Positions 1-64,000 of a stretch of 64,000 nucleotides of DNA are shown here, piece after piece. The notes below the pieces were generated by a model. The model did not search any database and had not been told where the DNA came from. It saw only the letters and a program-made list of their open reading frames with translations. Source of the DNA: an uncultured Pelagibacteraceae bacterium. GTDB lineage: Bacteria > Pseudomonadota > Alphaproteobacteria > Pelagibacterales > Pelagibacteraceae. Where the stretch lies: positions 98,884 through 162,883 of the forward strand of contig CACMWQ010000002.1 in assembly GCA_902617415.1 (NCBI GenBank), given 5' to 3'. The position numbers and the translations under genes are program-made. The stretch's first letter is position 1. The number at the start of each line of letters is the position of its first letter.

Positions 1-3000
1 TGCCCAAACTTCCATTTCACCAAATCGCTGACCTCCTAATTGTGCTTTACCACCAAGAGGTTGTTGTGTTACTAGACTGTAAGGACCAGTTGATCTTGCA
101 TGAATTTTATCTTCAACTAAGTGATGAAGTTTTAACATATAAATCGTACCTACTGTAACAGGTCTATCAAATTTCTCACCTGTTCTTCCATCCCAAAGAG
201 TGGTTTGACCAGAATTTGGTAATTCTGCTAACTCTAACATTTTGGTAACATCATTTTCTTTAGCACCATCAAAAACTGGTGTAGCTATCGGAACACCATG
301 TCTTATATTTGAACATAAATCCTCAAATTCAGATTGATTTAATTTTTCAATTTCTTCATCATATATTTCTTTACCATACACATTCTTCAAAAAAGATTTA
401 ATCTTCTCTGTCTTTTCAATTTTCTTTTGGTTTTCATTTACTAAGTGATTTAACTTTTCACCTAATTCTGTACAGGACCATCCTAGGTGTGTCTCTAATA
501 TTTGACCAACATTCATCCTACTCGGAACTCCTAATGGGTTAAGAACAATGTCAACTGGTTTACCATTTTCTCTATAGGGCATATCTTCAACTGGAACTAT
601 TTTACTTACAACACCTTTATTTCCATGCCTTCCTGACATTTTATCTCCTGGTCTTAGCCTTCTTTTTATAGCAACAAAAACTTTAACCATTTTCATTACA
701 CTTGGTAATAAATCATCACCTTGTCTAATTTTTAAAACTTTATCTTCAAATCTTTCTTGAATATCTTGTTTGGCACTATTGTACTGATCTTTAATTTGGG
801 AAAGAGAAGATACTTTATCTTGCTCATCTACTGATATTTTAAATAAATCAGAAACAGGTAAATTATTGATTATCTCCTCAGATAAAACACTATTTGCCTC
901 AACATCTTTAACTTTTTTATTAATTTTTGTTCCATTTAATATTGATGACAATCTCTGTTTTATACTTCTTTCTAAAATTTCTTCTTCAACCTTTTTGTCT
1001 TCTTGAACACTCTCGATTTCTGCTCTCTCAATAGTTATTGATCTTTCATCTTTATCAATACCATGTCTATTAAATACTCTTACATCAACTACTATACCAC
1101 CACTTCCACTTGGCATTTTTAGTGATGTATCAGTAACATCAATTGCTTTTTCGCCAAATATTGATCTTAATAATTTTTCTTCAGGGCCTGATGCGGTATC
1201 TCCTTTTGGAGTAACTTTACCTACCAAAATATCTCCTGGTTTAACTTCAGCACCAATATAAACTATTCCTGACTCATCTAAATTTTTTAATGATTCCTCG
1301 TTAACATTTGGAATATCTCTCGTAATGTCTTCCTCACCCAACTTTGTATCTCTAGCCATTACTTCATATTCTTCTATGTGTATAGATGTAAATACATCGT
1401 CTGTTACACATCTCTCTGAAATTAATATTGAGTCTTCAAAGTTGTAACCTTGCCAAGGCATAAAAGCTACAGTCACATTTTTGCCTAAAGCTAATTCACC
1501 AACTTTAGTAGATGGACCATCAGCAATAATATCTCCTGACTTAACAATATCACCGACCCTTACTAAAGGTTTTTGATTTATACATGTATTTTGATTAGAT
1601 CTTTTGAATTTCTGTAAATTGTAAATATCAACACCCGATTTAGAATAATCTTTTTCTCCTGAAGCTTTTATAACTATTCTCTTACCATCAATTTTATCAA
1701 CTACACCGTCACGTCTTGCAACAATTGTTACACCTGAGTCAAGTGCTACATCACTTTCAATACCTGTTCCAACAAGGGGAGCCTCTGGTTTTAACAAAGG
1801 AACTGCTTGTCTCATCATGTTTGAACCCATTAATGCTCTATTAGCATCATCGTTTTCAAGAAAAGGAATTAATGAGGCAGCAACTGATACGAGTTGTTTT
1901 GGTGATACATCTATATAATCAATATTTTCAGGTTTAGCTAAAATAAAATTTAAATTCTGCCTACAAGAAACCAGTTCTTCAGTAAATTTTCCATTTTTGT
2001 CAATTAATGAATTAGCCTGAGCAATAGTAAACTTTGTTTCCTCCATCGCTGATAAATATTCTATATTACTTTGAACCTTACCATCCTTTACTTTTTTATA
2101 TGGACTTTCAATGAAACCATATTTATTTATTTTTGAATATGTTGATAAACTATTAATTAGTCCTATGTTTGGTCCCTCGGGAGTTTCAATTGGACAAATT
2201 CTTCCGTAATGTGTTGGATGAACGTCTCGGACTTCAAATCCAGCTCTTTCTCTTGTTAAACCACCTGGTCCTAAAGCCGATACTCTTCTTTTATGAGTGA
2301 TTTCGGAAAGTGGATTAGTTTGATCCATAAATTGAGAGAGTTGTGAGGTAGCAAAGAAATCTTTGAGAGAAATAGTCAAAGGTTTTGCATTAATCAAATC
2401 TTGAGGCATTGCTGATTCAACATCTAAAGTAGTCATTTTCTCTTTTATAGCCCTCTCCATTCTGTAGACACCTATTCTTGCCTGATTTTCCACAAGTTCA
2501 CCAACTGACCTCACTCTTCTATTTCCTAAGTGATCTATATCATCGACCTCATCTTTGCCATCTCTTAAGTCTAACATTTTCTGAATTATTGCTAATATGT
2601 CATCATTTCTTAAAATTGTAATTTTATCTGAACAATTTAGTTCTAATCGTGAATTCATTTTTACTCTTCCAACATCTGATAAATCATATCTATCAGAACT
2701 AAAAAATAGGTTATTGAATATCTGCGTTGCTATCTCTATCGTTGGAGGTTCTCCAGGTCTTAAAACCTTATAAATTTCTGTAATTGCATCATTTTTATTT
2801 TCATTTTTATCGTTGAAAATACTTAATAACAAATATGGACCTTTATTTATTGAATTAGTTCTAGAAATATCTAAAGATTTAATATCAGCTTCAATTATTT
2901 TATTAAGTAAAGTCTCGTTTATTTCTGTTCCAATTTTAAATAAATCTTCACCAACTTTAATATCTCTATGTAAAAATTTACCATATAAAGACTCGTTTGA

Positions 3001-3891
3001 AACAAAAATTTCTTTCAAGCCATCATTTGAAAGTTTTTTAGCGGTTAAAAAATTTATCTTTTCTCCTAATTTTACAACTACTTTATTATTTTTTGCATCA
3101 ATCACTTCCTCTGAAAAATTTTTGGCTTTGTAATTTTCTGGATCAAATTTTGTTTTCCACTTATTTAAATTTTTATCATAATTTAATGTTTCTTTTTGAT
3201 AAAATTCATCAACAATATCATTTTTTGAAAATCCTAAAGCTTGTAATAAAGTAGATACTAATATTTTCTTTTTTCTGTCAATTCTAAAATATAACAAATC
3301 TTTAACATCAAATTCAAAATCTAACCAAGATCCACGATTAGGAATAACACGGCAATTAAATAATAGTTTTCCACTTGCATGTGATTTACCCTTATCATGA
3401 TCAAAGAATACACCAGGACTTCTATGCATTTGATTAACAACAACTCTTTGAACTCCATTGGTTATAAAAGTTCCACTATTTGTCATCATTGGAACTTCCC
3501 CCATATAAACTTCTTGTTCTTTTGCAGATAAAATATCTTTTGTGTTATTTTCTTGATCAATCTCATAAACAACTAGTCTAAGAGTACATTTGAGTGCCGC
3601 AGAATAAGTTAGTCCTCTAGCTATACATTCCTCAACATCAAATTTAGGTTTTTCTAATTTATAAGATACATATTCTAAAGTTGCTTTATCATTTAAGTCT
3701 TCTATTGGAAAAATACTTTTAAAAACTCTATCGAAACCTTTAACAAGGTGTTGTTCAATATCTTGTTTGAATTCAGTGAGTTCTTTATAAGAATTTTTTT
3801 GTACTTCTATAAGATTTGGTATAGACAAGCTTTCCTTAAGTTTACCAAAACTTTTTCTTATATTTTTCTTTTCTGTAAAAGATAATTGCAT
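1..3891 (-). CDS. rpoB: DNA-directed RNA polymerase subunit beta; C-terminal end runs off the window
   Basis: Uninterrupted minus-strand frame from ATG at 3891 ([18 protein letters not shown]...) to base 1. Bases 36-1 translate [12 protein letters not shown], a conserved RpoB block. It is missing from the ORF track only because no stop lies in the window. It follows rplL as in the rplKAJL-rpoBC cluster. Confidence 0.95.
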
Positions 3892-3937
3892 CTAAACTAC
3901 TGATTAAAAATATAACCAGTAAATAATCCTATCTAAT

Positions 3938-4309
3938 TTATTTTAGTTCTACTTTTGCGCCCGCTGCTTCGAGTTTTTGCTTAATCTCTTCTGCTTCTTT
4001 TTTATTAACACCTGTTTTGACTTCTTTTGGTGCACCTTCAACTAAATCTTTTGCTTCTTTAAGTCCTAAAGCAGTAATAGCTCTAACTTCTTTTATAACA
4101 TTAATTTTTTTATCTCCAGCTGCAGTAAGCATAATTGTAAATTCATCTTTTTCTTCCGATGGTGCTGCTCCACCTGCTGCTGCTGGTGCTGCTGCTACAG
4201 CTGCTGCTGCAGTAACTCCCCATTTTTCTTCAAGTTGTTTTGAAAGTTCAGCTGCTTCTACAACAGTTAAACTTGATAAGTCATCTATAATTTTATTTAA
4301 GTCAGCCAT
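3938..4309 (-). CDS. rplL: 50S ribosomal protein L7/L12
   Basis: 123 aa with an Ala-rich hinge ([17 protein letters not shown]) and the C-terminal block [17 protein letters not shown]. Synteny with rplJ and rpoB. Confidence 0.97.
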
Positions 4310-4327
4310 AGTAAATCTTGTCCCTGG

Positions 4328-4837
4328 TTATTTTTTTGATTTTTCGAGCGCTAAAATAGCGATTTTTGACGCTGGCGCAAGTAAAATACTTGCTATTTTT
4401 TGTGCTGGAGACCTCAATATTCCTACTATTTTAGCCCTAGCTTCATCCAACGAAGGCAAGGTTGCTACATTTTTGACGCCAGCAACGTCTAAAATATCCG
4501 AACCCATGATTCCACCTAGAATTTTCAAATTTTCATTTTCTTTTGAAAAATTAGTTAATATTTTCGCAGAAGTTATTGCATCTTCAGACAAAGCTACAGC
4601 TGTAGGACCTGAAAATAAGTTTGAAAGATCTTTGCATCTTGTTTTTTCTAGAGCTAATTTTGTTATTCTATTATTCGTAATTTTAAATTTTATGCCATGC
4701 TCTCTCATTTTAGCTCTTAATTCGTCAAGTTGATTCATCGTTAAACCTTGGTAATGAGTTACTATTACAGCTTCCGATTTTTCGAACTGATTTGTCATAT
4801 CAGATATATACTGTTTTTTTTGCTCTTTATTCATCAT
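4328..4837 (-). CDS. rplJ: 50S ribosomal protein L10
   Basis: 169 aa, located between rplA and rplL. Size and sequence are L10-like. Confidence 0.93.
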   Translation of the reverse strand: MMNKEQKKQYISDMTNQFEKSEAVIVTHYQGLTMNQLDELRAKMREHGIKFKITNNRITKLALEKTRCKDLSNLFSGPTAVALSEDAITSAKILTNFSKENENLKILGGIMGSDILDVAGVKNVATLPSLDEARAKIVGILRSPAQKIASILLAPASKIAILALEKSKK

Positions 4838-4839
4838 AA

Positions 4840-5529
4840 CTAAATACTTCTACCTAATTTAATTTTATATGAAACGCCCATTGTTGAAGTTATAAAGGCT
4901 TGCTTAATTAAATCGCCTTTAATCGTATTATTTGATTTTTCTTTTTCTAATGCATCTAATACCGCATTAAAATTCATTATTAATTTATCATCTGGAAAAG
5001 ATTTATTCCCTATACTTAGACCTATATTTCCCTCTTTATCATTTCTTATTTCAACTTGTCCAGATTTTGCCTCAGTTATAGCTTTTTTTACATCATTGGT
5101 TACTGATCCTAATTTTGGATTAGGCATTAATCCTTTTGGACCAAGAACTTTTCCTAGTTTTGAAAGTTTAATCATCATTCCTGGTGTACAAATTAATTTT
5201 TCAAAATTTATATTTCCCGCTTTTATTTCCTCTATAAGTTCATCTCCGCCAACAATTTCAGCACCTGCATCTTTTGCTTCTTGAGATTTATTATCTTCAC
5301 AAACAACTCCGACTTTAACTTTTTTCGAACTTCCACCTGGTAAATTAACAACTGTTCTAATATTAATCTCACTTTTCTTTTGTTTGTTGTTAATTTGTAC
5401 GCTCAAATCTAATGACTCATCAAATTTTGTTGTACAATTTTGTTTTAAAATAGGAATTAATTTTTCTACTTCTTCAGATTGCAAATCTCTAGTTTTTTCT
5501 GGTAATTTTTTAAATCTTTTTGAAGACAT
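4840..5529 (-). CDS. rplA: 50S ribosomal protein L1
   Basis: 229 aa. Contains GPKGLMPNPKLGSVT, an L1 hallmark. Synteny supports the call. Confidence 0.96.
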   Translation of the reverse strand: MSSKRFKKLPEKTRDLQSEEVEKLIPILKQNCTTKFDESLDLSVQINNKQKKSEINIRTVVNLPGGSSKKVKVGVVCEDNKSQEAKDAGAEIVGGDELIEEIKAGNINFEKLICTPGMMIKLSKLGKVLGPKGLMPNPKLGSVTNDVKKAITEAKSGQVEIRNDKEGNIGLSIGNKSFPDDKLIMNFNAVLDALEKEKSNNTIKGDLIKQAFITSTMGVSYKIKLGRSI

Positions 5530-5957
5530 TATTCAACCACCTCAATACCCATAGATCTAGCTGATCCTGCGATAATCTTTGCTGCTTCTTCAACATCATG
5601 TGCATTTAAATCAGACATTTTTTTTTCAGCTATTTCCTTTAATTGTTTTTTAGAAATTTTAGCAACTATGTTTCTACCTGGTTCTTTAGAACCACTTTTT
5701 AATTTTACTGCTTCTTTAATAAAATGAGAAGCTGGTGGTGATTTAATAATAAAGTCAAATTTTTTATCTTTATATACAGTTATAATTACAGGAACAGGTT
5801 TGCCTGCAAATGATTTTGTTTTTTCGTTAAATGCTTTACAAAATTCCATTATATTTATTCCTCTTTGACCTAATGCTGGACCCACAGGAGGCGCTGGATT
5901 AGCTTGACCTCCATTGATTTGTAATTTTATATATCCACTTATTTCTTTTTTTGCCAT
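5529..5957 (-). CDS. rplK: 50S ribosomal protein L11
   Basis: 142 aa. Contains [25 protein letters not shown], an L11 signature. Its stop overlaps the rplA start by 1 nt. Confidence 0.97.
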
Positions 5958-6487
5958 TAACTTGCCTTTTCTACTTGACTATATTCTAAATCCACTGGTG
6001 TTGGTCTTCCAAATATTGATACTGATACTTTCAATCTCAATTTTTCTTCGTCTATATCTTCAACCAAACCACTAAATGATGCAAAAGGTCCGTCTATAAC
6101 TTGAACTTTTTCACCCACGTTGTATTCAATACCTGATTTTGGTTGTACTACACCATCTTTAATTTGACCAAGTATTTTTTCAATTTCTTTTTCGGATACA
6201 GGTATTGGTGTACCTTTCGTTCCTAAAAAGCCACTTACTTTTTTCAAACTTTTAATCATGTGGTAAATAGTATTATCCATTTCACTCTTTAATAAAATAT
6301 ATCCAGGAAAGTATTTTTTCTTTCTTTGAACTCTTTTTCCTCTTTTAACCTCAGTAATATCGTGCGTAGGTACAATAATTTCTTCAATTCTATGCATAAG
6401 ATTTGCTTTAGCGGCTTCATCTTTTATCTCTTGTGCAACTTTATTTTCAAAACTCGAGTGAGATTGTACTATATACCAATTTTTCAT
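5957..6487 (-). CDS. nusG: Transcription termination/antitermination factor NusG
   Basis: 176 aa. N-terminal [14 protein letters not shown] (NGN domain) and C-terminal KOW-like [14 protein letters not shown]. Order is secE-nusG-rplK. Confidence 0.95.
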
Positions 6488-6678
6488 TACAGGTTAACCT
6501 TTAAAACTAGCTCTAAAAAAAATTGAAGGACTTGATCCAATAAAAGAAAAAATAGAGCTGCAACAATAGCCATTGCAACTACCATCAAAGACCCCTGTAT
6601 AACTTCTTTACCAGTAGGCCAGGTGACTTTAAAAGCTTCTTGCTTTACGTCCTGAATAAATTTTAAAGGGTTTTTCAT
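6487..6678 (-). CDS. secE: Preprotein translocase subunit SecE
   Basis: 63 aa with one C-terminal hydrophobic helix. It occupies the classic position between tRNA-Trp and nusG. Confidence 0.88.
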   Translation of the reverse strand: MKNPLKFIQDVKQEAFKVTWPTGKEVIQGSLMVVAMAIVAALFFLLLDQVLQFFLELVLKVNL

Positions 6679-6687
6679 AATTTTTTA

Positions 6688-6763
6688 TGGCAGGAGCGGA
6701 GGGAATCGAACCCCCAACCTCCGGTTTTGGAGACCGGCGCTCTACCAATTGAGCTACACTCCT
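6688..6763 (-). tRNA. tRNA-Trp (anticodon CCA)
   Basis: Reverse complement reads AGGAGTGTAGCTCAATTGGTAGAGCGCCGGTCTCCAAAACCGGAGGTTGGGGGTTCGATTCCCTCCGCTCCTGCCA. It folds as a cloverleaf by eye, with anticodon loop CTCCAAA and an encoded CCA end. Confidence 0.92.
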
Positions 6764-6770
6764 ATGGAGT

Positions 6771-7961
6771 TTACTCTATAATTTTAGTTACTACTCCAGC
6801 TCCTACTGTTCTTCCACCTTCTCGAATAGCAAAGTTTAACTTTTCTGCCATTGCAATTGGTGTAATTAATTTAACTGTAAATTTAGCATCATCGCCCGGC
6901 ATTACCATTTCAGTTCCAGCCGGCAACTCAACTTCACCAGTAACATCAGTTGTTCTAAAATAAAACTGAGGTCTGTATTTTGTAAAGAATGGAGTATGTC
7001 TGCCACCCTCTTCTTTTTTTAATACATATGCTTGAGCTTCAAATTTAGTATGTGGAGTGATTGATCCAGGTTTGCATAATACTTGACCTCTTTCTACATC
7101 AGTTCTTTCAATTCCTCTTAAAAGAGCACCAATATTATCTCCAGCTTCACCTGAGTCTAAAAGTTTTCTAAACATTTCAACTCCTGTACACACTGTTTTT
7201 TTAGTTTCTCTTATTCCAACAATTTCTATTTCATCACCAGTTTTAATTACTCCTGACTCTACTCTACCAGTTACAACTGTACCTCTTCCTGAGATTGAAA
7301 AAACATCCTCAACAGGCATCAAGAAATCTTTATCCTTTGGTCTATCTGGCTGCGGAATAAATTCATCTACAGATTTCATAAGCTCCATTATAGAATTTTT
7401 TCCTATTTCATCATCTCTACCTTCAACTGCTGCTAATGCTGAGCCTTTTATAATAGGAGTTTTGTCACCAGGAAATTTATATGACGTAAGTAAATCTTTT
7501 ATTTCTTCTTCAACAAGTTCTATCATTTCTTTATCATCAACTTGATCGACTTTATTTAAGTAAACAACAATAGCTGGAACTCCAACTTGTCTTGCTAGAA
7601 GAATATGCTCTCTCGTTTGTGGCATTGGTCCATCAGCTGCATTAACAACTAAAATTGCACCATCCATTTGAGCTGCACCTGTAATCATGTTTTTTACATA
7701 ATCAGCATGACCAGGACAATCTACGTGTGCATAGTGTCTTTTCTCAGTTTCATATTCTACGTGAGCAGTTGAAATTGTAATTCCTCTTTCTTTTTCTTCC
7801 GGAGCTTTATCTATTTGATCATAAGCAGTAAATTGTGCACCGCCAGACTCTGCTAATACTTTTGTGATCGCAGCAGTTAATGTTGTTTTACCATGATCAA
7901 CGTGACCAATAGTTCCAATATTACAGTGCGGTTTATTTCTTACGAACTTTTCTTTTGACAT
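6771..7961 (-). CDS. tuf: Elongation factor Tu
   Basis: 396 aa with [18 protein letters not shown] and NKVD GTPase motifs. Confidence 0.98.
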
Positions 7962-7997
7962 TACTTGTTTACCTCTTTTTTTTCTTAATTTAATTTT

Positions 7998-8071
7998 TGG
8001 AGCGGGTAAAGGGAATCGAACCCTTACATCCAGCTTGGAAGGCTAGCGTTCTACCATTGAACTACACCCGC
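7998..8071 (-). tRNA. tRNA-Gly (anticodon TCC)
   Basis: Reverse complement reads GCGGGTGTAGTTCAATGGTAGAACGCTAGCCTTCCAAGCTGGATGTAAGGGTTCGATTCCCTTTACCCGCTCCA, with anticodon loop CTTCCAA. Confidence 0.9.
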
Positions 8072-8111
8072 AACACCCAAGTACACTCCGTGTTATAAAA
8101 AAAATTATTGA

Positions 8112-8197
<86 letters not shown>

Positions 8198-8204
8198 CAT
8201 AACA

Positions 8205-8232
8205 TAGTATATGTGAGAGCACCCCTTGTTCA
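8205..8232 (-). promoter_or_regulatory. Candidate sigma70-type promoter for the tRNA-Tyr/tRNA-Gly/tuf transcription unit
   Basis: The minus strand reads TTGAAC, then a 16-nt spacer, then TATACT. The -10 element ends 7 nt before the first base of tRNA-Tyr (8197). Confidence 0.4.
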
Positions 8233-8336
8233 ATAAAGCTTTAAACAACATGCGTTTTATATATTTTTATTGTACAAATGCAATATGTGAAATATAGGAA
8301 AATAGCATTAAAAATAGTGTAAATTCAACAATTATC

Positions 8337-9080
8337 ATGAACGAAACATCTTTTTTTATAGTTGGAAAACATGCAGTTATAGAAGCTTTAAAAAATCCAT
8401 GTAGAAAAGTATTAAAAATTTTTCTCACAGAAGAGAGCAAAAAAAATATACATAGAATAAGTTCAAGAAAAAATTTACTAAAAGACTTAAAAATTTATTA
8501 CAAAACAAGAAAAGAACTAGATAAGTATTGCTCAAAAGACGGAATTACTCATCAAGGTTATGTTGCTGAAATTGAGCATTTAGAAAAAATTAATTTGAAA
8601 GAATTTATCAAATCAAAAAAAAATTTAACAATTGCATGTTTGGATGAAGTAACAGATCCTAGAAATATAGGTTCATTAATAAGAAGTGCCGTATCATTTG
8701 AAATAGATGGAATAATTATTAAAGAAAGACATTTTCCATCAGAAAGTAAACTTATGTATAAATCTGCCAGCGGAAGCATGGAATATATAAATATATTTGA
8801 AGTATCCAATATAAACACGGCTCTTAAGTTTTTAAGAGAAAAAAATTTTTGGGTTTATGGTTTTGAAGCAAAAAGCAATAAAAAATTTAACGATTTAAAA
8901 TGGGATGGAAATAATATTTTACTTTTTGGCTCAGAAGGATTTGGTATGAGAGAGCACACAAAAAAATATATAGATTTTTCAGTAAAAATTGAAATAAATA
9001 AAAATATTGAAAGTTTAAATATATCTAACAGCGCGGCAATAGTTTTTCATCATATAAAACAATATAAAAATTTAACTTGA
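8337..9080 (+). CDS. SpoU/TrmH-family RNA 2'-O-methyltransferase (RlmB-like)
   Basis: 247 aa with the motifs LDEVTDPRNIGSLIRSA, LLFGSEGFGMRE and SLNISNSAAIVFH, typical of the SPOUT methylase fold. Confidence 0.85.
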   Translation: MNETSFFIVGKHAVIEALKNPCRKVLKIFLTEESKKNIHRISSRKNLLKDLKIYYKTRKELDKYCSKDGITHQGYVAEIEHLEKINLKEFIKSKKNLTIACLDEVTDPRNIGSLIRSAVSFEIDGIIIKERHFPSESKLMYKSASGSMEYINIFEVSNINTALKFLREKNFWVYGFEAKSNKKFNDLKWDGNNILLFGSEGFGMREHTKKYIDFSVKIEINKNIESLNISNSAAIVFHHIKQYKNLT

Positions 9081-9113
9081 TAATATTAAAAATCATAATA
9101 CAAAACTCTACAT

Positions 9114-9189
9114 GCCCTTGTAGCTCAGCTGGTAGAGCAATTGATTTGTAATCAATAGGTCCGCGGTTCGAGTCCGTGCGGGGGCACCA
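9114..9189 (+). tRNA. tRNA-Thr (anticodon TGT)
   Basis: GCCCTTGTAGCTCAGCTGGTAGAGCAATTGATTTGTAATCAATAGGTCCGCGGTTCGAGTCCGTGCGGGGGCACCA. Anticodon stem is ATTGA/TCAAT and the loop is TTTGTAA. Confidence 0.88.
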
Positions 9190-9960
9190 TTAATTAATTT
9201 CATTTCTCAATTGTTCAATTTTAATTTTTTTTTGTAAACTTCTATTTTTATCAAACAACAAATTAAATTGTATTTTTTTATTGGTTTTGATTGATATTGA
9301 TTTCGCATTTCTAACTTCAATATTATCAGCGACAGCACTTATAGGTCTTTTCATAGGATTTAGATTCCTAATTATTATTTTAGATTTATCACTAACGATT
9401 TTTCCTTTCCATCTTCTAGGTCTAAATGCACTTATAGGGCTTATAGATAACTTATTCGAATCCATACTTAAAATTGGACCATGGACTGATAGATTATATG
9501 CTGTACTTCCAGCCGGTGTTGAAACTAATACACCATCAGAAATTAAATGTTTAATAATTTGTTTTTTTCCATTTGAGATAGATAATGATGCAGTTTGTCT
9601 GCTTTGTCTTAGAACTGATATTTCATTAATTGCTATTGATTTTTTAATAACATTAGATTTATTTTTTACACGCATCTCAAGTGGTGAAATTGAGACTAAT
9701 CTACCTTTAATTAAATTATCATAATTTGTTTTTTCTGAAAATTTATTCATTAAGAAACCATAGTTGCCAGAATTTATTCCATAAAAAGGTTTTCTGTATT
9801 TATTATACTTTTTCAACGTCTCAAGCATAAAACCATCTCCACCTATAACAATAATTAGATTACATTTTGTTAATGAATTTAATTTTATTCTTTTTAAAAT
9901 TTTATTTTTTATTTTTAATGATTTAGAATTTTTATCAAATACTATAAAAGGATTAACCAT
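9190..9960 (-). CDS. nadK: NAD kinase
   Basis: Contains the GGDGFML motif and NAD-kinase-like sequence. I trimmed the track ORF (9190-9999) to the Met at 9960 (MVNPFIVFDK) because its first 13 codons are read from the tRNA-Leu gene. Confidence 0.88.
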   Translation of the reverse strand: MVNPFIVFDKNSKSLKIKNKILKRIKLNSLTKCNLIIVIGGDGFMLETLKKYNKYRKPFYGINSGNYGFLMNKFSEKTNYDNLIKGRLVSISPLEMRVKNKSNVIKKSIAINEISVLRQSRQTASLSISNGKKQIIKHLISDGVLVSTPAGSTAYNLSVHGPILSMDSNKLSISPISAFRPRRWKGKIVSDKSKIIIRNLNPMKRPISAVADNIEVRNAKSISIKTNKKIQFNLLFDKNRSLQKKIKIEQLRNEIN

Positions 9961-9963
9961 TAA

Positions 9964-10049
9964 TGGTGCCCTCGGCCAGACTCGAACCGGCACTCCCAAA
10001 AGGGCAAGGATTTTAAGTCCTTTGTGTCTACCAATTTCACCACGAGGGC
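9964..10049 (-). tRNA. tRNA-Leu (anticodon TAA), intact host copy A
   Basis: Reverse complement reads GCCCTCGTGGTGAAATTGGTAGACACAAAGGACTTAAAATCCTTGCCCTTTTGGGAGTGCCGGTTCGAGTCTGGCCGAGGGCACCA. It is 86 nt with a long variable arm and anticodon loop CTTAAAA. Confidence 0.92.
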
Positions 10050-10100
10050 TTTTAAATATTTTCTCATTATTAATAATCTATATAACATTAAATAAAAATA

Positions 10101-10799
10101 ATGAAAAAAATTTTGATAGGAACTGCTACTTATAATGAAGTAACTAATATAGAAATACTAATCAATAAAATAAATAATCTTGAATTAAATTTAGACATTA
10201 TTATAGTTGATGATAGTTCACCTGACGGTACCAGCAAAAAAATAAAAGAATTAAAAACAAAATTCTCAAATATAATTCTAATCAAGAGAAAAAATAAAAC
10301 TGGTTTAGATACAGCTCATAAATTAATTTTTAAGTATGCAAATCATAATAAATATAGGTATTTAATAACGCTAGATGCTGATCTTTCTCATGATCCAGGA
10401 TTGATAAAAGTTTTTTTAAAAAAAATAAAAAATTATGACACTGTATTAGGATCTAGATACATTAAAGGTGGAAAAAATGAATTAACAGGTTGGAGGTTTT
10501 TAATTAGTAAATATGGAAATTTAATAATTAAAAAAATTTTAAATTCTAAACTAAATGAATTTACAACTTCTTATAGATGTTTTGATCTAAAAAAATTAAA
10601 AAATTTTAATCTAAAAAAGGTAAAAGCAAAGGGATATAGTTTTTTTATGAATACAGTTTATTTATTAGAAAAGAATAATTACAATATCAAAGAAATACCT
10701 ATTAAATTTCACCAAAGGAAAAAAGGGAAATCTAAAATACCTAAAATTGAAATTTTTAGAACAATATTAAACTTATTTATAATAAAATTTAAAGACTAG
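10101..10799 (+). CDS. GT2 polyprenol-phosphate glycosyltransferase (Dpm1/GtrB/ArnC-like)
   Basis: 232 aa with IIIVDDSSPDGT, TLDADLSHDP and VLGSRYIKGG blocks, characteristic of dolichol/undecaprenol-phosphate sugar synthases. Confidence 0.85.
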   Translation: MKKILIGTATYNEVTNIEILINKINNLELNLDIIIVDDSSPDGTSKKIKELKTKFSNIILIKRKNKTGLDTAHKLIFKYANHNKYRYLITLDADLSHDPGLIKVFLKKIKNYDTVLGSRYIKGGKNELTGWRFLISKYGNLIIKKILNSKLNEFTTSYRCFDLKKLKNFNLKKVKAKGYSFFMNTVYLLEKNNYNIKEIPIKFHQRKKGKSKIPKIEIFRTILNLFIIKFKD

Positions 10800-11958
10800 T
10801 TTTTAAAAGATTTGGTGATTGTATTTTTGAATTTAATAAAAATAAATAAATCAACATTATAAAATTAATTAATAAATCTATACTTGATGGAACAATTACT
10901 TCTTGCTTAAAATAGATCATCTTTAAATATTCAATAAACCTTATTCCATACCAAAAATAAAAAATTATTAATATTGAGATAATTGATCTTTTAAAATTTA
11001 AATTTTTAAAATTATAGATTAATGTAGGTAATAGAACTATATAATCATAAATAAGATGGCCGAATATCATCAGATTTGAGATGCACATTAAATTTAAAAA
11101 TAATATTGGATCGGTTATTTTTGAAATTTTTTTTCCAAAAAATAAGGAAACTAAAATTACAATTAAAATCAAAAAATAAGTATGATTTTTACTTGCTTTA
11201 AAAAAATTAAAATTACTTAATATTGAATATAAATCTCCCCTAGTCAAAGTATCATCAAAACCTTTTAATCCAGCATATAGAGGTTGAAATATTGTTGTGA
11301 TTATATTTTGATCTAAATAAATCGAAAATATGATCCAACCGATGGTACAGAATAGTCCAGAAATAATTAGACTTTTAAACCCATCTTTAAAAAAAATAGC
11401 AAAAGCCAACAAAGGCATAAAGCTATATTTCATATAAGAAAATCCATAAAAAAAGTTTCGAAGATATTTATGTTTAATAAAAACTGAACAAAAACAAAGC
11501 AAGATTAATAAACTTGTCTGTCCATTTCCTATGCAATTTCTAAATGGAGTTGAAAGAAAAAATAGTGAAATAATTATAAGAATGTATTTTTTATCTATTT
11601 TACAATAACTGCCTATGATTATCCCTACAATTGTTCCAATTGAAAGATTTATTAAACTCCAGATTAATCGTGATATTTCATAATCAAAAAAACTAAAAAA
11701 ATAAAAAAAGATGTAGGTTGCGTGCGAGTAAACAGGGTATTGAGCTCCAATAATTCTGTCTAAATTATTGTTGTATAAAAAATATTCATACGGATTAACT
11801 TTTTCTTTGAAAAGCAACGTTGGGCTGTATTGAAAATCCATACTTCCATAAGTATTTGCTATATATAAAGCGTAGAATGCAGATAAAATCCCTAAAGATA
11901 AAATAAAAAATAAAATTATTTTATTTTTTAAAAAACTCAATTTATTAAGTTTTTCCAT
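10789..11958 (-). CDS. Polytopic membrane protein, putative GT-C-type glycosyltransferase
   Basis: 389 aa with many hydrophobic segments along its whole length. It is convergent with, and overlaps by 11 nt, the GT2 lipid-sugar synthase gene. The functional call comes from architecture and partnership only. Confidence 0.5.
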   Translation of the reverse strand: MEKLNKLSFLKNKIILFFILSLGILSAFYALYIANTYGSMDFQYSPTLLFKEKVNPYEYFLYNNNLDRIIGAQYPVYSHATYIFFYFFSFFDYEISRLIWSLINLSIGTIVGIIIGSYCKIDKKYILIIISLFFLSTPFRNCIGNGQTSLLILLCFCSVFIKHKYLRNFFYGFSYMKYSFMPLLAFAIFFKDGFKSLIISGLFCTIGWIIFSIYLDQNIITTIFQPLYAGLKGFDDTLTRGDLYSILSNFNFFKASKNHTYFLILIVILVSLFFGKKISKITDPILFLNLMCISNLMIFGHLIYDYIVLLPTLIYNFKNLNFKRSIISILIIFYFWYGIRFIEYLKMIYFKQEVIVPSSIDLLINFIMLIYLFLLNSKIQSPNLLKTSL

Positions 11959-11974
11959 TAAATAAATTAATTAG

Positions 11975-12030
11975 TGGTGCCCTCGGCCAGACTCGAACTG
12001 GCACTCCCAAAAGGGCAAGGATTTTAAGTC
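11975..12030 (-). pseudogene. 3' 56 nt of a second tRNA-Leu(UAA) gene (copy B), severed in the anticodon loop; left prophage junction
   Basis: It matches 55 of the 56 bases at 9964-10019 (single C/T difference in the T-stem). The match ends at TTTTAAGTC (12022-12030), which is the anticodon loop read on the plus strand. Confidence 0.9.
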
Positions 12031-12089
12031 TACCGACAAAATTAAAGTTAAGCTATAGCTCACTTTTACTACGCCTCCTGGTTCCTGTC

Positions 12090-12125
12090 TGCACAATTGC
12101 ACACACAATGCACAATTTATGCACA
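12090..12125 (-). repeat. Four copies of TGTGCA (read on the minus strand) in the attL-side phage arm; candidate integrase arm-type sites
   Basis: TGCACA occurs at 12090-12095, 12098-12103, 12109-12114 and 12120-12125, between the core and the int stop codon. Related doublets occur at 17086-17099 and 50629-50646. Confidence 0.45.
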
Positions 12126-12134
12126 CTCAAATTA

Positions 12135-13172
12135 CTAACTTTTACCTCCAGAAACAACTTTTAAATTGTTATGAAGGTTATCCAACTTCTTAGCTAAATC
12201 AATCTTAGCTTTAGGAAAGAAATGAATATATCTTTTTGCCATTGGTGAATTGTAAGACCAACCCATCCAATCGCAAACTTCCATATACGTTGCACCAGCT
12301 TCAGCAAGTCTTGATGCACAAGTATGTCTACATGAATGAAAGATGAAGTCTTTATTTTCTGACTGACCAAGAGCATGCCTAACCATATCCCATTTGTAGG
12401 TTATCTTTCTGTAGCTAGTGTCAAAGTAAGTCTTCATGTTACTTCTTCTCATAAGTATTTCTTTAGTTCTTGCAGTAATACCAACTGATGAAGTTGTGTC
12501 TGTTTTACTTCTATACACATAGCTAGTCCAACCATACTGAGACTTCAGCATGTCTTTAGGTGCAAGTTTAATTAACTCGTTAGCACGAGCACCAGTATCT
12601 ATTAGTACAGTTACAAAATCTTCTAAGTCGTTAAACCCATAGGTTCTGCACTGTTGATAAATAGCTTCCTCTTGTTCGTAACTATATGTAAACAGTCTTG
12701 TTAGCTTTTCTTTTTTTCTAGGTATTTTAAGTAAATGCTTTGGAGCTAAACCCATTCCAAGAGCATATCTAAACACCTTGTTTAAGCAACAAGCCCTTCT
12801 GTTGTTAGTTGCTGTATCCTCAAACTGAGCCGCAAACTTATACCACTCAGCTTTATCTATTTCTCTAAGCAACTTATCTTTACCCCAGAAATTGTAGAAC
12901 ATAGTAAAATAATACTTTTGTTTTTTACCATGGTCTGTATCTAACCAACCACTTTCTGGGTCGTTCCATGTAGCTTCACAAGCTTGTTGTAAAGTTACTT
13001 CTGACCTACTGATAGTAAGACCAATTTCTTTACCATCAATAAGTGCTTTCTTTAGTTTGTCTTCAGCAAGAACAGCTTCATCATAAGTATTAACAGTGCA
13101 ACCTTTTCTGCCTCTGCCTTTTACTTGTATCTGAACTCTGAACTTACCATTACTTGTCTTTTGTATACCCAT
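12135..13172 (-). CDS. int: Tyrosine recombinase / phage integrase
   Basis: Catalytic blocks TGARANEL (Arg), HSCRHTCASRL (His-x-x-Arg) and AKRYIH (Tyr). I trimmed the start to ATG 13172 (MGIQKTSNGKFRVQ), which is preceded by AGGAGG 9 nt upstream. The gene is adjacent to the att junction. Confidence 0.93.
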   Translation of the reverse strand: MGIQKTSNGKFRVQIQVKGRGRKGCTVNTYDEAVLAEDKLKKALIDGKEIGLTISRSEVTLQQACEATWNDPESGWLDTDHGKKQKYYFTMFYNFWGKDKLLREIDKAEWYKFAAQFEDTATNNRRACCLNKVFRYALGMGLAPKHLLKIPRKKEKLTRLFTYSYEQEEAIYQQCRTYGFNDLEDFVTVLIDTGARANELIKLAPKDMLKSQYGWTSYVYRSKTDTTSSVGITARTKEILMRRSNMKTYFDTSYRKITYKWDMVRHALGQSENKDFIFHSCRHTCASRLAEAGATYMEVCDWMGWSYNSPMAKRYIHFFPKAKIDLAKKLDNLHNNLKVVSGGKS

Positions 13173-13173
13173 T

Positions 13174-13521
13174 TTATATAGCCTCCTTTGCTTTAGGTAT
13201 GTCATTGAATAGGCTCTTAAATTTATGTCCAACAGTAGTAAGAATAATATCTTTTTGTCTTCTATCTTCACTGCTTTCAGATAATTTAATGAGACCTAAG
13301 TTTACTAATACTGCATTGTTTCTCGATAGAGACGCAGAATTTAACAGCTTGCCATACAATTCATAAAATTTTTTATTTGTATTTTCTACTGTTAATGTTC
13401 CCTCTTTCAGATGACACATGCAGTGAAATAACATCAAGGTATGTAGGTATAACCCATTGTCCATATTCTTATTTTTACCCAACTTATAGAACCTTGACGC
13501 AACTTCTCCGAAGTTACTCAT
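13174..13521 (-). CDS. MarR-like winged-helix DNA-binding protein (candidate lysogeny regulator or recombination directionality factor)
   Basis: 115 aa from ATG 13521, which has AAGGAG 7 nt upstream. SASLSRNNAVLVNLGLIKLSESSEDRRQKDIILTTVG fits the MarR recognition helix plus DRR wing. Its stop lies 1 nt before the int ATG. Confidence 0.55.
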   Translation of the reverse strand: MSNFGEVASRFYKLGKNKNMDNGLYLHTLMLFHCMCHLKEGTLTVENTNKKFYELYGKLLNSASLSRNNAVLVNLGLIKLSESSEDRRQKDIILTTVGHKFKSLFNDIPKAKEAI

Positions 13522-13651
13522 ATTGTGCTCCTTGTTAATGTTAGGCAAGAATATACAGGTGTTGTTATTATAAACGCCTCTACCACCAAAAGAGGCTAAC
13601 CCATTATTTTTTATGTTTATCACTTGCATTAATAAATCTGTATCAGAAATG

Positions 13652-13685
13652 ACTACGCTAGTCTACTTATTTAACTAGCGTAATT
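13652..13685. repeat. Inverted repeat TACGCTAG...CTAGCGTA (halves of the ACGCTAGCGT palindrome family)
   Basis: TACGCTAG at 13654-13661 and CTAGCGTA at 13675-13682 are reverse complements separated by 13 nt. They lie in the gap upstream of the MarR-like gene. Confidence 0.5.
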
Positions 13686-13953
13686 ACTTCAAATTTGTTA
13701 CTTTTTTACTATTTTCTGATTTTTCTCTGATATTTGTATCCAGGTCATACAGCCCTGCATCAGCTAATTCTACTAGCCTGTTGATGCTTACAACCAAACG
13801 CCACTTAAAGAGCCTAAACATAATAACTCTTTCGTAGTTGTTCTTGTAGCTGTTGAACTCAATAGGAGACTTGAAAGTCTGCTTATAAAGTTCTTTCGCT
13901 GGAACAAATAATGAAACGTCTTCAATAGTACAATCTATATTTTTATATTTCAT
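13684..13953 (-). CDS. Hypothetical protein (89 aa)
   Basis: ORF in the collinear minus-strand array. Its start overlaps the upstream ORF stop by 1 nt. No recognisable motif. Confidence 0.5.
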   Translation of the reverse strand: MKYKNIDCTIEDVSLFVPAKELYKQTFKSPIEFNSYKNNYERVIMFRLFKWRLVVSINRLVELADAGLYDLDTNIREKSENSKKVTNLK

Positions 13954-14198
13954 TACTTAACTCCTACAGTATTAAATTTATTTACCAACTGAACATCTGT
14001 AGAACAGCTAGCAAACACTTTTTTTAGCACCCTCTGAGTTAAAAAAAGTTCTGACAAGAACCTATCTACTAAATATGTGATTTGGATTACCTTTGTCAAG
14101 AGAACAGAGAAAAAATAATTACGCTTGCAGATAGTAATTGGTAGACTACTGTGCATGGCGGTAATCCCAGTGTATAAGTTTTTGTTATAATCAGACAT
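13953..14198 (-). CDS. Hypothetical protein (81 aa)
   Basis: ORF in the collinear array. No recognisable motif. Confidence 0.45.
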   Translation of the reverse strand: MSDYNKNLYTGITAMHSSLPITICKRNYFFSVLLTKVIQITYLVDRFLSELFLTQRVLKKVFASCSTDVQLVNKFNTVGVK

Positions 14199-14208
14199 GC
14201 AGGTTTAC

Positions 14209-14415
14209 TTACTGTTTCAGTTGCATTGACAATTCATCTACTTCTTTAAAATAAAACTTAGCAGTAGGATATGTTGCTCTTACTGCATTCTTTATTCTTT
14301 TAAATGAATTGATGTAGCTTCTAATACTACCTGCTACAACAGGTGGACTTTCAACGAACACCTGGTGCTTTAATCCTCTATCTGATACGAGGACTTTTTT
14401 TGTATCAATTGTCAT
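14209..14415 (-). CDS. Hypothetical protein (68 aa from internal Met; track ORF extends to 14550)
   Basis: The upstream part of the track ORF overlaps the RHH gene in another frame. The Met at 14415 (MTIDTKKVLV) gives only an 11-nt overlap with the RHH stop. Confidence 0.4.
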   Translation of the reverse strand: MTIDTKKVLVSDRGLKHQVFVESPPVVAGSIRSYINSFKRIKNAVRATYPTAKFYFKEVDELSMQLKQ

Positions 14416-14671
14416 TTGATTTACCTTCACTTGAAGACCTAGAAAGAATAGCTTTTGTTGTGACCCACCATCTGGTGAACCTCCCATGCTTCCTTTGAGC
14501 TGGTGTAACATAAACATAAGAGTTAATCTTACGCTTCCATTCTTTATCAACTATATAAGTTATCATTGCTGATTTACTTATTGGTGTTTCATTAATAGCT
14601 GATAGGTCTTTCAGTTTATTATATGTTTCTCTTTTTAATGATACGTTTGCGTATTTGCTTGTATCTGTCAT
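14405..14671 (-). CDS. Putative ribbon-helix-helix (Arc/MetJ/CopG-like) DNA-binding protein
   Basis: The N-terminus ANVSLKRETYNKLKDLSAINETPISKSAMITYIVDKEW fits a beta-strand/helix/helix pattern. It is the first gene downstream of a near-consensus sigma70 promoter. Confidence 0.45.
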   Translation of the reverse strand: MTDTSKYANVSLKRETYNKLKDLSAINETPISKSAMITYIVDKEWKRKINSYVYVTPAQRKHGRFTRWWVTTKAILSRSSSEGKSNDN

Positions 14672-14789
14672 AATTTACCTCACTTTGTTAAATCCCTGCT
14701 CTTGTGGTAGAAAGAATGCTATTGAAGCAATAGGCCTTTAGTCCACTCTCGTTCAATAGAAAAACCCAGCAAGAGCAAAGATACCTATA

Positions 14790-14817
14790 ATTATAAGAGC
14801 CCTGGCTGATTTATCAA
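14790..14817 (-). promoter_or_regulatory. Near-consensus sigma70-type promoter facing the RHH...int gene block
   Basis: The minus strand reads TTGATA (14817-14812), a 16-nt spacer, then TATAAT (14795-14790). About 110 nt of leader precede the ATG at 14671. Confidence 0.5.
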
Positions 14818-14877
14818 TTTATACATTCCACAGTTGCATGGTGGTGTACCTGTTTATTCCACTGCTTCGTGGTGATG

Positions 14878-15804
14878 TTATTTTAATTTAGTTGGTAGCT
14901 TGTCATTAGGATTATCTTCATTCCAAGCTTCAATCATAAGAATAATATTCTGTCTTAAATTCTCATCTGATTTAAAATAGATGTCATTATCAACAGACCA
15001 CTTTCTGAAATCATCACTAACTGCAAAAACTTTAAGAGGCTTTTTACTTTTAGAATGTTTTCTCCATATTTTTATAAACTCATTTACAGTGTATTTAGCA
15101 TTGTTTCTGTACTCTCTAAATATCCTCAGTTCCAGAAATCTTTTTTTAGTTTGCACTGAACCTATTGAGTAATCTAAAGCTTCCTGCGGTGTCATATTTA
15201 TAGACCGCAACACCTGCACCACTTCATTCCAGGCTTGTTCATCATTAAAATCATCTCCAACTTCAAATTTTTTCTGTTGCTTACCATGAGCTTTTATTAT
15301 GTCGTGTACGAACTTAAGATTATTACTTGCCATATAATCTATAAATTTATCTGACATATTTCTCACCATGTGATTTTGATTTAGCTTTACAGATTTTCTT
15401 AGACCTATTTGTGGAACTATTGCCATAGTTTTGTCAGGTCTAAATTTTTGTTTTCTTACTGCACCACCTGTAAGAGTTACTGATTTTTGGTGCCGCAATA
15501 CTTGCATTGTCTCTTGAAGTGGAGCTGTATTTTTTCGCACCTGCATCATAGCTTTTGAAATATTATCAAATTGATTTTGATTTATTTTAACGCTTTTTAA
15601 TATGTCTTGCAGTGCCAGGTTATGACTTTCTAATTCTTTTTTTAAATTGAATGAACTTCTTTTTAGTTCTCTTTCTTTTTCATTTAGAACTGTTTTGTAT
15701 GCTTCATTCTTTTTTCGCTTCTTTTTATCACTAAAGAAATCATCAAATATATCTTTAAAAGGTTCGTTTATTTCTTCAGCTAGCGTTTTCTTTTTCTTAG
15801 CCAT
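14878..15804 (-). CDS. Hypothetical protein (308 aa), Lys-rich N-terminus, no recognisable domain
   Basis: Long intact ORF bracketed by tandem terminators upstream and a strong promoter downstream. There is no SD sequence. Confidence 0.6.
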   Translation of the reverse strand: MAKKKKTLAEEINEPFKDIFDDFFSDKKKRKKNEAYKTVLNEKERELKRSSFNLKKELESHNLALQDILKSVKINQNQFDNISKAMMQVRKNTAPLQETMQVLRHQKSVTLTGGAVRKQKFRPDKTMAIVPQIGLRKSVKLNQNHMVRNMSDKFIDYMASNNLKFVHDIIKAHGKQQKKFEVGDDFNDEQAWNEVVQVLRSINMTPQEALDYSIGSVQTKKRFLELRIFREYRNNAKYTVNEFIKIWRKHSKSKKPLKVFAVSDDFRKWSVDNDIYFKSDENLRQNIILMIEAWNEDNPNDKLPTKLK

Positions 15805-15850
15805 GTAAGAGATATAACAATTTAAAAATAAAAATGTAAGAGAATAACTA

Positions 15851-15916
15851 AAATAAAAAAATCTACCTTGTAATTGGTAGATATAAAAAAGGCCTAAGAG
15901 ATGAACCCCTAGGCCT
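15851..15916 (-). terminator. Tandem intrinsic terminators after the ArdA unit
   Basis: On the minus-strand RNA, AGGCCTA(13-nt loop)TAGGCCT (15916-15890) is followed by a U-run. ATCTACC(8-nt loop)GGTAGAT (15882-15861) is then followed by a second U-run. Confidence 0.6.
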
Positions 15917-15928
15917 TTTAAATTCTTT

Positions 15929-16012
15929 TTAAAGTGCTCCTGTTGCTTTCATTCCAAGAATTGCAATTATTCCAATGATAGCAAGTCCAGATATAAATAA
16001 ACAAATAAACAT
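15929..16012 (-). CDS. Possible 27-aa hydrophobic micro-protein (MFICLFISGLAIIGIIAILGMKATGAL)
   Basis: Its ATG lies 3 nt after the ArdA stop. It is a single hydrophobic helix and ends just before the terminator. It is too short for the ORF track. Confidence 0.25.
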   Translation of the reverse strand: MFICLFISGLAIIGIIAILGMKATGAL

Positions 16013-16015
16013 TTT

Positions 16016-16573
16016 TTAATAATTCCTAAAAATGTGTGTTTGATAGCCTGGTGCGTCTGCTGTCCAGTAGTCCATTTCCAAATCTCTAGCAAAGCCTTCA
16101 TAATCAAAATAGCTTGCTATATGGTCTGGAATTTCCATTGTTTCGTCTGCTGTCTGGTCTGCGTATTCTCTGAAGTTGTCAAAGGTACCTACAAAAGCTT
16201 CCTCAATGCTTTCTTTCAGGTTGTCTGCTTCAAAGTCTGTAAAGTTCTCAAGATAACCATGAACTATTGATGGCTCAAAGTCTTCAAGAGTTCTTGCAAC
16301 CTCGCAAACCTTCTCCAGGTCTGGATACTCTCCCAAGTCTGGAAAGTTGTTATAGTCGTGAATTGCCCATTCTTCTGGGTCTCCAACTGGTGAACCTTTT
16401 AGAACTTCTTGTATTTGTTCTTCTAGTTCTTCCTTTGTTGATTTAGGTACAATCCAAGCACCATGCAGATAGCCTGAATTATACGCAGATAAACAAGCAA
16501 CCCAAATTGATGGCTTGTCTACTTCTTGGCCTTTGTCATCTTTGACAATAGCCTGCGTTGTCGTTGTTGTCAT
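16016..16573 (-). CDS. ardA: ArdA-family antirestriction protein (DNA mimic)
   Basis: 185 aa and strongly acidic. IWVACLSAYNSGYLHGAWI and EEWAIHDYNNF match the ArdA N-terminal signature as I recall it. It is located in the early region. Confidence 0.75.
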   Translation of the reverse strand: MTTTTTQAIVKDDKGQEVDKPSIWVACLSAYNSGYLHGAWIVPKSTKEELEEQIQEVLKGSPVGDPEEWAIHDYNNFPDLGEYPDLEKVCEVARTLEDFEPSIVHGYLENFTDFEADNLKESIEEAFVGTFDNFREYADQTADETMEIPDHIASYFDYEGFARDLEMDYWTADAPGYQTHIFRNY

Positions 16574-16587
16574 TGTTATGCCTCTTT

Positions 16588-16734
16588 CTAGCGTATTTAA
16601 GAACGCTAGCGTAGCAATAGCATAAGAACGCTAGCGTAGTCAATATATAAAATAATTATTTTTTTCTATAGGTAAATTAATAGATGTATTACTATTAATT
16701 TATAATCATTCTAAACTGTGAACGCTGGCGTAGC
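16588..16734. repeat. Cluster of ACGCTAGCGT palindromes (candidate operators) upstream of ardA
   Basis: Perfect ACGCTAGCGT occurs at 16603-16612 and 16628-16637, inside a 16-nt direct repeat AAGAACGCTAGCGTAG (16599-16614 and 16624-16639). A half-site CTAGCGTA lies at 16588-16595 and the variant GAACGCTGGCGTAGC at 16720-16734. Confidence 0.55.
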
Positions 16735-16737
16735 TTT

Positions 16738-16962
16738 CTATTCTACTTGGTCAAGTGTTTTGATTATTTCTTTTTTTAAATATGGAATTATTTCCTGACC
16801 ATCTTCTGGATATATAACAGTAATATTTCTATTTACATGCCTGCAAAGGCTGTCCAGGATTTCCTCAAGCTTTTGAATTGTCCTTGCTTTGTCTTGTGGT
16901 GTTTTCATAATTAGTAATAACATATAATTTTTAAAATGTTTAAAACAGATAAGAGCAAACAA
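16738..16962 (-). CDS. Hypothetical early protein (74 aa; may start at an internal Met, MKTPQDK)
   Basis: ORF in the collinear array. No recognisable motif. Confidence 0.4.
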   Translation of the reverse strand: MFALICFKHFKNYMLLLIMKTPQDKARTIQKLEEILDSLCRHVNRNITVIYPEDGQEIIPYLKKEIIKTLDQVE

Positions 16963-17027
16963 ACGACTGTAAAAAAATTTGTAGCTTTCAGGACAATAAA
17001 CAAGGTTTTTTGTTGTAGAAGGATATA

Positions 17028-17042
17028 AAGTCTACCGACAAA
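17028..17042. repeat. 15-bp exact copy (AAGTCTACCGACAAA) of the attL core/arm junction at 12026-12040
   Basis: Direct repeat. Including flanks, 17023-17042 matches reconstructed attP (TTTTTAAGTCTACCGACAAA) at 17 of 20 positions. Confidence 0.7.
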
Positions 17043-17085
17043 GCTAGATAAATCAATATTTCTAGGCCATTATAAATAAATATTT

Positions 17086-17157
17086 TGTGCATTTGTGCAC
17101 CCCCTGGCATTATTTTTGCAAATACGCCTGGCATTGGGGGTATTTTTTCCAGGGCAT
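17086..17157 (+). repeat. TGTGCA doublet plus three CCWGGCAT direct repeats in the TerL-distal non-coding region
   Basis: TGTGCA occurs at 17086-17091 and 17094-17099. CCTGGCAT occurs at 17103-17110 and 17127-17134, and CCAGGGCAT at 17149-17157. An ACCCCC/GGGGGT inverted pair brackets the first two CCTGGCAT copies. Confidence 0.5.
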
Positions 17158-17189
17158 ATTGCGTGACCCCAACAGAAATTTATACCAAA

Positions 17190-17426
17190 TTATTCTATGT
17201 TAGATTTTTCAAACAAGAACTCAAAGAAACTCCCAAGGTTTCTCTGTAAATAACTATCATAAGATAATCTTTTAGGTTTCTTTTGTTTAGTATTGTCTAC
17301 CACTAAGGCTAACTTAGGCTTCATTAATTTTAAATATACCTGTTCTTGAGGCTTAGGTAGCTCATTACGACTGTCGGTGTCCATAATTCTCACTAGGTAT
17401 ATTATATTATCTATATTCATAATCAT
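17190..17426 (-). CDS. Hypothetical early protein (78 aa)
   Basis: ORF in the collinear array, downstream of a GGACACTATAGAT motif. Confidence 0.45.
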   Translation of the reverse strand: MIMNIDNIIYLVRIMDTDSRNELPKPQEQVYLKLMKPKLALVVDNTKQKKPKRLSYDSYLQRNLGSFFEFLFEKSNIE

Positions 17427-17490
17427 TAATAGGAAAGCTAATGCTCTCTTGTAGTTTAACCTATAGGTATAGCTAGTGTTGCACCCCTCT

Positions 17491-17503
17491 ATCTATAGTG
17501 TCC
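17491..17503 (-). promoter_or_regulatory. Candidate phage-RNAP promoter GGACACTATAGAT (position analogous to T7 phiOR)
   Basis: The minus strand reads AATACATGGACACTATAGATAG. GACACTATAG is identical to the -9..+1 portion of the SP6 promoter consensus. It lies just after the TerL stop. Confidence 0.5.
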
Positions 17504-17508
17504 ATGTA

Positions 17509-19176
17509 TTACATCCATTTATTACTTGGTCTTGGAAAGAATGGTTGAGTGTCCATAAAGTTCTCTAATTCATCCTTCAGAAGCTCCTCACGTCTCTTTT
17601 TAGCGGCATTGTGTTGGTCTTGTGATAGTTGCTCTACCCAATACCTACAAGCCATTGATAGAACGTCTAAGCGGTCATCTATAGCTAAAGAACCTTTTAT
17701 TCTACCTATTCTACTCATCTGGTAAAACAATTGAAACCTCAAAGCTTTTTCAACAGAATACATTTCATTACTGCTGTTGTAGTCTTTGTGCACAACATTA
17801 GTATCAATAATTAATCTATGCTGTTGCATCAAAGGTTCTAAGGTATCAATAATTCTTTTCTCTTTTGCTTCTTGATGTCTTATTTCTTCAATGGTGACTG
17901 GATATGTTTTTGTTACAAAAGGTAATAGTAGTTTTGTAAACATACCACCACCATAGTTTTCCTCTACGAGGATTAAGTTAGCTTCCTGTTGTTTAGCTAT
18001 GTTAGCAATAGTCTGAAGTGTCTTATCAGTGTAACCGCCAATAAGTCCGCCTGCATCTGTGATGTAGACATTACCATTCAGCATTTTTGCACAGCAATAA
18101 CTGGTTTCGTTTTCACCTCTCCCACTAGGGTCAATAGCTAATACAGAGCCTTGATAATCTAACCAATCACCTTGAATTTGCATTGGCCGATAATAAGCAT
18201 CCGAATGTAAACCTACACAAGGTAACTCCTCATGTTTAAGTTCTGGACTAGAAGCCCATATTACTTTCTCAGGAGCAGTACTAGGATTTAGTGACATTAC
18301 AACTAAATCAGATAATTTAAGTGGATATTTGTCCTCATCACTAATTGATGTATCCAACATAAATTGTAGATTAAAACCAGAAGCTCCATAACTTAAATGT
18401 CTTTTAGCTAGGTCTTCTTCATCAAATCTTTCTGCATCTGTAGGTTTTCCAATAATATCTTTACTCCATGTATTTCTAATAAATGGAGCTAAAGTTTTAC
18501 CGAAGTTATTTAATTGTTTTTCGTTAGGATACCTGGCTGTCCATATTCTTTGCTTATAACCTCTTGTAGGTAATAAGTTATATAAAGACATTTCAGTCTG
18601 CATTGTGCCTAAAAATATTATGCGACCTTGCGGTTTCAAGATACTCTCGAACTCTTTTACTTGTTCAGAAAGTTTATCTCTCATACCCATGGTTGCAGAA
18701 TTATTTGCACTTTCGACATCATCTGCAATAACAAGGTCGCTACGACTACCTGTTAATTGCCCTGTAATTCCCAGAGACTTCACACTTGGTGCATGTGATG
18801 CACGAGCAGGTTTTACGTCAAAGCTTACCTTAGACTGTCTTTGGTCTTCCCTAGGCCTAAGATGAGCTAAAACATCAATCTCATTAATTAATCGTAGCGT
18901 AAATGTAGAAAAATCATCTGCTCTATTTTTAGATGCAGATACTACTAATATATTTAACTGAGGATTTAATAACAGTTGGTGACATACATAAGCTGATGTA
19001 ATCCAACTTTTACCTACTCCTCTGAATGCATTAATAATTAATCGTTTATCTTTAGACTGTAAGTAATTAGCAATATCGTATTGTATTGGCGTTGGCCTTG
19101 GTAGTGCTAAATGTTTCCAGACTAAATATAAAAAATTTCTAAAATCTTTTAACTTAGTTGGTATTTTTGTTTCCAT
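17509..19176 (-). CDS. Terminase large subunit (T7 gp19-like)
   Basis: 555 aa. Walker A-like FRGVGKSW and Walker B-like LVIADDVES. It is the last gene of the late array, as in T7. Confidence 0.9.
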   Translation of the reverse strand: METKIPTKLKDFRNFLYLVWKHLALPRPTPIQYDIANYLQSKDKRLIINAFRGVGKSWITSAYVCHQLLLNPQLNILVVSASKNRADDFSTFTLRLINEIDVLAHLRPREDQRQSKVSFDVKPARASHAPSVKSLGITGQLTGSRSDLVIADDVESANNSATMGMRDKLSEQVKEFESILKPQGRIIFLGTMQTEMSLYNLLPTRGYKQRIWTARYPNEKQLNNFGKTLAPFIRNTWSKDIIGKPTDAERFDEEDLAKRHLSYGASGFNLQFMLDTSISDEDKYPLKLSDLVVMSLNPSTAPEKVIWASSPELKHEELPCVGLHSDAYYRPMQIQGDWLDYQGSVLAIDPSGRGENETSYCCAKMLNGNVYITDAGGLIGGYTDKTLQTIANIAKQQEANLILVEENYGGGMFTKLLLPFVTKTYPVTIEEIRHQEAKEKRIIDTLEPLMQQHRLIIDTNVVHKDYNSSNEMYSVEKALRFQLFYQMSRIGRIKGSLAIDDRLDVLSMACRYWVEQLSQDQHNAAKKRREELLKDELENFMDTQPFFPRPSNKWM

Positions 19177-19387
19177 GTAAAACTATGTCATCTTCAGTTT
19201 CAAAAGGTAGTTCGTCTACTAAAGATTTTAATGGTGAGTTATCTACTGGAATTGCTTCTATACCATTGTCTTTTAAAAATTGTCTTGCAACATTTAAATC
19301 AGAAGCTTTACATTCTGGGTCTCTAATTCTTTTTAAAAGTTCATCAGTTAATACTGCGTGTAAGTCTTTTAGTTTTTTATCTATCAT
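19154..19387 (-). CDS. Terminase small subunit (T7 gp18-like)
   Basis: 77 aa, immediately upstream of TerL and overlapping it. ARQFLKDNGI resembles gp18-type small terminases. Confidence 0.6.
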   Translation of the reverse strand: MIDKKLKDLHAVLTDELLKRIRDPECKASDLNVARQFLKDNGIEAIPVDNSPLKSLVDELPFETEDDIVLHGNKNTN

Positions 19388-19584
19388 TTTAGTTTCTCAA
19401 TTCTTAAAATTTTATTGTCTGCATCTAATTCTGCCATTACCTTAGAACACATAAAGGTAGCGTTGCTATTCCTCGTAGAAATTCTACGCTTCTCTAAACA
19501 GACTTTTACTGATGGCATATAAGTCATTTCTATAAGTTTTTGGTCTGCACCAACAAACATAAGTAACGCCATTATTTCTACCAT
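19384..19584 (-). CDS. Hypothetical protein (66 aa)
   Basis: ORF with 4-nt and 1-nt overlaps to its neighbours. Confidence 0.4.
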   Translation of the reverse strand: MVEIMALLMFVGADQKLIEMTYMPSVKVCLEKRRISTRNSNATFMCSKVMAELDADNKILRIEKLK

Positions 19585-19934
19585 TAGTGATTTGTTCCAT
19601 TACGAATAAGTTTCTCTACATCTTCTTGTAGTTTTTCTATTTTTTTAGTTGCTTCATTTAACAAAACTTTTGTGTGTATGTTTTCATCTAACATCATTTG
19701 ATGTTTCTCTAAAATGCCTGCATTATGTTCAATCAACATCAGCATTTCTAAATTTCGAGGTGTCTGTTCAGCTTTCTTTAATAAGTCAGCTTCCATTAAT
19801 TGCTTTGAAGTTTCTAAATTATTAAGTCTTTCAACAATACCGAAATAAGCCCACAAACCTGAACAAATTGCAAAAACCAAAGCGACTAAGTTCCTAATAG
19901 GTAAACTGAGGTTTGTTTCAGAATTTATCTTCAT
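19584..19934 (-). CDS. N-terminal transmembrane + coiled-coil protein (i-spanin-like architecture)
   Basis: 116 aa. Hydrophobic LVALVFAICSGLWAYFGIV is followed by a heptad-rich charged region. Its position corresponds to the T7 17.5-18.7 lysis gene neighbourhood. Confidence 0.35.
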   Translation of the reverse strand: MKINSETNLSLPIRNLVALVFAICSGLWAYFGIVERLNNLETSKQLMEADLLKKAEQTPRNLEMLMLIEHNAGILEKHQMMLDENIHTKVLLNEATKKIEKLQEDVEKLIRNGTNH

Positions 19935-20164
19935 ACTGAACTACCAATTTGTTTACATTCAAATCTGACTGCTATTTTATTTTTCTCTAAATATTCTCTA
20001 TCCCATTCTTCTATTACTTCTAAATTTCTGAAGGTCTTTTGTGAAACTCCATAACCACTATCAACGCAATCTACATAATTATCAAATTGCCAACCTGATA
20101 CAGTGCTTGTAGGACATTGGCCTGTCACCATGCTACACATATAAAGTATTAGGATATATTTCAT
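19931..20164 (-). CDS. Small secreted Cys-containing protein (77 aa)
   Basis: N-terminal signal-like MKYILILYMCSMVTG and several Cys residues. It overlaps the downstream gene by 4 nt. Confidence 0.4.
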   Translation of the reverse strand: MKYILILYMCSMVTGQCPTSTVSGWQFDNYVDCVDSGYGVSQKTFRNLEVIEEWDREYLEKNKIAVRFECKQIGSSV

Positions 20165-20290
20165 TTTTTATGAGCTCGTCTCTTAGATTTATTCATCATA
20201 GCAAATGACAATCTTGGAGATTTACCAATGCTAGTTTTTTTGTATCTGCTTCTAGTTTCGTGTGGTTCTTTATTTAAGAACGATTTCTTT

Positions 20291-20542
20291 TTAGCCACGC
20301 CATTGAAAATAGCCTATGACACCTGCAACAAATGTACCTAAGAATACTAATACTTGAACAATACCTTTACCTTTAGATACATCATTTCTTAAACTTTTAA
20401 CTTCTCTTTTTAATTCATTAATACTGTCATTAAGTGTCTTCATTCTTTCTGCACATAACTTTTCATGTGATGACAGTCTTATACCTGTAGCAATATCAGC
20501 ATATTGTTTTGCTGATACTTTCTTAGAGGCTTTTCTTGCCAT
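20291..20542 (-). CDS. Small protein with a single C-terminal transmembrane helix (holin-like by position)
   Basis: 83 aa. IVQVLVFLGTFVAGVIGYF lies at the C-terminus. The gene sits directly after the fibre genes, where T7 has holin gp17.5. Confidence 0.35.
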   Translation of the reverse strand: MARKASKKVSAKQYADIATGIRLSSHEKLCAERMKTLNDSINELKREVKSLRNDVSKGKGIVQVLVFLGTFVAGVIGYFQWRG

Positions 20543-21939
20543 TAATATTGTAGGCTAACCCCTCTTATTCTAGCTTCTTTTGAACCTGCTGATTGATTAG
20601 CAAATTCTATTTTGTATTTTAATTGTGTACCAGAAGTTACACTCAAGTCATTTACTTTTGCCATCTTAATACCAGTAGCAAAGTCAGGTAAAGCTGTAAG
20701 TGTAGCTGTTGAGTAGTTACTACCATTGTCTGCTGATAATTTTAAAATAATATCTGTATTCAATGCGTTAGTTCCAGCATTATCTTGATAAGTTATTACT
20801 GCACCCATCTTGTTTGTTGATGATGCTGTAATTGCATTTCCTTCAAACGAGCCAGTTGCAGAAGTAGTTTCTACATTTACTGGAAATGACGCAGTAGGAA
20901 CTGTATAACTCGCACCACTATATCTCGCAATATTTGAAATTCTTATTTCAGAGGTATAACTAAAATCATTCCATCCATTACTGTCTGAACCATGTCTTTG
21001 TTGAAAAGCTAGAACACCACTTCTTTGACTGTTCCAATTACAAGCTGACGCATTATTTGTGTATGCTTTCCTTGCACCATTTATATAGAGAGTTGATTGA
21101 CCACTATTTTTTACAAATGCCCAGTGTATCCAAGTGTTTTGAGGTGTAAAATAACCAGAACTTTCTAAATCAATTGCATATCCCTCTGCATTTAATGCTT
21201 CTCCTAAATAAGCATTATTACCATCCATAAATGCTAAAGAATATCTATCGTAGCTATTTGTTCCTGCCCAATCTATTGTATATTCGTGAACACCACTTGC
21301 GTCACTTCCAAATCTTCTTAACCAACTTTCTATTGTCCAATCATTTGTACCAAAGTCATACGCAGAAGTTGGATTAATTTTCCAACCACCATCATTAGCA
21401 TTTGTTCCTGTGAATGACATACCACCAGAAAAAGGAGCAAGAGATTGTAAATTATTTCCACCATAGGAAGTATTTACTTTTGATAATGTTGCACTATCAC
21501 CAGACACAAGAGAACTAACAGAAGTTGTTGATGAACTATGGTCTGTGGTATTTGGTCTAAATATAGATACAGCATTAGTATCAGCACCAGTTGTAACTGA
21601 GCTAACAAATTCTCCACTATTTCTTGCGGTATTAGTTAAATTCGTAATTCCAGAACTATCTTGGAATACATCAAAGGAAGCTGAATTAGTATTAGATGCA
21701 TTAAGATTTTCCTGAGTATGAACTCTTAATCCTAATGTAGAAATATCATTGACGATTTTATTATCATCAAAAGATGTTGCGTGTTGTGAAACATTTGATG
21801 CCGCTATTCTTGCATCTGCAAAAGTTCCTGATGTAATTTTACCTGCATCTAAATTTGGAATTTCAGCCGCATCTAAAGTTATTAAACTGTTAGGTACACC
21901 TGTACTAATTATATTCGCTAAATCTCTATTTCTACTCAT
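20542..21939 (-). CDS. Tail fibre/receptor-binding-like protein with C-terminal LamG (concanavalin-like) domain
   Basis: 465 aa. The fibre-type N-terminus contains LDAGKITSGTFADARIA. The LamG-like block is WTIESWLRR...WIHWAFVKNSGQSTLYINGARKA. Confidence 0.6.
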   Translation of the reverse strand: MSRNRDLANIISTGVPNSLITLDAAEIPNLDAGKITSGTFADARIAASNVSQHATSFDDNKIVNDISTLGLRVHTQENLNASNTNSASFDVFQDSSGITNLTNTARNSGEFVSSVTTGADTNAVSIFRPNTTDHSSSTTSVSSLVSGDSATLSKVNTSYGGNNLQSLAPFSGGMSFTGTNANDGGWKINPTSAYDFGTNDWTIESWLRRFGSDASGVHEYTIDWAGTNSYDRYSLAFMDGNNAYLGEALNAEGYAIDLESSGYFTPQNTWIHWAFVKNSGQSTLYINGARKAYTNNASACNWNSQRSGVLAFQQRHGSDSNGWNDFSYTSEIRISNIARYSGASYTVPTASFPVNVETTSATGSFEGNAITASSTNKMGAVITYQDNAGTNALNTDIILKLSADNGSNYSTATLTALPDFATGIKMAKVNDLSVTSGTQLKYKIEFANQSAGSKEARIRGVSLQY

Positions 21940-21941
21940 AT

Positions 21942-22970
21942 TTATCTCGCTGTTGTTGGTATATTGTTAGTTCCTACTAATGGTGCTTCGGCAAATGCTA
22001 GGTAAAAATATGTTGCACCAGAGCCACCGCCAAAATCATTTGAAGTTGTTCTTACTTTAAAACCATTTGATAAAATATCAAAAGTCTCATCACTACCTTC
22101 AGCGTTATTTAAGTTTGGTCTTAAATCTCTTTGAGCAGGATTGTAACCAAGTCTTTTGTTATCAATAAGCATCCAATTTCCAGTACTATCAACTCTTTTA
22201 TTTAAAATCCATGCAGGTTTAAAACCTGTATAAATAAATGCTCCATCAGCATTACCATTACCTTGATAAGTGCCTGAACTACTAAAACCAGTTTTGTTTG
22301 CAAAACAATAAAAAACTGCTGTGCCAGTTCCAGCACTTCCGCCATGTCCTGAACCAGTAACTGTAACTGTTGTTGCATCTGCTGATGAAATTCTTGAGCC
22401 TTCTGAAGATGAGCCTGAAGTTGAGTTTAAAAATAAAGAGTTTCCAGATGTAATTCCTTTATAATAAATTCTCCAGTTTGCTACATCATCTGTACGTTTG
22501 TTAAAAATTACATCAGGCTCTACTCCAAGACCATGACCAAAAGTATTAGAATTTAAATTACTTACTAAGGATATTGAAAAACCTGATGTTGTATTTGCTG
22601 ATGTGTATGTCGTATTTACAGCTCCATCAGTATTTGAAGAACCTTGACCATTTGCTTTCCAATTCCATGAAACGTATGTTAAACCACTTTTATTATAGTC
22701 AGATACATTTCCATCTAAAGTAAAACCATCACTATCAAATGATGTAAAATAAGTGTGAGTTGTTTCAGCCGCAGTGCTATTGCTTGTTATATTTTTGTTA
22801 TAACCTCTTACAGCATCAGCTAGTTTGTGGTCTGTTGTGCCACCTCTTTGTTTCATCCATACCCAATCTGGTTGAAATCCAACTCCAGTAACAGACTGGG
22901 ATGAGTTAGAACCTGAATAAGTAACAGTATTAAAATAATCTGTAGATTTGTTAATTGTTGTATAAGCCAT
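21942..22970 (-). CDS. Putative tail-fibre-associated structural protein (342 aa)
   Basis: Ser/Thr/Gly/Asn-rich and embedded between fibre-like genes. Contains the motif GFQPDWVWMKQRGG. No firm family assignment. Confidence 0.4.
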   Translation of the reverse strand: MAYTTINKSTDYFNTVTYSGSNSSQSVTGVGFQPDWVWMKQRGGTTDHKLADAVRGYNKNITSNSTAAETTHTYFTSFDSDGFTLDGNVSDYNKSGLTYVSWNWKANGQGSSNTDGAVNTTYTSANTTSGFSISLVSNLNSNTFGHGLGVEPDVIFNKRTDDVANWRIYYKGITSGNSLFLNSTSGSSSEGSRISSADATTVTVTGSGHGGSAGTGTAVFYCFANKTGFSSSGTYQGNGNADGAFIYTGFKPAWILNKRVDSTGNWMLIDNKRLGYNPAQRDLRPNLNNAEGSDETFDILSNGFKVRTTSNDFGGGSGATYFYLAFAEAPLVGTNNIPTTAR

Positions 22971-22982
22971 TTTTTATTCCTA

Positions 22983-24326
22983 TTATTGATTTAGATTTTT
23001 AGTACACCAAGCTAAATAACCAGTTGGTGGTTGATATTTGAAAGTTCCAAAACCTTCACTGTCTGTGTAAGTAGTGCCTGTTAATTGCGTGTTTGCAAAT
23101 GCACCATTACCAAAATTAAATTCTGTTCTGTTATCATTATTACTTACTGAATACCAATTTACTGAAGGTGTTATCCAATGACCTCTTGATTTTTTAACAC
23201 TACAATTTGTAAAGCCTGATAAACTTAAAGCATTTACATTAGATATAACTGTTCCATTTTTATAAGCTGTAACAGTATCACCATCAATATCTATGGCCAT
23301 ACCTATATAGTCACCAGTTGTAAAAGTTGTACCTAACGCAGTAGCATTAGGGTCGTATGCGTTAACACCATTAACACCACCTCTTATATATCCATCTGTT
23401 GAAATATTAAATCCACTATAATAAGTATCAGCACCATTTCTAGGATTATCAGCACTATCCCAACCTAGTCTTATGGGTCTACCAGATGTAGTAGCTTGAA
23501 TATAAGCCTCATAATACCATTTACCACTTTTAGCCGCTAAACCTGCATTTGCTCTCATCCAAGCAGAACCATTGCCTCTTACTCTAGTATTAGCGTAATC
23601 TATATCAAGAGTTCCACTGCCAAAACTTTGCAAAGGATTTATAGTTGCAAAATTATTAGAAGGATTATCTTTTGTTGATGTAAGTGTACCTGTATCAACT
23701 GCCCAGTTATTTGTATTAGGTGATTGGTCTGTTAATGAATTGCTATCTTTTAAAATGAAAAAACCATTGTTTCCATAGGTAACACTAGGACTAGCATTTA
23801 TTTTCCACTCACCAGTTGTTGCATCAGTAGAACCAAATGATGATGCTTGATAAGTATAACCATCTGTAAAGTGTATATGGCTCATACATCCATCAAATTG
23901 ATTACCACCTCCATTATCACCAATGTAGTGAGCAACTGCACTGTTCATAGAATTTGTTACATCTTGTGAAGCATGAGTTGCAGTATCAAAATTTGTAACT
24001 CTTGTGCCATTTACATAAATTTTAATCCTATCTGAATTTGTGCCTAAGGTGCTATCATAAGCGAAAACAATGTGCATCCACGCATTACTATCTCTATAAA
24101 CAGCACTTGTTTCATACTGCCATATCATAGAGCCACTATTTAAATAAAAGAAATAAAGTTTATTATTACTATTAAATCTAAAAGTTACATTTACTGAACC
24201 TGCATTATTTGCATTAAATAATACTTGGTCACCACCAAGTTTTGCTCTTTTTACCCAAGCACTCCAAGTAAATTTTTTTCCGTCTGTTGGTGTTCCTAAA
24301 GTTTTTAATAATCTTGTACCAGCCAT
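22983..24326 (-). CDS. Receptor-binding-like protein with LamG and SPRY domains
   Basis: 447 aa. The LamG-like block is FTWSAWVKRA...WMHIVFAYDS...IKIYVNGTRV. The SPRY-like block is SGKWYYEAYIQ...IRLGWDS...GDYIGMAIDIDGDTVTAYKNG. Confidence 0.6.
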   Translation of the reverse strand: MAGTRLLKTLGTPTDGKKFTWSAWVKRAKLGGDQVLFNANNAGSVNVTFRFNSNNKLYFFYLNSGSMIWQYETSAVYRDSNAWMHIVFAYDSTLGTNSDRIKIYVNGTRVTNFDTATHASQDVTNSMNSAVAHYIGDNGGGNQFDGCMSHIHFTDGYTYQASSFGSTDATTGEWKINASPSVTYGNNGFFILKDSNSLTDQSPNTNNWAVDTGTLTSTKDNPSNNFATINPLQSFGSGTLDIDYANTRVRGNGSAWMRANAGLAAKSGKWYYEAYIQATTSGRPIRLGWDSADNPRNGADTYYSGFNISTDGYIRGGVNGVNAYDPNATALGTTFTTGDYIGMAIDIDGDTVTAYKNGTVISNVNALSLSGFTNCSVKKSRGHWITPSVNWYSVSNNDNRTEFNFGNGAFANTQLTGTTYTDSEGFGTFKYQPPTGYLAWCTKNLNQ

Positions 24327-26644
24327 TAGTTAAATTGTCCTCCTCCTGACGCACCGAAGCTAGATGTTAAGCTAAATGCTCTATCTGCTGTTTGACCTTC
24401 GGCATCAGTTATTCTTACTGTAAAGTTATAAGTGGTAGCTGTTGTTGATGAGCCACCGAAATCTGTTGTTGTTAATGCTCCTGCTGAAGTTAATGTTACA
24501 TTAGCTCCACTTAAATTAGAGGTTACTTCTGAAAATGTAATTGCACTGTCTGAAGAACCTTGAATTGTAAATAAAGTACCAGAAAAATTTCCTGCAAAAG
24601 TTCCTAATGAACCTGCGGCTGTACTAAAGGATGGAGCTGTTGATGCAGTAATAATATTATTAGTACTTCTTCCTGCGTTACCATCAGGATTTTCTACTCT
24701 TACATGATAGTTACCTGATGCTAATGTTACATTGACTGATAAAGTTGTAGCATTAGTAAATGAGACTGTATTTGCTCTTGTAACAGAACCATCTGTTTTT
24801 ATAAAATCTACTTGTGGTATTGATACAAAATTAGTTCCTGTAATATTTATTGTCGTAGCTGTTGCAGGTGCAATAGTTTGCGATACATTAGCTACTGTTG
24901 GTTTTGTTTCTGTTGCATCTATAAAACTTAATACACCAGAACCATTAGTTGCCAATACCTGTCCATTTGTTCCTGTATTTGTAGGTAATGTAAATGTTAA
25001 GTTACCTGCGTAGCTTGCATGGCTAGGACTTTTTATAGCCGCATAATGCGAGTTTTGAGAACACCGCAACCTGATTTCACCATCAGCAGAAGACCCATCA
25101 CCTTTTACTTCTAATACTGGTGAAGGCAGTCTGTCATTATTAATTGTACCTGATGTAATATTAGCGGCACTAAAACTAGATAACTGGAAGGTGCCATAGC
25201 TAACCACTTGTAAAATATCGTTAAGCGTAGCTCCAGAACCCAGGACTATGCTTGTACCATTTGTTGCTGTAAAATCTGAAGTATCTAATTTTACACCATT
25301 TAAATAAATATCAGCAAATGCAGTTCCGCCAGCAACATCATAAGTTAATGTATTACCATTAGCATCACTTCCTGAGAATGTTGTCTGACCTGCTGTTGCA
25401 GTAAATTTAAACCTCTGGCTGGTACCATTCACACTGCTCCCTGCCAACTGGTACGAGCTTCCATCAAAGACTTTTAGTTTCTGAGCATTTGTATCGAATA
25501 CCAAATCTCCGACATCATTACTTGATGAAGGTACTCCTGATTGAACTCTGTATCTTTCAGCAAAACTATTTACTCCAGATAAATTTGTAGCAACTGTATT
25601 AATATTTGTTAATCCACCTGCTACTGAATTTATATTTGTAATAGCTCCAGCAACATTATTTATGTTTGTTGAATTATTATTTACAGTTGTAATAGCAGTG
25701 TTCATACCTGCTACTGTAGTTATGTTTGAAGATATACCAGCAACAGTATTAATATTTGAGCTATTAGAATTGACAGCATTTATATTTGTAGAGTTACCTG
25801 CAACTGCATTTATATTTGTAGAGTTGGCATTAACTGCATTAATATTAGTTGAATTATTATTTACTGCTGTAATTGCAGAAGATATTCCTGCTACTGTATT
25901 TATATCAGATATATTAGTTCCAACTGTATTTACATTAGCAATGCTTCCTGCAACTACATCAATTTCAGAACTTGCTTCATTTAAATCATCAGCAACAGTT
26001 TCTATTTCTGATACTGCTTCATTTAAATCATCAGCAACTTTTTGTACGTCTGCAATGTTTGTAGCAACTGTATTAACATTAGCTATATTTGTAGCTACTG
26101 TATTTATGTTAGTAGAGTTACTATTTACTGAATTAATATTGCTTAAATTATTTGCAACTGTAGTAATGTTAGCGGCTATACCTGCAACAGTATTTATGTT
26201 TGGTAAGTTTGTAGATATGAATTGTTTATTGACTGCATCTTTATTATCTACTGGGTCTGCAACATTTACTATTCTTTTGTTTAGTGCATCAAATCTATCA
26301 GAAGTATCCAAGCCCATTTTGCCATCAACATTATCTGCTGTTTCTTGAGCTAAGAAAAAGTTCTGGTCTGCTGACTGGTCTAAGTCTGATGATGTTAATA
26401 CACTACCATCCTGGAAATCAACTAACCTAGCATTTGAAGGTGTAGTTCTCTGTATGAGTACTACAGCTCCATTTGCTGGCGTTGATGACAATTGAACTGA
26501 AGATGCCGAAGGAAATGTAATGTTAGTATCTTCTGTACCATTTACAAAAGCTTTTACATGGCTTTGTAAAATGTATGGGAATGAAAACGAAAACGTATTC
26601 GTACTACCATTAGCAGTATACGTCACACGAGCATTAAACGACAT
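24326..26644 (-). CDS. Tail fibre (T7 gp17-like N-terminal adaptor, heptad-repeat shaft, IPT-like C-terminal region)
   Basis: 772 aa. The N-terminus MSFNARVTYTANGSTNTFSFSFPYI...LVDFQDGSVLTSSDLD resembles the gp17 tail-attachment domain. About 30 xNINTVA-type heptads follow. The C-terminal block VNVTLASGNYHVRVENPDGNAG is Ig/IPT-like. Confidence 0.8.
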   Translation of the reverse strand: MSFNARVTYTANGSTNTFSFSFPYILQSHVKAFVNGTEDTNITFPSASSVQLSSTPANGAVVLIQRTTPSNARLVDFQDGSVLTSSDLDQSADQNFFLAQETADNVDGKMGLDTSDRFDALNKRIVNVADPVDNKDAVNKQFISTNLPNINTVAGIAANITTVANNLSNINSVNSNSTNINTVATNIANVNTVATNIADVQKVADDLNEAVSEIETVADDLNEASSEIDVVAGSIANVNTVGTNISDINTVAGISSAITAVNNNSTNINAVNANSTNINAVAGNSTNINAVNSNSSNINTVAGISSNITTVAGMNTAITTVNNNSTNINNVAGAITNINSVAGGLTNINTVATNLSGVNSFAERYRVQSGVPSSSNDVGDLVFDTNAQKLKVFDGSSYQLAGSSVNGTSQRFKFTATAGQTTFSGSDANGNTLTYDVAGGTAFADIYLNGVKLDTSDFTATNGTSIVLGSGATLNDILQVVSYGTFQLSSFSAANITSGTINNDRLPSPVLEVKGDGSSADGEIRLRCSQNSHYAAIKSPSHASYAGNLTFTLPTNTGTNGQVLATNGSGVLSFIDATETKPTVANVSQTIAPATATTINITGTNFVSIPQVDFIKTDGSVTRANTVSFTNATTLSVNVTLASGNYHVRVENPDGNAGRSTNNIITASTAPSFSTAAGSLGTFAGNFSGTLFTIQGSSDSAITFSEVTSNLSGANVTLTSAGALTTTDFGGSSTTATTYNFTVRITDAEGQTADRAFSLTSSFGASGGGQFN

Positions 26645-26651
26645 TTCTTAT

Positions 26652-26664
26652 ATCTAAAGTGTCC
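26652..26664 (-). promoter_or_regulatory. Candidate phage-RNAP promoter GGACACTTTAGAT (position analogous to T7 phi17)
   Basis: The minus strand reads CAGAACAGGACACTTTAGATATAAGAAATG. The motif ends 7 nt before the tail-fibre ATG. Confidence 0.5.
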
Positions 26665-26672
26665 TGTTCTGA

Positions 26673-29600
26673 TTACTTAGTTTGGTCTATGAAGTCATAG
26701 ATACCCTTCTTCTGACCTGAAGGAAATTTACCTGTGGCTACACCAACTTTCTTAATTATATCTTTATTTATGTAAGCTTGATTAAGAGTTATATCTTTAT
26801 TAAATTTAGATACATATTTACTAGAAAACTGAATATTTAAGAAAGCTAGGTCTCTGCTTCTCTTTATTTCGTCATAAATCATTAAATGCTTACCACCAAA
26901 CTTATTGTTCTCATCTAATGTTATTCTGTCGTCAGCATCCTGGTATCTCTTACTTTTAATTAATCTCTCTAAATTCTTTCTTAATGATGATTTAGCAACT
27001 AAATCATTATATTCTTCATAAGCAGTTTTACCTGTCTTAGTATTAACAAATTGAGTTAGGTCTATACCTTTTTGTACTTTGTTTAGTTCAGGTATACTTA
27101 TTTCATTCTCAATCATTTCTTTTAAAACAATGTCATCCTTTTGTGATTTAACAGTAAATGGATTGAATAAATTATTAAATAGTCTAGCGGCATTACCTTG
27201 GCCTGACATGATTGGTTCACCTAATACATTGTATGATTTAGGTAAATCTCTATCACCCATTTTCTTTTGTATTGATTGTATGAAACCATCTGTGTCTCTT
27301 AGGAATGGGTCATTCATAACTTTTGATAAAATGTTAGGAACATAAGAACCAGCTTTATTCTCTAACCACCATAAACCTTTTTTATCTACAGCTTTACCAT
27401 CAAAAGAAGATACAAAGTCTACTAATCCTTTAAGATAAGTTTTAGATGCAATATTTTTAAATCCAGCTTTGTAAGTAGCAATTGCCATGTTAGACATTTT
27501 TTGTGGTAAATCTAAATCTTCTTCTGCACCTGTTTGTTGATTTACTAAAAATGATAATAAATTATTTTCTACTTTTAATCTGTCAGCTTCATTTAAATCA
27601 GGATAGATAGTTGTATAGTCAGCAACTAAACCTATTAACATACCTATTGGGTCTAATCTTCCATATTCAATGTAAGTATCTGTACCAGGTATTTTTATAG
27701 AATATGGTTGAAAACCTTGTGACTGTTGTTGCTTTCTAATATTTCTATCTGGATGGAAACCACCTGTTAATACACCAGTTAGATTTAACATAGATACAGT
27801 TCCTAATATTGCTGTACCAACTGCAACTCTACCTCTTACTTCTGCAATCTTTACAGCATTTCTTGATTTACCAGTAAAGTTATCCCAGTTCTTACCTACA
27901 ATTCCTAATGGTGTCATTTCTATTGCTTGTATTGCTAAGTTTGCAGGAGTTTTTACAAATGGTAAAATCTGTTTCATAATTGGAACTTCATTTGTAATTC
28001 TTTGTATATAACCTAGAACTCCATCTAGTTCTTTTGTAAATGTAACTTCTTTTGCATATCTTGATGCTTCTTTATCTAATGCAATTAAACCTGTTTCATC
28101 AAAACCAGCCGCATATCTTTTTGCAACTACTTCATCAAACTCAGATACTTTTGTACCATCAGGTAAAACTCTAACTATCTTATCTTGACTAGCACCTTTT
28201 TCTATTGCTTCTCTTGTTGCTATAGAACTTAATCTTGCTCTGTAAGATATTTGCTTAAAAAATTCATCCATAGCAGTTAATCCTCTTAAAGGTATTCTTA
28301 CTGCTCTAGCTAGTTTACTTGTACCTAATGCTTTTGTATTTGTGTCAAATTTTGTACTACCTGCAAATAAAATACTATCTTCATCATTAAATGCTTTCTT
28401 AGTAAATCTAAGTGCATCATGTAAATAACTTCTATATCCAGCAACAGTAGCGGCTATATCCTCTCCATGTTCTTTCATTTGAGCTTTAGTGAAATCATCC
28501 ATACCCCAGGTTAATTTACTTCCTACCCATGACTGAGCAGGTCTTAAGAACATATTATTAGCTGTAGATACTACGTTTATTATCTGTGTTTTAGGATTAG
28601 ATAATGCGGCTGACATCCATACTTCATTTGCTCTATTCCAAAATCTATTTCTAAATACAAAATCAACAATTCTAGTAAGCATATTCTTATCTTTAACCAT
28701 AGCTATACCTTCATAGAATGCTTTGAAATTTCCATTCCAACTATCCATGCCTCTAACCATGTTAAGAATTTGTTGGCTACCAAGGTCTACATTTTGGTCT
28801 TTTAATATTCCTCTTAAATTTAAACCTCTACCAAGATTAGATGCTACCTTGTCATCAAACCTCATAAGTCTCATTAATAAAGCTGTAGTAATTTTAGCTT
28901 CATTCTCTGTATATTCTTTAGTTCCTTTAGCTAAACTTACAGACATTTTATATAAAGCATCAGCCAAGTTTTGTTGTATTGATTGTGATGCATACATAAA
29001 TTTTAGACCTTCTTCTAATTTGTTTCCAAGTTGGCCTAACATTTTTGTAGTCTGTACTATGTCATAACCTTGTTTAGTTGCCTGTCTTTCTATTATTTCA
29101 GTAGACATAACATCAAACTTCTTCTCAGCATTGATTACTTTTCTAATAGAATTAAGAGCAATAATACCAAAATCTGTATCTGCGTATGCTCTTGGTGATA
29201 AACCTAAATCTAAACTTTCATCAATATCTCTCCAATTAAGTGTGCCATCTTTTGAACGTATAGATTTTTCTCCTGCTCTTACTCTTTCTAAATAACCACT
29301 AAAATTATCTGCAATTCTTTTACTTATTGTTTCATCACTTACAGTCTTTTTAATATCTGCTAATGTCTCCGATACTTTTCCTGACGTAGTTGCTTCTTCA
29401 GTTATGCTTTGAATTATTTTTTCTGTACTACCTCTACCTGAAGCAGTCATATTTTCTTCTGCTGACCTAACTAATTCATCTTGTATTTTAGCTAACTTAG
29501 CACTGTCTACTTTTTCACCAGCTAAAGCTTTTCTTTTTAATTTAATCCATTGACCCATTCCTGTTAATTGATTTTTTAGGAATGGAGCTGTAACTCTAAC

Positions 29601-30341
29601 TGTACCTTCTAATACATTTCCAAGTAATGCACCTTCAACTGCATTCTTAAATCTTGCTTCATAAAAACTTTCTTCTTTACCTTCTGATGATAGATACTCA
29701 AACAATGGATTTTGTAATGATGGAAACTGTGTGTTTACCATGTCCATAAATCTTCCTGTTTCTTCATCAAAAGCTACAAAGTCTGCAACTGCTCCTCTTG
29801 TTGTAGTCTTTGCTAATTGTGTAGAGACCTTTGCACCTTTCACTAATTGTAAAGGTTTTACTGGAGCTGTTAAATACCAACCAGATAAGAATTGAGATAT
29901 ACTTCTTGTAACTGCTCCTGTTGCTGTATCTGCTTCGTCTACATCAGGAAGTACATCTTCAAATGCACTATCACCAATTTTAGTTGGGTCTCCTGATACA
30001 GGTAATTTAATATTATTATTTATGACATCATCATAAGAATGGTACTGTATTATTCCATTAGATGCGTTGTCACCAAATGTAAAACCACCTACACCAGTCA
30101 ATCTTTTTGCATCCTGGCCAATACCTTCGATTAATCTTAATGCTGATTTACCTGCATCTACAACACCACCAACAGCTTGAGTAGGTATATCTAATAACAA
30201 ACCTCTTTTATCTTCTTCTTCTGTTTCTTCAGGTTTTGTTTCTTGTGTAGCCTGAGTTTCATTTAAAGTTTTAAAATATTCGTCTATTTGTGCTTGAGTG
30301 AAACTATCAGGAAACGTAATTCCATTTACTACTTGTGCCAT
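26673..30341 (-). CDS. Internal virion/ejection protein, gp16-like by size and position
   Basis: 1222 aa. It is the largest gene, directly upstream of the tail fibre as in T7 (gp16). No catalytic motif recognised. Confidence 0.55.
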   Translation of the reverse strand: MAQVVNGITFPDSFTQAQIDEYFKTLNETQATQETKPEETEEEDKRGLLLDIPTQAVGGVVDAGKSALRLIEGIGQDAKRLTGVGGFTFGDNASNGIIQYHSYDDVINNNIKLPVSGDPTKIGDSAFEDVLPDVDEADTATGAVTRSISQFLSGWYLTAPVKPLQLVKGAKVSTQLAKTTTRGAVADFVAFDEETGRFMDMVNTQFPSLQNPLFEYLSSEGKEESFYEARFKNAVEGALLGNVLEGTVRVTAPFLKNQLTGMGQWIKLKRKALAGEKVDSAKLAKIQDELVRSAEENMTASGRGSTEKIIQSITEEATTSGKVSETLADIKKTVSDETISKRIADNFSGYLERVRAGEKSIRSKDGTLNWRDIDESLDLGLSPRAYADTDFGIIALNSIRKVINAEKKFDVMSTEIIERQATKQGYDIVQTTKMLGQLGNKLEEGLKFMYASQSIQQNLADALYKMSVSLAKGTKEYTENEAKITTALLMRLMRFDDKVASNLGRGLNLRGILKDQNVDLGSQQILNMVRGMDSWNGNFKAFYEGIAMVKDKNMLTRIVDFVFRNRFWNRANEVWMSAALSNPKTQIINVVSTANNMFLRPAQSWVGSKLTWGMDDFTKAQMKEHGEDIAATVAGYRSYLHDALRFTKKAFNDEDSILFAGSTKFDTNTKALGTSKLARAVRIPLRGLTAMDEFFKQISYRARLSSIATREAIEKGASQDKIVRVLPDGTKVSEFDEVVAKRYAAGFDETGLIALDKEASRYAKEVTFTKELDGVLGYIQRITNEVPIMKQILPFVKTPANLAIQAIEMTPLGIVGKNWDNFTGKSRNAVKIAEVRGRVAVGTAILGTVSMLNLTGVLTGGFHPDRNIRKQQQSQGFQPYSIKIPGTDTYIEYGRLDPIGMLIGLVADYTTIYPDLNEADRLKVENNLLSFLVNQQTGAEEDLDLPQKMSNMAIATYKAGFKNIASKTYLKGLVDFVSSFDGKAVDKKGLWWLENKAGSYVPNILSKVMNDPFLRDTDGFIQSIQKKMGDRDLPKSYNVLGEPIMSGQGNAARLFNNLFNPFTVKSQKDDIVLKEMIENEISIPELNKVQKGIDLTQFVNTKTGKTAYEEYNDLVAKSSLRKNLERLIKSKRYQDADDRITLDENNKFGGKHLMIYDEIKRSRDLAFLNIQFSSKYVSKFNKDITLNQAYINKDIIKKVGVATGKFPSGQKKGIYDFIDQTK

Positions 30342-31978
30342 TATTGTCTTCTATCCTCTATAAATATTCCAAATGTTTTTGATATGTCTTTACCGATTGT
30401 GTCGTATACAGACTGAATAAATAAACTATCAGCCAATATATCTCCCATTAATAATTTAACCTGACCATTAAATGCTTTTTGATACTCATAAGGTTTACCT
30501 TCAAATTTAACATCATTAACATTTTCTTTATGCCAAGCTATCATGTCTTCTTCAAATTTATTTCTAAGTAAAGCTGACTCTAATTTAAATCCAGGAATAG
30601 ATGTTATCTCCTGTGAACTAAACATTTTTTGATATTGTTGATATGGTGTACTTAAAATAAAAAACTCATTCTTTTTAGATATTTGTTTTCTATTTGTAGA
30701 ATTAAAATAAAATTTAAAATCTGCATTACTTAACTGGCCATCCCTACTTAACTCTAAAGCTTTTTGTTTTACTAAATAAGGATTAGTTTCTTCTAAATTA
30801 GTTAAAATTTCTAATGCATCAATACTACTTGTTGTAACTTGTAATGTTTTATCAAGAGCAATTTTTAAACCTTGTATGTAGGCTTTATCTTTATTTGAAA
30901 ATCTATTAATTGTGTTACCATTTTCTGTTTCTACTGTTTCATCTAAAAATTTAGATAAATCAAAATCTGCTTTATTATATTCTACAAAAAATGCCTGACC
31001 TAATTCTTGCTTTTTAATATCTTCTTCAACTGTAAATCTTTTCTTTTGACCTTCTAAGAATGCTAATTCTTTTGCATTAAGTTCATTTCTTAATTCTGCA
31101 ACTATAGCGGCATTTCTATTTTTACCTTCTTTACCTGTAAAATATCCTGTGCCTAATTTTAAGTTAGGCATGTCATCTAAAACTTGTCTAGCATAATCAT
31201 AACCATCAGCATCATTAATAGAATTTAAATATCTTTTGAAACCAACTAAAAATAAATCATTAGACTTTTGACCTGATACTCCTAAGTCCATCATAGATTT
31301 AGTTTCATCTTTTATTTTAGTAAACAATGCTGATGTATCTAAACCATCAGATTGAGCTTCAATAAACATACCTTGATAATTTTTAATCTGTCCATCTTCA
31401 GTTTGTTTTTTAATAAACGACATCCTAGCGGCATTATGTTGTTGTTCTCTTTCGTCTCTAAATGAAGAAGTTACATTAAAAAAACTATTACTTAGTGCTA
31501 CTGGGTCGTATCTATCTAAACCTTCTTTTTCATAGAAAGCTTTTATTTGTGTCTCGTAAGCTTCATTCCATGCATCACCATCTAAAGATTGAGAAAGTGT
31601 ATTGTTTATTTCATAGTCTTGAAACTCTGCTTTAAATTTTCTTGCTTTTTGCGTTAAATCTAAAGACATCATTTTATTAAAATAATATGGATTAGCACCT
31701 TCAGGTATCTCACCATTCTTAACTAATTGAGCAAAAGCCTTTTTATTTTTAAAAAAGTCTTCCATTGCTCTAGCTTCTTCTTTTTCTTTATCTTTAATAT
31801 CTTCTGTTATTGCGTAGTTTGTTAGTGATGGAACCAAGCTTTGTAATGATTTAGATAATTGAACTAATCCCTGGCTTACATTTTGTCTGTCAGGTTTATA
31901 GAATAAGTTATAATCAACACTATCTACAACTCTTTCAGGCATTGTGCTAAATTCAAAGTTTGGGTCTTTTGATGCCAT
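30341..31978 (-). CDS. Internal virion protein, gp15-like by position
   Basis: 545 aa with 1-nt overlaps on both sides. Assignment is by synteny only. Confidence 0.5.
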   Translation of the reverse strand: MASKDPNFEFSTMPERVVDSVDYNLFYKPDRQNVSQGLVQLSKSLQSLVPSLTNYAITEDIKDKEKEEARAMEDFFKNKKAFAQLVKNGEIPEGANPYYFNKMMSLDLTQKARKFKAEFQDYEINNTLSQSLDGDAWNEAYETQIKAFYEKEGLDRYDPVALSNSFFNVTSSFRDEREQQHNAARMSFIKKQTEDGQIKNYQGMFIEAQSDGLDTSALFTKIKDETKSMMDLGVSGQKSNDLFLVGFKRYLNSINDADGYDYARQVLDDMPNLKLGTGYFTGKEGKNRNAAIVAELRNELNAKELAFLEGQKKRFTVEEDIKKQELGQAFFVEYNKADFDLSKFLDETVETENGNTINRFSNKDKAYIQGLKIALDKTLQVTTSSIDALEILTNLEETNPYLVKQKALELSRDGQLSNADFKFYFNSTNRKQISKKNEFFILSTPYQQYQKMFSSQEITSIPGFKLESALLRNKFEEDMIAWHKENVNDVKFEGKPYEYQKAFNGQVKLLMGDILADSLFIQSVYDTIGKDISKTFGIFIEDRRQ

Positions 31979-32544
31979 TATAATGTATCTCCTTCATCAA
32001 ATTGTGCGTAATCATCATAAGATAATTTTTCACTATTAACGCCATACCTATTAGCTTTTGCTTTGTAATCGTAATAAGCTTTTCCAAAACCAATTGCTGA
32101 ATTAAAGAAATTCATTTTTCTATCTACTGGAGTTATGTAAGTACTTTGACCTTCATAACGTAAATCTACAGCTTTCATGTCTCGTAGATATTGAAACTTA
32201 CTACTTTCTATATTTCCAAGTACTCTGTTTCTGTATCCTGCTTCTGTATCGTAGTAATTAGCTAATAAGAAATCATAAGTGTTACCAGTTACGTTTTCTC
32301 TATTAACTTTAAATGTTGCTCTTTTTCTTCTTGAAATCTTTTCTGCTTCACCAATTTTTTCTAATCTTCCTTTTGTCTTTTGTATTAGTCCTCTTGTTTT
32401 AGAAACTATTGCTAGTTCCCTATTACGCATAGCTATTTCATTTTGTCTTTTTTGTTGTTCTTGTATGGCCTTCTGCTGTGCATTAGCAACTTGAAATTGC
32501 AATGCCGCAGACGCACCAGCGATAGCTAATTGTGGATTACACAT
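31978..32544 (-). CDS. Internal virion protein, gp14-like by size and position
   Basis: 188 aa. Assignment is by synteny only. Confidence 0.45.
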   Translation of the reverse strand: MCNPQLAIAGASAALQFQVANAQQKAIQEQQKRQNEIAMRNRELAIVSKTRGLIQKTKGRLEKIGEAEKISRRKRATFKVNRENVTGNTYDFLLANYYDTEAGYRNRVLGNIESSKFQYLRDMKAVDLRYEGQSTYITPVDRKMNFFNSAIGFGKAYYDYKAKANRYGVNSEKLSYDDYAQFDEGDTL

Positions 32545-33026
32545 TATATTTTAACAAACTCGTAAAATTTTCTATTTTCTACTCCATAGGTAACTTCGTT
32601 GATGATAGTAAAACCCATCCACTTCAACCAATTAACATGGAGTGTATTTCTTTTATCTACATAGTTATGTAGAATTTGGTGTTTATCTTTTAGTACCTCA
32701 CATACATCTTTTGAATTTCTTAAAAATGATAAACTAATTTTCTTTAAATCATTTGTACCTACCATCCATATAGAACCTATAAGTCCATTAGGTACAACTC
32801 CAAGCATAGCAACTGGTTTACTTTCAGCATCACATATTACTAAAGGTACACTACTTATTTTGTGTCCTATTAATAAAGATAGTAATGGTGGTAAGTTACC
32901 TGTAACTGCTTTTATTTCTTGAATATCTTCTTTTCTTAAATGTTCAGATAAATAAATACAGTCTACTTCGCTAGCTAATCTAAGATGAGGAAGCTTGCGA
33001 TACATAGTATCCTTCCCATTCAGCAT
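32544..33026 (-). CDS. gp13-like small virion-assembly protein (start uncertain; overlaps the end of the gp12-like gene)
   Basis: 160 aa. Assignment rests on position after tail tubular B. Confidence 0.4.
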   Translation of the reverse strand: MLNGKDTMYRKLPHLRLASEVDCIYLSEHLRKEDIQEIKAVTGNLPPLLSLLIGHKISSVPLVICDAESKPVAMLGVVPNGLIGSIWMVGTNDLKKISLSFLRNSKDVCEVLKDKHQILHNYVDKRNTLHVNWLKWMGFTIINEVTYGVENRKFYEFVKI

Positions 33027-35352
33027 TTACAAAGTTAGATGGTAAGTGACTATTATTAGTTAAACTTATTGTTAAGTTTTCATTTCTACTTTGCACTGCA
33101 AATGTAAAATCTCCATCTTCCAGGTTTACTGTACCTGCAAGTCCAGTACCAACAATTGTACCTGTAAATGTTGCATTAGATGTAGACCTAGCAACAGGTG
33201 TAACTGCTGACTGAAAAAATCCTGTATCATTAAATGAAACAGTCCAGTTTCTTATCTGTAACCTACCCTCTCTTATTCTAGTTCTTGAGCCACCTTCGTT
33301 TTGACCTAGTGCCAAGAACTGCTGTGAGAAGGTATATAAAAAGGTATATTGTTCACCAATAAAGTAATTAAATGCAGTTATATCTCCTGATACTGTAATT
33401 GATGTACCTGATTGAGAAGCAATAGTTATATCTCTACCTGCTTTATTACTAGCACCAGACCTACCTACAAGCTTCATAGTGCTGTCAATTGTATAAGGTA
33501 AAGTGATGGTAGTTAAATTAGTAGCACTGCTATAGCTTTCAGTGACCTGTGTATTGTCCAACTTTCTATCTAAATAAGTAAGATAAGTTGCACCACTGTC
33601 TACTGCGGCTGGAGCACAGTCCATTGTTTCTATATAAACACCATCACTTCTTTGGACTACTAGGTATAAAGTAGTTCCAATAAAATCTACATTTAAGACT
33701 GTAGTGTTAGCACTGTTACCTATTTTCCATTTATGCCAAGCACTTTGCAATCTTCTACTTTGTGCAAAGAACCATTGATAAATATATAAATTATTTTTCT
33801 CTCCAGTCTTTTTACTTAATACAACTAAAATATTTTCATTAGATGCATTAGCAAATTTAAAAACTTCTGATGGAATATATTTAGGAATATTAGCAGTAAT
33901 ATCTTCACCTTGGTTTGTTTCACCATCAGCTTCTACATACATTTCTCTTACACCAGTAAACTGTCCTTTGTTAAAACCAAAGAATACATTGTTACCTGAA
34001 CCTACAGGACTTACTGTATCTAAGGTTTCATATTCTGTAGTTACGTTTACTGATGTGTTACTAGGTGTTAGGTTTGTACCACCAGTTAAAATAAATTGTG
34101 TTTGGTCAGAAAATAATAAAAGTTTTTCATCAAAAGATATTGCGTGTTTTAATATAGATACTTTTGTATGAGCTACGTTTATATCTATTGGGTCTGTATC
34201 TAATGCATCTGTTACTGTTTCATTAAAAAACTCAAATGTTTCTCCAGACCTAGACATAATAACATTTTCATCTGACAAAAATCCTAATCTATTTCTATGA
34301 AAAAATATGTCTCTGATTTTTCTATCTACAAAACTAGGATTAGGTGAACTATCTAAATCACCTACGTCTCTTTTTCCATACGCAGGAACATCAAAGCTTG
34401 TACTTGATATAGTATAAGTAGACCCATCTACCTGTGTAAAACGAAAATTACCATCTGCTGTTCTTATGAGAACATGAGGCATGGTATCAGCATCTAGTGT
34501 TGTTGTAATACCAGGAGCAACTGTTTCTTCCCATACTTTTGTAGAAGAAGAATATTTTACATAATAATTATCAAAGCTGTTAGAAGCATCACCTTTAACC
34601 TCAACAACCATATTATTGATACCATCTTTAGGTAAATCAGAAAAGTTTTGTACTTCATCTTTTATTACCTGTGAAGCTTGATTACCAAATCCATCTGATG
34701 CAGATACAGTAAGTGTACCTGTAGATTTAATTATAGAAAAACTACTATCACCAATATTTGCTAATGTAATATTAGATGGTGAACCAATAGCACTTTTTAA
34801 TCCATCCCTAATACTTTTTGTGTTTGTATTAGATGATGTAAAAGTCGTAGTAGTTCCATCTATTGTTATTGAATATGGTGTATTATTAACACCTTGATTT
34901 ACAGTATAAACAGCCTGTTGTACTGCGGCTGGACTTGTAGTCGAAGCCATAGCAACAGTCTTTGTTTTATTAACTATAAATGTAAAATCATTAACAGTTA
35001 GACATTTAAAATCATTTTGAGGATTTGTAGAGGCTAAATAATTTGTAGCATTAGTAGCGTTTACAACTGTTTTAGAAACTCCATTAACAGTATTAACAGC
35101 AATACTACCATTAGTAATAACCACAACGTATCGTTCATTTACATCTCTATTGATTGTATGAATAAATGCATTGCCTAATGCAGAACTAGAAATCTTTGCT
35201 ACATGATTAGTAGGTGGTCTTTTTTTCAGACCTTCGACAACACCAGAAAAACCATTCTCTTGTTCTGAGCCTTGGTTTTGTAATCTCAATACTTCTGGTT
35301 GTTGTGAGACACCACCAATTAAGTTTGGTATACTTCTAGTTATTAAAGGCAT
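32980..35352 (-). CDS. Tail tubular protein B (T7 gp12-like)
   Basis: 790 aa. The N-terminus PNLIGGVSQQPEVLRLQNQ resembles the conserved gp12 start. Synteny supports the call. Confidence 0.8.
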   Translation of the reverse strand: MPLITRSIPNLIGGVSQQPEVLRLQNQGSEQENGFSGVVEGLKKRPPTNHVAKISSSALGNAFIHTINRDVNERYVVVITNGSIAVNTVNGVSKTVVNATNATNYLASTNPQNDFKCLTVNDFTFIVNKTKTVAMASTTSPAAVQQAVYTVNQGVNNTPYSITIDGTTTTFTSSNTNTKSIRDGLKSAIGSPSNITLANIGDSSFSIIKSTGTLTVSASDGFGNQASQVIKDEVQNFSDLPKDGINNMVVEVKGDASNSFDNYYVKYSSSTKVWEETVAPGITTTLDADTMPHVLIRTADGNFRFTQVDGSTYTISSTSFDVPAYGKRDVGDLDSSPNPSFVDRKIRDIFFHRNRLGFLSDENVIMSRSGETFEFFNETVTDALDTDPIDINVAHTKVSILKHAISFDEKLLLFSDQTQFILTGGTNLTPSNTSVNVTTEYETLDTVSPVGSGNNVFFGFNKGQFTGVREMYVEADGETNQGEDITANIPKYIPSEVFKFANASNENILVVLSKKTGEKNNLYIYQWFFAQSRRLQSAWHKWKIGNSANTTVLNVDFIGTTLYLVVQRSDGVYIETMDCAPAAVDSGATYLTYLDRKLDNTQVTESYSSATNLTTITLPYTIDSTMKLVGRSGASNKAGRDITIASQSGTSITVSGDITAFNYFIGEQYTFLYTFSQQFLALGQNEGGSRTRIREGRLQIRNWTVSFNDTGFFQSAVTPVARSTSNATFTGTIVGTGLAGTVNLEDGDFTFAVQSRNENLTISLTNNSHLPSNFVNAEWEGYYVSQASSS

Positions 35353-35353
35353 C

Positions 35354-35455
35354 TTACATATTTACTGCACAAATAATTATTATACCGACTACAACTATCA
35401 TTTCGACTTTGTGGTCAGTCCAATAATGCATGAATTTATCTTTTATAAATTTCAT
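35354..35455 (-). CDS. Possible 33-aa membrane micro-protein (MKFIKDKFMHYWTDHKVEMIVVVGIIIICAVNM)
   Basis: GGAGG (35464-35460) lies 4 nt upstream of ATG 35455. The C-terminus is hydrophobic. The stop lies 1 nt before the gp12-like ATG. It is too short for the ORF track. Confidence 0.4.
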   Translation of the reverse strand: MKFIKDKFMHYWTDHKVEMIVVVGIIIICAVNM

Positions 35456-35464
35456 AGTTCCTCC

Positions 35465-36082
35465 TTAATCAATTATTTTATAAGACCTATTTCTAGTTAC
35501 AGTGTTGTATTGGTCGTAACTATTAAATATAGAATGGTCTGCTACTGAAGCTTCTGATTGTTTTAATATACTCAAAGCAACAAGTTCATCTTGTCTGCTA
35601 AATCTATGCAAAGCATTAGCTCCTAGAGTTCTGTCATGGAATATTCTTGATGCTCTTATAGTTATATATCTTCTTGCTTGCTCTGGTATTTGTTCAAAAT
35701 CTAATAAGTGAACTATCTGTACGTTCTCAAAGTTTTTATCAAAAATAAAACTTTCTTTTGCTAAGTTATATAAAAAGGAACCTCTTATTACTGGGTCATT
35801 AGATGATTTACTTTCTAATAAAGGATTTAATTCTATATGCATTACATCATTTGCAACTGGAATTTTGTTATTAGTATCTCTTGATAATGTTGCTTTGTAA
35901 GATGTATTAAATTTCCAACCACCTGATTGTACTTCTCTATTTACTTCATCTAAAATATTTTTTGCCATTGATGCATCAGTAGGTAAAGAACCAGTTAAAG
36001 AATTGACTGGACTTTCTCCGATAGTCGAAAGCATTGTATTTATTGCTTCGAGGTGAGTTGTTCTTGTAGTTATTGTAGCCAT
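35465..36082 (-). CDS. Tail tubular protein A (T7 gp11-like)
   Basis: 205 aa. INTMLSTIGESPVNSL resembles the gp11 N-terminal block. Synteny places it between capsid and gp12. Confidence 0.8.
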   Translation of the reverse strand: MATITTRTTHLEAINTMLSTIGESPVNSLTGSLPTDASMAKNILDEVNREVQSGGWKFNTSYKATLSRDTNNKIPVANDVMHIELNPLLESKSSNDPVIRGSFLYNLAKESFIFDKNFENVQIVHLLDFEQIPEQARRYITIRASRIFHDRTLGANALHRFSRQDELVALSILKQSEASVADHSIFNSYDQYNTVTRNRSYKIID

Positions 36083-36096
36083 AATAATTTTGTGTT

Positions 36097-36128
36097 GTGT
36101 GCACGCCCAGTAAATACCAGGCGTACAC
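36097..36128 (-). terminator. GC-rich hairpin immediately after the major capsid gene (T-phi-like position)
   Basis: GTG.ACGCC (36099-36107) pairs with GGCGT.CAC (36120-36128), with a 12-nt loop and one internal mismatch. No clear U-run follows. Confidence 0.3.
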
Positions 36129-36143
36129 TTCTCGTTTTAAGTC

Positions 36144-37088
36144 TTACGATTTCTTGATTTCGCAAGCACTCTCTGGTCTTAAAATGCCATGTCCTAATGC
36201 CATTTTAGCAACCATTAAGTTACCTTGTCTTCTGATGTCGTATTCACTCTCCATGCCTAAATCCATAAGCTTGACAGTGCCGATAGCAGATTTGTGGAAC
36301 ACAGTAGCAACTGTAGTACTAAAGTTACCATGATAAGTATTATTAGTACCTGATGTCTGTGAAATATTTGCAAAAGCCGCAACTGCTGTATTAGCTTTTA
36401 CTATATTAATACCTGCAACTTTGATTACAGTTCCATCACTGAATACACCATTTTGTCCACCGAAATCCCTGTTAAGAATTTTATCATTCTGAACAAGTTT
36501 GTAGTAAACTGCTGGTTTAACAATGCAGAACCTATCTGTTGAAGGTACATCCTTTTCATCAAGATTTTGAGCACAAGAGAAGATACTCTCAATTAATGAA
36601 GCCGCATTTGTATCTGCGTCTGCATCTGTGACTACAAAACCACCATTTCCTCCAGTAATTGTAGCTGATGCTCTAGCCGCTAACACTGATAATTGAAGTA
36701 GATTTTGGTCTACTGTGTTAGCTAATGCTCTACCCATTTCTGATGTATATGTACTTCTTACATCATAGTGGTTTTTAGCTTCATCTAAATTACTTAAGAA
36801 TGCTGATGATAATAACAAGTCATCTATATTGATTGTTTTCTCTGCATGCTTAATCGAACTTCCTGTGATTTCATTTCCTGGTGTATGATAACCACTTGTT
36901 GTAGTACCAATCACTGGGAACTGTGCAGACTTACCAGAAGCGATTTGTCTAACGCTAGTCATTCCTAGCATTTGATTTTCTCTTTGGAAAGTTGCTAATA
37001 CTTCTCCTGAAAATACTTTCAGAAAGAGTGCATTAACGTCACCTGAAGTGTTTACTTGACCTAAACGAGAGACTGTAGCGTTTGCCAT
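36144..37088 (-). CDS. Major capsid protein (T7 gp10-like)
   Basis: ALFLKVFSGEVLATFQRENQ...VRQIASGKSAQFPVIGTT closely parallels T7 gp10A (ALFLKVFGGEVLTAF...SISSGKSAQFPVLGRT). I trimmed the start to ATG 37088 (MANATVSRLGQ), which has GGAGAG 7 nt upstream. Confidence 0.93.
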   Translation of the reverse strand: MANATVSRLGQVNTSGDVNALFLKVFSGEVLATFQRENQMLGMTSVRQIASGKSAQFPVIGTTTSGYHTPGNEITGSSIKHAEKTINIDDLLLSSAFLSNLDEAKNHYDVRSTYTSEMGRALANTVDQNLLQLSVLAARASATITGGNGGFVVTDADADTNAASLIESIFSCAQNLDEKDVPSTDRFCIVKPAVYYKLVQNDKILNRDFGGQNGVFSDGTVIKVAGINIVKANTAVAAFANISQTSGTNNTYHGNFSTTVATVFHKSAIGTVKLMDLGMESEYDIRRQGNLMVAKMALGHGILRPESACEIKKS

Positions 37089-37193
37089 AGTTATCTCTCC
37101 TATTAGATTGTTAATACCAACACATACATCAATCGTTATCTGTTTCGTTATTACTCGCAAGTATAACTAACAGGCAATATATCTTTGTGAAGG

Positions 37194-37222
37194 CTCACAC
37201 CTCTTAATGAAGTGTGTGTGAG
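37194..37222 (-). promoter_or_regulatory. Hairpin CTCACAC(15 nt)GTGTGAG between the 77-aa basic gene and the capsid gene (possible RNA processing/stability element)
   Basis: Perfect 7-bp stem starting 1 nt after the stop at 37224. No U-run follows. Confidence 0.25.
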
Positions 37223-37223
37223 T

Positions 37224-37457
37224 TTAGCAATTCCAAGCTCGTAGTGCTTTATTAATTCTACTGTTTGGGTCTCTTGCTGTTTTTGCTGAAGTAAGTTTCT
37301 TCTTCATGCCCTTCATTCTAGCACAGAATGAGGCACGTCTTTTGTTACCTACTTTTTTACTAGGTGCTTTTAGATTAGCACCAGTCTTTCTTTTAAAATA
37401 TCTTCTTCCAGCCGCATTCAATCCACCTGATGGATTTTGATACTTTTTAGCTACCAT
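37224..37457 (-). CDS. Small highly basic protein (77 aa)
   Basis: Lys/Arg-rich (GRRYFKRKTGANLKAPSKKVGNKRRASFCARMKGMKKK). Its ATG overlaps the upstream stop. Confidence 0.55.
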   Translation of the reverse strand: MVAKKYQNPSGGLNAAGRRYFKRKTGANLKAPSKKVGNKRRASFCARMKGMKKKLTSAKTARDPNSRINKALRAWNC

Positions 37458-37822
37458 TATTTTTTACCTCTAATCTTATTGACTGTAGATAAACCAAAGC
37501 TTCCTGAGTATACAATTAGAACAGCCCACCAAAATTCTTGTGGTGCATTCTTTAATATCTCAAAACCCTTCTCCATCCATGGCTGTGTATGTGGCCAAAA
37601 TATTGCTAAAAATATTAATGTAATTTTTATAGTTAATACTTCATCCTTAATAGAACCTTTAGAACTTCGTATTTGTTCTATACTTACATTAGCTTCTGCT
37701 TCTATCTCCTTTGCTCTAATGACTTTCTTCTTCTCAATAGAATGATTAATTGCTGATACTGTTTTGTCAGCGATAATCCTAGTGAGTGGATTTTTCATTA
37801 GAGGCAAAAGAAAGTTTAACAT
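37457..37822 (-). CDS. Membrane protein, possible holin (resembles the 3-TM GTA/phage holin layout)
   Basis: 121 aa. A charged N-terminal half is followed by the hydrophobic segments LTIKITLIFLAIFWP and FWWAVLIVYSGSFGL. Confidence 0.35.
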   Translation of the reverse strand: MLNFLLPLMKNPLTRIIADKTVSAINHSIEKKKVIRAKEIEAEANVSIEQIRSSKGSIKDEVLTIKITLIFLAIFWPHTQPWMEKGFEILKNAPQEFWWAVLIVYSGSFGLSTVNKIRGKK

Positions 37823-37971
37823 TATCTTTTTCTAGCTGTTTTAGCGGCTCGTCTAAAGTTAGCCGCAGTAGGAGCTCCTTTGCTCCCTGGCTTTCTCATT
37901 CTCTCTTTAGAGCCTGCTTTTATTCTTTTTCTCTTAGCATGAATATTAGCGTATAATCCTCTTTTAGCCAT
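37822..37971 (-). CDS. 49-aa highly basic micro-protein (MAKRGLYANIHAKRKRIKAGSKERMRKPGSKGAPTAANFRRAAKTARKR)
   Basis: Translated by hand. TAATG 1-nt overlaps occur at both ends. It is below the ORF-track size cut-off. Confidence 0.45.
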   Translation of the reverse strand: MAKRGLYANIHAKRKRIKAGSKERMRKPGSKGAPTAANFRRAAKTARKR

Positions 37972-38081
37972 TATTTCATACCTCTAGCTTTTTTGATTTT
38001 TCTCTTTAATGAAGCTGGCAAAGTCTTTTGCTTCTTCGTTAAAGGTTTTTTCTTTTTCATTTTTCCATAATGTGATGGCAT
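37971..38081 (-). CDS. 36-aa highly basic micro-protein (MPSHYGKMKKKKPLTKKQKTLPASLKRKIKKARGMK)
   Basis: Translated by hand. GGAAGGAG lies 5 nt upstream of ATG 38081. The stop overlaps the next ATG. Confidence 0.45.
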   Translation of the reverse strand: MPSHYGKMKKKKPLTKKQKTLPASLKRKIKKARGMK

Positions 38082-38112
38082 ATTTACTCCTTCCCACCTG
38101 AGTAGGTGTTAT

Positions 38113-38865
38113 TTAGATTGCGTTACTTAATTTAACTTTGTTCTCTACATCTTGTCTGAATGCACTATCAGTAGAGTATCTTGGGTCGTTGATGTCTCGT
38201 AACATTTCACCAACAGACCTGTATCCCACGTTGCTATCTGCATTATTTCCAGAGAATAAATTAGGCTCTGCATTATTAGATGAATACTTAGCCTGGACAC
38301 CAGCTATTGCTAACTGTGCCTGTTCTAAAGTACCTGTATCAATAGTGCTATTAAAAGCCTTTATTTCATCTGAAGATAAATTCTTTGAAGCCCAGTCTAA
38401 CATTTCAGCATACTGTTCTTTACCTCCAACAGTAGCCATGACTGAGTTTGCTCTCCTGTCTGCTAAAGCAGTTTGACCATCTATGTAAGCGTCTACTACT
38501 TCTCTGTTCAAGCCAAGCTTTTCTAATTCACCATAACTTGTATCAGTAAGTTTTCCTTCTTTAGCATACTCATCATAAAATTTATCTAACTGACCTGGTT
38601 TATTTTCAGGTTCTTTTGGTTCCTGAATTTTCATATCAGTTACTTCTTCTTTTACTTCTGCTTTTTGTGATAATTTATTTTCTAGTGCTCCATAAGCTTT
38701 TGCTAATTCTTCTGCATTAGAAAATTTATCTGGAAGCCATGAAGGTCTTTCTTCATTAGAAGTCTCCTGTGTCTGAGCTTCTGGTTTTTCTTCCTGTTGT
38801 TTTGCTTGTTCCTCAAGAGTTGGAGCATTCTCCTGCTCTTGGGTGATTTCTACTTTATCAACCAT
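38113..38865 (-). CDS. Scaffolding protein (T7 gp9-like)
   Basis: 250 aa, acidic and Gln/Glu-rich, located between the portal and capsid modules. Confidence 0.7.
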   Translation of the reverse strand: MVDKVEITQEQENAPTLEEQAKQQEEKPEAQTQETSNEERPSWLPDKFSNAEELAKAYGALENKLSQKAEVKEEVTDMKIQEPKEPENKPGQLDKFYDEYAKEGKLTDTSYGELEKLGLNREVVDAYIDGQTALADRRANSVMATVGGKEQYAEMLDWASKNLSSDEIKAFNSTIDTGTLEQAQLAIAGVQAKYSSNNAEPNLFSGNNADSNVGYRSVGEMLRDINDPRYSTDSAFRQDVENKVKLSNAI

Positions 38866-38880
38866 TTTGTATTACTCCTA

Positions 38881-40467
38881 TTATTGGTTATTGATTATTG
38901 TTTCTCCTAAAGTCTTAGGAGGTATGTTCCCTGCAATTTTCTCACCTGCGTTCAACAATGATTGTTGTTGAGCTTGTTGTTGCATCTGCTCTTGTTGTGC
39001 CTGAGCTTCTGCTTGTAGGTCTTCTTCAGTTCTGATTAGACCTTTAGTTTCAATACCATCTGCTGTAGCTAATCTTTTTATTGCTTCAGTTACATTGACG
39101 TATTGAGCTATACTTTCACCGCCTAACGTACCAGCGAGTGTCTGTAAAAATTGTATTAATTTATTTCTATCTGTAGTTCTTCCTAATGCTTCGATACCTG
39201 TAATAACTTTTGGAAATACAATACCTTTAGGAAGTTGTGGTAATTTTTTAGTTTTATTTAATAAAGCTAATTTTCTATTTACTAATGGTAACTGAAACTC
39301 TTGTGATAGAACTCCATAGATACCACCAAGACTATCTTGTAATTCTTGTGCAGTCATTCTTACTTCTTCTGCTGTAGTTCTTTCACTATCTCTAATTACT
39401 GATGCATTTAATAAAAATGCGTATGATAATCTTTGTTCGATTTTAGACATTGTTTCTTGTGCAACTCTAAAATCAGGAAACTTACCTACTTGTAATACTG
39501 ATACATCATTAGCTGAACCTTCAATGATTGCACCATTTTCGCTTTCTGCTAATGCTTTTGCTCTAGTAGTTCCATTAGGAGCTACCATAAATAATGTCTT
39601 AGCTGATGCAGAAGAACCTTCTACAATAGCTTTTGTTAAACCTTCTAAACTAATTAAATCACCTAGATATTCTTCAACATAACTTCTTCCATAATTTTCT
39701 GCTGATATTCTAACCATTCTTAATGGTATGTATGGTGACTGGTCTAACTTATATTTACCAAAGCTTTCCTCAAGCTTGATACCTTTTACTTCTTGGTGAA
39801 CCATAAAGTGGTCTGGCTTTCTTTTTATACAAGTATATAAATCACAAACACTATCTTCTTTAGTTTCACCTTGTTGTGATAATACAGCTTCTCTGATGTA
39901 ATCAGGTAAAGCATTATAATGAATACTTTCTTTTGTAATTATTTCTAAGACATTACCCATTGGGTCTCTTTCAATTACAAACTGTGATAATGGGAAAACT
40001 CTTAATCCAGTTTTATCTACAAATAATAAAGCATTACCTGCAACAATAAGATGTTTTAATGCTTCAAATACTACTACTCTATCATTAGACATTTCTATGT
40101 CATCCATGACAGCTTTTTCTATTTGTACTAAACCACTATCTATTTCTGTTTTTAAATTCTGGTCTTCTTCTATTTCTTTAACTGCAAAGTTATCAATTGC
40201 TAATCTAAAAAATGGAGCATTGGGTGGTAACAGTGATAATAATAATTTAGATGCTAAGTTGTTTACACCTCTAGCTCCAATACCTTGATAGGTAGTTTCA
40301 AAATCTTCTGCACCTGTGTAACCATCTTGTGGTATGAGTGTAGGAATAGTTAATTCAGAACAAGAACGAGCCCTCTCTAAATAGAGTTCACGTTCCATTG
40401 CTTTGTTATTATATCTACTCTCTAATGACTGTTCTGAGTTCATCCCAGTGTCATTATAAGTTGCCAT
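38881..40467 (-). CDS. Portal (head-tail connector, T7 gp8-like)
   Basis: 528 aa. Size and position upstream of the scaffold and capsid genes. The C-terminus has a Gln-rich tail. Confidence 0.8.
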   Translation of the reverse strand: MATYNDTGMNSEQSLESRYNNKAMERELYLERARSCSELTIPTLIPQDGYTGAEDFETTYQGIGARGVNNLASKLLLSLLPPNAPFFRLAIDNFAVKEIEEDQNLKTEIDSGLVQIEKAVMDDIEMSNDRVVVFEALKHLIVAGNALLFVDKTGLRVFPLSQFVIERDPMGNVLEIITKESIHYNALPDYIREAVLSQQGETKEDSVCDLYTCIKRKPDHFMVHQEVKGIKLEESFGKYKLDQSPYIPLRMVRISAENYGRSYVEEYLGDLISLEGLTKAIVEGSSASAKTLFMVAPNGTTRAKALAESENGAIIEGSANDVSVLQVGKFPDFRVAQETMSKIEQRLSYAFLLNASVIRDSERTTAEEVRMTAQELQDSLGGIYGVLSQEFQLPLVNRKLALLNKTKKLPQLPKGIVFPKVITGIEALGRTTDRNKLIQFLQTLAGTLGGESIAQYVNVTEAIKRLATADGIETKGLIRTEEDLQAEAQAQQEQMQQQAQQQSLLNAGEKIAGNIPPKTLGETIINNQ

Positions 40468-40470
40468 TTA

Positions 40471-40680
40471 TTATAGACCGCCAATAATAGGTATTCTTAA
40501 ATTTGAACTACCAGTTCTTCTTCTGTCAAATCCAGAAGCAGTTGTACTTCTACCACCGCTTTCAGAATATCCAGCAGGTCTTGCACTTCCCTGAGTTGTT
40601 TGTGTTACAGGTGGCGGAGCCATTGGAGCTGGGTCTGGCATTGGTGGCGGAGCTGGCGGCTTAGGTGTAGGTATACACAT
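40471..40680 (-). CDS. Small Pro-rich protein (69 aa)
   Basis: PKPPAPPPMPDPAPMAPPP tract. Located in the pre-portal position where T7 has small virion proteins. Confidence 0.45.
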   Translation of the reverse strand: MCIPTPKPPAPPPMPDPAPMAPPPVTQTTQGSARPAGYSESGGRSTTASGFDRRRTGSSNLRIPIIGGL

Positions 40681-40880
40681 TACGTTTTATCCTCCATGAT
40701 ATTATTATCTTGTTCTTTCTTTTGTTGGTGCAGGAAGCGAACAACACTTCTCTGGCCAATACGAAAATATATTTCCTTCATATCCATGTTTACTTCTGGA
40801 GTTTTTTCAGGAAATAATTTGTCTAAATCTGCTAGTAACTCTTTAGTTAAACCAGCAACTTTCATTGATTTTTCGTTCAT
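40680..40880 (-). CDS. Hypothetical protein (66 aa)
   Basis: First ORF downstream of a GGACACTTTAGAT motif. Confidence 0.45.
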   Translation of the reverse strand: MNEKSMKVAGLTKELLADLDKLFPEKTPEVNMDMKEIYFRIGQRSVVRFLHQQKKEQDNNIMEDKT

Positions 40881-40882
40881 AT

Positions 40883-40895
40883 ATCTAAAGTGTCC
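40883..40895 (-). promoter_or_regulatory. Candidate phage-RNAP promoter GGACACTTTAGAT (position analogous to T7 phi6.5)
   Basis: The minus strand reads ACAAAAGGACACTTTAGATATATG. The motif ends 2 nt before the ATG at 40880. Confidence 0.5.
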
Positions 40896-40905
40896 TTTTG
40901 TTATG

Positions 40906-41130
40906 TTATGAATAGTCTCTTTCTAAAATCATATTCAGATAGTGAATTGCTTTTTTAATATCTTGTTCTTTACCTTTGTATGGATGCCTACAAATGTACT
41001 TAATTGCGTTACCTTCAGCGAATGGTAGTTTGTTTTCATTAATAAAATATGCAGGCTGTACCTTCATCTTTTTATAATGGTCTCCACCTTCTTGGTATTT
41101 AAGTACATCAAACATTTCTTTGTTAGGCAT
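40906..41130 (-). CDS. DUF3310-like phage protein
   Basis: 74 aa. The pattern QEGGDHYKK...IQPAYFI...FAEGNAIKYICRHPYKG...DIKKAIHYL fits that family as I recall it. Confidence 0.6.
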   Translation of the reverse strand: MPNKEMFDVLKYQEGGDHYKKMKVQPAYFINENKLPFAEGNAIKYICRHPYKGKEQDIKKAIHYLNMILERDYS

Positions 41131-41893
41131 TAGGCCTCCATAGTATTGGTTTATTTTTCTTACTATCCCAGTCTGATGCTCTTAATATTCTAGCTAATCT
41201 AGCTTGAGTTAATGCATAGCTTTCACTAAGTTCTTGTCTTTTGTACTCTGCAACAACAGCTTCCCACATTTCAGGTAAGTCTTTTTTATTTGCTAATACT
41301 CTTGATGCTTTGACACCACCAACTCCTGGACATCCTCCAAATCCATCAGTCATGTCACCAGTTAGTGTTTGATACATCCAGTTATAATCTGCTGACTTCT
41401 CATCAACTATTTCTGTACTCTCATCATGTATGAAATGATGTATGCCTGGTATAGTTCTTAAATCTTTATCACCTGATAATATTACTACTTTGTCTTTATT
41501 AAGTGATTGCGTTGCAAATATTCCACAAGCATCATCACCTTCACATGCAGGAAAAGAAATACTTTCATAATTATCAAACATATATTCCTTAAGAGGTTTT
41601 ACTATTATTGGTTTTCTAATCTTTTTTCTGTGTGACTTGTAATGTGAATATAACTTAATTCTAAAATTATCTTTATGGTCTTGTGCTACTATAATTTTAT
41701 CACAGTTTAATTTATCTTGGTAATTTCTTAGAGTTGTATCTAATACTTTTTTACCTAATTTTAAATCAGCATGTAATGTCCACATATCATCTTCCCATTG
41801 TGTGGCTTCTTCTAATGCTGATGCAATTCTATAAACTAATATAGAACCATCTACTACTAAGGTTCTTTTCTTAGCGTTTATCTTTGGTAACAT
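41123..41893 (-). CDS. 5'-3' exonuclease / flap endonuclease (T7 gp6-like)
   Basis: 256 aa with LVVDGSILVYR, SGDKDL and LTGDMTDGFGGCPGVGGVKA (H3TH) blocks. Confidence 0.85.
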   Translation of the reverse strand: MLPKINAKKRTLVVDGSILVYRIASALEEATQWEDDMWTLHADLKLGKKVLDTTLRNYQDKLNCDKIIVAQDHKDNFRIKLYSHYKSHRKKIRKPIIVKPLKEYMFDNYESISFPACEGDDACGIFATQSLNKDKVVILSGDKDLRTIPGIHHFIHDESTEIVDEKSADYNWMYQTLTGDMTDGFGGCPGVGGVKASRVLANKKDLPEMWEAVVAEYKRQELSESYALTQARLARILRASDWDSKKNKPILWRPNA

Positions 41894-41894
41894 T

Positions 41895-42188
41895 TTATAT
41901 CCTAATCTTCGTTAGTTTGATTATGTTTATTGATGGTATTGTTGTAGTGTTTCCACAATCACCTATAGTTCCATCATCATTAAAATTCACATCACTAACG
42001 AATGTATGTGAATTGTTGTTTGTAGAAACAAGCCAACCTGTAGAAATACAGATTGATGGCTTATAATTTTTTATTGTCTTAATACTCTCCCAACTGCATG
42101 TAGAGTTAGTGTCATACCAATGAGCTAAATAAAATTTGTATGGCCAGTCTTTTTTATTTAGTTGCGGTAGTTTTATTTTTGATTTCAA
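41895..42188 (-). CDS. Hypothetical protein (97 aa)
   Basis: ORF in the collinear array. Confidence 0.45.
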   Translation of the reverse strand: MKSKIKLPQLNKKDWPYKFYLAHWYDTNSTCSWESIKTIKNYKPSICISTGWLVSTNNNSHTFVSDVNFNDDGTIGDCGNTTTIPSINIIKLTKIRI

Positions 42189-42594
42189 TTTCTCTCCATA
42201 AGTTTACAAAATCTGTCATTGGAATTAGGACACACCTTGACTGAAAGTTGTCTCCAAGCATTCTGATAATTGTTGATTTTCTTTTTTTATTTTCTTTAAT
42301 AAATCTTCTAACTATTTGTTTAAGAACTTTGACTTCTGTTATCCATTGACCAATACAAACATCCTGGTTGAACATAAATCTATGTATCCAGTACTTTGCT
42401 TTTGTTGCTCTTAAACCTGATGGTCTTCCTTTATATGCTAGCTCAATACAAAGGTTTCCTGACTTTTGCCAAAAACCAAATTCTGATTTAACTTCAAATT
42501 TATCTGCATCTAATCCTAGTATTTTGCTTATAGACTTTTCGGAATGTACTCCTCTAGCCAAATCAAAATCGAAATCTTTTGTATTGTTAATCAT
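42154..42594 (-). CDS. Hypothetical protein (146 aa from MINNTKDF; track ORF extends to 42654 into the tRNA)
   Basis: The first 20 codons of the track ORF are read through the antisense strand of the tRNA-Leu gene, so I trimmed to the Met at 42594. Confidence 0.45.
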   Translation of the reverse strand: MINNTKDFDFDLARGVHSEKSISKILGLDADKFEVKSEFGFWQKSGNLCIELAYKGRPSGLRATKAKYWIHRFMFNQDVCIGQWITEVKVLKQIVRRFIKENKKRKSTIIRMLGDNFQSRCVLIPMTDFVNLWREIEIKNKTTATK

Positions 42595-42626
42595 TGATTT
42601 GTGTATTAGAAACCTACTGTTGGTGA

Positions 42627-42712
42627 GCCCTTGTGGTGAAATCGGTAGACACATTGGACTTAAAATCCAAGCCCTTTTGGGAGTGCCAGTTCGAGTCTGG
42701 CCAAGGGCACCA
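42627..42712 (+). tRNA. Phage-encoded tRNA-Leu (anticodon TAA), complete, opposite strand to all phage CDS
   Basis: GCCCTTGTGGTGAAATCGGTAGACACATTGGACTTAAAATCCAAGCCCTTTTGGGAGTGCCAGTTCGAGTCTGGCCAAGGGCACCA. It is 86 nt, the same length as host copy A. It differs at 8 positions; 6 form 3 compensatory base-pair swaps, one converts a G-U pair to A-U, and one lies in the D-loop. Confidence 0.9.
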
Positions 42713-42716
42713 ACGC

Positions 42717-44483
42717 TTAGTGAGTGTCAGCCCAGGTCTTTCCTATTTTATATTCTGCATCTAAAGGACATCTAAAATTAAAATAAGCACCTGCATCTTT
42801 TATTGATTGAACTGCAATCTTACCTACCTCATCAGCATAATCAGATTTACACTGAAGCTGTAACTCATCATGCACATGAGCAACCATAGAACAGATATTT
42901 TTATCATAATTTTTTTCCTTAAGTTTGTTATGTAGAATTACAGTAGCCATCTTTATAATAAGTGCTCCACTACTTTGTATTAATAAATTTAAACTTGAAT
43001 GTTCAGACCTTGGTATTAATTTTCTTTTGTCTAAACCTAATAAATATTTTTGATTTTTTGCTTTTACTAAAACATTATCTCTTAATAATTTTAGTGCTGG
43101 TATTGTTTCAAATAATTTTGTTTTTATTCTTCTCCCCTCGTAGGAGGTTTTATCAACAATTGCACCAAGCCTTGTATCTCCGATACCATAGATGACACCA
43201 TAAATGACCCTCTTTGCCAAATCTCTCGTTGGTAAACCAATCTGTTTCTGATTTTTGGAATGAACATCACCATCAAGAAGTTCCCTCGCAAAATTACCTT
43301 TATCGAATGCACCGAGATAATGAGCAAGACAACGAAGTTCAAGACCACTAGCGTCACAGCCAATAAGAACAAAACCATCAGGAACAGTAAAAAGAGAACG
43401 ACATTCTTTACCATAAGGAACACCAACACTGGGAGTTTGTGCAACATTTGGTCTTTGGTGAGTACACCTTCCAGTGTTTGCACCATTCGTGATAACGCTT
43501 CCATAAATTTTTCCATCTTGTTGTAATTTTAACCAGGCATTATTTCCTTCTGCTAACATGCCTATTCTTTTAGCTATTAAAAAATGTTCTGATAATAATT
43601 TTGCTTCAGGATATTCTAATGTAGATAATATACTTTCATCTACTTTAGGTTTACCATCAGGAGTAAAGTCTTTTGGTTTCCATCCTTTGTTCATCAACCT
43701 ATTACTAATGTGGTCTCTTGAGTTAGGATTGAATTGTACTTCTTTATATTTTTTTACAGGTACACCTTTTTTATAACCTTTACTTTTATTATCTCTCTTA
43801 GGAATAAATGTACCTACATATTGTTTCCAATTTGGGAAGGTCGAAACTAGAGATTTCTCTAGCTCCAACCTTCTGTTTGCAAGTGAGGCATACAGCTTCT
43901 TTGCAGAAGCCACATCAAATGTAAACCCATGTGCTTCTTGCAGATATATACATCTGGCAAAGTCGTGCTCTAGCTTTATTGCATCTGGAGAATAATTTTG
44001 TTTTTGTATTAATTTGTAGAACTCGTGTGTAACTTCTACATCTTGTTCACAATACTTTTGCATTTCAGGAGACCATTGTGAGAAGTCACCTGTCTTTATA
44101 AAATCACCTTTTCTTAATCCTAATCTATAACCCCAGGCTTCAAGTGAATGTCTTCCTGCGAGCTGTAGCGGCAAGTCTTTACGTTGGTAATCTAATTCTT
44201 TTCTATTAGTCCATATCAGTCTGCTTACTAATAGCGTATCAAATACTTCAGCTTTAATATCATATTGTCTTGGAAACAATTTTTCTAAAACTGGTAAATC
44301 AAATTTTAAAATATTATGGCCAACTAATAAGCTAGCACCATTTAACAACATAAGACCTCTACCTATTTTATCTCCATGATAAGAATAGACCTGATTAGTC
44401 TCTATGTTTTTGATTACAATTGAATGAACTACAGTAGCATCTGATAAGAAACCATTAGTTTCTATATCAAATACAAGTTTCAT
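42717..44483 (-). CDS. Family A DNA polymerase with 3'-5' exonuclease (T7 gp5-like)
   Basis: 588 aa. Exo I is VFDIETNG and Exo II is HNILKFDLPVL. Pol motif A is DASGLELRCLAHY, motif B is RDLAKRVIYGVIYG and motif C is HVHDELQ. Confidence 0.93.
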   Translation of the reverse strand: MKLVFDIETNGFLSDATVVHSIVIKNIETNQVYSYHGDKIGRGLMLLNGASLLVGHNILKFDLPVLEKLFPRQYDIKAEVFDTLLVSRLIWTNRKELDYQRKDLPLQLAGRHSLEAWGYRLGLRKGDFIKTGDFSQWSPEMQKYCEQDVEVTHEFYKLIQKQNYSPDAIKLEHDFARCIYLQEAHGFTFDVASAKKLYASLANRRLELEKSLVSTFPNWKQYVGTFIPKRDNKSKGYKKGVPVKKYKEVQFNPNSRDHISNRLMNKGWKPKDFTPDGKPKVDESILSTLEYPEAKLLSEHFLIAKRIGMLAEGNNAWLKLQQDGKIYGSVITNGANTGRCTHQRPNVAQTPSVGVPYGKECRSLFTVPDGFVLIGCDASGLELRCLAHYLGAFDKGNFARELLDGDVHSKNQKQIGLPTRDLAKRVIYGVIYGIGDTRLGAIVDKTSYEGRRIKTKLFETIPALKLLRDNVLVKAKNQKYLLGLDKRKLIPRSEHSSLNLLIQSSGALIIKMATVILHNKLKEKNYDKNICSMVAHVHDELQLQCKSDYADEVGKIAVQSIKDAGAYFNFRCPLDAEYKIGKTWADTH

Positions 44484-44484
44484 A

Positions 44485-44760
44485 TTAATGCATTACAATT
44501 ATTTTTATGTTTAAGATTGTTGGTATTACAGGAGCTACTGCTAACAGTGCTTCCTCAATAATATCTTTTGCTCTTTTACTATGAACAAAAAGAATAGGAT
44601 TTACATTTGGATACTTAATAACCAAGTGTAATAAATTTAATAATTTTTTTAGTGATGAATAAATAAATATTTTATCGTCATCCTGTAAGTGCTCAAAGTC
44701 CTGGCACTCCTCCAGGTACTCACGAAGTACAGCGTCTAATCTTTTATCACTCTTGGTCAT
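44485..44760 (-). CDS. Hypothetical protein (about 91 aa from MTKSDKRL; track ORF extends to 44823)
   Basis: ORF between the helicase and the DNA polymerase. I trimmed the start to reduce overlap with the helicase. Confidence 0.4.
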   Translation of the reverse strand: MTKSDKRLDAVLREYLEECQDFEHLQDDDKIFIYSSLKKLLNLLHLVIKYPNVNPILFVHSKRAKDIIEEALLAVAPVIPTILNIKIIVMH

Positions 44761-46339
44761 CTGAAAAATCACCTTCAGACAATCTCCCAGTTTCCCTGTT
44801 GTAGTGAAGCGAGCAAGCGACACCTGTATCTCCTGTGTATCTATTTTTTAGAACTCTTATTGTTAGTATATCTTTTGTTTCTTCATCCTGTTGTGACCTC
44901 TCTAAGCCGCAACAAATATCAGTAAGCTGTGCAAGTCCATGACTTCCCCTAAGATGACTTAGTGAAGTTATAGCTCCTTCTTCATGTCCAGTTTTATCTG
45001 GCAATCGTCTAAGATGGCATACAAGTATTAAGCCAAAGTTTAATTCTTCAACTAAACTTCTTAACTTAGTCATTGTATAATCTATCAATTTTCTTTCGTC
45101 TCCTTCAATTCCAGAGACAACCATATTGATATGGTCTAATACTACATAATCACAATCACATCCTCTAACTAAAAATCTAATCTTTGACATTAGGTTTTCA
45201 CTATCAGTAGAACCAAAGTGTTTATGAAAATATGTTTTACCTTGGATTTTATTCCAAGAACTTTTTAAAGTTTCTTCATCAAATTGTTTTCTTATATCTT
45301 CTTCGTGTATCTTAGAGTTTAAATCTATACTCATCAAACCTCTAACACTTCTAGCTACACTTTCTTCTAATGCTATGTAACCAACATTCTTACCTTTAGT
45401 AATTAAATCATAAGCAATCTCTCTACATACTTGTGACTTACCTGTACCTGAACCTGCTGTGAATAAAACTATTTCACCTTTACGAATACCTTTTGTTTTT
45501 TTATTTAATCCTTCCCAGATATATGGAGTACATTCTTTACTATCATCTTGAATAACTAAATCCCAAGTATCAGCTCCAGCGATAATACCTTCAGGAGTAT
45601 ATGGTTTTGCATTCCATATATAATGAATAATATCTTTACCTCTGTTGGACACCAACATATCGTTGGCATCCTTCATAGGTAACTTAGAGATAAGAGCTTT
45701 TTTTGGACTGAATAATTGTGCACATTCGATTGAAGCTTGATTACCAGCTTCATCATTATCGAACATAAGAACTACGTTTTGAAAACTTTCTAAATATTCT
45801 AATTCTTTTTTTATAAATTTTTTTGCTGACTTAGCACCTGATGGTACTGATACTACTGGCCACTTGTTACCTTGTACTTTAGAAACAGACATTGCATCTA
45901 TCTCACCTTCAGTAATAGTAATCATCTTTTGATTACCCTTCCATTTATGTTTACCAAATAAACCCACCTCATTCATGTCTCCTAACCAGATAAAATCTTT
46001 GTTAGGAAACCGAATGTGTTGGGCAACAAGGAGGTAGTTTGTATTGTAATATGGAGCTATCTGTACTGGTGAACCATTGTATTCACCAACCTGATAGTTA
46101 TAAAATTTGCAAGTATCAAAATCTATTTGTCGTTTTGATAACGCCTGCACTTGACCTTCTATCATATCTGATTTTTCTTTATTGTTATTAAATTCATTTA
46201 CTTCACCAACTGCTGGTTCTCTGTACTCACAACCAAAACAATATGCATGTCCATCAGAGTACCTGGCTAGGTTATCTCTTGAATTGCAACTTGGACAAGG
46301 TTCGTGTCTTACAAAATTACTCTGTGTATCCTTCATCAC
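44747..46339 (-). CDS. Bifunctional primase-helicase (T7 gp4-like)
   Basis: 530 aa. Zinc finger CPSCNS...CFGC, TOPRIM ITEGEIDAMS and DnaB-type Walker A GSGTGKS. Confidence 0.92.
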   Translation of the reverse strand: MMKDTQSNFVRHEPCPSCNSRDNLARYSDGHAYCFGCEYREPAVGEVNEFNNNKEKSDMIEGQVQALSKRQIDFDTCKFYNYQVGEYNGSPVQIAPYYNTNYLLVAQHIRFPNKDFIWLGDMNEVGLFGKHKWKGNQKMITITEGEIDAMSVSKVQGNKWPVVSVPSGAKSAKKFIKKELEYLESFQNVVLMFDNDEAGNQASIECAQLFSPKKALISKLPMKDANDMLVSNRGKDIIHYIWNAKPYTPEGIIAGADTWDLVIQDDSKECTPYIWEGLNKKTKGIRKGEIVLFTAGSGTGKSQVCREIAYDLITKGKNVGYIALEESVARSVRGLMSIDLNSKIHEEDIRKQFDEETLKSSWNKIQGKTYFHKHFGSTDSENLMSKIRFLVRGCDCDYVVLDHINMVVSGIEGDERKLIDYTMTKLRSLVEELNFGLILVCHLRRLPDKTGHEEGAITSLSHLRGSHGLAQLTDICCGLERSQQDEETKDILTIRVLKNRYTGDTGVACSLHYNRETGRLSEGDFSDDQE

Positions 46340-46787
46340 CTGGTAGTAAGTCTCCTTCCACCCAGAGTAAATCTGCTTTAGCCCAATCGTCTACATCAAA
46401 TGATGGACAGAACTTATCTGAAAAATGATAGTGACCTTTTACTTGTGCCTCTGGATACGTCTCATGTAACTCGTCACATAATTTCTTTAAGCTTTCCCAT
46501 TGTGCTGGTTCAAAATTATCTTCTGCTTTTGTATGGTCTTCTTGTGTAACTCCACCTACCATACATATACCAATACTGTTATGGTTCTTACCTCTACAAT
46601 GTGCACCAACAGCATCAGTTGTTCTTCCATCTTCTATGACACCATTTCTTCTAATTATAAAATGGTAGCCGCAAGATAAAAACCCACGTTCTCTGTGCCA
46701 TCTATTTATTTCTTCAAAACCTATATCCATAGAAGGCTTAGTTGCTGAACAATGTATTATAAAATAGTCTGTTGATTTTCTGCTCAT
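46317..46787 (-). CDS. N-acetylmuramoyl-L-alanine amidase (T7 lysozyme gp3.5-like)
   Basis: STDYFIIHCSATK...WHRERGFLSCGYHFIIRRNG...GAHCRGKNHNSIGICMVGG parallels T7 lysozyme. The start is taken at MSRKSTDY; the track ORF starts at 46823. Confidence 0.9.
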   Translation of the reverse strand: MSRKSTDYFIIHCSATKPSMDIGFEEINRWHRERGFLSCGYHFIIRRNGVIEDGRTTDAVGAHCRGKNHNSIGICMVGGVTQEDHTKAEDNFEPAQWESLKKLCDELHETYPEAQVKGHYHFSDKFCPSFDVDDWAKADLLWVEGDLLPGDEGYTE

Positions 46788-47239
46788 AATTTTTTCTGTT
46801 GTTGATGTAATTCTTTTACCCATTCATCAGGTAACATTTTTCCTGTTGTGTATACGCAGTGATATTTAAATCCTTTTAGTTCACACCACTTTGCGTAAGT
46901 TGTTTTTGATTTTTTTCCTATCTTTGTTTTTGAATTACTAAATACAAATCTAATATCTAACTTAGGATGTTGTGCTTTTATTAATAAATGCTTCTTCCTA
47001 TCTGATGTTAAGAACTGACCTTTAGTTTCAAATATAATTTTAAAAGTATCTATCGCTGGACAATTAAAGTCTGGAGTATACTTAGATAATTTTTCTGGCT
47101 TGAGGTAGGAAACTTTATAATCTTCATAACCAAACTGTATCTTCTGTTTAATTAAAAAATTATTAAAGTCCTCCTCAAGCTTAGACTTAAATTTAGAAGT
47201 CGGTTTCTTTGGAAACTTCTTCCGAAATCTCTGTTTCAT
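46784..47239 (-). CDS. Endonuclease I / Holliday junction resolvase (T7 gp3-like)
   Basis: SKLEEDFNNFL...YTPDF...FETKG...DRKKHLLIKAQHPKLDIRFVFSNS parallels T7 endonuclease I. The start is ambiguous: Met codons lie at 47314, 47248 and 47239, all overlapping the SSB 3' end. Confidence 0.85.
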   Translation of the reverse strand: MKQRFRKKFPKKPTSKFKSKLEEDFNNFLIKQKIQFGYEDYKVSYLKPEKLSKYTPDFNCPAIDTFKIIFETKGQFLTSDRKKHLLIKAQHPKLDIRFVFSNSKTKIGKKSKTTYAKWCELKGFKYHCVYTTGKMLPDEWVKELHQQQKKL

Positions 47240-47846
47240 CCGACCCATTATTTTTTGAACTGCTATCTCCATGGACTTTATCAAATCCATTTGCTTCCGC
47301 AGTCTGACCACCACCCTCTACTAAATCTTTAACCTGAACAGATTTAAGTCTTAGTGATACTCCAGCTCCTAGAGCAGGTGTATACCAAGGATGTGGTTGA
47401 AAGCTTACTCGAAGAATAGAACCACCCCAGATAGTTATATCTGGACTAATAGGTTTTAATTCATTATCGAATAATGCTGGTCTTTGTTTGAAGGTATCAC
47501 CAGTTTTACCATTGGTACCACTGGCCTTCATTTTAAATTTAAAGATAACATTACCTTCTTCATCCGCAGAATGAGGTAATGGAGCTAACTTAATTTTCTT
47601 ATTAGTTTTCTCCTCTGCTTCTTTGACTGCTTTTAATTGGAATTTTTTTACCAATTTAATTAAGTCTTGAGCTTGAGTATCTTTTAAACTCAAATTAACT
47701 TTGTACTCACCTTCAGGCTTGAAACGTACATCACACTTAGACAAGTGTGGATATATGGCTTTACCAAAAGGAGAAGTATATGTTTGTGCTTTTTGCATTG
47801 ACCCTCCTAGGTCTTGGTTAATTGATTTGATGACGCTTCTGTTCAT
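47193..47846 (-). CDS. Single-stranded DNA-binding protein (T7 gp2.5-like)
   Basis: 217 aa. An OB-fold-like N-terminal region and an acidic C-terminal tail ending in Phe (EEVSKETDF), as in gp2.5. Synteny supports the call. Confidence 0.75.
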   Translation of the reverse strand: MNRSVIKSINQDLGGSMQKAQTYTSPFGKAIYPHLSKCDVRFKPEGEYKVNLSLKDTQAQDLIKLVKKFQLKAVKEAEEKTNKKIKLAPLPHSADEEGNVIFKFKMKASGTNGKTGDTFKQRPALFDNELKPISPDITIWGGSILRVSFQPHPWYTPALGAGVSLRLKSVQVKDLVEGGGQTAEANGFDKVHGDSSSKNNGSDETEISEEVSKETDF

Positions 47847-47857
47847 CTATAGTGTCC
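47845..47857 (-). promoter_or_regulatory. Candidate phage-RNAP promoter GGACACTATAGAT (position analogous to T7 phi2.5)
   Basis: The minus strand reads GATACTAGGACACTATAGATG. The ATG of the SSB gene starts directly after the TATAG. Confidence 0.5.
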
Positions 47858-47863
47858 TAGTAT

Positions 47864-47877
47864 CTACGCTAGCGTAG
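47864..47877. repeat. Perfect 14-bp palindrome CTACGCTAGCGTAG (candidate operator) abutting the SSB promoter motif
   Basis: The sequence is its own reverse complement. ACGCTAGCGTAGTCAAT (47866-47882) is identical to 16628-16644. Confidence 0.55.
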
Positions 47878-47881
47878 TCAA

Positions 47882-49615
47882 TTAGCTACAAAAATAATAA
47901 CTACCAAGGACATTCTTCAACTCCAGGCTTCCTTGCTCAGGTAATGCAGGTATTTTATGTCTTAAATGTTTAGGTATCTGATATTCAACTTCCTTAAGAA
48001 AATCCTCAAGTAAATTTTTTCCATCAAATATTTCTACAAATGCTTCACGCAATGCAATGTTCATTGTTGAAACATCTGTTGCTAAACATCCAAAGCTATC
48101 ATGCACACAAGCAAAGTTTTCTATATTGTAATCACTAGCTTTGCACACAGCCTTTTGTAATAAAGCACCATCAAGTGAATGCACAAAGTTTGGTGCAATA
48201 CTATTTGCTACTCTACGTTTATCTATTTTATTTGTCTCAACAGCTATAGATGTTTTTCTTATATCAGGTGTCCACTTACCAGTCTTAGGTCTAAATATTT
48301 TTTCACCCATATAAGTATTAACTCTTTTAGTTTCTAATACTGGACATACCATTTGCACTATAGCATTTGTTGGTGTTGTCCACACAACAGGTAAACCATT
48401 TTCAGAAATTAATTTAGATACATCTTGCAACCATTTCATTGCAACCTTTGCAGATTTAATAACTCTATCTAAAGCTTTCCATACTAACTTAGATAAGTAT
48501 GCAGTACCTTTAAATATATTAGGAACTCCAGGCTTAGGATTTCTGTCAGTAGAAAAAGGTATATCAACACCTTCTTCTTCCATTTCTTCTAAGTGTTCCT
48601 GGATATATTTTCTACAAGAGAATTGTGTAAGACCATATACAATACACATTGTAACTTTCTTACAGGTTTTTCTAGTAATACCATAGTCTAACCATATCTC
48701 TTTTAACAAACTATCTTCTTGTTCTTTTAATAGGTTTTCAGTTTCTACTGCAACTTCACCATACACATCAGCAACTCTATTACCTGGTACAAGATTAACT
48801 GCATTACCACCTACTTCATCTCTTAATAAACCAGAGAATATTTGTAGGCCTGAGTTAGTACAATCAGAATAACAAATAACATTAGTTACAAAATTAAGAG
48901 ACTTGCCTGATTTACAGAAGTCGTTCCATTCAAAACAGAATGCAAGAAACTGTACTGGTTCAGAACAATTAGCCCAAAATTCATAATGACTATGTGGGTC
49001 TTCTGCTGTTGCACATATAGCTTCTTCATTATCTACAACCCATTTAACTCTATTATCTAATGTATCTTTATCATGGCCATACATATTAGCTCCATGAATA
49101 GATAACTTTCTTACAGCTCCATAACCTTCAATTGGTTTACCATTAGCAAATAATAATAAACCTTTTGCTAAATCACATTCTTGATAGTTAAGTCCTTCAG
49201 GTACACAATATATTCTTTGTCTATTGTCATACTGTAATGGAAAATAAAACTCTAAAAAATTTTCATAAGTATCTGCAACAGAAAATATTTTTTCTATATG
49301 TAAAAACTTACTGTCAATTGTAGAGTTGTAATCATGGACTGACCTTTTTCTATGACTGTATTGTTTTCTTGCTTCTTCATTAGTAGCAATATCGTGTGGT
49401 TTAATTGGGAGCTCCAGCTTGTATGGCGGCAACCCTGCAATAGGTAACTTCTTATGATACAAAGTCTTCATTACCTGTAGCGTTCTTGTATTTATTTTAA
49501 ATGGAGTATTCTGTAATGTATTAATACACTTATAATACTCTGGCATTTCGTGTGCTCTGTTTGCCATTTCTTCTAGGTAAGCCCTAGTTGCTCTTTTGAC
49601 TATTGGATAGTTCAT
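47882..49615 (-). CDS. Single-subunit RNA polymerase, C-terminal fragment (thumb-palm-fingers; T7 RNAP residues about 299 to the end)
   Basis: 577 aa. YPIVKRATRAYL...MPEYYKCINTLQNTPFKIN aligns to T7 LALVRTHSKKAL...MPEVYKAINIAQNTAWKIN. DCTNSGLQIFSGLLRDEVGGNAVNL, ITRKTCKKVTMCIVYG and VHDSFG are catalytic blocks. It has its own GAGG SD 7 nt upstream of the ATG. Confidence 0.9.
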   Translation of the reverse strand: MNYPIVKRATRAYLEEMANRAHEMPEYYKCINTLQNTPFKINTRTLQVMKTLYHKKLPIAGLPPYKLELPIKPHDIATNEEARKQYSHRKRSVHDYNSTIDSKFLHIEKIFSVADTYENFLEFYFPLQYDNRQRIYCVPEGLNYQECDLAKGLLLFANGKPIEGYGAVRKLSIHGANMYGHDKDTLDNRVKWVVDNEEAICATAEDPHSHYEFWANCSEPVQFLAFCFEWNDFCKSGKSLNFVTNVICYSDCTNSGLQIFSGLLRDEVGGNAVNLVPGNRVADVYGEVAVETENLLKEQEDSLLKEIWLDYGITRKTCKKVTMCIVYGLTQFSCRKYIQEHLEEMEEEGVDIPFSTDRNPKPGVPNIFKGTAYLSKLVWKALDRVIKSAKVAMKWLQDVSKLISENGLPVVWTTPTNAIVQMVCPVLETKRVNTYMGEKIFRPKTGKWTPDIRKTSIAVETNKIDKRRVANSIAPNFVHSLDGALLQKAVCKASDYNIENFACVHDSFGCLATDVSTMNIALREAFVEIFDGKNLLEDFLKEVEYQIPKHLRHKIPALPEQGSLELKNVLGSYYFCS

Positions 49616-50591
49616 TATTTACCTCATTTGTTTGTGTTGATTGTTTAGTAGGTTCTCCTAAAGTGGCACCTAATTCAGCAGGTCTTAAATCCTTGATATA
49701 ATAACCACCAGAATATGGGTTCAGTTCCCATTCTTTCGGTTTAACAACCATAGGTTCTCTAAAAGGTTTTAAAATTTCTGCATGAATTTTTTTCTTCTCA
49801 ATCCAGTCAATAGTTTTTTGTGTAGCCTGGACATAGACAATTGACTTGCCTTTTACTGCATATTGTTTTGTGAGTTTTATAAAGCCAGTGGACTTGGCTA
49901 ATAGTTCAAGAAGTAGTTTACCAAGTTTAACCTTTTCTTCTTTAGACCAACCTGAGTATTCCAGGCTATGTTTATTCATAGCATAATTAAATACTCTACG
50001 TTTATGTCTGTAGTTATTCTTAGTCTTTAACCATTCTTTTGTTTGGGAATAAGTTCGATTATCTGTCTCTTTGAAATATAATAATCTAGCCTCATCTTCA
50101 ATTGCTGATGCTATTTTAAGCACAGCTTTTGTTTGTGTGGATGAAACAGTGATACTATCAAGCACAGCTTTTAATGTTATGAATGCTATACCTGACCACC
50201 TCTCTGAATTATCCTTATCTACTTCCTGAATAGGAATACACTTAGTTAATAACTTAGCTTCGCTTGCAAATCTTTTAGTATGACCATCAAATGCTTCTAT
50301 AAAATATTTATTTATAGCTTCACACATAGGCTCTAATCCTGACTGCATTAGTGCCTGACCATAGATAGTTGTACTTTCATTGGTCTCTCTTGGCTTACCA
50401 GTTTTCTCTGCAATTTTTGCTCTGGATTTGTATATATTTTTATGGAACCTTTTTATGCCACGTTTGATGTTGTTAAGTTCCAGTTGTTTTTCAGCCTCTA
50501 TTTTATTGTGTAGAGTTGAAGGCTTGTCGTGCACACTCTTGTCATTTTTAAGTATGCCAAATTTCTCTAGTATTGACTTATCTATTTCCAT
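49584..50591 (-). CDS. Single-subunit RNA polymerase, N-terminal-domain fragment
   Basis: 335 aa. PMVVKPKEWELNPYSGGYYIKDLRP aligns to T7 PMLIPPKPWTGITGGGYWANGRRP. A 31-aa hydrophilic tail without a T7 counterpart follows, then the stop. GAGG SD 4 nt upstream of the ATG. Confidence 0.85.
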   Translation of the reverse strand: MEIDKSILEKFGILKNDKSVHDKPSTLHNKIEAEKQLELNNIKRGIKRFHKNIYKSRAKIAEKTGKPRETNESTTIYGQALMQSGLEPMCEAINKYFIEAFDGHTKRFASEAKLLTKCIPIQEVDKDNSERWSGIAFITLKAVLDSITVSSTQTKAVLKIASAIEDEARLLYFKETDNRTYSQTKEWLKTKNNYRHKRRVFNYAMNKHSLEYSGWSKEEKVKLGKLLLELLAKSTGFIKLTKQYAVKGKSIVYVQATQKTIDWIEKKKIHAEILKPFREPMVVKPKEWELNPYSGGYYIKDLRPAELGATLGEPTKQSTQTNEVNNELSNSQKSN

Positions 50592-50628
50592 AGTACCTCA
50601 TTAATGTTTATTTTTTGTTCGTAGTTTC

Positions 50629-50646
50629 TGTGCACGCATGTGCACG
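50629..50646 (+). repeat. Two TGTGCACG repeats in the attR-side phage arm
   Basis: Copies at 50629-50636 and 50639-50646, spaced 10 bp. They belong to the same TGTGCA family as 12090-12125 and 17086-17099. Confidence 0.45.
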
Positions 50647-50651
50647 TCTAC

Positions 50652-50732
50652 TACGCCAGCGTAACGAACACATTTAATGTTCGCAACAGTTTAATTCGCT
50701 AGTAATGTAAGGTATTCTACTACGCTAGTGTA
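50652..50732. repeat. Two degenerate copies of the TACGCTAGCGTA palindrome upstream of the RNAP gene
   Basis: TACGCCAGCGTA at 50652-50663 and TACGCTAGTGTA at 50721-50732, each with one mismatch. A CGAACA/TGTTCG inverted repeat lies between them. Confidence 0.45.
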
Positions 50733-50764
50733 GATTTATCGGAGGCGTAGAATGTGTCGATAGT

Positions 50765-50803
50765 TTTTAAGTCCTTTGTGTCTACCAATTTCACCACGAG
50801 GGC
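50765..50803 (-). pseudogene. 5' 39 nt of tRNA-Leu(UAA) copy B; right prophage junction
   Basis: Identical (39 of 39) to 10011-10049 of copy A. It starts with the core TTTTAAGTC (50765-50773). The adjacent phage DNA has no T-arm or acceptor sequence. Confidence 0.9.
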
Positions 50804-50869
50804 ATGAGTTATTTTCATGAGTATTTATTCTAATATTTATGATTGAACAAGTTTAATAATTAATTTTTT

Positions 50870-52102
50870 TTATTTTATCCCCTCGGGTTCTAGTCTATTC
50901 CAATTTAGAAAATTTAAAATTATATTTTTATCAAAATCATGGAATTCAAGATTTTTTTTTATTATTAAGTTCTTAAACATAAATTTATCAAGTAAATTTT
51001 TGGAGATTTCATAGTTTTTATCCCAGTATAAATCTGAATAATACATATTTAGATTTTTTTTACTATTTACTATAATAAAATATAATGTATCAAAATCATA
51101 CTTATCTAAAAACATATTATCGTTATAATAAAAATATGTTGTCATCTTTGATGAAAAAAAATAACTTCTTAATGGTAAAACCCCATCAAAAGTAAGAACA
51201 TTATTAATTTCATCAAACAAGACACCATAAAAAAGTGCAGATATTGAACCACCAGATAAACCAGCTATTGTTACCTGATCATATTTTTTTTTTTGGAGAG
51301 CATTTTTTATCAGATAATAATTACCAGATAAGAATAAGCCTAGTGGATTTATATTATTAGCATGATTATCATATAATTTTAAAATATTATTGTTATTCAT
51401 GTCATAATCTTTATTTTGGTTTAATCCTTTAAATGAAATTTCATTTCTAAATTTTTTGTTTAAGCCACGATTAAATATGGATAAATACAGAACGTCGTAA
51501 TTATTTAGTTCATTTGTTAATAATTTGATTGACTTTTTTTCTTCAGGACTTGTTGGTTCATGGCCAGATATAAATATAATAAGATTTTTATTATTTTTTT
51601 TTTCAACAATTAAAGACTCGTGTTTAATCGTTTCATAACTTACTATTAATTTATTCTTAATTGTTTGTTTGCTTGTTAATTCTTCTTTTATTATAAAATT
51701 ATTTTTTATTTCTTTAATAATATTTTGTGAGTTATTCGAAGTATATTTCAGGGACTTTTTTAAATATTTTTCATAAGATTCTTTGTAATTTATATCTAGA
51801 TCAGTTAGAATTTTATCAAGATATTTGTTTCGATCATATTTTTCAAGAGACAACCGTTTTAAAGAGGTATTTTCCTTTTCTAAAATTTTAATGTTTAAAT
51901 TTTGATCTTTAATTATTGCCCATGGGAAAAAAATTTTTTTTAGGTAGCCTCCTTTTTTTTTATCAATTTTTTTTTCAATCCAATTATATATTTTAGATCT
52001 TTCATTACTCTCCTTAATATTAATATTATGATATATGAATAAGTAACTGCATAATCCTAAAAAAAAAAATATTATTATAAATAACAACCTTTTCTTTTTC
52101 AT
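50870..52102 (-). CDS. Membrane-anchored alpha/beta-hydrolase-like protein
   Basis: 410 aa. N-terminal hydrophobic helix and a GxSxG-type elbow (AGLSGGS). Extremely Asn/Lys-rich. Confidence 0.4.
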   Translation of the reverse strand: MKKKRLLFIIIFFFLGLCSYLFIYHNINIKESNERSKIYNWIEKKIDKKKGGYLKKIFFPWAIIKDQNLNIKILEKENTSLKRLSLEKYDRNKYLDKILTDLDINYKESYEKYLKKSLKYTSNNSQNIIKEIKNNFIIKEELTSKQTIKNKLIVSYETIKHESLIVEKKNNKNLIIFISGHEPTSPEEKKSIKLLTNELNNYDVLYLSIFNRGLNKKFRNEISFKGLNQNKDYDMNNNNILKLYDNHANNINPLGLFLSGNYYLIKNALQKKKYDQVTIAGLSGGSISALFYGVLFDEINNVLTFDGVLPLRSYFFSSKMTTYFYYNDNMFLDKYDFDTLYFIIVNSKKNLNMYYSDLYWDKNYEISKNLLDKFMFKNLIIKKNLEFHDFDKNIILNFLNWNRLEPEGIK

Positions 52103-53388
52103 AAATTATATTGATATTCTCTTGCTTTGATTATTTCTTCTTGTAAATTTAGTTCAACATCATCTAGAGTTATAAACTGATCTTTCATAATATCCTTTTT
52201 TAAAATAGCATTATCAGTATAACCCATGGGTAAAATCCTTTCTCGTTTTGATTTAGCTGAAGAAATTAATCTTCCTCTTGCACAATAACCACCCTCTCCA
52301 TCAAGTTTTTGTCCAGCTTTTAAATCCTTCTTTGCAATGCTAGCTATCTCAGCATTATAATTTTTTGTATAACCTGTCGCCTTTTTATCAAGCGCTATAG
52401 AATAAATTGATTGAGCTAATTCTAATCCAATATAATGATAAGGTCTCCAAATGGCTGAATAACTTCCTGAAGAATCTGTTACCATCCCATAATCTTTGAA
52501 GCAATTTTTTACGTAATCATTTTGAGCTTTAATAACAATGTATACTCCCCATCTAAGGTCATTAGGAATATCTTTTTTATCTGTATCAATACTTGAAATA
52601 ACCTCAACCTGGCCAGAATAATCTAATAAACCTCCCTCAGATTTTGGAATTAATTTTTTTGCAATATCGTAAACTCCTATTGGAGGATAAGTTAGTCCAC
52701 TATTTGGGCATTTTAAGTCTGTAGCATTACTGACAGCACACATTTCAATTGATGATTTATCCCCACATAAAAAACTATTAAACATTTTAGGATTCATGCC
52801 AGATTCATTTTCAGCTCTTTCTTTAGTTAAACCATAGTGTCCCCAAACAGTTTCTGGAGTTGAATATTCAAAAGATGGATGATATTTTGTGCCTTTTCCT
52901 GCACATATAACTTCAAAACCATTTAATTTTGCCCATTCAATTTGTTCTAAAATCAATGATGGCTGATCACCATAAGCCATTGAACAGATCACATTATTTT
53001 TCTTTGCTAAATCAGATAAATACTTTCCACATAAAACGTCTGCCTCAACATTAACCATTATTACATGCTTTTTATTTTCTATAATTTTCTTTGCATGTAA
53101 TGTGCCTGCTATAGGGTTGCCTGTAGCTTCAATAAATACATCAATTTCTCTGTTAAAAACTTCGTCTAAATTGTCTGTAAAATTAATTTTGTCTATAGTT
53201 TCATTAGATAATCCACTTTTTAGACAATTTTTTTTAGCTCTATCAATATCAAGTTCAACTATTGTGTCTAAAATAATTTTGTTTAATTGATTATATTGAG
53301 CAAGGAACATTGAAACAAATTTGCCACAACCAATAAAGGCAATGCTGATAGGTTTATCTAAATTTTGAAGTTTAGAATATAAATACAC
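52099..53388 (-). CDS. NAD(P)-binding oxidoreductase, COG4091-like (homoserine-dehydrogenase-like with SAF-type C-terminus)
   Basis: 429 aa. N-terminal Rossmann IAFIGCGKF. Overall resemblance to predicted homoserine dehydrogenase-like proteins, from memory only. Confidence 0.5.
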   Translation of the reverse strand: MYLYSKLQNLDKPISIAFIGCGKFVSMFLAQYNQLNKIILDTIVELDIDRAKKNCLKSGLSNETIDKINFTDNLDEVFNREIDVFIEATGNPIAGTLHAKKIIENKKHVIMVNVEADVLCGKYLSDLAKKNNVICSMAYGDQPSLILEQIEWAKLNGFEVICAGKGTKYHPSFEYSTPETVWGHYGLTKERAENESGMNPKMFNSFLCGDKSSIEMCAVSNATDLKCPNSGLTYPPIGVYDIAKKLIPKSEGGLLDYSGQVEVISSIDTDKKDIPNDLRWGVYIVIKAQNDYVKNCFKDYGMVTDSSGSYSAIWRPYHYIGLELAQSIYSIALDKKATGYTKNYNAEIASIAKKDLKAGQKLDGEGGYCARGRLISSAKSKRERILPMGYTDNAILKKDIMKDQFITLDDVELNLQEEIIKAREYQYNL

Positions 53389-53392
53389 ATAT

Positions 53393-53710
53393 CTATTTTA
53401 ATAAAAAAAAAATAATAAACCAATAAGATAATAGTCCAGAAATAATAGTAGCAATTATATTTCTTGAGTAAAATCCAACAACTAAAGCAACAATTGCACC
53501 ATAAATTTTTGGATCCGTGATTTCAACCAATGAACCAAAATCATTAAAAAAAACTCCTGGAAATATTATTGCTGGAAATACAGCTGCAGGGACGTAATTA
53601 AGAACCTCTTTGACTTTGGTTCCAAGCATTTCTCTATCAATTAAAGCTACCATAGCCATCCTAGAAAAATAAGTTACAATTCCAGATACTATAATTGAAA
53701 ACCAGGTCAT
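53393..53710 (-). CDS. azlD: Branched-chain amino acid transport protein AzlD-like
   Basis: 105 aa and hydrophobic. It overlaps the upstream AzlC-like gene by 4 nt, the typical azlCD pairing. Confidence 0.65.
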   Translation of the reverse strand: MTWFSIIVSGIVTYFSRMAMVALIDREMLGTKVKEVLNYVPAAVFPAIIFPGVFFNDFGSLVEITDPKIYGAIVALVVGFYSRNIIATIISGLLSYWFIIFFLLK

Positions 53711-54393
53711 TTTTTCAGCCTCAGCATTATAAAAGCTGAAATTAAAGCAACAATTGGAGATAATATTATGTAAGATTTGAATGGAGCATCAAATAATATT
53801 AGTGAAGCAAATCCAGATACCAACATCACAAAAACATGATCTAATTTTCTTAAATCATTTACAATAATCGCTAAAAAAGTGAGAGGGATCGCAAATTTTA
53901 AACCCAATTCTTCAGGAATAAATGAGCCCAATATTATTCCACTAATTGTAGATAATTGCCAAAAAAACCAAAGTGTTATCCCTGTACCAAGTACATAATA
54001 ATGTGGATTGGATAAATTTTTATTCTGTCTTAAATACTTATTAGATTCTGCAAAACCTTGGTCTACAATAAAATAAGATATAAATAATTTTTTTATAAAA
54101 CTTAGTTTTTCAAGATACTCAGATAAAACAGCTCCATATAATAAATGTCTAGAATTAATTACTCCGACTGATGTAATGGCTACTAAAGATGAGGCTCCAC
54201 CTGACAAGAGTTGCATAAATATTATCTGTGAAGCGCCACCAAAAATAATCAAGGAAGTTGCGTAAACTAAAATTGGATCAAAACCTAATTCAACACCAAT
54301 AGCTCCAGTTATAATTCCAAAAGGAATTACTGATAACATATGAGGTAAAACAGCAACTATACCTTTAAAAAATATTTTTGATTTTGAAAGCAT
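53707..54393 (-). CDS. azlC: Branched-chain amino acid permease AzlC-like
   Basis: 228 aa polytopic membrane protein paired with the azlD-like gene. Confidence 0.65.
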   Translation of the reverse strand: MLSKSKIFFKGIVAVLPHMLSVIPFGIITGAIGVELGFDPILVYATSLIIFGGASQIIFMQLLSGGASSLVAITSVGVINSRHLLYGAVLSEYLEKLSFIKKLFISYFIVDQGFAESNKYLRQNKNLSNPHYYVLGTGITLWFFWQLSTISGIILGSFIPEELGLKFAIPLTFLAIIVNDLRKLDHVFVMLVSGFASLILFDAPFKSYIILSPIVALISAFIMLRLKK

Positions 54394-54396
54394 TAA

Positions 54397-54813
54397 TTAA
54401 AAATTTACTAAAGCTTTTTTGAGATATTTTTTATCTAATTTACAATCTTTATAGCCCTGCCTAACAACATTTAGATATCTTTCTGTGGGATATCTAAAAA
54501 TTGTTTTTTTAGGCATTATGTAAGTCATCACAGTATTGTTGTAATACTTAAAATACATTTTTTTATAAAGAATTGGATAATCTTCATAAATATCAAGTTT
54601 TTTTTCATCACTTTTTGATATCTCGTACAAACCACCAGGCACAATTGAATTATTTTTCTTTTCTATATCTGCTGCACGATACTTGCTTCTGAAATTAAGT
54701 GTATATCCTTTTAAATTTATCTTTTTAATAAATTTAGAATCTTTACATCTTCTTTTCATTTGAAAATGATTTAGATTACTTCCGTAAGCGAAATAAAGCA
54801 TATTAACGCTCAA
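54397..54813 (-). CDS. Gamma-glutamylcyclotransferase (AIG2/GGCT-like)
   Basis: 138 aa with the N-terminal YFAYGSNLNHFQMKRRC motif. Confidence 0.7.
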   Translation of the reverse strand: MSVNMLYFAYGSNLNHFQMKRRCKDSKFIKKINLKGYTLNFRSKYRAADIEKKNNSIVPGGLYEISKSDEKKLDIYEDYPILYKKMYFKYYNNTVMTYIMPKKTIFRYPTERYLNVVRQGYKDCKLDKKYLKKALVNF

Positions 54814-55552
54814 CTATTTCAATTTGTTTATCTTTAACAAACTTAAGTATTTCTGAATTGCATTTATCAATTTTTGTTTTATCTACTGATCTCACAACGA
54901 TTGATACCCCTAATTTTCCAGCTTTAAAAAAAGGATAACTTCCGATTTCAACTTCAGAATTATTATTTTGAACCTCTGTTAAAGATTTAGCTATTTCACT
55001 CTCAACAGTTCTTAAATTAATTGTTTCACTTAGTATTGGCTCTCCACCAATCAAAAGGTTATTTAAACTTCCAAGCATGGCTTTCATAATAGATGGAACT
55101 CCTGGAAGACAAAATACATTTTCAACATAAAAGCCTGGAGCACCACTAGAGGGGTTTAAAATTAAATTAGCACTAACAGGCATTTTAGCCATCTTTTGTC
55201 TACCTTCATTAAATTCTCCTGGCTTATAATAATTTTCTAGTATTGAAAAAGCATCTTTATGAAAACCGTATTCAATATTAAATGCTTTAGAAACAGATTC
55301 TGCAGTAATATCATCATGAGTTGGTCCTATTCCTCCCGTGGTAAATATATATGAATATTTTTCTCTCAGCTCGTTAATAGTATTTATAATAATATTTTCA
55401 TCATCAGGAATTACTCTAACTTCTGCTACAGGTATACCTAATGAATTTAACCAAATAGCTAAAGTGCTTGTATTAACATCTTGTGTTCTACCTGATAGAA
55501 CTTCGTTACCGATAATTAAAATACCAGCATTTATCTCTTTTTTATTTTTCAT
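54803..55552 (-). CDS. CinA-like / MoCF-biosynthesis (MoaB/MogA-fold) domain protein
   Basis: 249 aa with IIGNEVLSGRTQDVN and TTGGIGPTHDDIT blocks. Confidence 0.75.
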   Translation of the reverse strand: MKNKKEINAGILIIGNEVLSGRTQDVNTSTLAIWLNSLGIPVAEVRVIPDDENIIINTINELREKYSYIFTTGGIGPTHDDITAESVSKAFNIEYGFHKDAFSILENYYKPGEFNEGRQKMAKMPVSANLILNPSSGAPGFYVENVFCLPGVPSIMKAMLGSLNNLLIGGEPILSETINLRTVESEIAKSLTEVQNNNSEVEIGSYPFFKAGKLGVSIVVRSVDKTKIDKCNSEILKFVKDKQIEIVER

Positions 55553-55574
55553 ATGTAAATATAAGTAAATTTAT

Positions 55575-56261
55575 ATGAAATTTACAAATAGCCTTATTAA
55601 AGGAAAATTATTAAAAAGATATAAAAGATTTTTCGCCGATATAAAAGTAAATAGCAAGATTATAACGGCACATTGTCCTAACACTGGATCTATGCAGGGT
55701 CTCTTGGACGAGGGTAATGAAGTTCTAGTTACAGAACACAATGATCCAAAGAGAAAACTGAAATTTACATTAGAAATTATTAAAGCAAATAAAAGATACG
55801 TTGGTGTAAATACTCATAGAGCTAACAAAATTGTTAATCATGGATTAGAAAATAAATTAATATCTGAGTTTAAAACTATCAACAATATTAAACCAGAATT
55901 TAAATTTAGTGATGATACAAGATTTGATTTTTTATGTGATAATTATTTAATAGAAGTAAAGAATGTAACATTATTTAGAGAAAATGATATTGCGGAATTT
56001 CCTGATGCAGTAACATCAAGAGGAACAAAACATCTAAATATGCTAATTAAATCAATTAAAAAAGGATATAAGCCATATGTCTTATTTTTAACGCAAATTC
56101 AAAATATAAATAATTTTAGAATTGCAAAAGATATTGACCACATTTATTTTGAAAATTACAAAAAAGCAAAAAAAGCTGGAGTAAAATTTCTCGCTTATAG
56201 ATGCAAACTGAGTTCTAAAGAGATTAAAATTGAAAAAAAAATTAATATTTTAGATGACTGA
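55575..56261 (+). CDS. sfsA: Sugar fermentation stimulation protein SfsA
   Basis: 228 aa with the RYKRFFADI...AHCPNTGSM signature. Confidence 0.85.
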   Translation: MKFTNSLIKGKLLKRYKRFFADIKVNSKIITAHCPNTGSMQGLLDEGNEVLVTEHNDPKRKLKFTLEIIKANKRYVGVNTHRANKIVNHGLENKLISEFKTINNIKPEFKFSDDTRFDFLCDNYLIEVKNVTLFRENDIAEFPDAVTSRGTKHLNMLIKSIKKGYKPYVLFLTQIQNINNFRIAKDIDHIYFENYKKAKKAGVKFLAYRCKLSSKEIKIEKKINILDD

Positions 56262-57024
56262 TTATAAAGAAAAATTTGAAAAGATGAGAGTTGCTGGGAA
56301 GCTTGCATCCAAAACTTTAGACATGCTTACAGATTATATTAAACCAGGAGTATCGACAGATAAGATTGATAAATTGGGTTATGAATTTATAAAAGATAAT
56401 GGTGGCTATTCAGCTCCGTTATTTTACAGAGGTTTTGAAAAATCACTCTGCACATCATTGAATCATGTAGTTTGTCATGGAATACCCTCTGAGAGAATTT
56501 TAGAAGATGGTGATGCAGTTAATGTTGATGTGACAGCGGTCATTGATAATCATTATGGGGATACAAGCAGAATGTATGAAATTGGAAATGTACCTGTTAA
56601 GGCAAAAAATTTAATCGAAGCAACTTATGACTCATTAATGAAAGCAATATCAATTTTACAACCAGGTAAAAAACTTGGTGATATAGGGTTTGAAATTCAA
56701 TCTTATGTTGAAAACAAAGGTTATTCAGTTGTAAGAGATTTTTGTGGTCACGGAATAAGTAATGTATTTCATGAACCTCCTAATATTCTCCATTATGGAT
56801 CAAAAAATACTGGTAAAGAATTAATTCCAGGTATGACTTTTACTATTGAACCAATGATAAATTATGGAAAATATGATACAAAAGTTTTAAATGATGGGTG
56901 GACTGCAGTAACTAAAGATAAATCATTATCAGCACAATTTGAGCATACTGTTGGTATCACAGAAGATTCATATGAAATTTTCACAGAATCTGTTAAAGGT
57001 TATACGAGGCCCCCATATAATTAA
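56254..57024 (+). CDS. map: Methionine aminopeptidase type I
   Basis: 256 aa. Metal ligand contexts VCHGIP, DVTA, GHGI, EPMI and QFEHT. Confidence 0.95.
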   Translation: MTDYKEKFEKMRVAGKLASKTLDMLTDYIKPGVSTDKIDKLGYEFIKDNGGYSAPLFYRGFEKSLCTSLNHVVCHGIPSERILEDGDAVNVDVTAVIDNHYGDTSRMYEIGNVPVKAKNLIEATYDSLMKAISILQPGKKLGDIGFEIQSYVENKGYSVVRDFCGHGISNVFHEPPNILHYGSKNTGKELIPGMTFTIEPMINYGKYDTKVLNDGWTAVTKDKSLSAQFEHTVGITEDSYEIFTESVKGYTRPPYN

Positions 57025-58316
57025 TGATATCAAGATATTCTAGAAAAGAACTTGTCAGTATTTGGTCTGAAGAAAACAAATATAAAATTTGGTTAGATGT
57101 AGAAGTTGCTGCAGCTGAGGCAATGGAAAAATATAAAATTATTCCTAAAGGAGTTGCTTCATTAGTAAAAAAAAAAGGTAAAATCAAAGTTAAAAGAATT
57201 CATGATATAGAGGCAAAAGTTAAGCATGATGTTATTGCTTTTTTGACATCAATTACGGAACAAGCGGGTCTTAAAGCAAGATACCTTCATCAAGGAATGA
57301 CCTCATCTGACGTTTTAGATACAACTTTAAATGTTCAATTGGTTCAATCAGGAAACATTTTATTAAGAGACATTGATAAAATTTTATCTGTTCTAAAAAA
57401 ACAAGCAAAAAAATATAAATTAACTCCATGTATTGGAAGAAGTCATGGAATTCATGCGGAACCAATTACTTTTGGACTAAAATTAGCTTCATTTTATGAT
57501 GAATTTAAAAGAAATAAATTAAGATTAAAAGATGCAATAGAAAATGTATCAACATGCGCAATTTCAGGAGCAGTAGGAACGTTTGCAAATATAAATCCTA
57601 AAGTCGAAACTTATGTTGCAAAAAAATTAAAATTAAAAGCTGAGCCAATTTCAACTCAAATAATTCCAAGAGATAGACATGCGCATTATTTTTCAGTGCT
57701 TGGGATTATTGCTGGATCTGTTGAAAGAGTTGCAACAGAAATAAGGCATTTACAAAGATCTGAAGTTTATGAATTACAAGAATATTTTTCAAAAGATCAA
57801 AAAGGCTCATCTGCTATGCCTCATAAAAAAAATCCAATATTAAGTGAAAATCTTACAGGACTTGCAAGAATGGTGAGAAGTTATGTAATACCAGCTTTAG
57901 AAAATATTTCTTTGTGGCATGAAAGAGACATTTCTCACTCCAGTGTTGAAAGAAATATTGGCCCAGATGCAAATATAACTTTAGATTTTGCATTAGTTAG
58001 ACTGTCAGGAATTTTAGAGAAAATGATTGTTTATCCAAAAACGATGATAAAAAATTTAAACTTAACAAGGGGTCTTGTTTTTTCTCAAGAGGTAATGTTA
58101 GAACTTACTAAATCAGGTATTGCTAGAGAGAAAGCTTATAGATTGGTTCAGTCTCATGCTAAAGCTAGTTTTGCAAAGAATACAAACCTATTAACACTTT
58201 TAAAAAGTGATAAATCAATCACTAGTAAAATAAGTGAAAAAAGATTAGATAAAATCTTTACTTATGACAAGCACTTAAAAAATGTAAATTATATATTTAA
58301 AAGAGTATTCAAATAA
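57024..58316 (+). CDS. purB: Adenylosuccinate lyase
   Basis: 430 aa. Contains the fumarate-lyase signature GSSAMPHKKNP. Confidence 0.95.
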   Translation: MISRYSRKELVSIWSEENKYKIWLDVEVAAAEAMEKYKIIPKGVASLVKKKGKIKVKRIHDIEAKVKHDVIAFLTSITEQAGLKARYLHQGMTSSDVLDTTLNVQLVQSGNILLRDIDKILSVLKKQAKKYKLTPCIGRSHGIHAEPITFGLKLASFYDEFKRNKLRLKDAIENVSTCAISGAVGTFANINPKVETYVAKKLKLKAEPISTQIIPRDRHAHYFSVLGIIAGSVERVATEIRHLQRSEVYELQEYFSKDQKGSSAMPHKKNPILSENLTGLARMVRSYVIPALENISLWHERDISHSSVERNIGPDANITLDFALVRLSGILEKMIVYPKTMIKNLNLTRGLVFSQEVMLELTKSGIAREKAYRLVQSHAKASFAKNTNLLTLLKSDKSITSKISEKRLDKIFTYDKHLKNVNYIFKRVFK

Positions 58317-59101
58317 TGAAAAAAGGAAAAAAATTGTACGAAGGTAAAGCAAAAATAATTTTTGCAAGTAATGATAAAAAATATGTTATCCAACATTTTA
58401 AAGATGACGCAACTGCATTTAATAATCAAAAAAAAGCAGTTATGGATGGAAAAGGAATTTTAAATAATAGGATTTCTGAACACATATTAACTCAATTAAA
58501 CCATGTTGGTATCAAAAATCATTTAGTAAAACGTTTAAATATGAGAGAACAACTAGTTCAGCATGTTGAAATTATACCTATTGAATTTATTGTAAGAAAC
58601 ATTGCAACTGGATCATTAACTAAAAGATTAGGCATTGAAGACGGAACAGTTTTAGATAATCCTTTAATAGAGTATTGCTTGAAAGATGATGACTTGGGTG
58701 ATCCTTTAGTAAGCACTGAACATATCTTAGCTTTTAAATGGATGGAGAAGGATGAACTAAAATTAATTAATAAAGAATTAAATAGAATTAACGATTTTCT
58801 TCAAGGGATGTTCAGAGGTGTTGGAATTAAACTTGTAGATTTTAAGGTGGAATTTGGAAGATATGAAAAAAATGGAAAAAAAGAGATCATGCTTGCTGAT
58901 GAAATAAGTCCAGATACATGCAGATTATGGGATGTAAATAGTGATAAAAAATTAGATAAAGATAGATTTAGAAAAGGTCTTGGTAATCTAATTGAAGCTT
59001 ATCAAGAAGTTGCAAGAAGATTGGATATTCTTCATGAACAATCAAATATAAGACCGTTAAAATACACTAAACCACAAGCAGTAAAGATTAAAAAGAAGTA
59101 A
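58316..59101 (+). CDS. purC: SAICAR synthetase
   Basis: 261 aa with YEGKAKI, VRN.ATGS and LADEISPDTCRLWD blocks. Lies in the pur operon context. Confidence 0.92.
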   Translation: MKKGKKLYEGKAKIIFASNDKKYVIQHFKDDATAFNNQKKAVMDGKGILNNRISEHILTQLNHVGIKNHLVKRLNMREQLVQHVEIIPIEFIVRNIATGSLTKRLGIEDGTVLDNPLIEYCLKDDDLGDPLVSTEHILAFKWMEKDELKLINKELNRINDFLQGMFRGVGIKLVDFKVEFGRYEKNGKKEIMLADEISPDTCRLWDVNSDKKLDKDRFRKGLGNLIEAYQEVARRLDILHEQSNIRPLKYTKPQAVKIKKK

Positions 59102-59334
59102 TGAAAATTAAAGTAATTGTAACTCTTAAAAATGGAGTTTTAGATCCTCAAGGAAAGGCAATTCAGCAAACTCTTAACGGAATGAACTTTGGTAATGTTG
59201 AGGATGTAAGACAAGGTAAATATTTTGAAATTGAGGTTAAAGAGAAAGATGAAAAGAAAGCAAAGTCTTTAGTAGATGATATGTGTAAAAAGCTATTGGC
59301 CAATCTTGTGATTGAGGATTACAAAATAGTTTAA
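59101..59334 (+). CDS. purS: FGAM synthase subunit PurS
   Basis: 77 aa with VLDPQGKAI. Located between purC and purQ. Confidence 0.9.
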   Translation: MKIKVIVTLKNGVLDPQGKAIQQTLNGMNFGNVEDVRQGKYFEIEVKEKDEKKAKSLVDDMCKKLLANLVIEDYKIV

Positions 59335-59337
59335 TTA

Positions 59338-60021
59338 ATGAGATCATCAGTCATTATATTTCCAGGATCAAATTGTGACAGAGACATGGATGTAGCTCTA
59401 AAAAAATTTGGTTTTAAAAATCAAATGGTTTGGCACAATGATCAATCTATTCCAAAATCAGATTTAATAGTACTACCTGGTGGCTTTTCTTATGGTGATT
59501 ATCTGAGATGTGGTAGCATAGCCTCTAAATCAAAAATTATAAAATCAGTGATTGATTTTGCTAATTCAGGCGGATTAGTTCTGGGAATTTGTAATGGTTT
59601 TCAAATTTTAACTGAAACAGGCTTGCTTAATGGAATTTTGCAACAAAATAAGTTTCTTAATTTTATATGCAGCAATGTTTATGTAAAAGTTAAAGATAAA
59701 CAAAATAAATATTTCAAAGATTTAAAAAAAGATATTTTAGAACTTCATATTGCTCATAATGAGGGAAATTACTTTTGTAGTGATGATGAATTAAAATCAT
59801 TGGAAGATAATAATCAAATAGCTGTAACGTATTGTGGAGAAGATGGTGCAGAAAACGAAGCAACTAATCCAAACGGAGCAATTAAAAATATAGCCGGAAT
59901 ATTTAATAAAAATAAAAATGTACTGGGAATGATGCCTCATCCTGAGAGAATGATAGATAAATATTTATCAGGTGAAGATGGTTCATTATTTTTCAAAAAT
60001 ATTTTAGATAATTTTAAATAA
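59338..60021 (+). CDS. purQ: FGAM synthase glutaminase subunit PurQ
   Basis: 227 aa. Nucleophile context GICNGFQ and PHPER. Confidence 0.92.
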   Translation: MRSSVIIFPGSNCDRDMDVALKKFGFKNQMVWHNDQSIPKSDLIVLPGGFSYGDYLRCGSIASKSKIIKSVIDFANSGGLVLGICNGFQILTETGLLNGILQQNKFLNFICSNVYVKVKDKQNKYFKDLKKDILELHIAHNEGNYFCSDDELKSLEDNNQIAVTYCGEDGAENEATNPNGAIKNIAGIFNKNKNVLGMMPHPERMIDKYLSGEDGSLFFKNILDNFK

Positions 60022-62213
60022 TGGAAGTTACAGAAGCAGTTGCGATAGATCACGGATTGAAAAAAGAGGAGTTTTCTAAAATATGTGAACTTCTTAAGAG
60101 AACACCTAATTTAACCGAGCTTGCGATATTTTCTGCAATGTGGAACGAACATTGCTCCTATAAGTCCTCAAGAAAACATTTAAAAAAAATGCACACCAAA
60201 GGAAAACAGGTTATTCAAGGACCTGGAGAAAATGCGGGTGTCATTGATATTGGAGATGATGATGCAATTGTATTTAAAATTGAAAGCCATAATCACCCTT
60301 CGTTTATTGAACCTTATCAAGGAGCAGCGACTGGTGTTGGTGGAATTATGAGGGATGTATTCACAATGGGAGCAAGACCAATAGCAAATCTAAATTCAAT
60401 TCATTTTGGTTCACCACAACATAAAAAAACAAGAAATTTATTAAGAGGAGTTGTTAAGGGTATAGGTGGATATGGTAATTGTATTGGAGTTCCAACAATT
60501 GCTGGCCAAACTACTTTTGATGAGTCTTACAATGGAAATATATTAGTAAATGCTATGACTCTTGGCTTAGTAAATAAAAATAAGATTTTTTATTCAAAAG
60601 CAGCTGGATTAGATAAACCAGTAATATACGTAGGTTCAAAAACTGGAAGAGATGGAATTCATGGTGCCAGTATGGCTTCAGCAACTTTCGATGACAAAAT
60701 TGAGGAAAAAAAACCAACAGTTCAAGTTGGAGACCCATTTACTGAAAAATTATTACTTGAAGCTTGTCTAGAATTAATGGCTGATAATTCAATTATTGCA
60801 ATTCAAGATATGGGTGCAGCAGGATTAACATCTTCGAGTGTGGAAATGGCATCAAAAGGAAATCTTGGAATTGAATTAAACCTTAGCGAGGTTCCTTGTA
60901 GGGAAGAAAAAATGACACCATATGAAATTATGTTGTCTGAAAGTCAAGAGAGAATGCTTATTGTTCTTGAAAAAGGAAAAGAAGAACATGCGAAGAAAAT
61001 ATTTGATAAATGGAACCTAGATTTTGCAGTTATAGGTAAAACAACGGACTCAAAAAAAATAGAATTAATTTTTGATAATAAAAAAGTTGCTGAAATACCA
61101 ATTGATCTTCTTGCTGAAAATGCTCCAATTTATGATCGTCCTTGGAAAAAAACTAAATTACCTCAAAAATTAAAATTTGATAAAGATGAATTTAAATCTC
61201 TAAAATTATCAGATTGCTTGAAGAAGATTTTAAGTAATTCAAACATTTCAGATAAAAAGTGGATATGGGATCAATATGATCATACTGTAATGGGTGACAC
61301 AATTCAAAAACCTGGAGGTGATGCTGGCGTTGTTAGAGTTCATGGGACCAATAAAGCAGTAGCAGCATCAGTAGATTCTTCTGCATTATATTGTTTCTCA
61401 CATCCATTGACTGGAGGAAAACAAATAGTTTGCGAGAGTTATAGAAATCTTATTTCGGTAGGAGCTAAACCTATTGCTATTACAAATTGTTTAAACTTTG
61501 GAAATCCAGAAAAAGAAAAAAATATGGGTGAATTCGTTGAATGTGTTGATGGAATTACAGAAGCAAGTAAGTATCTAGATTTTCCAGTCGTATCTGGAAA
61601 TGTTTCGTTTTATAACGAAACAAAAGATAAAGGCATAAAGCCTACGCCAACAATTGGAGGTGTTGGTCTAATTTCTGACTATCAACAAATGCTTACTATG
61701 GATTTTAAAACTGAAGGAAACTTAGTTTATGTAATTGGTAAAACCGATGGGCATTTAGATCAAAGTATTTTTGCAAGAGAGCTTTTAAATGAAAAAAAAG
61801 GTCCTCCGCCAACTGTTAATTTATTTAATGAAAAAAATATCGGAGAGACTGTATTAGATTTATCAAGAAAAAATCTTATTGTGAGTTGCCATGATGTATC
61901 ATTAGGTGGAATTTTAACAGCAGTATCAAAAATGTGTATTAAAGGAAAAAAAGGAATAAAAATTAATTCACTTAAAGGATTAACAAATAAATATGAATAT
62001 TTCTTTGGTGAAGATCAGGCTAGATATATTTTAGAAATACCTGAAGCTAGTTTGAAGAAAGTACAAGAGATTTTAAACAAATATTCAGTACATTTTGATG
62101 AATTAGGGACAATTAATGGAAAATCAATCGAATATAAAGATGATATCAATTTGCCTATTGAAGAATTAGCAGATGCACATAAATATTGGTTAAAGAAGTA
62201 TATGGATAGCTAA
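60021..62213 (+). CDS. purL: FGAM synthase subunit PurL
   Basis: 730 aa with the EHCSYKSS, ESHNHPS and GGIMRD motifs. Confidence 0.96.
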   Translation: MEVTEAVAIDHGLKKEEFSKICELLKRTPNLTELAIFSAMWNEHCSYKSSRKHLKKMHTKGKQVIQGPGENAGVIDIGDDDAIVFKIESHNHPSFIEPYQGAATGVGGIMRDVFTMGARPIANLNSIHFGSPQHKKTRNLLRGVVKGIGGYGNCIGVPTIAGQTTFDESYNGNILVNAMTLGLVNKNKIFYSKAAGLDKPVIYVGSKTGRDGIHGASMASATFDDKIEEKKPTVQVGDPFTEKLLLEACLELMADNSIIAIQDMGAAGLTSSSVEMASKGNLGIELNLSEVPCREEKMTPYEIMLSESQERMLIVLEKGKEEHAKKIFDKWNLDFAVIGKTTDSKKIELIFDNKKVAEIPIDLLAENAPIYDRPWKKTKLPQKLKFDKDEFKSLKLSDCLKKILSNSNISDKKWIWDQYDHTVMGDTIQKPGGDAGVVRVHGTNKAVAASVDSSALYCFSHPLTGGKQIVCESYRNLISVGAKPIAITNCLNFGNPEKEKNMGEFVECVDGITEASKYLDFPVVSGNVSFYNETKDKGIKPTPTIGGVGLISDYQQMLTMDFKTEGNLVYVIGKTDGHLDQSIFARELLNEKKGPPPTVNLFNEKNIGETVLDLSRKNLIVSCHDVSLGGILTAVSKMCIKGKKGIKINSLKGLTNKYEYFFGEDQARYILEIPEASLKKVQEILNKYSVHFDELGTINGKSIEYKDDINLPIEELADAHKYWLKKYMDS

Positions 62214-62443
62214 TGGCAATGGATTTAAAAGAAATTGAGAGTTTAATTAAAGAAGGATTACCTGACGCAAAAGTTGAAATTCAAGATTTAGCGGGTGATG
62301 GAAATCACTACTCTGCTACAGTGACATCGTCTGAATTTTCAGGTAAAAGTAAAATAGAACAACATAAAATGGTGTATAATTCTTTAAAAGGTAAAATGGG
62401 AAATGAGCTTCACGCTTTAGCAATTAAAACAAAGGAAATTTAA
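62213..62443 (+). CDS. bolA: BolA-family protein
   Basis: 76 aa with the GDGNHY...SKIEQHKMVY pattern. Paired with a monothiol glutaredoxin. Confidence 0.8.
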   Translation: MAMDLKEIESLIKEGLPDAKVEIQDLAGDGNHYSATVTSSEFSGKSKIEQHKMVYNSLKGKMGNELHALAIKTKEI

Positions 62444-62782
62444 ATGGAACAAGAAACAAATGATTTAATAAAAAGTGAAATTGAAAATAATGATGTATGT
62501 CTTTTTATGAAAGGTACACCTGATGCACCTCAGTGTGGATTTTCAATGGCAACTTCAAACATTTTAAAAGTTCTTGAAGTCAATTTTAAAGGTGTAAACG
62601 TTTTAGCTGATCAAAAGTTGAGAGAGGGAATAAAAGTATTTAGTGACTGGCCAACCATTCCTCAATTATATGTTAAAAATGAATTCATTGGTGGATGTGA
62701 CATTGTAAAAGAAATGTATGAAAATGGAGAGTTAGCAAAACTTTTTGAAGATAAAAATATTAAATTTAAAAGTAAAAATTAA
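62444..62782 (+). CDS. grxD: Monothiol glutaredoxin (Grx4/GrxD)
   Basis: 112 aa with the CGFS active site and WPTIPQLYV. Confidence 0.92.
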   Translation: MEQETNDLIKSEIENNDVCLFMKGTPDAPQCGFSMATSNILKVLEVNFKGVNVLADQKLREGIKVFSDWPTIPQLYVKNEFIGGCDIVKEMYENGELAKLFEDKNIKFKSKN

Positions 62783-62837
62783 ATTTCTTCATAGATTATT
62801 AAATTTTATTGTCCAATACATTATATAAAGATTTATT

Positions 62838-63998
62838 GTGTTAAAAAATTTAAAATCTTACTTTCTAATTTTTTTTATAACAATTTTAATATGGACGGTT
62901 AGTGACTTTTTTTTTGGTCGTAATCTATTAAATTCAATTAAATATGCAAATAATCATGGAACTATTCATCCTAACTATCATCATACCTTTTTGCCAAAAG
63001 TAAATAAGATTTTGTATTGGGCAGGACTTGAGTATAACTTTTGTACAGACAACCATGGTTTTAGAAATTCATGTAGCGCTGTTAAAGTAAGAGAAAAAAA
63101 TTTTGATATAGTTTTTATTGGAGATTCAGTAACTGAAGGTGTTGGATTAGATTATGAAGACACAATTGTGGGTATTATTAATAAAAATTTGAAAGATAAA
63201 AAAATTGCCAATCTTGCGGCCTCAAGTTATTCGACACACATTTATAATAATAAAATTAAATTCTTATTAAAAAATGGATATACTTTTAATGAGGTATTTG
63301 TTTTAATTGATCCAAGTGATATTCAAGATGACACAGAAATTTATAAAGTTTCTGGAAATACTGTTATAAGCAAAAATAGAAAGATAAGTTTTTATAATTT
63401 TTATATTGATAAGACTAAATATTTAGTAAAAAAAACATTTCCAATGACATATGAATTTTTAATCTTATTTAAAAAAAAATTTAATTTTAACAAAAAAAAT
63501 TTAAATCATATAGAGCTAAATGATAAAAGTAATATAAAAAATTTAGGTAACGAAGGTAAAAATACTTTAAAAATAAAATTACCAAAATATGAAAAAGAAT
63601 TTAAAAATATAGATTTAAGACGATTGGCTTGGACATATGATAAAAATATAAATTATGGAGAAATACCGGTTAAAGAATCTATTAAGATGTCAATAAATCA
63701 GATGAATCAATTATATGAAACTTTAATTTCGAAAAATATATCTTTATCTATTGTTATATATCCTTTGCCTCCACAATTAGCTTTTGACAAAGAATTATCG
63801 ATGCAAGTAAAAATCTGGGAAAAATTTTGTTATTTTAAATGCAAACAATTCATAAATTCATTTCCTTATTTTTTTGAAAAATTAAATGAAACATCATTCT
63901 TAGAAGTAAATAATAAGTATTTTATTAAAAATGACGTTCACTTTAATAAAAAAGGTAATCAGGCTATTGCAAATCTAATTACAAAACATTTTGATTAA
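62838..63998 (+). CDS. Membrane-anchored SGNH/GDSL-like hydrolase (tentative)
   Basis: 386 aa, GTG start, N-terminal hydrophobic helix. FIGDSVTEG (block I) and NDVHFNKKG (D-x-x-H block). Confidence 0.4.
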   Translation: MLKNLKSYFLIFFITILIWTVSDFFFGRNLLNSIKYANNHGTIHPNYHHTFLPKVNKILYWAGLEYNFCTDNHGFRNSCSAVKVREKNFDIVFIGDSVTEGVGLDYEDTIVGIINKNLKDKKIANLAASSYSTHIYNNKIKFLLKNGYTFNEVFVLIDPSDIQDDTEIYKVSGNTVISKNRKISFYNFYIDKTKYLVKKTFPMTYEFLILFKKKFNFNKKNLNHIELNDKSNIKNLGNEGKNTLKIKLPKYEKEFKNIDLRRLAWTYDKNINYGEIPVKESIKMSINQMNQLYETLISKNISLSIVIYPLPPQLAFDKELSMQVKIWEKFCYFKCKQFINSFPYFFEKLNETSFLEVNNKYFIKNDVHFNKKGNQAIANLITKHFD

Positions 63999-64000
63999 AT

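Follow-up and report, generated by a model that had tools for sequence, protein, structure and literature searches.

The window analysed here, 64 kb of DNA from an uncultured Pelagibacteraceae bacterium, contains two host tRNA-Leu(UAA) genes, of which the second is split by a 38.7-kb insert. Copy A (9964..10049, minus strand; ARAGORN, Rfam 55.4 bits and alignment) is intact, adjoins the NAD kinase gene and differs from copy B by 1 nt, located in the T-stem. Copy B persists as a 3' fragment of 56 nt running from the anticodon loop to CCA (11975..12030, minus strand) and a 5' fragment of 39 nt running from the acceptor stem to the anticodon loop (50765..50803, minus strand). A low-GC host cassette (10101..11958; GC 0.20-0.25) lies between the two tRNA-Leu copies and encodes a GT2 glycosyltransferase (10101-10799, plus strand) and a GT87-like membrane protein (10789-11958, minus strand), both assigned with Pfam. 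A host gene of 410 aa (50870..52102, minus strand) follows on the far side of the insert. Direct reading and alignment revealed that the copy B fragments overlap only in TTTTAAGTC (12022-12030 and 50765-50773), which reads GACTTAAAA in the sense of the tRNA and comprises the 7-nt anticodon loop plus 2 nt of the anticodon stem; the lengths add up accordingly (56+39-9 = 86).

ARAGORN identified six tRNAs in the whole window, two of them tRNA-Leu(taa) (9964-10049(-) and 42627-42712(+)), but neither prophage junction yielded one. Rfam searches gave no tRNA match at the junctions at E<=1, and the 86-mers spanning them did not fold into a cloverleaf (z = +0.2 and +0.7). The phage DNA beside each junction contains no tRNA or partial tRNA by ARAGORN, Rfam, alignment or folding. 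The attachment site of the phage thus lacks the displaced tRNA portion that characterizes tRNA-restoring elements of the anticodon-loop class. A sequence-only reading had proposed that a prophage cuts this gene inside the anticodon loop, with 9 bp of shared sequence and rebuilding at neither end, leaving the target inactivated; it had also predicted that ARAGORN would return only copy A and a phage copy as tRNA-Leu genes here, and that relatives lacking the element would yield attB. All of this was borne out, and no longer att identity was found.

An intact 86-nt tRNA-Leu(UAA) occupies the exact position of the insertion in >10 near-identical contigs that lack the element. In five empty-site alleles (L001, L002, L005, L011 and L012), this gene equals the two fragments fused via the core, and the flanks are 99.6-100% identical over ~3 kb on each side; both fragments are identical to the corresponding parts of the intact gene in L001. 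The glycosyltransferase/membrane-protein cassette has an identical layout in empty-site contigs, and the 410-aa gene directly adjoins intact tRNA-Leu B in these genomes. Because the flanks are nearly identical to those of empty-site genomes, the sequences point to an insertion that is recent and polymorphic in the population. In five other assemblies (L004, L009, L014, L016 and L017), contig ends or a 10-N scaffold gap fall at the anticodon loop. Coexistence of lysogens and non-lysogens might be read from these breaks, but that reading was not relied on, since k-mer effects of a duplicated tRNA could yield identical breaks.

The insert carries a complete T7-like core set by Pfam and PHROG: RNA polymerase (RNAP), primase/helicase, DNA polymerase A, portal, capsid, tail tube, internal virion proteins and terminase. 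The genes discussed here are on the minus strand, with the tyrosine integrase and RNAP genes at opposite ends. The integrase (12135..13172; Pfam PF00589, E=5e-12; phrog_1) contains TGAR, HSCRHT and RYIH motifs in its translation, corresponding to the R...HxxR...Y catalytic domain of the tyrosine recombinase (lambda-Int) family. Its open reading frame reaches a GTG at 13271, and homologues align only from Met34; an exact-protein look-up with the 378-aa product returned no match, and the GTG start is probably wrong. An anti-restriction protein homologue (16016..16573; phrog_2059) and a T7-type terminase large subunit (17509..19176) are followed by tail-fibre and virion structural genes (21942..26644), the sole region with nucleotide similarity to isolated pelagiphages. 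The structural module (26673..40467) includes an internal virion protein (26673-30341), tail tubular protein B (32980-35352), the major capsid protein (36144-37160) and the portal (38881-40467). DNA polymerase A (42717-44483) and a T7-type primase/helicase (44747-46339) precede the single-subunit RNAP (47882..50591), all three assigned with Pfam and PHROG. The RNAP is encoded by two genes, one for the N-terminal part (49584-50591; 335 aa) and one for the catalytic part (47882-49615; 577 aa), the latter with its own GAGG ribosome-binding site and ATG. A look-up with the N-terminal part returned only a 1-kb contig (L020).

The divided RNAP could resemble a frameshift and several metagenome contigs break at the tRNA, as might be expected if the insert were the fixed remnant of a defective prophage, or a chimera in which assembly had fused phage and host contigs at shared tRNA-like sequence. 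This explanation is very improbable. The two-gene RNAP is kept in all free-phage relatives compared and its second gene has a ribosome-binding site, so a frameshifted, defective polymerase was ruled out. In addition, all T7-like modules are present, the flanks match those of empty-site genomes, and the junctions are precise and have independent counterparts elsewhere, as described below.

The two prophage ends show the organization of a divided attP. The integrase-proximal arm (12031..12134, minus strand), conserved in the attP of relatives, contains TGTCGGTAG beside the core (12030-12038), a GGAGGCGTAG box (12069-12078) and four TGTGCA repeats (12090-12125). The RNAP-proximal arm (50592..50764, minus strand) contains TGTCGATAG (50755-50763) and the GGAGGCGTAG box in inverted orientation (50741-50750), as well as GCGTAGTAGA at two places (50647-50656 and 50716-50725) and a pair of TGTGCACG repeats (50629-50646). 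Placed symmetrically around the core, TGTCGGTAG and TGTCGATAG are putative integrase (Int) half-sites. In the whole 64 kb, GGAGGCGTAG occurs only twice, once per arm and inverted, and GCGTAGTAGA also occurs twice. The 33-nt attP predicted in the sequence-only reading had no exact match in IMG/VR, and relatives were instead found by integrase- and DNA polymerase-based locus retrieval combined with a shorter invariant pattern. The nearest match (L067, whose DNA polymerase is 97% identical) has the predicted attP as a contiguous sequence with one substitution, so the prediction held in its arrangement but not to the letter. The layout TTTGTCGGTA-GACTTAAAA-ACT/GCT was present in 18/20 integrase relatives and also in 19 metagenome contigs, and contiguous attP architecture was found in >35 free-phage contigs. 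In the relatives, attP occupies the gap between int and the RNAP gene, where the junctions in the window fall, and alignment showed conservation of core, half-sites and arm boxes.

The 9-nt core is common to attB, attP, attL and attR, and both window junctions are the exact attL and attR products of the observed attB and attP. Five further lysogen junctions have the identical core (L052, L120, L129, L132 and L138). One of these, L052, is a lysogen at the identical host locus with a different phage, and L120 is a Pelagibacter single-cell genome (SAG). The same anatomy already refutes homologous recombination between a phage tRNA-Leu and a host tRNA-Leu, with no part played by integrase at attP. 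Phage and host genes are 92-100% identical, which might make such an exchange conceivable, but its product would be a full hybrid tRNA at each end, where there is none, and the phage tRNA is intact and internal, 8 kb away from the int-RNAP gap that holds the junctions; this route has virtually no probability.

That internal gene is a complete, intronless tRNA-Leu(UAA) (42627..42712, plus strand) detected by ARAGORN and Rfam (RF00005, 61.2 bits, compared with 55 for host copy A) and folding into a cloverleaf. It lies on the strand opposite to all phage genes, and alignment with host copy B shows differences at 7/86 nucleotides. The anticodon stem is TTGGA/TCCAA in the phage and AAGGA/TCCTT in copy B, amounting to two compensatory base-pair changes. 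A tRNA-Leu(taa) is found at the matching position in the named phage genome KT997847.1 and in ~30 IMG/VR relatives. A simple sigma-70 scan upstream of the phage tRNA detected no promoter-like site above shuffled sequences. UUA accounts for 58-61% of Leu codons by codon count, and for 60% of those in the phage. Given a well-folding tRNA-Leu(UAA) on the phage and an intact copy A 1.9 kb away, the sequence data indicate that tRNA-Leu(UAA) function has very probably not been lost in this genome. The uncompensated loss implied by the sequence-only reading is therefore not upheld. Since copy A is intact, this genome has no strict need of the phage tRNA. The gene split in L120 and L138 is the tRNA-Leu beside the NAD kinase gene, the counterpart of copy A, and no second tRNA-Leu copy was found within 6 kb of it, which argues from these sequences that the phage copy can matter.

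These observations bear on two other accounts of the phage tRNA. One holds that the insertion is an unusual, uncompensated knockout in which the phage tRNA plays no part and host capacity is simply reduced. The unrebuilt junctions and the lack of a predicted promoter would suit it, but the high-scoring cloverleaf maintained by compensatory changes, the conserved position of the gene across a wide clade, the splitting of NADK-adjacent tRNA-Leu genes in other hosts by related phages, the same arrangement in four isolated pelagiphages (see below) and the intact copy A all make it improbable. The other account assigns the phage tRNA mainly to lytic growth, where it would serve the dominant Leu codon or evasion of defence, and leaves compensation to copy A alone. 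The UUA content of phage genes and the intact copy A speak for this, as does the counter-defence role against host tRNA-targeting that has reportedly been proposed for phage tRNAs. A lytic role is compatible with an added role in lysogens, however. In three lineages the tRNA is oriented opposite to every phage gene, which fits transcription uncoupled from the phage programme, and in all described cases its isotype is that of the integration target. As the main function, a lytic role is possible but rather unlikely.

Collectively, the data make it very likely that the insert is a complete, probably excision-competent T7-like temperate pelagiphage that was integrated by Int into the second tRNA-Leu(UAA) gene, with tRNA supply kept by copy A and the phage tRNA. 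In this model, the tyrosine integrase would catalyze site-specific recombination between attP, which lies in the non-coding gap between int and the RNAP gene, and a Pelagibacter chromosomal attB, which is the anticodon stem-loop of tRNA-Leu(UAA) copy B. Strand exchange would occur within the 9-bp identity at cleavage positions that we can only infer, and Int would presumably bind the half-sites and arm repeats. In attP, the core has the putative half-sites of the phage in inverted orientation on its two sides (TGTCGGTAG / CTATCGACA) and no tRNA sequence, and for this reason the host gene is left in two unrebuilt pieces. Copy A maintains the supply of a tRNA that reads ~60% of Leu codons, and the phage tRNA may also supply the lysogen if it is expressed and used; its antisense position between the DNA polymerase gene and the neighbouring gene would allow transcription independent of the phage units. 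The intact att sites, intact integrase and polymorphism in the population suggest that the prophage can probably still excise.

In close relatives, a group I intron lies precisely within the att core of the phage-borne tRNA-Leu, whereas the window's own phage tRNA-Leu has none. ARAGORN placed an intron of 191-196 nt at position 36, and four relatives (L025, L026, L035 and L037) scored 51-54 bits against RF00028 in Rfam, with a gathering score of 50. The structure is accompanied by compensatory changes in 15/57 pairs, and P1 pairs ACUU with GAGU. The intron type, CUU/a...g/AAAA, has U at -1 and a terminal G as in group I introns, and self-splicing is predicted. In ~22 close relatives, the intron lies between U34 and A35, within GACTT|AAAA, and the predicted mature tRNA of intron-bearing relatives is up to 86/86 identical to that of the host. 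The window's clade, like three or four further intronless lineages, keeps the loop whole and has compensatory substitutions in the anticodon stem; among the phage copies, none combined an uninterrupted loop with a host-type stem. The replacement tRNA holds the attB core, and because this core is inverted and ~8 kb from attP, Int could invert the RNAP-DNA polymerase block. It is tempting, although speculative and on balance doubtful, to regard the intron, which would mask the core, and the altered stem, which would change the presumed Int half-sites, as two solutions to self-recombination. If true, this would give group I introns a new adaptive role in masking recombination sites and add a rare example of a phage tRNA gene interrupted by such an intron. 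The intron inside the att core of the relatives' replacement tRNA is a more promising lead than the insertion itself.

The window prophage reveals no new mechanism. It is nevertheless a clean natural example for which both junctions, the empty site and free attP were all recovered. It also documents a T7-like prophage in the most abundant marine bacterium, SAR11, whose genomes rarely show integrated prophages of this type. The wild-population data (Red Sea, Tara, GOS and single-cell genomes) confirm a strategy first shown in culture, in which the phage splits a tRNA gene and brings its own, and extend it to a second phage lineage and a minimal core of 9 bp.

Anticodon-loop tRNA integrases, such as those of HP1, P22 and 16-3, reportedly form one of the sublocation classes of Williams 2002, with an attP that bears the 3' part of the tRNA. 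Like the window phage, these elements use a tyrosine integrase with a crossover in the 7-nt anticodon loop and symmetric stem flanks, but they duplicate the 3' half and regenerate the gene, whereas the window attP has no tRNA half. Among pelagiphages, those of the HTVC105P, HTVC109P and MedDCM-OCT-S35-C6 type share the tRNA-Leu(TAA) target and the int-attP-RNAP layout; unlike the window phage, they carry 37 nt of the tRNA 5' half in attP and rebuild the gene. The PNP1 prophage (Morris et al.) is HTVC010P-type and was dropped as a comparison. In "Pelagibacter, resolved", tRNA-anchored islands lie at Phe, His and Arg tRNAs, not at the site in the window.

The closest named genome is that of the uncultured phage Deep1-GF2-KM23-C739 (KT997847.1, Chosvirus KM23C739), from the deep Mediterranean. 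It shares the gene order, an RNAP in two CDSs and an antisense tRNA-Leu(taa) directly after the DNA polymerase gene, and has GACTTAAAATC in its int-RNAP gap. However, amino-acid identity to the window phage is only 44-70%, and its capsid gene has two group I introns. A 20-kb megablast did not return KT997847.1, so the identity expected within the genus Chosvirus (Autographiviridae) is lacking; by sequence, the window phage is related to Chosvirus KM23C739 but probably belongs to a different genus.

The closest precedents in behavior are cultured. Integration of HTVC019P, HTVC025P, HTVC119P and HTVC200P splits the host tRNA without complementing it, and the phage tRNA is "likely used instead" (Zhao et al., 10.1101/410191); the sequence-only reading had taken the departure from tRNA-restoring phages to be exceptional, which these four SAR11 phages contradict. 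PCR and sequencing showed that HTVC119P and HTVC200P integrate at tRNA-Leu(TAA) (Zhao et al., bioRxiv 10.1101/410191; Environ Microbiol 2019). Both are T7-like podoviruses with the order int, attP, RNAP, an attB in the middle of a SAR11 tRNA-Leu(TAA) that is split and uncomplemented, and a full antisense phage tRNA-Leu(TAA); the attP of HTVC200P, whose tRNA-Leu is likewise antisense, includes AGACTTAAAATCC. They differ from the window phage in sequence (amino-acid identities of 24-26% for int, 34% for RNAP and 45% for DNA polymerase), in the position of the tRNA (upstream of int rather than after the DNA polymerase gene), in having one RNAP gene rather than two, and in a core of 12 nt rather than 9 nt. 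The window, unlike these isolates, presents a stable prophage in a natural genome, integrated in a second tRNA-Leu copy. HTVC019P (tRNA-Cys) and HTVC025P (tRNA-Leu(TAG)) follow the same logic of a split, unrebuilt gene and a tRNA of their own, but differ in target tRNA and integrase lineage. Genus-level closeness to HTVC019P-type isolates is not seen, nucleotide similarity being confined to the tail fibre; judged from its sequence, the window phage works like these phages and belongs to another lineage. Core lengths in the SAR11 phages of Zhao et al. are 11-46 bp (10.1101/410191), so the core in the window, described in the sequence-only reading as unusually short, does fall below the published range, but only slightly. 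The window prophage is a further case of a documented habit of SAR11 phages, in another lineage and with a slightly shorter core.

The prophage occupies 12031-50764 (38,734 bp) and splits a minus-strand host tRNA-Leu(UAA) gene (copy B). Sequence reading and alignment placed the 3' 56 nt of this gene at 11975-12030 and the 5' 39 nt at 50765-50803. The sole overlap of the two fragments, and the only identity between the junctions, is the 9-nt TTTTAAGTC; in tRNA sense this core reads GACTTAAAA and comprises the final two anticodon-stem bases plus the 7-nt loop. ARAGORN located six tRNA genes in the window, including tRNA-Leu(taa) at 9964-10049(-), adjacent to the NAD kinase gene (copy A), and at 42627-42712(+), inside the prophage (the phage copy); no tRNA gene was called at either junction. 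An Rfam search of the whole window (E ≤ 1) recovered the same six tRNAs, with no partial tRNA match at the junctions. Cloverleaf folding was seen for copy A, the phage copy, and the gene at the empty site, and not for the junction-spanning 86-mers (z = +0.2 and +0.7). These results agree with the sequence-only reading, which had predicted tRNA-free junctions, a 9-nt core as their only identity, and a truly split gene rebuilt at neither end.

Empty-site contigs were sought by exact-protein look-up of the two flanking host genes, and matches to the flanking proteins came from more than 15 contigs, drawn from single-cell genomes and from metagenomes of the Red Sea and elsewhere. In five of these (L001, L002, L005, L011, and L012), a 410-aa gene adjoins a 389-aa GT87-like gene, and the gap holds an intact 86-nt tRNA-Leu(UAA) corresponding to both window fragments fused via the core. 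Comparison with element-free relatives, as originally proposed, recovered attB. The flanks are 99.6-100% identical to those in the window over ~3 kb per side, indicating that the insertion is polymorphic within one population. Copy A is also present beside the NAD kinase gene in all of these empty-site genomes, so the lineage normally possesses two tRNA-Leu(UAA) genes. In the window (9964-12030 from copy A through the 3' part of copy B), they are separated by a low-GC (20-25%) cassette of two genes, encoding GT2 and GT87 glycosyltransferases, which resembles an island with a duplicated att target at its borders. Copies A and B are direct repeats limited to the 86-nt gene, with unrelated surrounding flanks, and a T-stem position is A in copy B, matching the phage tRNAs, and G in copy A. 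In metagenome assemblies, a 10-N scaffold gap (L004, ~2430-2450) and the contig ends of L009, L014, L016, and L017 fall a few nucleotides from the anticodon-loop core; a mixture of alleles with and without the prophage may explain these breaks, as may the duplicated tRNA alone.

The genes assigned in the element all lie on the minus strand and encode a tyrosine integrase (PF00589; motifs TGAR, HSCRHT, and RYIH), an anti-restriction protein homologue (phrog_2059; 16016-16573), tail fibres, terminase, internal virion protein, tail tube B, capsid, portal, DNA polymerase A, a T7-type primase/helicase, and a T7-type RNA polymerase. The last is encoded by two overlapping genes (335 aa and 577 aa; 47882-50591), of which the second has a separate GAGG ribosome-binding site and ATG start. 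Because this split is conserved, in KT997847.1 and 20/20 IMG/VR relatives, it represents a natural two-subunit form of a single-subunit-type enzyme and not an error. Nucleotide similarity to isolated pelagiphages is confined to the tail fibre, and among named genomes KT997847.1 (Chosvirus KM23C739) is the closest, at 45, 65, and 70% identity for integrase, DNA polymerase, and portal, respectively. The KT997847.1 annotation includes an equivalent of the anti-restriction gene. Its capsid gene, annotated as separate CDS fragments, contains two group I introns (22075-22255 and 22784-22964; Rfam 78 and 77 bits).

In IMG/VR, integrases 69-80% identical to that of the window were found on 20 contigs, 18 of which contain TTTGTCGGTA-GACTTAAAA-(A/G)CT…ACGCCTCCGA ~107 nt downstream of int; this is the left phage end, core, and right phage end of the window in contiguous form. 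The attP predicted from the window alone (…TTTGTCGGTAGACTTAAAAACTATCGACAC…) is likewise contiguous in L067, a contig whose DNA polymerase is 97% identical to that of the window phage, but differs from the prediction by one substitution. Alignment of attP sequences revealed conserved putative half-sites symmetric about the core (TGTCGGTAG / CTATCGACA) as well as conserved GCGTAGTAGA and TGTGCA repeats. A GGAGGCGTAG box, also conserved, occurs once per attP arm, inverted, and only these two occurrences exist in the 64-kb window. More distant relatives (DNA polymerase ~57% identical) have tRNA-Leu(taa) on the sense strand and, 8 nt beyond it, GACTTAAAATC (L072 1046-1160, L073 407-520, and L074 998-1110), a different attP layout in which the tRNA lies beside the core.

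In addition to 19 attP forms, a metagenome scan with an invariant attP 19-mer picked up three attL junctions, two in Tara data (L129 and L132) and one in GOS (L138). In another contig, L052, a different phage is inserted at the identical nucleotide of the homologous host locus. The same core is used in L120 (Ca. Pelagibacter communis SAG; 11140-11210) and the GOS read L138 (610-680), where the tRNA-Leu(UAA) adjoining NAD kinase is split; that gene corresponds to the intact copy A of the window, whose lineage was instead hit in the extra copy B. Completion of the tRNA by phage sequence was seen at none of the attP-core lysogen junctions found (including L052, L120, L129, L132, and L138).

The phage copy scored 61.2 bits against RF00005, versus 55.4 for copy A; its fold is a canonical cloverleaf that includes a long variable arm. 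Of its 7 differences from copy B, six make up three compensatory base-pair substitutions. KT997847.1 and ~30 IMG/VR relatives have tRNA-Leu(taa) in the equivalent place, antisense and directly after the DNA polymerase gene. UUA accounts for 58-61% of Leu codons in host and phage ORFs alike. A scan upstream of the phage copy predicted no sigma-70-like site; we infer that this copy is expressed. The initial interpretation thus holds for the gene, which is split and not rebuilt, but tRNA-Leu(UAA) function is probably backed up by the phage copy and copy A.

In relatives with 76-86% DNA polymerase identity, the phage tRNA-Leu(UAA) carries a 191-196-nt insert between U34 and A35 (L025 19378-19656, L026 9706-9984, L035 10663-10941, L037 17236-17516, L039 8872-9149, and ~17 further loci among L046-L066). 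The insert was classed as a group I intron (Rfam 51-54 bits; gathering score 50) of the classical CUU/a…g/AAAA type, with U at -1, a terminal G, P1 pairing of ACUU with GAGU, and compensatory changes in 15/57 predicted pairs among 10 variants. Its insertion point falls precisely within the 9-nt att core. The predicted spliced tRNA is identical to host copy B at 80-86 of 86 positions, with an anticodon arm that matches the host's in every case. The window's own phage copy is intronless. All intronless phage copies compared (the window, L018 [KT997847.1] 14653-14738, L019 2787-2872, L041, L042, L044, L068, and L084) show compensatory anticodon-stem changes (TTGGA/TCCAA, TCGGA/TCCGT, and CACGA/TCGTG versus host AAGGA/TCCTT), whereas the host stem is retained in every intron-bearing copy. 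This pattern may serve to keep Int from recognizing the phage's own copy, or P1/P10 pairing may impose it. According to a 2014 review, every phage group I intron known by then was in a protein-coding gene. Sequences resembling intron-containing tRNA-Leu (73-76% identity over >90% of its length) also occur in Agrobacterium jumbo phage Atu_ph07 (MF403008.1, 112890-113249) and a 735-kb uncultured phage (LR756501.1, 190256-190527), where the annotation gives a hypothetical protein or nothing.

In gene sense, the order int, att junction, RNA polymerase is the layout of HTVC019P-type pelagiphages described by Zhao et al. (bioRxiv 10.1101/410191). In that study, HTVC019P splits a host tRNA without complementing it, and a phage tRNA likely substitutes; HTVC025P behaves likewise, as do HTVC119P and HTVC200P at tRNA-Leu(TAA). 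Splitting the target without rebuilding it is thus a known strategy in this phage group and, contrary to the first supposition, not an unusual one; the observation of a split copy B is confirmed, but the behaviour was already known. Two other members of the group, HTVC105P and HTVC109P, unlike the window phage, carry a partial tRNA (a 37-nt match to the 5' half) and rebuild the target gene. In HTVC200P, whose attP contains AGACTTAAAATCC, the antisense tRNA-Leu lies upstream of int, whereas that of the window phage follows the DNA polymerase gene. What is new here is the different phage lineage, the 9-bp core, a natural prophage that is complete and has its two junctions, and the duplicated target gene.

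What the first reader, a model, noticed from the sequence alone, without database searches (positions are those of the whole stretch)
42627..42712. Phage carries a complete tRNA-Leu(UAA), the same isoacceptor it destroys, on the strand opposite to every phage gene
The only plus-strand feature in the 38.7 kb element is an 86-nt tRNA-Leu(TAA), squeezed between the DNA polymerase stop (42717) and the next CDS. It has the same length and anticodon as the host gene. It differs at 8 positions. Six of them form three compensatory base-pair swaps, in acceptor pair 6:67 and two anticodon-stem pairs. One more converts the T-stem G-U pair of copy A into A-U, and the last lies in the D-loop. This pattern indicates selection for function rather than recent capture or decay.

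Antisense orientation would allow expression from its own host-type promoter while the minus-strand lytic genes are silent. That is the arrangement expected if the gene replaces the tRNA disrupted at the integration site. Alternative or additional roles are supplying the dominant Leu codon (UUA) of an AT-rich phage, resisting tRNA-targeting host defences, or providing homology for recombination with host tRNA-Leu genes. The T-stem base of the severed fragment at 11999 matches the phage allele, not copy A.
Basis: partly seen in the sequence, partly recalled or inferred. Interest (0 to 1): 0.75.

Follow-up and report, generated by a model that had tools for sequence, protein, structure and literature searches.

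The report
Prophage's spare leucine tRNA gene
A T7-like virus integrated in a SAR11 ocean bacterium cuts the host's tRNA-Leu(UAA) gene in two and carries its own well-conserved copy of that tRNA. This arrangement is already described for related SAR11 viruses, so the case is real but mostly ordinary.

Summary
An 86-nt tRNA-Leu(UAA) gene lies at 42627-42712 (+) (ARAGORN; Rfam tRNA 61.2 bits). It sits 4 nt from the DNA polymerase stop. It is antisense to every gene of a 38.7-kb T7-like prophage (12031-50764).

The prophage has split a host tRNA-Leu(UAA) gene in its anticodon loop at a 9-bp core, and neither junction rebuilds a tRNA.

The gene is under selection:
- It is 86/86 identical in contigs whose flanks are only 86-89% identical.
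- 11 of 23 stem pairs covary across phage alleles.
- It occupies the same slot and strand in every relative examined with DNA polymerase at least 64% identical.

About 20 relatives that looked tRNA-less carry the same gene interrupted by a 191-196-nt group I intron, so the antisense strand must be transcribed there.

- Replacement of a disrupted tRNA was already proposed for pelagiphages HTVC019P, 025P, 119P, 200P and uv-Fonsiphage-EPL.
- This host keeps an intact second copy.
- UUA usage is equal in phage and host.
- No consensus promoter was found.
- The "T-stem allele match" is uninformative, because copy A is the deviant.

Verdict: new member of a known kind, with modest interest.

The parts
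42627..42712 (+). Phage-borne tRNA-Leu(UAA) gene. It is 86 nt, class II, with CCA encoded and no intron.
   Evidence: ARAGORN; Rfam tRNA 61.2 bits; cloverleaf fold; covariation among phage alleles.
12031..50764 (-). T7-like (Chosvirus-like) pelagiphage prophage of 38.7 kb, with all protein genes on the minus strand.
   Evidence: PHROG and Pfam hits for RNAP, SSB, amidase, primase/helicase, DNA polymerase, exonuclease, portal, scaffold, capsid, tail tube, internal virion protein, terminase and integrase. The closest GenBank phage is KT997847, with DNA polymerase 65% identical.
42717..44483 (-). Family A DNA polymerase. Its stop codon is 4 nt from the tRNA 3' end, and the two genes converge.
   Evidence: phrog_17, E=2e-135; sequence read.
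42154..42594 (-). p166/p146, a conserved gene of unknown function (phrog_13596). It always flanks the tRNA slot on the other side.
   Evidence: No Pfam or PDB relative.
12135..13271 (-). Tyrosine integrase, the last gene of the prophage, next to attL.
   Evidence: phrog_1, E=5e-34; PF00589.
47882..50591 (-). Split T7-type RNA polymerase (335 aa + 577 aa), the first genes after attR.
   Evidence: phrog_414. Split RNAP is typical of this pelagiphage group (PMC6811365).
12022..12030 (.). attL copy of the 9-bp crossover core TTTTAAGTC. It corresponds to tRNA positions 31-39, GACTTAAAA.
   Evidence: The same core sits in the intact attP of free-phage contigs L010, L116 and L198.
50765..50773 (.). 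attR copy of the 9-bp core.
11975..12030 (-). 3' half (positions 31-86) of the split host tRNA-Leu(UAA) copy B.
   Evidence: Direct repeat D4 and inverted repeat I2; sequence.
50765..50803 (-). 5' half (positions 1-39) of the split host tRNA-Leu(UAA) copy B.
   Evidence: Direct repeat D11, 100% identical to copy A; sequence.
9964..10049 (-). Intact host tRNA-Leu(UAA) copy A, next to NAD kinase. It carries a private G62 (a G.U pair in the T-stem).
   Evidence: 80 of 80 relatives have A62.
10050..11974 (.). A 1.9-kb, 22% GC island with two glycosyltransferase genes, lying between copy A and the 3' half of copy B.

Best explanation
The feature is a functional tRNA-Leu(UAA) gene that belongs to a temperate T7-like pelagiphage.

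Integration (shown). The phage's tyrosine integrase recombines an attP that lies between int and the RNA polymerase gene. This attP shares only a 9-bp core (GACTTAAAA) with the host. The core is the anticodon loop of the host tRNA-Leu(UAA) gene. Integration therefore splits that gene into two halves, and neither junction is repaired.

Replacement (inferred). SAR11 genomes normally carry one gene per tRNA species, and UUA is their commonest leucine codon. A lysogen would lack this tRNA unless the prophage supplies it. I propose that the phage copy is transcribed from its own strand by the host RNA polymerase. That strand is antisense to the phage-polymerase-driven lytic genes. The antisense placement would mean that its transcription does not read into lytic genes in the sense direction.

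Status of each step. Shown: the integration geometry, the selection on the gene, and its conservation across the clade. Inferred: expression in the lysogen, aminoacylation, and the insulation reason for the orientation. In this particular genome a second intact host copy (copy A) exists, so the phage gene is redundant here.
For: 1. Integration splits copy B and does not restore it. The reconstructed attP matches free-phage contigs.
2. The same slot and the same antisense strand are seen in all 11 IMG/VR contigs found by tRNA pattern and in KT997847. The same holds in metagenome contigs.
3. Purifying selection: the tRNA is 86/86 identical in six contigs (85/86 in two more) whose 400-nt flanks are 86-94% identical.
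4. Covariation: 98.8% of cells are paired and 11 of 23 pairs changed on both sides; 0 of 500 shuffles reached this.
5. Relatives that seemed to lack the tRNA carry it with a group I intron at U34|A35. Rfam RF00028 scores 51-63.5 bits in 10 of 14 loci, and 15 intron pairs show compensatory change. A maintained self-splicing intron implies that the tRNA strand is transcribed.
6. Spliced products are often 100% identical to host alleles. What is supplied is therefore plain host-type tRNA-Leu(UAA).
7. 80 related SAR11 genomes show one intact copy at this locus. A freshwater SAR11 relative (Fonsibacter) has about 31 tRNA genes in all (PMC6811365). TTA makes up 56-58% of Leu codons.
8. Published precedent: HTVC019P, 025P, 119P and 200P integrate disruptively and carry a cognate tRNA, whereas phages that restore the gene lack one. 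uv-Fonsiphage-EPL is a further case.
9. Orientation: the internal tRNAs of HTVC019P, 119P and 200P are also antisense. The sense-strand tRNAs of 011P and 025P sit between int and RNAP, so if attP lies downstream of them, as Zhao et al. describe for HTVC011P, they end up at the prophage end.
Against: - This lysogen keeps an intact copy A, so no replacement is required here.
- No sigma-70-like promoter or intrinsic terminator was found on the + strand. Only AT-rich -10-like hexamers and a partly conserved TTTTGTAAAA motif are present.
- No expression data are available.
- Whole-genome tRNA content of the source genome and of the relatives was not examined; only about 10 kb on each side was seen.
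- The orientation rule rests on only 3-4 independent acquisitions.
Confidence: 0.6

Rival explanations
1. Lytic-cycle translation booster. The phage tRNA raises the supply of tRNA-Leu(UAA) during productive infection of a host that has a single gene for its most-used leucine codon. Integration is irrelevant under this view.
For: UUA accounts for 4.75% of all phage codons and 58% of Leu codons. The tRNA is retained in free-phage contigs. This role does not exclude the replacement role.
Against: UUA usage is not higher in phage than in host (47.5 vs 49.7 per 1000), so the classical codon-bias criterion fails. The gene is antisense to every phage-RNAP transcription unit, so it cannot ride on lytic transcripts. 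T7-like relatives outside the clade (DNA polymerase 52-57% identical) have p166 directly after the polymerase with no tRNA there.
Confidence: 0.2
2. Defence-evading variant. The stem changes make a tRNA-Leu(UAA) that resists a host or competitor anticodon nuclease that cleaves the host tRNA.
For: The window allele differs from the host in two anticodon-stem pairs. Such roles are known for other phage tRNAs (my own knowledge of the T5/PARIS and mycobacteriophage cases; not checked here).
Against: The 7-nt anticodon loop is identical to the host's. Many intron-bearing relatives splice to a tRNA 100% identical to host alleles h1 or h2. L382, L390 and L392 keep the host-type anticodon stem-loop. 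No nuclease was identified; the window's proteins were not scanned for one.
Confidence: 0.04
3. Passenger or relic. The tRNA was captured from a host by illegitimate recombination and persists neutrally, or serves only as homology for recombination with host tRNA genes.
For: Some phage alleles (L006, L013) are host alleles with a single pair swapped, and they carry two different host variable-arm variants. This hints at exchange with host genes.
Against: There are zero substitutions where flanks diverge 11-14%, and covariation is strong. The slot is fixed across lineages down to 64% DNA polymerase identity. The gene lies 8 kb from attR and 30 kb from attL, so imprecise excision is not the source.
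Confidence: 0.04
4. Cis-acting RNA element. The reverse complement of the tRNA, embedded in the polycistronic phage mRNA between DNA polymerase and p166, acts as a processing or pausing signal, and the tRNA itself is not the product.
For: The gene always sits in the same intergenic slot. No stem in the alleles examined contains a G.U pair, so the antisense strand could fold equally well.
Against: The anticodon, A73, CCA, T-loop and D-loop consensus are all kept on the + strand. Relatives carry a group I intron with its catalytic core oriented on the tRNA strand. That makes sense only if that strand is the functional transcript.
Confidence: 0.03

Closest known systems
Pelagiphage HTVC019P tRNA-Cys(GCA) (Zhao et al., bioRxiv 10.1101/410191; later Environ Microbiol 2019)
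   Same: It is a T7-like temperate pelagiphage with attP between int and RNAP. Integration splits the host tRNA in the middle without repair. A complete cognate tRNA sits mid-genome in the replication module and is 'likely used instead'. That tRNA is also antisense to the phage genes.
   Different: The amino acid differs (Cys) and so does the slot (between amidase and primase). DNA polymerase is below 50% identical. Its integration was verified experimentally; the window's was not.
Pelagiphages HTVC119P and HTVC200P tRNA-Leu(TAA)
   Same: The isoacceptor is the same. The core is the same type (GACTTAAAATC in attP). Integration is disruptive. The tRNA is antisense to the phage genes.
   Different: The tRNA lies just upstream of int, not after the DNA polymerase. 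Its sequence is very different, with 26 of 86 positions differing from the window's. DNA polymerase is 44-45% identical.
HTVC025P and uv-Fonsiphage-EPL tRNA-Leu(TAG) (Chen et al., PMC6811365)
   Same: [quoted passage not shown] The RNAP is split, as here.
   Different: The anticodon is TAG. In HTVC025P the tRNA lies between int and RNAP on the sense strand; the Fonsiphage's own position and strand were not checked.
Classical tRNA-targeting attP that restores the gene (for example HTVC109P, 021P, 022P; cyanophage P-SSP7 and P-SS2)
   Same: A tyrosine integrase uses a tRNA gene as attB.
   Different: Those attP sites carry a tRNA half that rebuilds the gene, so no separate tRNA is needed. Here attP shares only 9 bp with the host, and the gene is not rebuilt.
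tRNA-Leu(UAA) group I intron of cyanobacteria and plastids (Rfam RF00028; my own knowledge of the insertion site)
   Same: Sister phages of the window's prophage carry a 191-196-nt group I intron at the same site, U34|A35, of the same tRNA.
   Different: The window's own gene has no intron. The carrier is a phage of SAR11, and the 80 host genes examined are intron-free.

Membership tests
Bacterial class II tRNA-Leu gene | Cloverleaf with a long variable arm, detected by tRNA covariance and heuristic models. | tested here: met
   ARAGORN; RF00005 61.2 bits against a gathering score of 29; MFE cloverleaf.
Bacterial class II tRNA-Leu gene | Anticodon UAA in a 7-nt loop (C U U A A A A), discriminator A73 and a 3' CCA. 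| tested here: met
   Read directly from the sequence.
Bacterial class II tRNA-Leu gene | Stems maintained by compensatory change among homologues. | tested here: met
   11 of 23 pairs changed on both sides; 98.8% of cells paired; slid controls give 19-44%.
Bacterial class II tRNA-Leu gene | Transcribed, processed and charged with leucine. | not testable with these tools
   No RNA data. Indirect support comes from group I introns maintained in the same gene of sister phages.
Replacement tRNA of tRNA-disrupting temperate T7-like pelagiphages (Zhao et al.; Chen et al.) | T7-like podovirus gene set with its own RNAP and a tyrosine integrase, with attP between int and RNAP. | tested here: met
Replacement tRNA of tRNA-disrupting temperate T7-like pelagiphages (Zhao et al.; Chen et al.) | The crossover core lies in the middle of a host tRNA gene, and integration leaves two halves that are not rebuilt. 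| tested here: met
Replacement tRNA of tRNA-disrupting temperate T7-like pelagiphages (Zhao et al.; Chen et al.) | The phage carries a complete tRNA with the same anticodon as the disrupted gene. | tested here: met
Replacement tRNA of tRNA-disrupting temperate T7-like pelagiphages (Zhao et al.; Chen et al.) | The lysogen has no other functional gene for that tRNA. | tested here: not met
   Copy A (9964-10049) is intact in this genome. All 80 relatives show one intact copy within 10 kb of NAD kinase. Whole genomes were not examined.
Codon-bias-compensating phage tRNA | The cognate codon is used more in the phage than in the host. | tested here: not met
   TTA is 47.5 per 1000 in phage and 49.7 per 1000 in host genes of the window.
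Nuclease-evading phage tRNA | The mature tRNA differs from the host's in the anticodon loop or stem in all carriers. | tested here: not met
   The loop is identical. Many intron-bearing relatives give a host-identical mature tRNA. L382, L390 and L392 keep the host-type anticodon arm.
Intron-containing tRNA-Leu(UAA) (group I, U34|A35) | A group I intron interrupts the anticodon loop. | tested here: not met
   The window gene is uninterrupted. The feature is met only in sister phages.

The most novel reading that the evidence does not exclude
The phage's own tRNA gene contains the integrase's crossover core, so it must be prevented from acting as an attB for that integrase or for those of related phages.

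On this reading, the two anticodon-stem pair swaps of the window allele and the group I intron of its sister phages are alternative solutions to one problem. The intron splits the core at U34|A35 yet is spliced out of the RNA.

In the first sample the association was perfect. All 15 unique intron-bearing genes kept the host-type stem. All 8 unique intron-less genes had a non-host stem. On a rough DNA polymerase tree the two states alternate, which would need at least about 3 changes of state.

A direct falsification search then found three intron-less slot genes (L382, L390, L392) with an uninterrupted host-type anticodon arm. Only a weaker form therefore survives, in which integrase recognition extends beyond the stem or those phages use another site.
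Probability: 0.12. Interest if true: 0.7.

Novelty: new member of a known kind. Interest (0 to 1): 0.35.

Why it matters
The window gives a natural lysogen for a clade of T7-like marine phages (Chosvirus-like; KT997847 from 3,010 m depth) that has no cultured member. It links that clade to a SAR11 host.

It extends a published rule to a new lineage: pelagiphages that break a tRNA gene carry a spare. Here the gene sits in a new genomic slot. Sequence evidence shows that the spare is maintained by selection and, in sister phages, transcribed.

If the spare is the only tRNA-Leu(UAA) in typical single-copy lysogens, the host depends on the prophage for its commonest leucine codon. That would bear on how stable lysogeny is in the most abundant marine bacteria.

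The side observation may be the more interesting lead. I found no earlier report of a group I intron inside a phage tRNA gene in the paper library.

Tried and rejected
1. Self-attB immunity, strict form: every uninterrupted phage copy must differ from the host in stem pairs 28:44 and 29:43. This was tested with a pattern scan for AAAGGACTTAAAATCCTTG in IMG/VR. L382, L390 and L392 are counter-examples.

2. The AATGG/CCATG stem is phage-specific. Rejected: the metagenome scan found it next to NAD kinase in more distant SAR11-like hosts (L104, L106, L113, L114). The window-type ATTGG/CCAAG stem was seen only in phage context.

3. Close relatives lack the tRNA. Rejected: reading the slot showed an intron-split gene.

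4. Sigma-70 promoter and terminator scans found nothing on the + strand. A custom scan over 20 alleles found nothing consistent.

5. A single-protein locus search with the RNAP N-terminal part found only one relative. It was replaced by an alignment query.

7. A search for other lysogens by the attL junction found none in IMG/VR. Lysogen junctions did turn up in L210, L218 and L247.

8. An exact-protein lookup of the source contig found nothing on record.

9. p166 has no Pfam or PDB relative.

10. No relative among the 80 host loci carries this prophage or its integrase.

Full report
**1. What is in the sequence**

ARAGORN finds six tRNAs in the window. Two are tRNA-Leu(taa): one at 9964-10049 (-) and one at 42627-42712 (+). 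Rfam's tRNA model scores the second at 61.2 bits (E=8e-11), above the host copy at 55.4 bits. It folds into a class II cloverleaf with a 3-bp variable-arm stem, discriminator A and an encoded CCA.

The two genes differ at exactly eight positions: 6, 17, 28, 29, 43, 44, 62 and 77. On the cloverleaf, 6:77, 28:44 and 29:43 are double (compensatory) changes. Position 62 turns a G.U into A-U in the T-stem. Position 17 is in the D-loop.

**2. The element around it**

Positions 12031-50764 hold a T7-like podovirus with every gene on the minus strand. In order these are:
- a split RNA polymerase (50591-47882), SSB, amidase and primase/helicase;
- DNA polymerase (44483-42717);
- the tRNA, on the opposite strand;
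- a conserved unknown gene (42594-42154) and an exonuclease;
- portal, scaffold, capsid, tail tube and internal virion proteins;
- terminase (19176-17509) and a tyrosine integrase (13271-12135).

All plus-strand ORFs of 40 aa or more lie within or overlap minus-strand genes.

The ends are a 56-nt 3' half (11975-12030) and a 39-nt 5' half (50765-50803) of a second host tRNA-Leu(UAA). They share the 9-bp core TTTTAAGTC, which is the anticodon loop plus two stem bases. Neither junction is recognised as a tRNA.

Joining the two prophage ends gives an attP with a dyad: TGTCGGTAG-ACTTAAAAA-CTATCGACA. It also has outer inverted repeats GGAGGCGTAG/CTACGCCTCC and repeated GCGTAGTAGA and TGTGCA motifs. 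The same uninterrupted attP, between int and RNAP, occurs in free-phage contigs L010, L116 and L198. The boundaries and the integration mechanism are therefore well founded.

**3. The host side**

The host is a SAR11 (Pelagibacteraceae) bacterium. The flanking NAD kinase is up to 91% identical to single-cell genomes.

In all 80 related loci there is exactly one full-length tRNA-Leu(UAA), next to NAD kinase. In 41 of them, one to three orphan 39-40-nt 5' halves lie 1-9 kb upstream. This marks a hot spot where elements that bring their own 5' half have integrated repeatedly.

All 80 host genes have A at position 62. The G62 of copy A is therefore private to this genome.

The real phage-versus-host difference is seven positions. 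Host variation is confined to the variable arm, with three alleles that I call h1-h3.

This genome is the only one of 81 with two full-length copies. They flank a 1.9-kb glycosyltransferase island of 22% GC. Because copy A is intact, the prophage did not deprive this cell of tRNA-Leu(UAA).

**4. Is the phage gene selected?**

Yes, on four lines of evidence.

- Position. A pattern scan of IMG/VR found 11 contigs, and a metagenome scan found more. In every phage-context hit of this clade the tRNA sits between DNA polymerase and p166, antisense to them. The same is true in GenBank phage KT997847, where the gene is unannotated.
- Conservation. In six contigs whose 400-nt flanks are 86-89% identical to the window, the tRNA is 86/86 identical.
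- Covariation. Seven distinct phage alleles give 98.8% paired cells and 11 of 23 pairs with changes on both sides. Shuffled controls reach this 0 times in 500, and slid controls give 19-44% pairing.
- Specificity. The window-type allele (ATTGG/CCAAG stem, U6:A77, C17) was found only in phage context.

**5. A surprise among the relatives**

A DNA-polymerase-based search returned about 20 close relatives (76-86% identical) in which ARAGORN saw no tRNA and the slot was about 320 nt long. Several of them have the same 9-11-bp attP core.

Reading the slot showed otherwise. It holds the same antisense tRNA-Leu(UAA) gene, interrupted by 191-196 nt between U34 and A35.

Rfam identifies the insert as a group I intron. 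RF00028 scores 53 bits (E=1e-12) in L133, and 10 of 14 loci reach the gathering score. The insert ends in G, and its helices show 15 pairs with compensatory change.

Nine of the 15 unique intron-bearing genes splice to a tRNA identical to host allele h1 or h2. Three conclusions follow:
- the tRNA is universal in the clade;
- its strand must be transcribed, or the ribozyme core would decay;
- what the phage supplies is ordinary host-type tRNA-Leu(UAA), which argues against a nuclease-resistant variant.

I found no report of a group I intron in a phage tRNA gene in the paper library. Absence from this library is not proof of novelty.

**6. What it most likely does**

The published explanation fits. 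Zhao et al. showed experimentally that HTVC019P-type pelagiphages integrate into tRNA genes. They noted that phages whose attP cannot rebuild the gene carry a complete cognate tRNA that 'is likely used instead'. Those phages are HTVC019P, 025P, 119P and 200P. Phages that rebuild the gene lack such a tRNA. Chen et al. say the same for a Fonsibacter prophage.

The window adds a new lineage and a new slot. In three subclades where both regions could be read (window type, KM23 type, L100 type), attP has only the short core and the tRNA is present.

UUA is 56-58% of leucine codons in both phage and host. The tRNA is therefore important, but not specially so for the phage. The codon-bias model is not met.

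**7. Why antisense?**

The internal tRNAs of HTVC019P, 119P and 200P are also antisense. The sense-strand tRNAs of 011P and 025P lie between int and RNAP. Zhao et al. place the HTVC011P attP core downstream of its tRNA, which would leave that tRNA at the prophage end with no phage gene downstream.

I infer that a constitutively host-transcribed tRNA is tolerated only where read-through does not enter lytic genes in the sense direction. This rests on three or four independent cases and is not proven.

No sigma-70 consensus promoter or terminator was found. A TTTTGTAAAA-like motif 14-20 nt upstream recurs in many alleles. It could equally belong to the p166 leader on the other strand.

**8. A hypothesis tested and mostly lost**

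The phage tRNA necessarily contains the integrase's crossover core. I therefore asked whether it is kept from acting as an attB.

In the first sample the pattern was perfect. All 15 unique intron-bearing genes had the host-type anticodon stem. All 8 unique intron-less genes had a non-host stem. A rough DNA polymerase tree suggested at least three state changes.

Two results undercut this:
- The AATGG/CCATG stem also occurs in distant SAR11-like hosts.
- A direct search found three intron-less slot genes (L382, L390, L392) with an uninterrupted host-type anticodon arm.

Only a weakened form survives. I give it 0.12.

**9. Verdict**

The central interpretation, a functional replacement for the tRNA the phage destroys, is plausible and matches published cases. 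However, it is not new, it is not needed in this particular genome, and it remains unproven without RNA data.

This is a new member of a known kind. The intron-bearing sister genes are the most interesting by-product.

Noticed in passing
L133:4347-4521 (-); also L123, L125, L126, L129, L131, L132, L134, L136, L139, L141 and other loci: Sister phages carry the same antisense tRNA-Leu(UAA) gene interrupted by a 191-196-nt group I intron between U34 and A35. Rfam RF00028 scores 51-63.5 bits. Nine of the 15 unique genes splice to a tRNA identical to host alleles. ARAGORN misses these genes. No report of a group I intron in a phage tRNA gene was found in the paper library.
   Followed up: partly
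Host loci L014-L093, upstream of the NAD-kinase-adjacent tRNA-Leu: 41 of 80 related SAR11 genomes have one to three orphan 39-40-nt 5' halves of tRNA-Leu(UAA), 1-9 kb upstream of the single intact gene. The fragments end at the same anticodon-loop core. The locus is a hot spot for serial integration of elements that bring their own 5' half. The island contents vary.
   Followed up: partly
window 9964-12030: This genome alone (1 of 81) has two full-length tRNA-Leu(UAA) copies. They flank a 1.9-kb, 22% GC glycosyltransferase island. Copy A has a private G62 (a G.U pair in the T-stem). Five bases past the 3' end are also duplicated. This suggests an earlier element whose attP was a whole tRNA gene.
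   Followed up: partly
window 12031-12134 and 50592-50764 (the two halves of attP): attP architecture. A 9-bp dyad TGTCGGTAG / CTATCGACA lies around the core. Outer inverted repeats GGAGGCGTAG / CTACGCCTCC and repeated GCGTAGTAGA and TGTGCA motifs are present; these are likely arm-type integrase sites or promoters. The P' arm shares 9 nt (TCGGTAGAC) with the D-arm of the phage tRNA, which may be a relic of a former 5'-half-bearing attP.
   Followed up: no
L098, L108, L111, L115, L381, L383: Other pelagiphage-like contigs carry a complete tRNA-Leu(TAA) in sense orientation, either between int and RNAP or directly after int. These genes resemble the tRNA of more distant SAR11-like hosts (L113, L114). 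They might themselves be attP sites that would create two full copies on integration.
   Followed up: no
L382:2198-2284, L390:1900-1986, L392:5393-5479: A further subclade (DNA polymerase 64-67% identical) has an intron-less slot tRNA. Its acceptor, D, variable and T arms are very divergent, but its anticodon arm is exactly host-type.
   Followed up: partly
L006, L009, L109 vs L013 (tRNA slot): Phages with 92-95% identical flanks carry tRNAs that differ only in the variable arm, matching two different host alleles (h3 and h2). This hints at exchange between phage and host tRNA genes. L006-type contigs also have about 100 extra nt between the tRNA and the DNA polymerase.
   Followed up: partly
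window 25559-26200 (-), inside the 772-aa tail-fibre-like gene: At least 13 copies of a repeat with 30-nt spacing (10-residue periodicity) lie within the coding sequence.
   Followed up: no
KT997847.1 14648-14733 (L001:5996-6081): The GenBank record of uncultured phage Deep1-GF2-KM23-C739 (Chosvirus) has an unannotated tRNA-Leu(TAA) in the same slot. The window's prophage and the SAR11-type attP core suggest that the host of this deep-sea phage lineage is SAR11.
   Followed up: partly

Follow-up and report, generated by a model that had tools for sequence, protein, structure and literature searches.

The T7-type RNA polymerase (RNAP) gene of the SAR11 prophage considered here is best explained by an ancient gene fission, such that the enzyme would be made as two translationally coupled subunits; judged from sequence comparisons we consider this reading, including the inferred assembly of the two pieces, to be about 85% probable. 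The prophage lies in a 64,000-nucleotide stretch of DNA (referred to as the window), where a pair of att repeats bounds an integrated element of ∼40.7 kb. T7 RNAP is the standard textbook example of a single-subunit polymerase, and there has been heavy investment in splitting it for synthetic biology. Here a two-piece T7-type RNAP was fixed long ago in nature, in phages that infect the most abundant bacteria of the ocean, with the split close to one of five seams found by random bisection. In this clade there is, ready for use, an evolved split pair whose interface is native; it might serve to establish how the mobile N-terminal module stays on the core from initiation to elongation, and ORF pairs of this sort should not be marked as frameshift errors or pseudogenes in annotation. 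The split itself is already known, fragmented RNAP genes having been reported for HTVC019Pvirus group III pelagiphages and for a Fonsibacter phage in a one-paragraph account that does not map the split, analyse selection or offer a mechanism (Chen et al. 2019, mSystems, PMC6811365). Novelty is not supported and, because the phenomenon is on record, the value of the present pair lies in biochemical follow-up rather than in discovery.

The features of the window are collected in Table 1. It is straightforward to confirm from the open reading frames the coordinates and lengths of the two ORFs (335 and 577 aa), their 32-nt overlap and the 31-residue tail of the first, all of which had been described in an earlier note on this DNA. 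Read on the minus strand the junction is ...caaatGAGGtaaataATG, with GAGG at 49625-49622, TAA at 49621-49619, then ATA and the ATG at 49615-49613, and the C ORF is in the +1 frame relative to the N ORF. The N ORF continues for 31 residues after ...LRP, the last seven of which (SNSQKSN) are an out-of-frame read-through of the C-gene start region, particular to this lineage. In most relatives the N ORF ends at a TAA inside ATGCACTATAA that is changed to ATGAACTATCC in this prophage and, with the usual TAA lost, the overlap is 32 nt rather than 11 nt. For the tail pN ∼ pS over 21 codons and pLDDT is ∼30, and in deeper relatives the 31 residues are missing or dissimilar. One ENA metagenome scaffold of independent origin (L006) is identical to the window across the junction, and the two ORFs are arranged likewise in an IMG/VR contig that is 93-95% identical. 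Neither a sigma-70-like promoter nor an intrinsic terminator was found between the cistrons on the coding strand.

Table 1. Positions in the window of the two RNAP genes, their junction and the surrounding prophage features.
Feature	Position	Strand	Remarks
N-subunit gene, 335 aa	49584..50591	-	homologous to T7 RNAP N-terminal domain; includes region aligned to intercalating hairpin
C-subunit gene, 577 aa	47882..49615	-	last ∼30 residues of canonical N-terminal domain, thumb, palm, fingers and all catalytic motifs
ORF overlap (junction), 32 nt	49584..49615	-	N-gene stop TAG 49584-49586; C-gene ATG 49613-49615
Shine-Dalgarno (SD) core GAGG	49622..49625	-	6 nt upstream of C-subunit ATG
N-subunit residues 270-304 (...ILKPFREPMVVKPKEWELNPYSGGYYIKDLRP)	49680..49784	-	conserved segment, predicted disordered in isolation; aligns to T7 ∼258-293
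N-subunit 31-residue hydrophilic tail	49587..49679	-	no T7 counterpart; houses ribosome-binding site of C gene
attR, 39-nt exact repeat of tRNA-Leu(TAA) 5' half	50765..50803	.	partner repeat at 10011-10049
Region between attR (prophage end) and N-gene start, 173 nt	50592..50764	-	two copies of CTACGCTAGCGTAG-like palindrome
Tyrosine integrase	12135-13271		
Phage-borne tRNA-Leu	42627-42712		
Candidate phage promoter motif GGACACTWTAGAT	47847-47857		example copy

Pfam places RPOL_N (PF14700) in the N ORF, above cutoff (E = 2.5e-11, the profile match ending at position 295 of 334), and RNA_pol (PF00940) in the C ORF (E = 6.5e-84). The N piece aligns to T7 RNAP residues 112-299 and the C piece to residues 312-879 (E = 2e-80), with ...SDCTNSGLQ of the C piece corresponding to T7 FDGSCSGIQ (D537), VHDSFG to IHDSFG (D812) and, in motif B, RKTCKKVTMCIVYG to RSVTKRSVMTLAYG (K631, Y639). 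Residues D251, K319, Y327, H505 and D506 of the C piece are invariant among its homologues, and L274, K275, P276, P280, G295, G296 and Y297 of the N piece are invariant among 47 homologues. [quoted passage not shown] The alignments put the split point at T7 residues ∼290-294. Given that the T7 N-terminal domain comprises residues 1-325, with its boundary at 325/326 (PMC5524818), the split lies ∼30 residues inside the canonical domain, and not exactly at its edge as had been proposed, and ∼8-10 residues from the engineered seam at 301-302.

All 61 N-piece homologues in the database are stand-alone proteins (234-385 aa, 47-100% identity), and so are all C-piece homologues of at least 53% identity, which are 555-584 aa in length except for truncated entries, whereas C-piece matches of 44% identity or less are mostly fused proteins of ∼750-880 aa. 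Alignment to related pelagiphages and metagenomic contigs, as the earlier note had suggested, gave the same split residue in 84 of 84 informative loci (79 IMG/VR contigs also bearing the C-piece region, together with KT997847, HTVC041P, Gjalp, S30C28 and HTVC025P), with the C alignment starting at residue 1 in each; it is the split that is conserved, and not the 31-residue tail. Two RNAP CDSs are annotated in GenBank for KT997847, HTVC025P, HTVC041P, Gjalp, MedDCM-OCT-S30-C28 and Eyrgjafa, the last having the same two, and several of these phages are cultured, propagating isolates. An ATG or GTG start accompanied by an SD core at -18 to -4 is found at 50 of 51 distinct junctions, as compared with an SD core at 13 of 32 other ORF starts of the prophage. 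The conservation of split point, start codon and SD core over the 51 junctions bears out the view that this is a genuine natural split, with dedicated start signals for the second cistron. The geometry of the junction varies, an 11-nt overlap (26), a 1-nt overlap (8) and a 1-nt gap (8) being joined by overlaps of 20, 29 or 32 nt and gaps of 5 and 497 nt, and the frame offset between the halves is either +1 or +2, depending on the lineage.

The proposed comparison of synonymous and nonsynonymous change gave dN/dS values of 0.08-0.15 in the N core and of 0.13-0.21 in the C piece, and by this sequence-based measure purifying selection acts on both. In a neighbour-joining tree of the RNAP C piece, constructed without bootstrap support, the split forms make up a monophyletic group. 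Where the window pair has start codon, SD and tail, there are only ∼8-10 residues in the closest fused homologues. HTVC011P, a viable cultured relative, has a single RNAP ORF, so that the split is not obligatory for the clade; from the sequences this looks like a secondary re-fusion. Scans of GTDB species genomes gave no match to the N-piece alignment and, for the C piece, nothing beyond a 743-nt fragment in the single-cell genome of a Pelagibacter, leaving no isolate-genome prophage that could be used for comparison.

The AF2 model of the N piece matches the fold of T7 RNAP structures. As a stand-alone chain its last ∼65 residues are without a confident fold, mean pLDDT values of 10-residue blocks ranging from 40 to 52 over residues 271-310 and most of residues 269-298 falling below 50. 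The C piece folds confidently alone, its first 55 residues included (mean pLDDT 91.7). The scenario that we favor begins with one ancient fission of the T7-type RNAP gene in the clade, in the loop equivalent to T7 ∼290-294. This loop is variable, lies on the surface and adjoins the T7 301-302 seam, where engineered bisection keeps activity, which would explain why a split is tolerated there. The two adjacent cistrons would probably be co-transcribed, with the C cistron translated from its own ATG and SD, sited in the poorly conserved tail of the N ORF; since the end of the N ORF overlaps or adjoins the start of the C ORF in most lineages, translation is probably coupled. Both products would then assemble non-covalently into an active two-subunit enzyme, the N subunit serving as a mobile promoter-binding and melting module, with residues ∼270-304 presumably docking on the polymerase body of the C subunit, and the C subunit as an autonomously folding core that carries the specificity loop and the catalytic residues. 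No evidence for an adaptive or regulatory role of the split was found in this analysis, and a neutral, tolerated fission is therefore the default.

Adjacent gene halves that are out of frame do, taken alone, resemble a frameshift, and the earlier note had allowed for a fresh inactivating lesion in a decaying prophage or an indel introduced in sequencing or assembly. Such an origin is exceedingly improbable, being refuted by the same split point in 84 loci from many projects and cultured phages, the stand-alone homologues, the identical junction in the independent scaffold, strong purifying selection on both halves, the short stretch that fused homologues have in the start/SD/tail region, and the read-level check of a related phage, in which unsplit reads did not occur (Chen et al. 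2019, PMC6811365). The 32-nt overlap and the +1 relation in the window could also be read in terms of programmed ribosomal frameshifting that yields a single full-length RNAP and no separate subunits, an explanation that we consider very improbable because the offset is +2 in other lineages, gaps of 1 nt occur at eight distinct junctions and of 5 nt at one, with a 497-nt spacer in HTVC025P, many loci have a stop codon directly before the ATG in the C frame, and no slippery site is conserved, whereas ATG and SD are. The variation in geometry and frame offset is such that we take programmed frameshifting to be excluded. A split intein, or trans-splicing, was rejected as well: the N tail is 0-31 aa, variable and hydrophilic, while intein halves are about 100 aa and about 35 aa, and the C piece starts MHYN or MNYP, aligns directly to fused homologues and has no intein domain in Pfam.

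It is unlikely, in our estimation, that the N subunit acts as a sigma-like initiation factor able to dissociate, or that the two subunits are kept at separate levels, so as to provide an adaptive control point, for instance in lysis-lysogeny or the early-to-late switch, even though the N piece bears the region aligned to the T7 promoter-melting hairpin, the C piece folds by itself, deeply diverged lineages have retained the split and a CACTWTAG core, in common with the candidate phage promoter motif, is found inside the tail-coding region at 7 of the 51 junctions. The cistrons are adjacent and mostly overlapping, favoring a fixed stoichiometry, HTVC011P is viable with its re-fused gene, and the internal CACTWTAG is explicable by common codons and departs from 5 of the 14 positions of the intergenic motif. 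Nor does the split track lysogeny. Zhao et al. compared 13 HTVC019Pvirus pelagiphages, of which 12 have an integrase, and the fragmented RNAP gene is confined to group III (Chen et al. 2019, PMC6811365), so that unsplit members of groups I and II bear integrases too, and the suggestion in the earlier note of a control point for a temperate lifestyle finds no support. That the promoter-binding/refolding module has become a separable sigma-like subunit, required for recognition and melting and then released or exchanged, or supplied at a different level, is quite unlikely; if true, there would be a regulatory layer in some of the most abundant phages of the ocean that is absent from single-chain phage RNAPs.

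The proposed fission can be set beside several known systems. With HTVC019Pvirus group III the prophage shares the RNAP split point and the gene order int - att - RNAP-N - RNAP-C - SSB - endonuclease I, and the tyrosine integrase, an attP between integrase and RNAP, integration at tRNA-Leu and a phage-borne tRNA-Leu are all present here, the tRNA anticodon being TAA, where TAG is given for HTVC011P and HTVC025P. Among named relatives Chosvirus KM23C739 is closest, with each piece 55-56% identical to its counterpart, and the prophage belongs to the temperate SAR11 podovirus clade of HTVC019Pvirus group III, with Chosvirus, Fussvirus and Stopavirus relatives. The preprint of Zhao et al. on pelagiphage integration does not mention the RNAP split, the 'two parts' there being those of a tRNA. 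Pseudomonas phage Oiolarie, which surfaced as a possible second split from a match under RNAP and endonuclease VII features, has a single RNAP ORF and an unrelated upstream gene.

In engineered split T7 RNAP the permissive seams are 67-74, 160-206, 301-302, 564-607 and 763-770, and two fragments made from stop-RBS-start junctions rebuild an active enzyme (Segall-Shapiro et al. 2014, PMC4299498). The natural split differs in being evolved and clade-fixed, without added dimerisation domains, and in lying near the 301-302 seam and not at it. RNAPII of phage N4, which belongs to the T7-like family, is a heterodimer of gp15 and gp16, each aligning to its own, non-overlapping portion of T7 RNAP, the split falling after the thumb and DX2GR motif (gp15, thumb/DX2GR; gp16, palm/fingers), with a truncated N-terminal domain and a requirement for the cofactor gp2 (Willis et al. 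2002; review PMC4496689). The N4 enzyme is likewise a natural two-subunit one, but in the window pair the thumb and the DX2GR equivalent, DNRQR (residues 130-134), are in the C piece, so that the pair is not of the N4 type, and the two splits are of independent origin. In T4-like phages DNA polymerase or ribonucleotide reductase has been split through homing-endonuclease insertion, and these essential enzymes reassemble from the products of two adjacent cistrons. A mobile-element origin of the present split was considered as well. No mobile element is present at the junction here, and in the sole spacer found, the 497 nt that separate the halves in HTVC025P, there are two small ORFs that have no significant Pfam match and no recognisable domain.

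Two further observations concern candidate control sequences in the prophage. The CCACTWTAGGAG sequence in the tail-coding region was considered as an internal phage promoter and rejected in view of its departures from the intergenic motif, and is most likely a by-product of common codons (ACT TTA/ATA GGA). The 173-nt region upstream of the N gene is possibly regulatory, and the palindrome that it contains twice occurs in 5 copies in the window, where 0.02 would be expected.

The T7-type RNA polymerase (RNAP) of the prophage is encoded by two adjacent minus-strand ORFs, an N piece covering the N-terminal part of the enzyme and a C piece containing the polymerase core, that overlap by 32 nt with the C ORF in the +1 frame. 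Across the junction the sequence is ...caaatGAGGtaaataATGaac..., with GAGG 6 nt upstream of the C-piece ATG and a TAA in the downstream frame two codons ahead of it, and beyond ...GGYYIKDLRP the N ORF continues for 31 residues; all of these elements, described in the earlier note, are present in the window. Comparison of junctions establishes that the usual N-piece ending '...AL*' is a product of the overlap with ATGCACTATAA, altered to ATGAACTATCC in the window lineage; because the TAA is lost in this way the N ORF is extended by 21 nt, and the final SNSQKSN is without significance.

Coordinates of the RNAP pair and of associated features in the window
Feature	Position	Strand	Remark
RNAP N piece	49584-50591	-	335 aa; Pfam RPOL_N, E=2.5e-11
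RNAP C piece	47882-49615	-	577 aa; Pfam RNA_pol, E=6.5e-84
39-nt exact direct repeat bounding element	10011-10049 and 50765-50803		5' half of tRNA-Leu(TAA) gene
Complete tRNA-Leu(TAA)	9964-10049
GtrB-like glycosyltransferase	10101-10799	+	between full tRNA-Leu and 3'-half copy
GT87-like protein	10789-11958	-	between full tRNA-Leu and 3'-half copy
Copy of tRNA-Leu(TAA) 3' half	11970-12030		97% identical; adjoins integrase
Tyrosine integrase	12135-13271		opposite end of element from RNAP
Phage-borne tRNA-Leu(TAA)	42627-42712	+	between DNA polymerase gene and next gene; strand opposite to phage genes
GGACACTWTAGAT (candidate promoter)	17493-17503, 26654-26664, 40885-40895, 47847-47857	-	intergenic, coding strand
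CTACGCTAGCGTAG-like palindrome	16601-16639, 47864-47877, 50651-50664, 50720-50733

Sequence comparisons show that the split is real and conserved. All 61 N-piece homologues from ENA, JGI, Logan, NCBI and Tara (234-385 aa, 47-100% identity) are stand-alone and none is full-length, and all C-piece homologues of at least 53% identity are also stand-alone, 555-584 aa save for a few truncated entries, and carry PF00940 only; matches at or below 44% identity are mostly fused, about 750-880 aa, with both domains. Each of the 84 related loci from IMG/VR and annotated phage genomes that carry both pieces is split, with the C-piece alignment starting from residue 1, and an independent metagenome scaffold has a junction identical to that of the window. 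The split phages include the cultured isolates HTVC025P, HTVC041P, Gjalp and Eyrgjafa, with two RNAP CDSs in GenBank. RNAP fragmentation is thus already known, both from such annotations and from the literature since 2019, when RNAP genes 'fragmented into two parts' were reported for all group III HTVC019Pvirus phages (the temperate SAR11 podoviruses to which the prophage belongs) except HTVC011P, with no unsplit reads and the interruption judged not recent (Chen et al. 2019, mSystems, PMC6811365). Our literature search found no discussion of the split gene beyond that paper; although already recorded, the two-piece RNAP merits a biochemist's attention.

In 51 distinct junction sequences the C-piece start codon is ATG in all but two, where it is GTG, the N terminus being MHYN... 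among junctions and MNYP in the window. Of the 51, 50 have a GGAG, GAGG or AGGA core 4-18 nt ahead of the start codon, as compared with 13/32 for other ORF starts in the window prophage. The geometry varies, with 11-nt overlaps (n=26), 1-nt overlaps with a +2 frame offset (n=8), 1-nt gaps (n=8), 20-, 29- or 32-nt overlaps, a 5-nt gap and, in HTVC025P (MH598799.1, 1758-2254), a 497-nt spacer containing two small ORFs of 48 and 85 aa that lack significant Pfam matches. Since the start signal is conserved and the frame relation is not, programmed frameshifting is excluded. The data point to independent initiation of the C piece, as had been proposed, probably coupled to the N cistron; no sigma-70-like promoter or terminator was found between the cistrons on the coding strand. 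Pairwise Nei-Gojobori dN/dS values (window versus 11 relatives) are 0.08-0.15 for the N core (304 codons) and 0.13-0.21 for the C piece with the overlap left out; both halves are functional genes. For 21 codons of the N-piece tail pN ∼ pS, and the tail is almost wholly absent in deeper relatives (Chosvirus KM23C739 and allies); it is a weakly constrained linker housing the ribosome-binding site.

The last T7 RNAP residue aligned to the N piece is P293, T7 Y312 aligns with C-piece residue 23 and, in an alignment with fused relatives, MHYNLVK lies opposite T7 ∼292-298, placing the split at T7 ∼290-294. With the T7 N-terminal domain comprising residues 1-325 and the thumb starting at 326 (PMC5524818), and with the Pfam RPOL_N match stopping at profile position 295 of 334, the split falls ∼30 residues inside the canonical domain and not, as the earlier note had it, exactly at the domain boundary. 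The corresponding stretch of fused homologues is short and varies in length. When T7 RNAP was bisected at random, five permissive seams emerged, 67-74, 160-206, 301-302, 564-607 and 763-770 (Segall-Shapiro et al. 2014, supplementary figure S3; PMC4299498), the third of which is ∼8-10 residues from the natural split. Modelled alone (43 aligned sequences), the C piece is confident (mean pLDDT 91.7, pTM 0.87), with residues 1-55 forming helices packed on the body. The N-piece model, whose structural match is to T7 RNAP structures, is of moderate confidence in its core (residues ∼27-274, mostly pLDDT 70-89; overall mean 66.8), and residues 269-335 are mostly below 50 (10-residue block means 29-52). 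Residues L274, K275, P276, P280, G295, G296 and Y297 are invariant nonetheless, and we infer that 270-304 may fold only against the C subunit, acting as a docking segment.

The best explanation, with a probability of roughly 0.85, is that one ancient, tolerated gene fission produced a translationally coupled, putative two-subunit T7-type RNAP. A separable, sigma-like N subunit seems unlikely. The natural split and separate start signals of the earlier interpretation are retained here; its alternatives of a fresh lesion or an assembly artefact are refuted. Its suggestion that the split serves lysogeny control is without support. Integrases occur in 12/13 HTVC019Pvirus pelagiphages (Zhao et al.) and the fragmented gene in group III only (Chen et al. 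2019, PMC6811365), so that unsplit group I/II members bear integrases too; the tight coupling of the cistrons and an apparent re-fusion in one lineage, HTVC011P, also argue against it. Phage N4 RNAPII (gp15/gp16), a biochemically proven heterodimer of the T7-like family, is an independent precedent, separate from the pelagiphage fission, being split after the thumb/DX2GR region with a truncated N-terminal domain, unlike the pelagiphage enzyme (PMC4496689).

A neighbour-joining tree built from the C region (no bootstrap) places split forms in one clade with fused forms outside, except for fused HTVC011P, which is nested in the split Stopavirus/Fussvirus branch. Its DNA retains the old C start AATGCACTACAATCTA, the SD is degraded (CCAAAGGATATAATC versus CCAGAGGAGATAGCA) and a 1-nt gap ∼27 nt downstream of the old start makes the N and C frames continuous; on these grounds the single ORF looks like a secondary re-fusion, in agreement with HTVC011P being the only unsplit group III member (Chen et al. 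2019, PMC6811365), or possibly reflects a sequencing error in the record of 2013. In this sole single-ORF RNAP of the split clade, region 2390-2440 of KC465900.1 keeps ATGCACTACAAT as a vestigial internal start.

A ∼40.7-kb integrated element has the RNAP pair at one of its ends, followed by the usual T7-like genes (SSB, endonuclease I, primase-helicase, DNA polymerase, terminase). Its host flanks hold EF-Tu and tRNAs on one side and, on the opposite side, oxidoreductase, AzlC and SfsA. This layout agrees with HTVC019P-type pelagiphages, where attP lies between integrase and RNAP (Zhao et al.). A Pelagibacter single-cell genome carries a 79%-identical fragment. Window 9959-12030 represents either surface-modifying prophage cargo or an islet of its own that integrated in tandem into the same tRNA as the element. 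The phage-borne tRNA-Leu matches the host copy at 78/86 positions; similar phage tRNAs are reported as replacing host tRNAs disrupted through integration. Imperfect repeats of 30-nt period (10 codons) at 25557-26197, within a 772-aa tail-region ORF (24326-26644), probably specify a repetitive stretch of fibre or β-helix.

The four copies of GGACACTWTAGAT are candidate promoters for the phage RNAP; their CACTATAG core is identical to T7 promoter positions -7 to +1. One copy directly adjoins the start codon of SSB, so that transcription from it, were the motif a promoter, would yield an almost leaderless mRNA. The CTACGCTAGCGTAG-like palindrome, a possible operator or hairpin element, occurs five times in the window versus 0.02 expected by chance, with two copies within the 173 nt separating attR from the start of RNAP and another a short distance upstream of the promoter-like motif that precedes the SSB gene. 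CCACTTTAGGAG at 49654-49668 (minus strand), within the region coding for the N-subunit tail, has its CACTWTAG core in common with the candidate promoter; this element is found in 7/51 distinct junctions and is probably a coincidence of codon usage.
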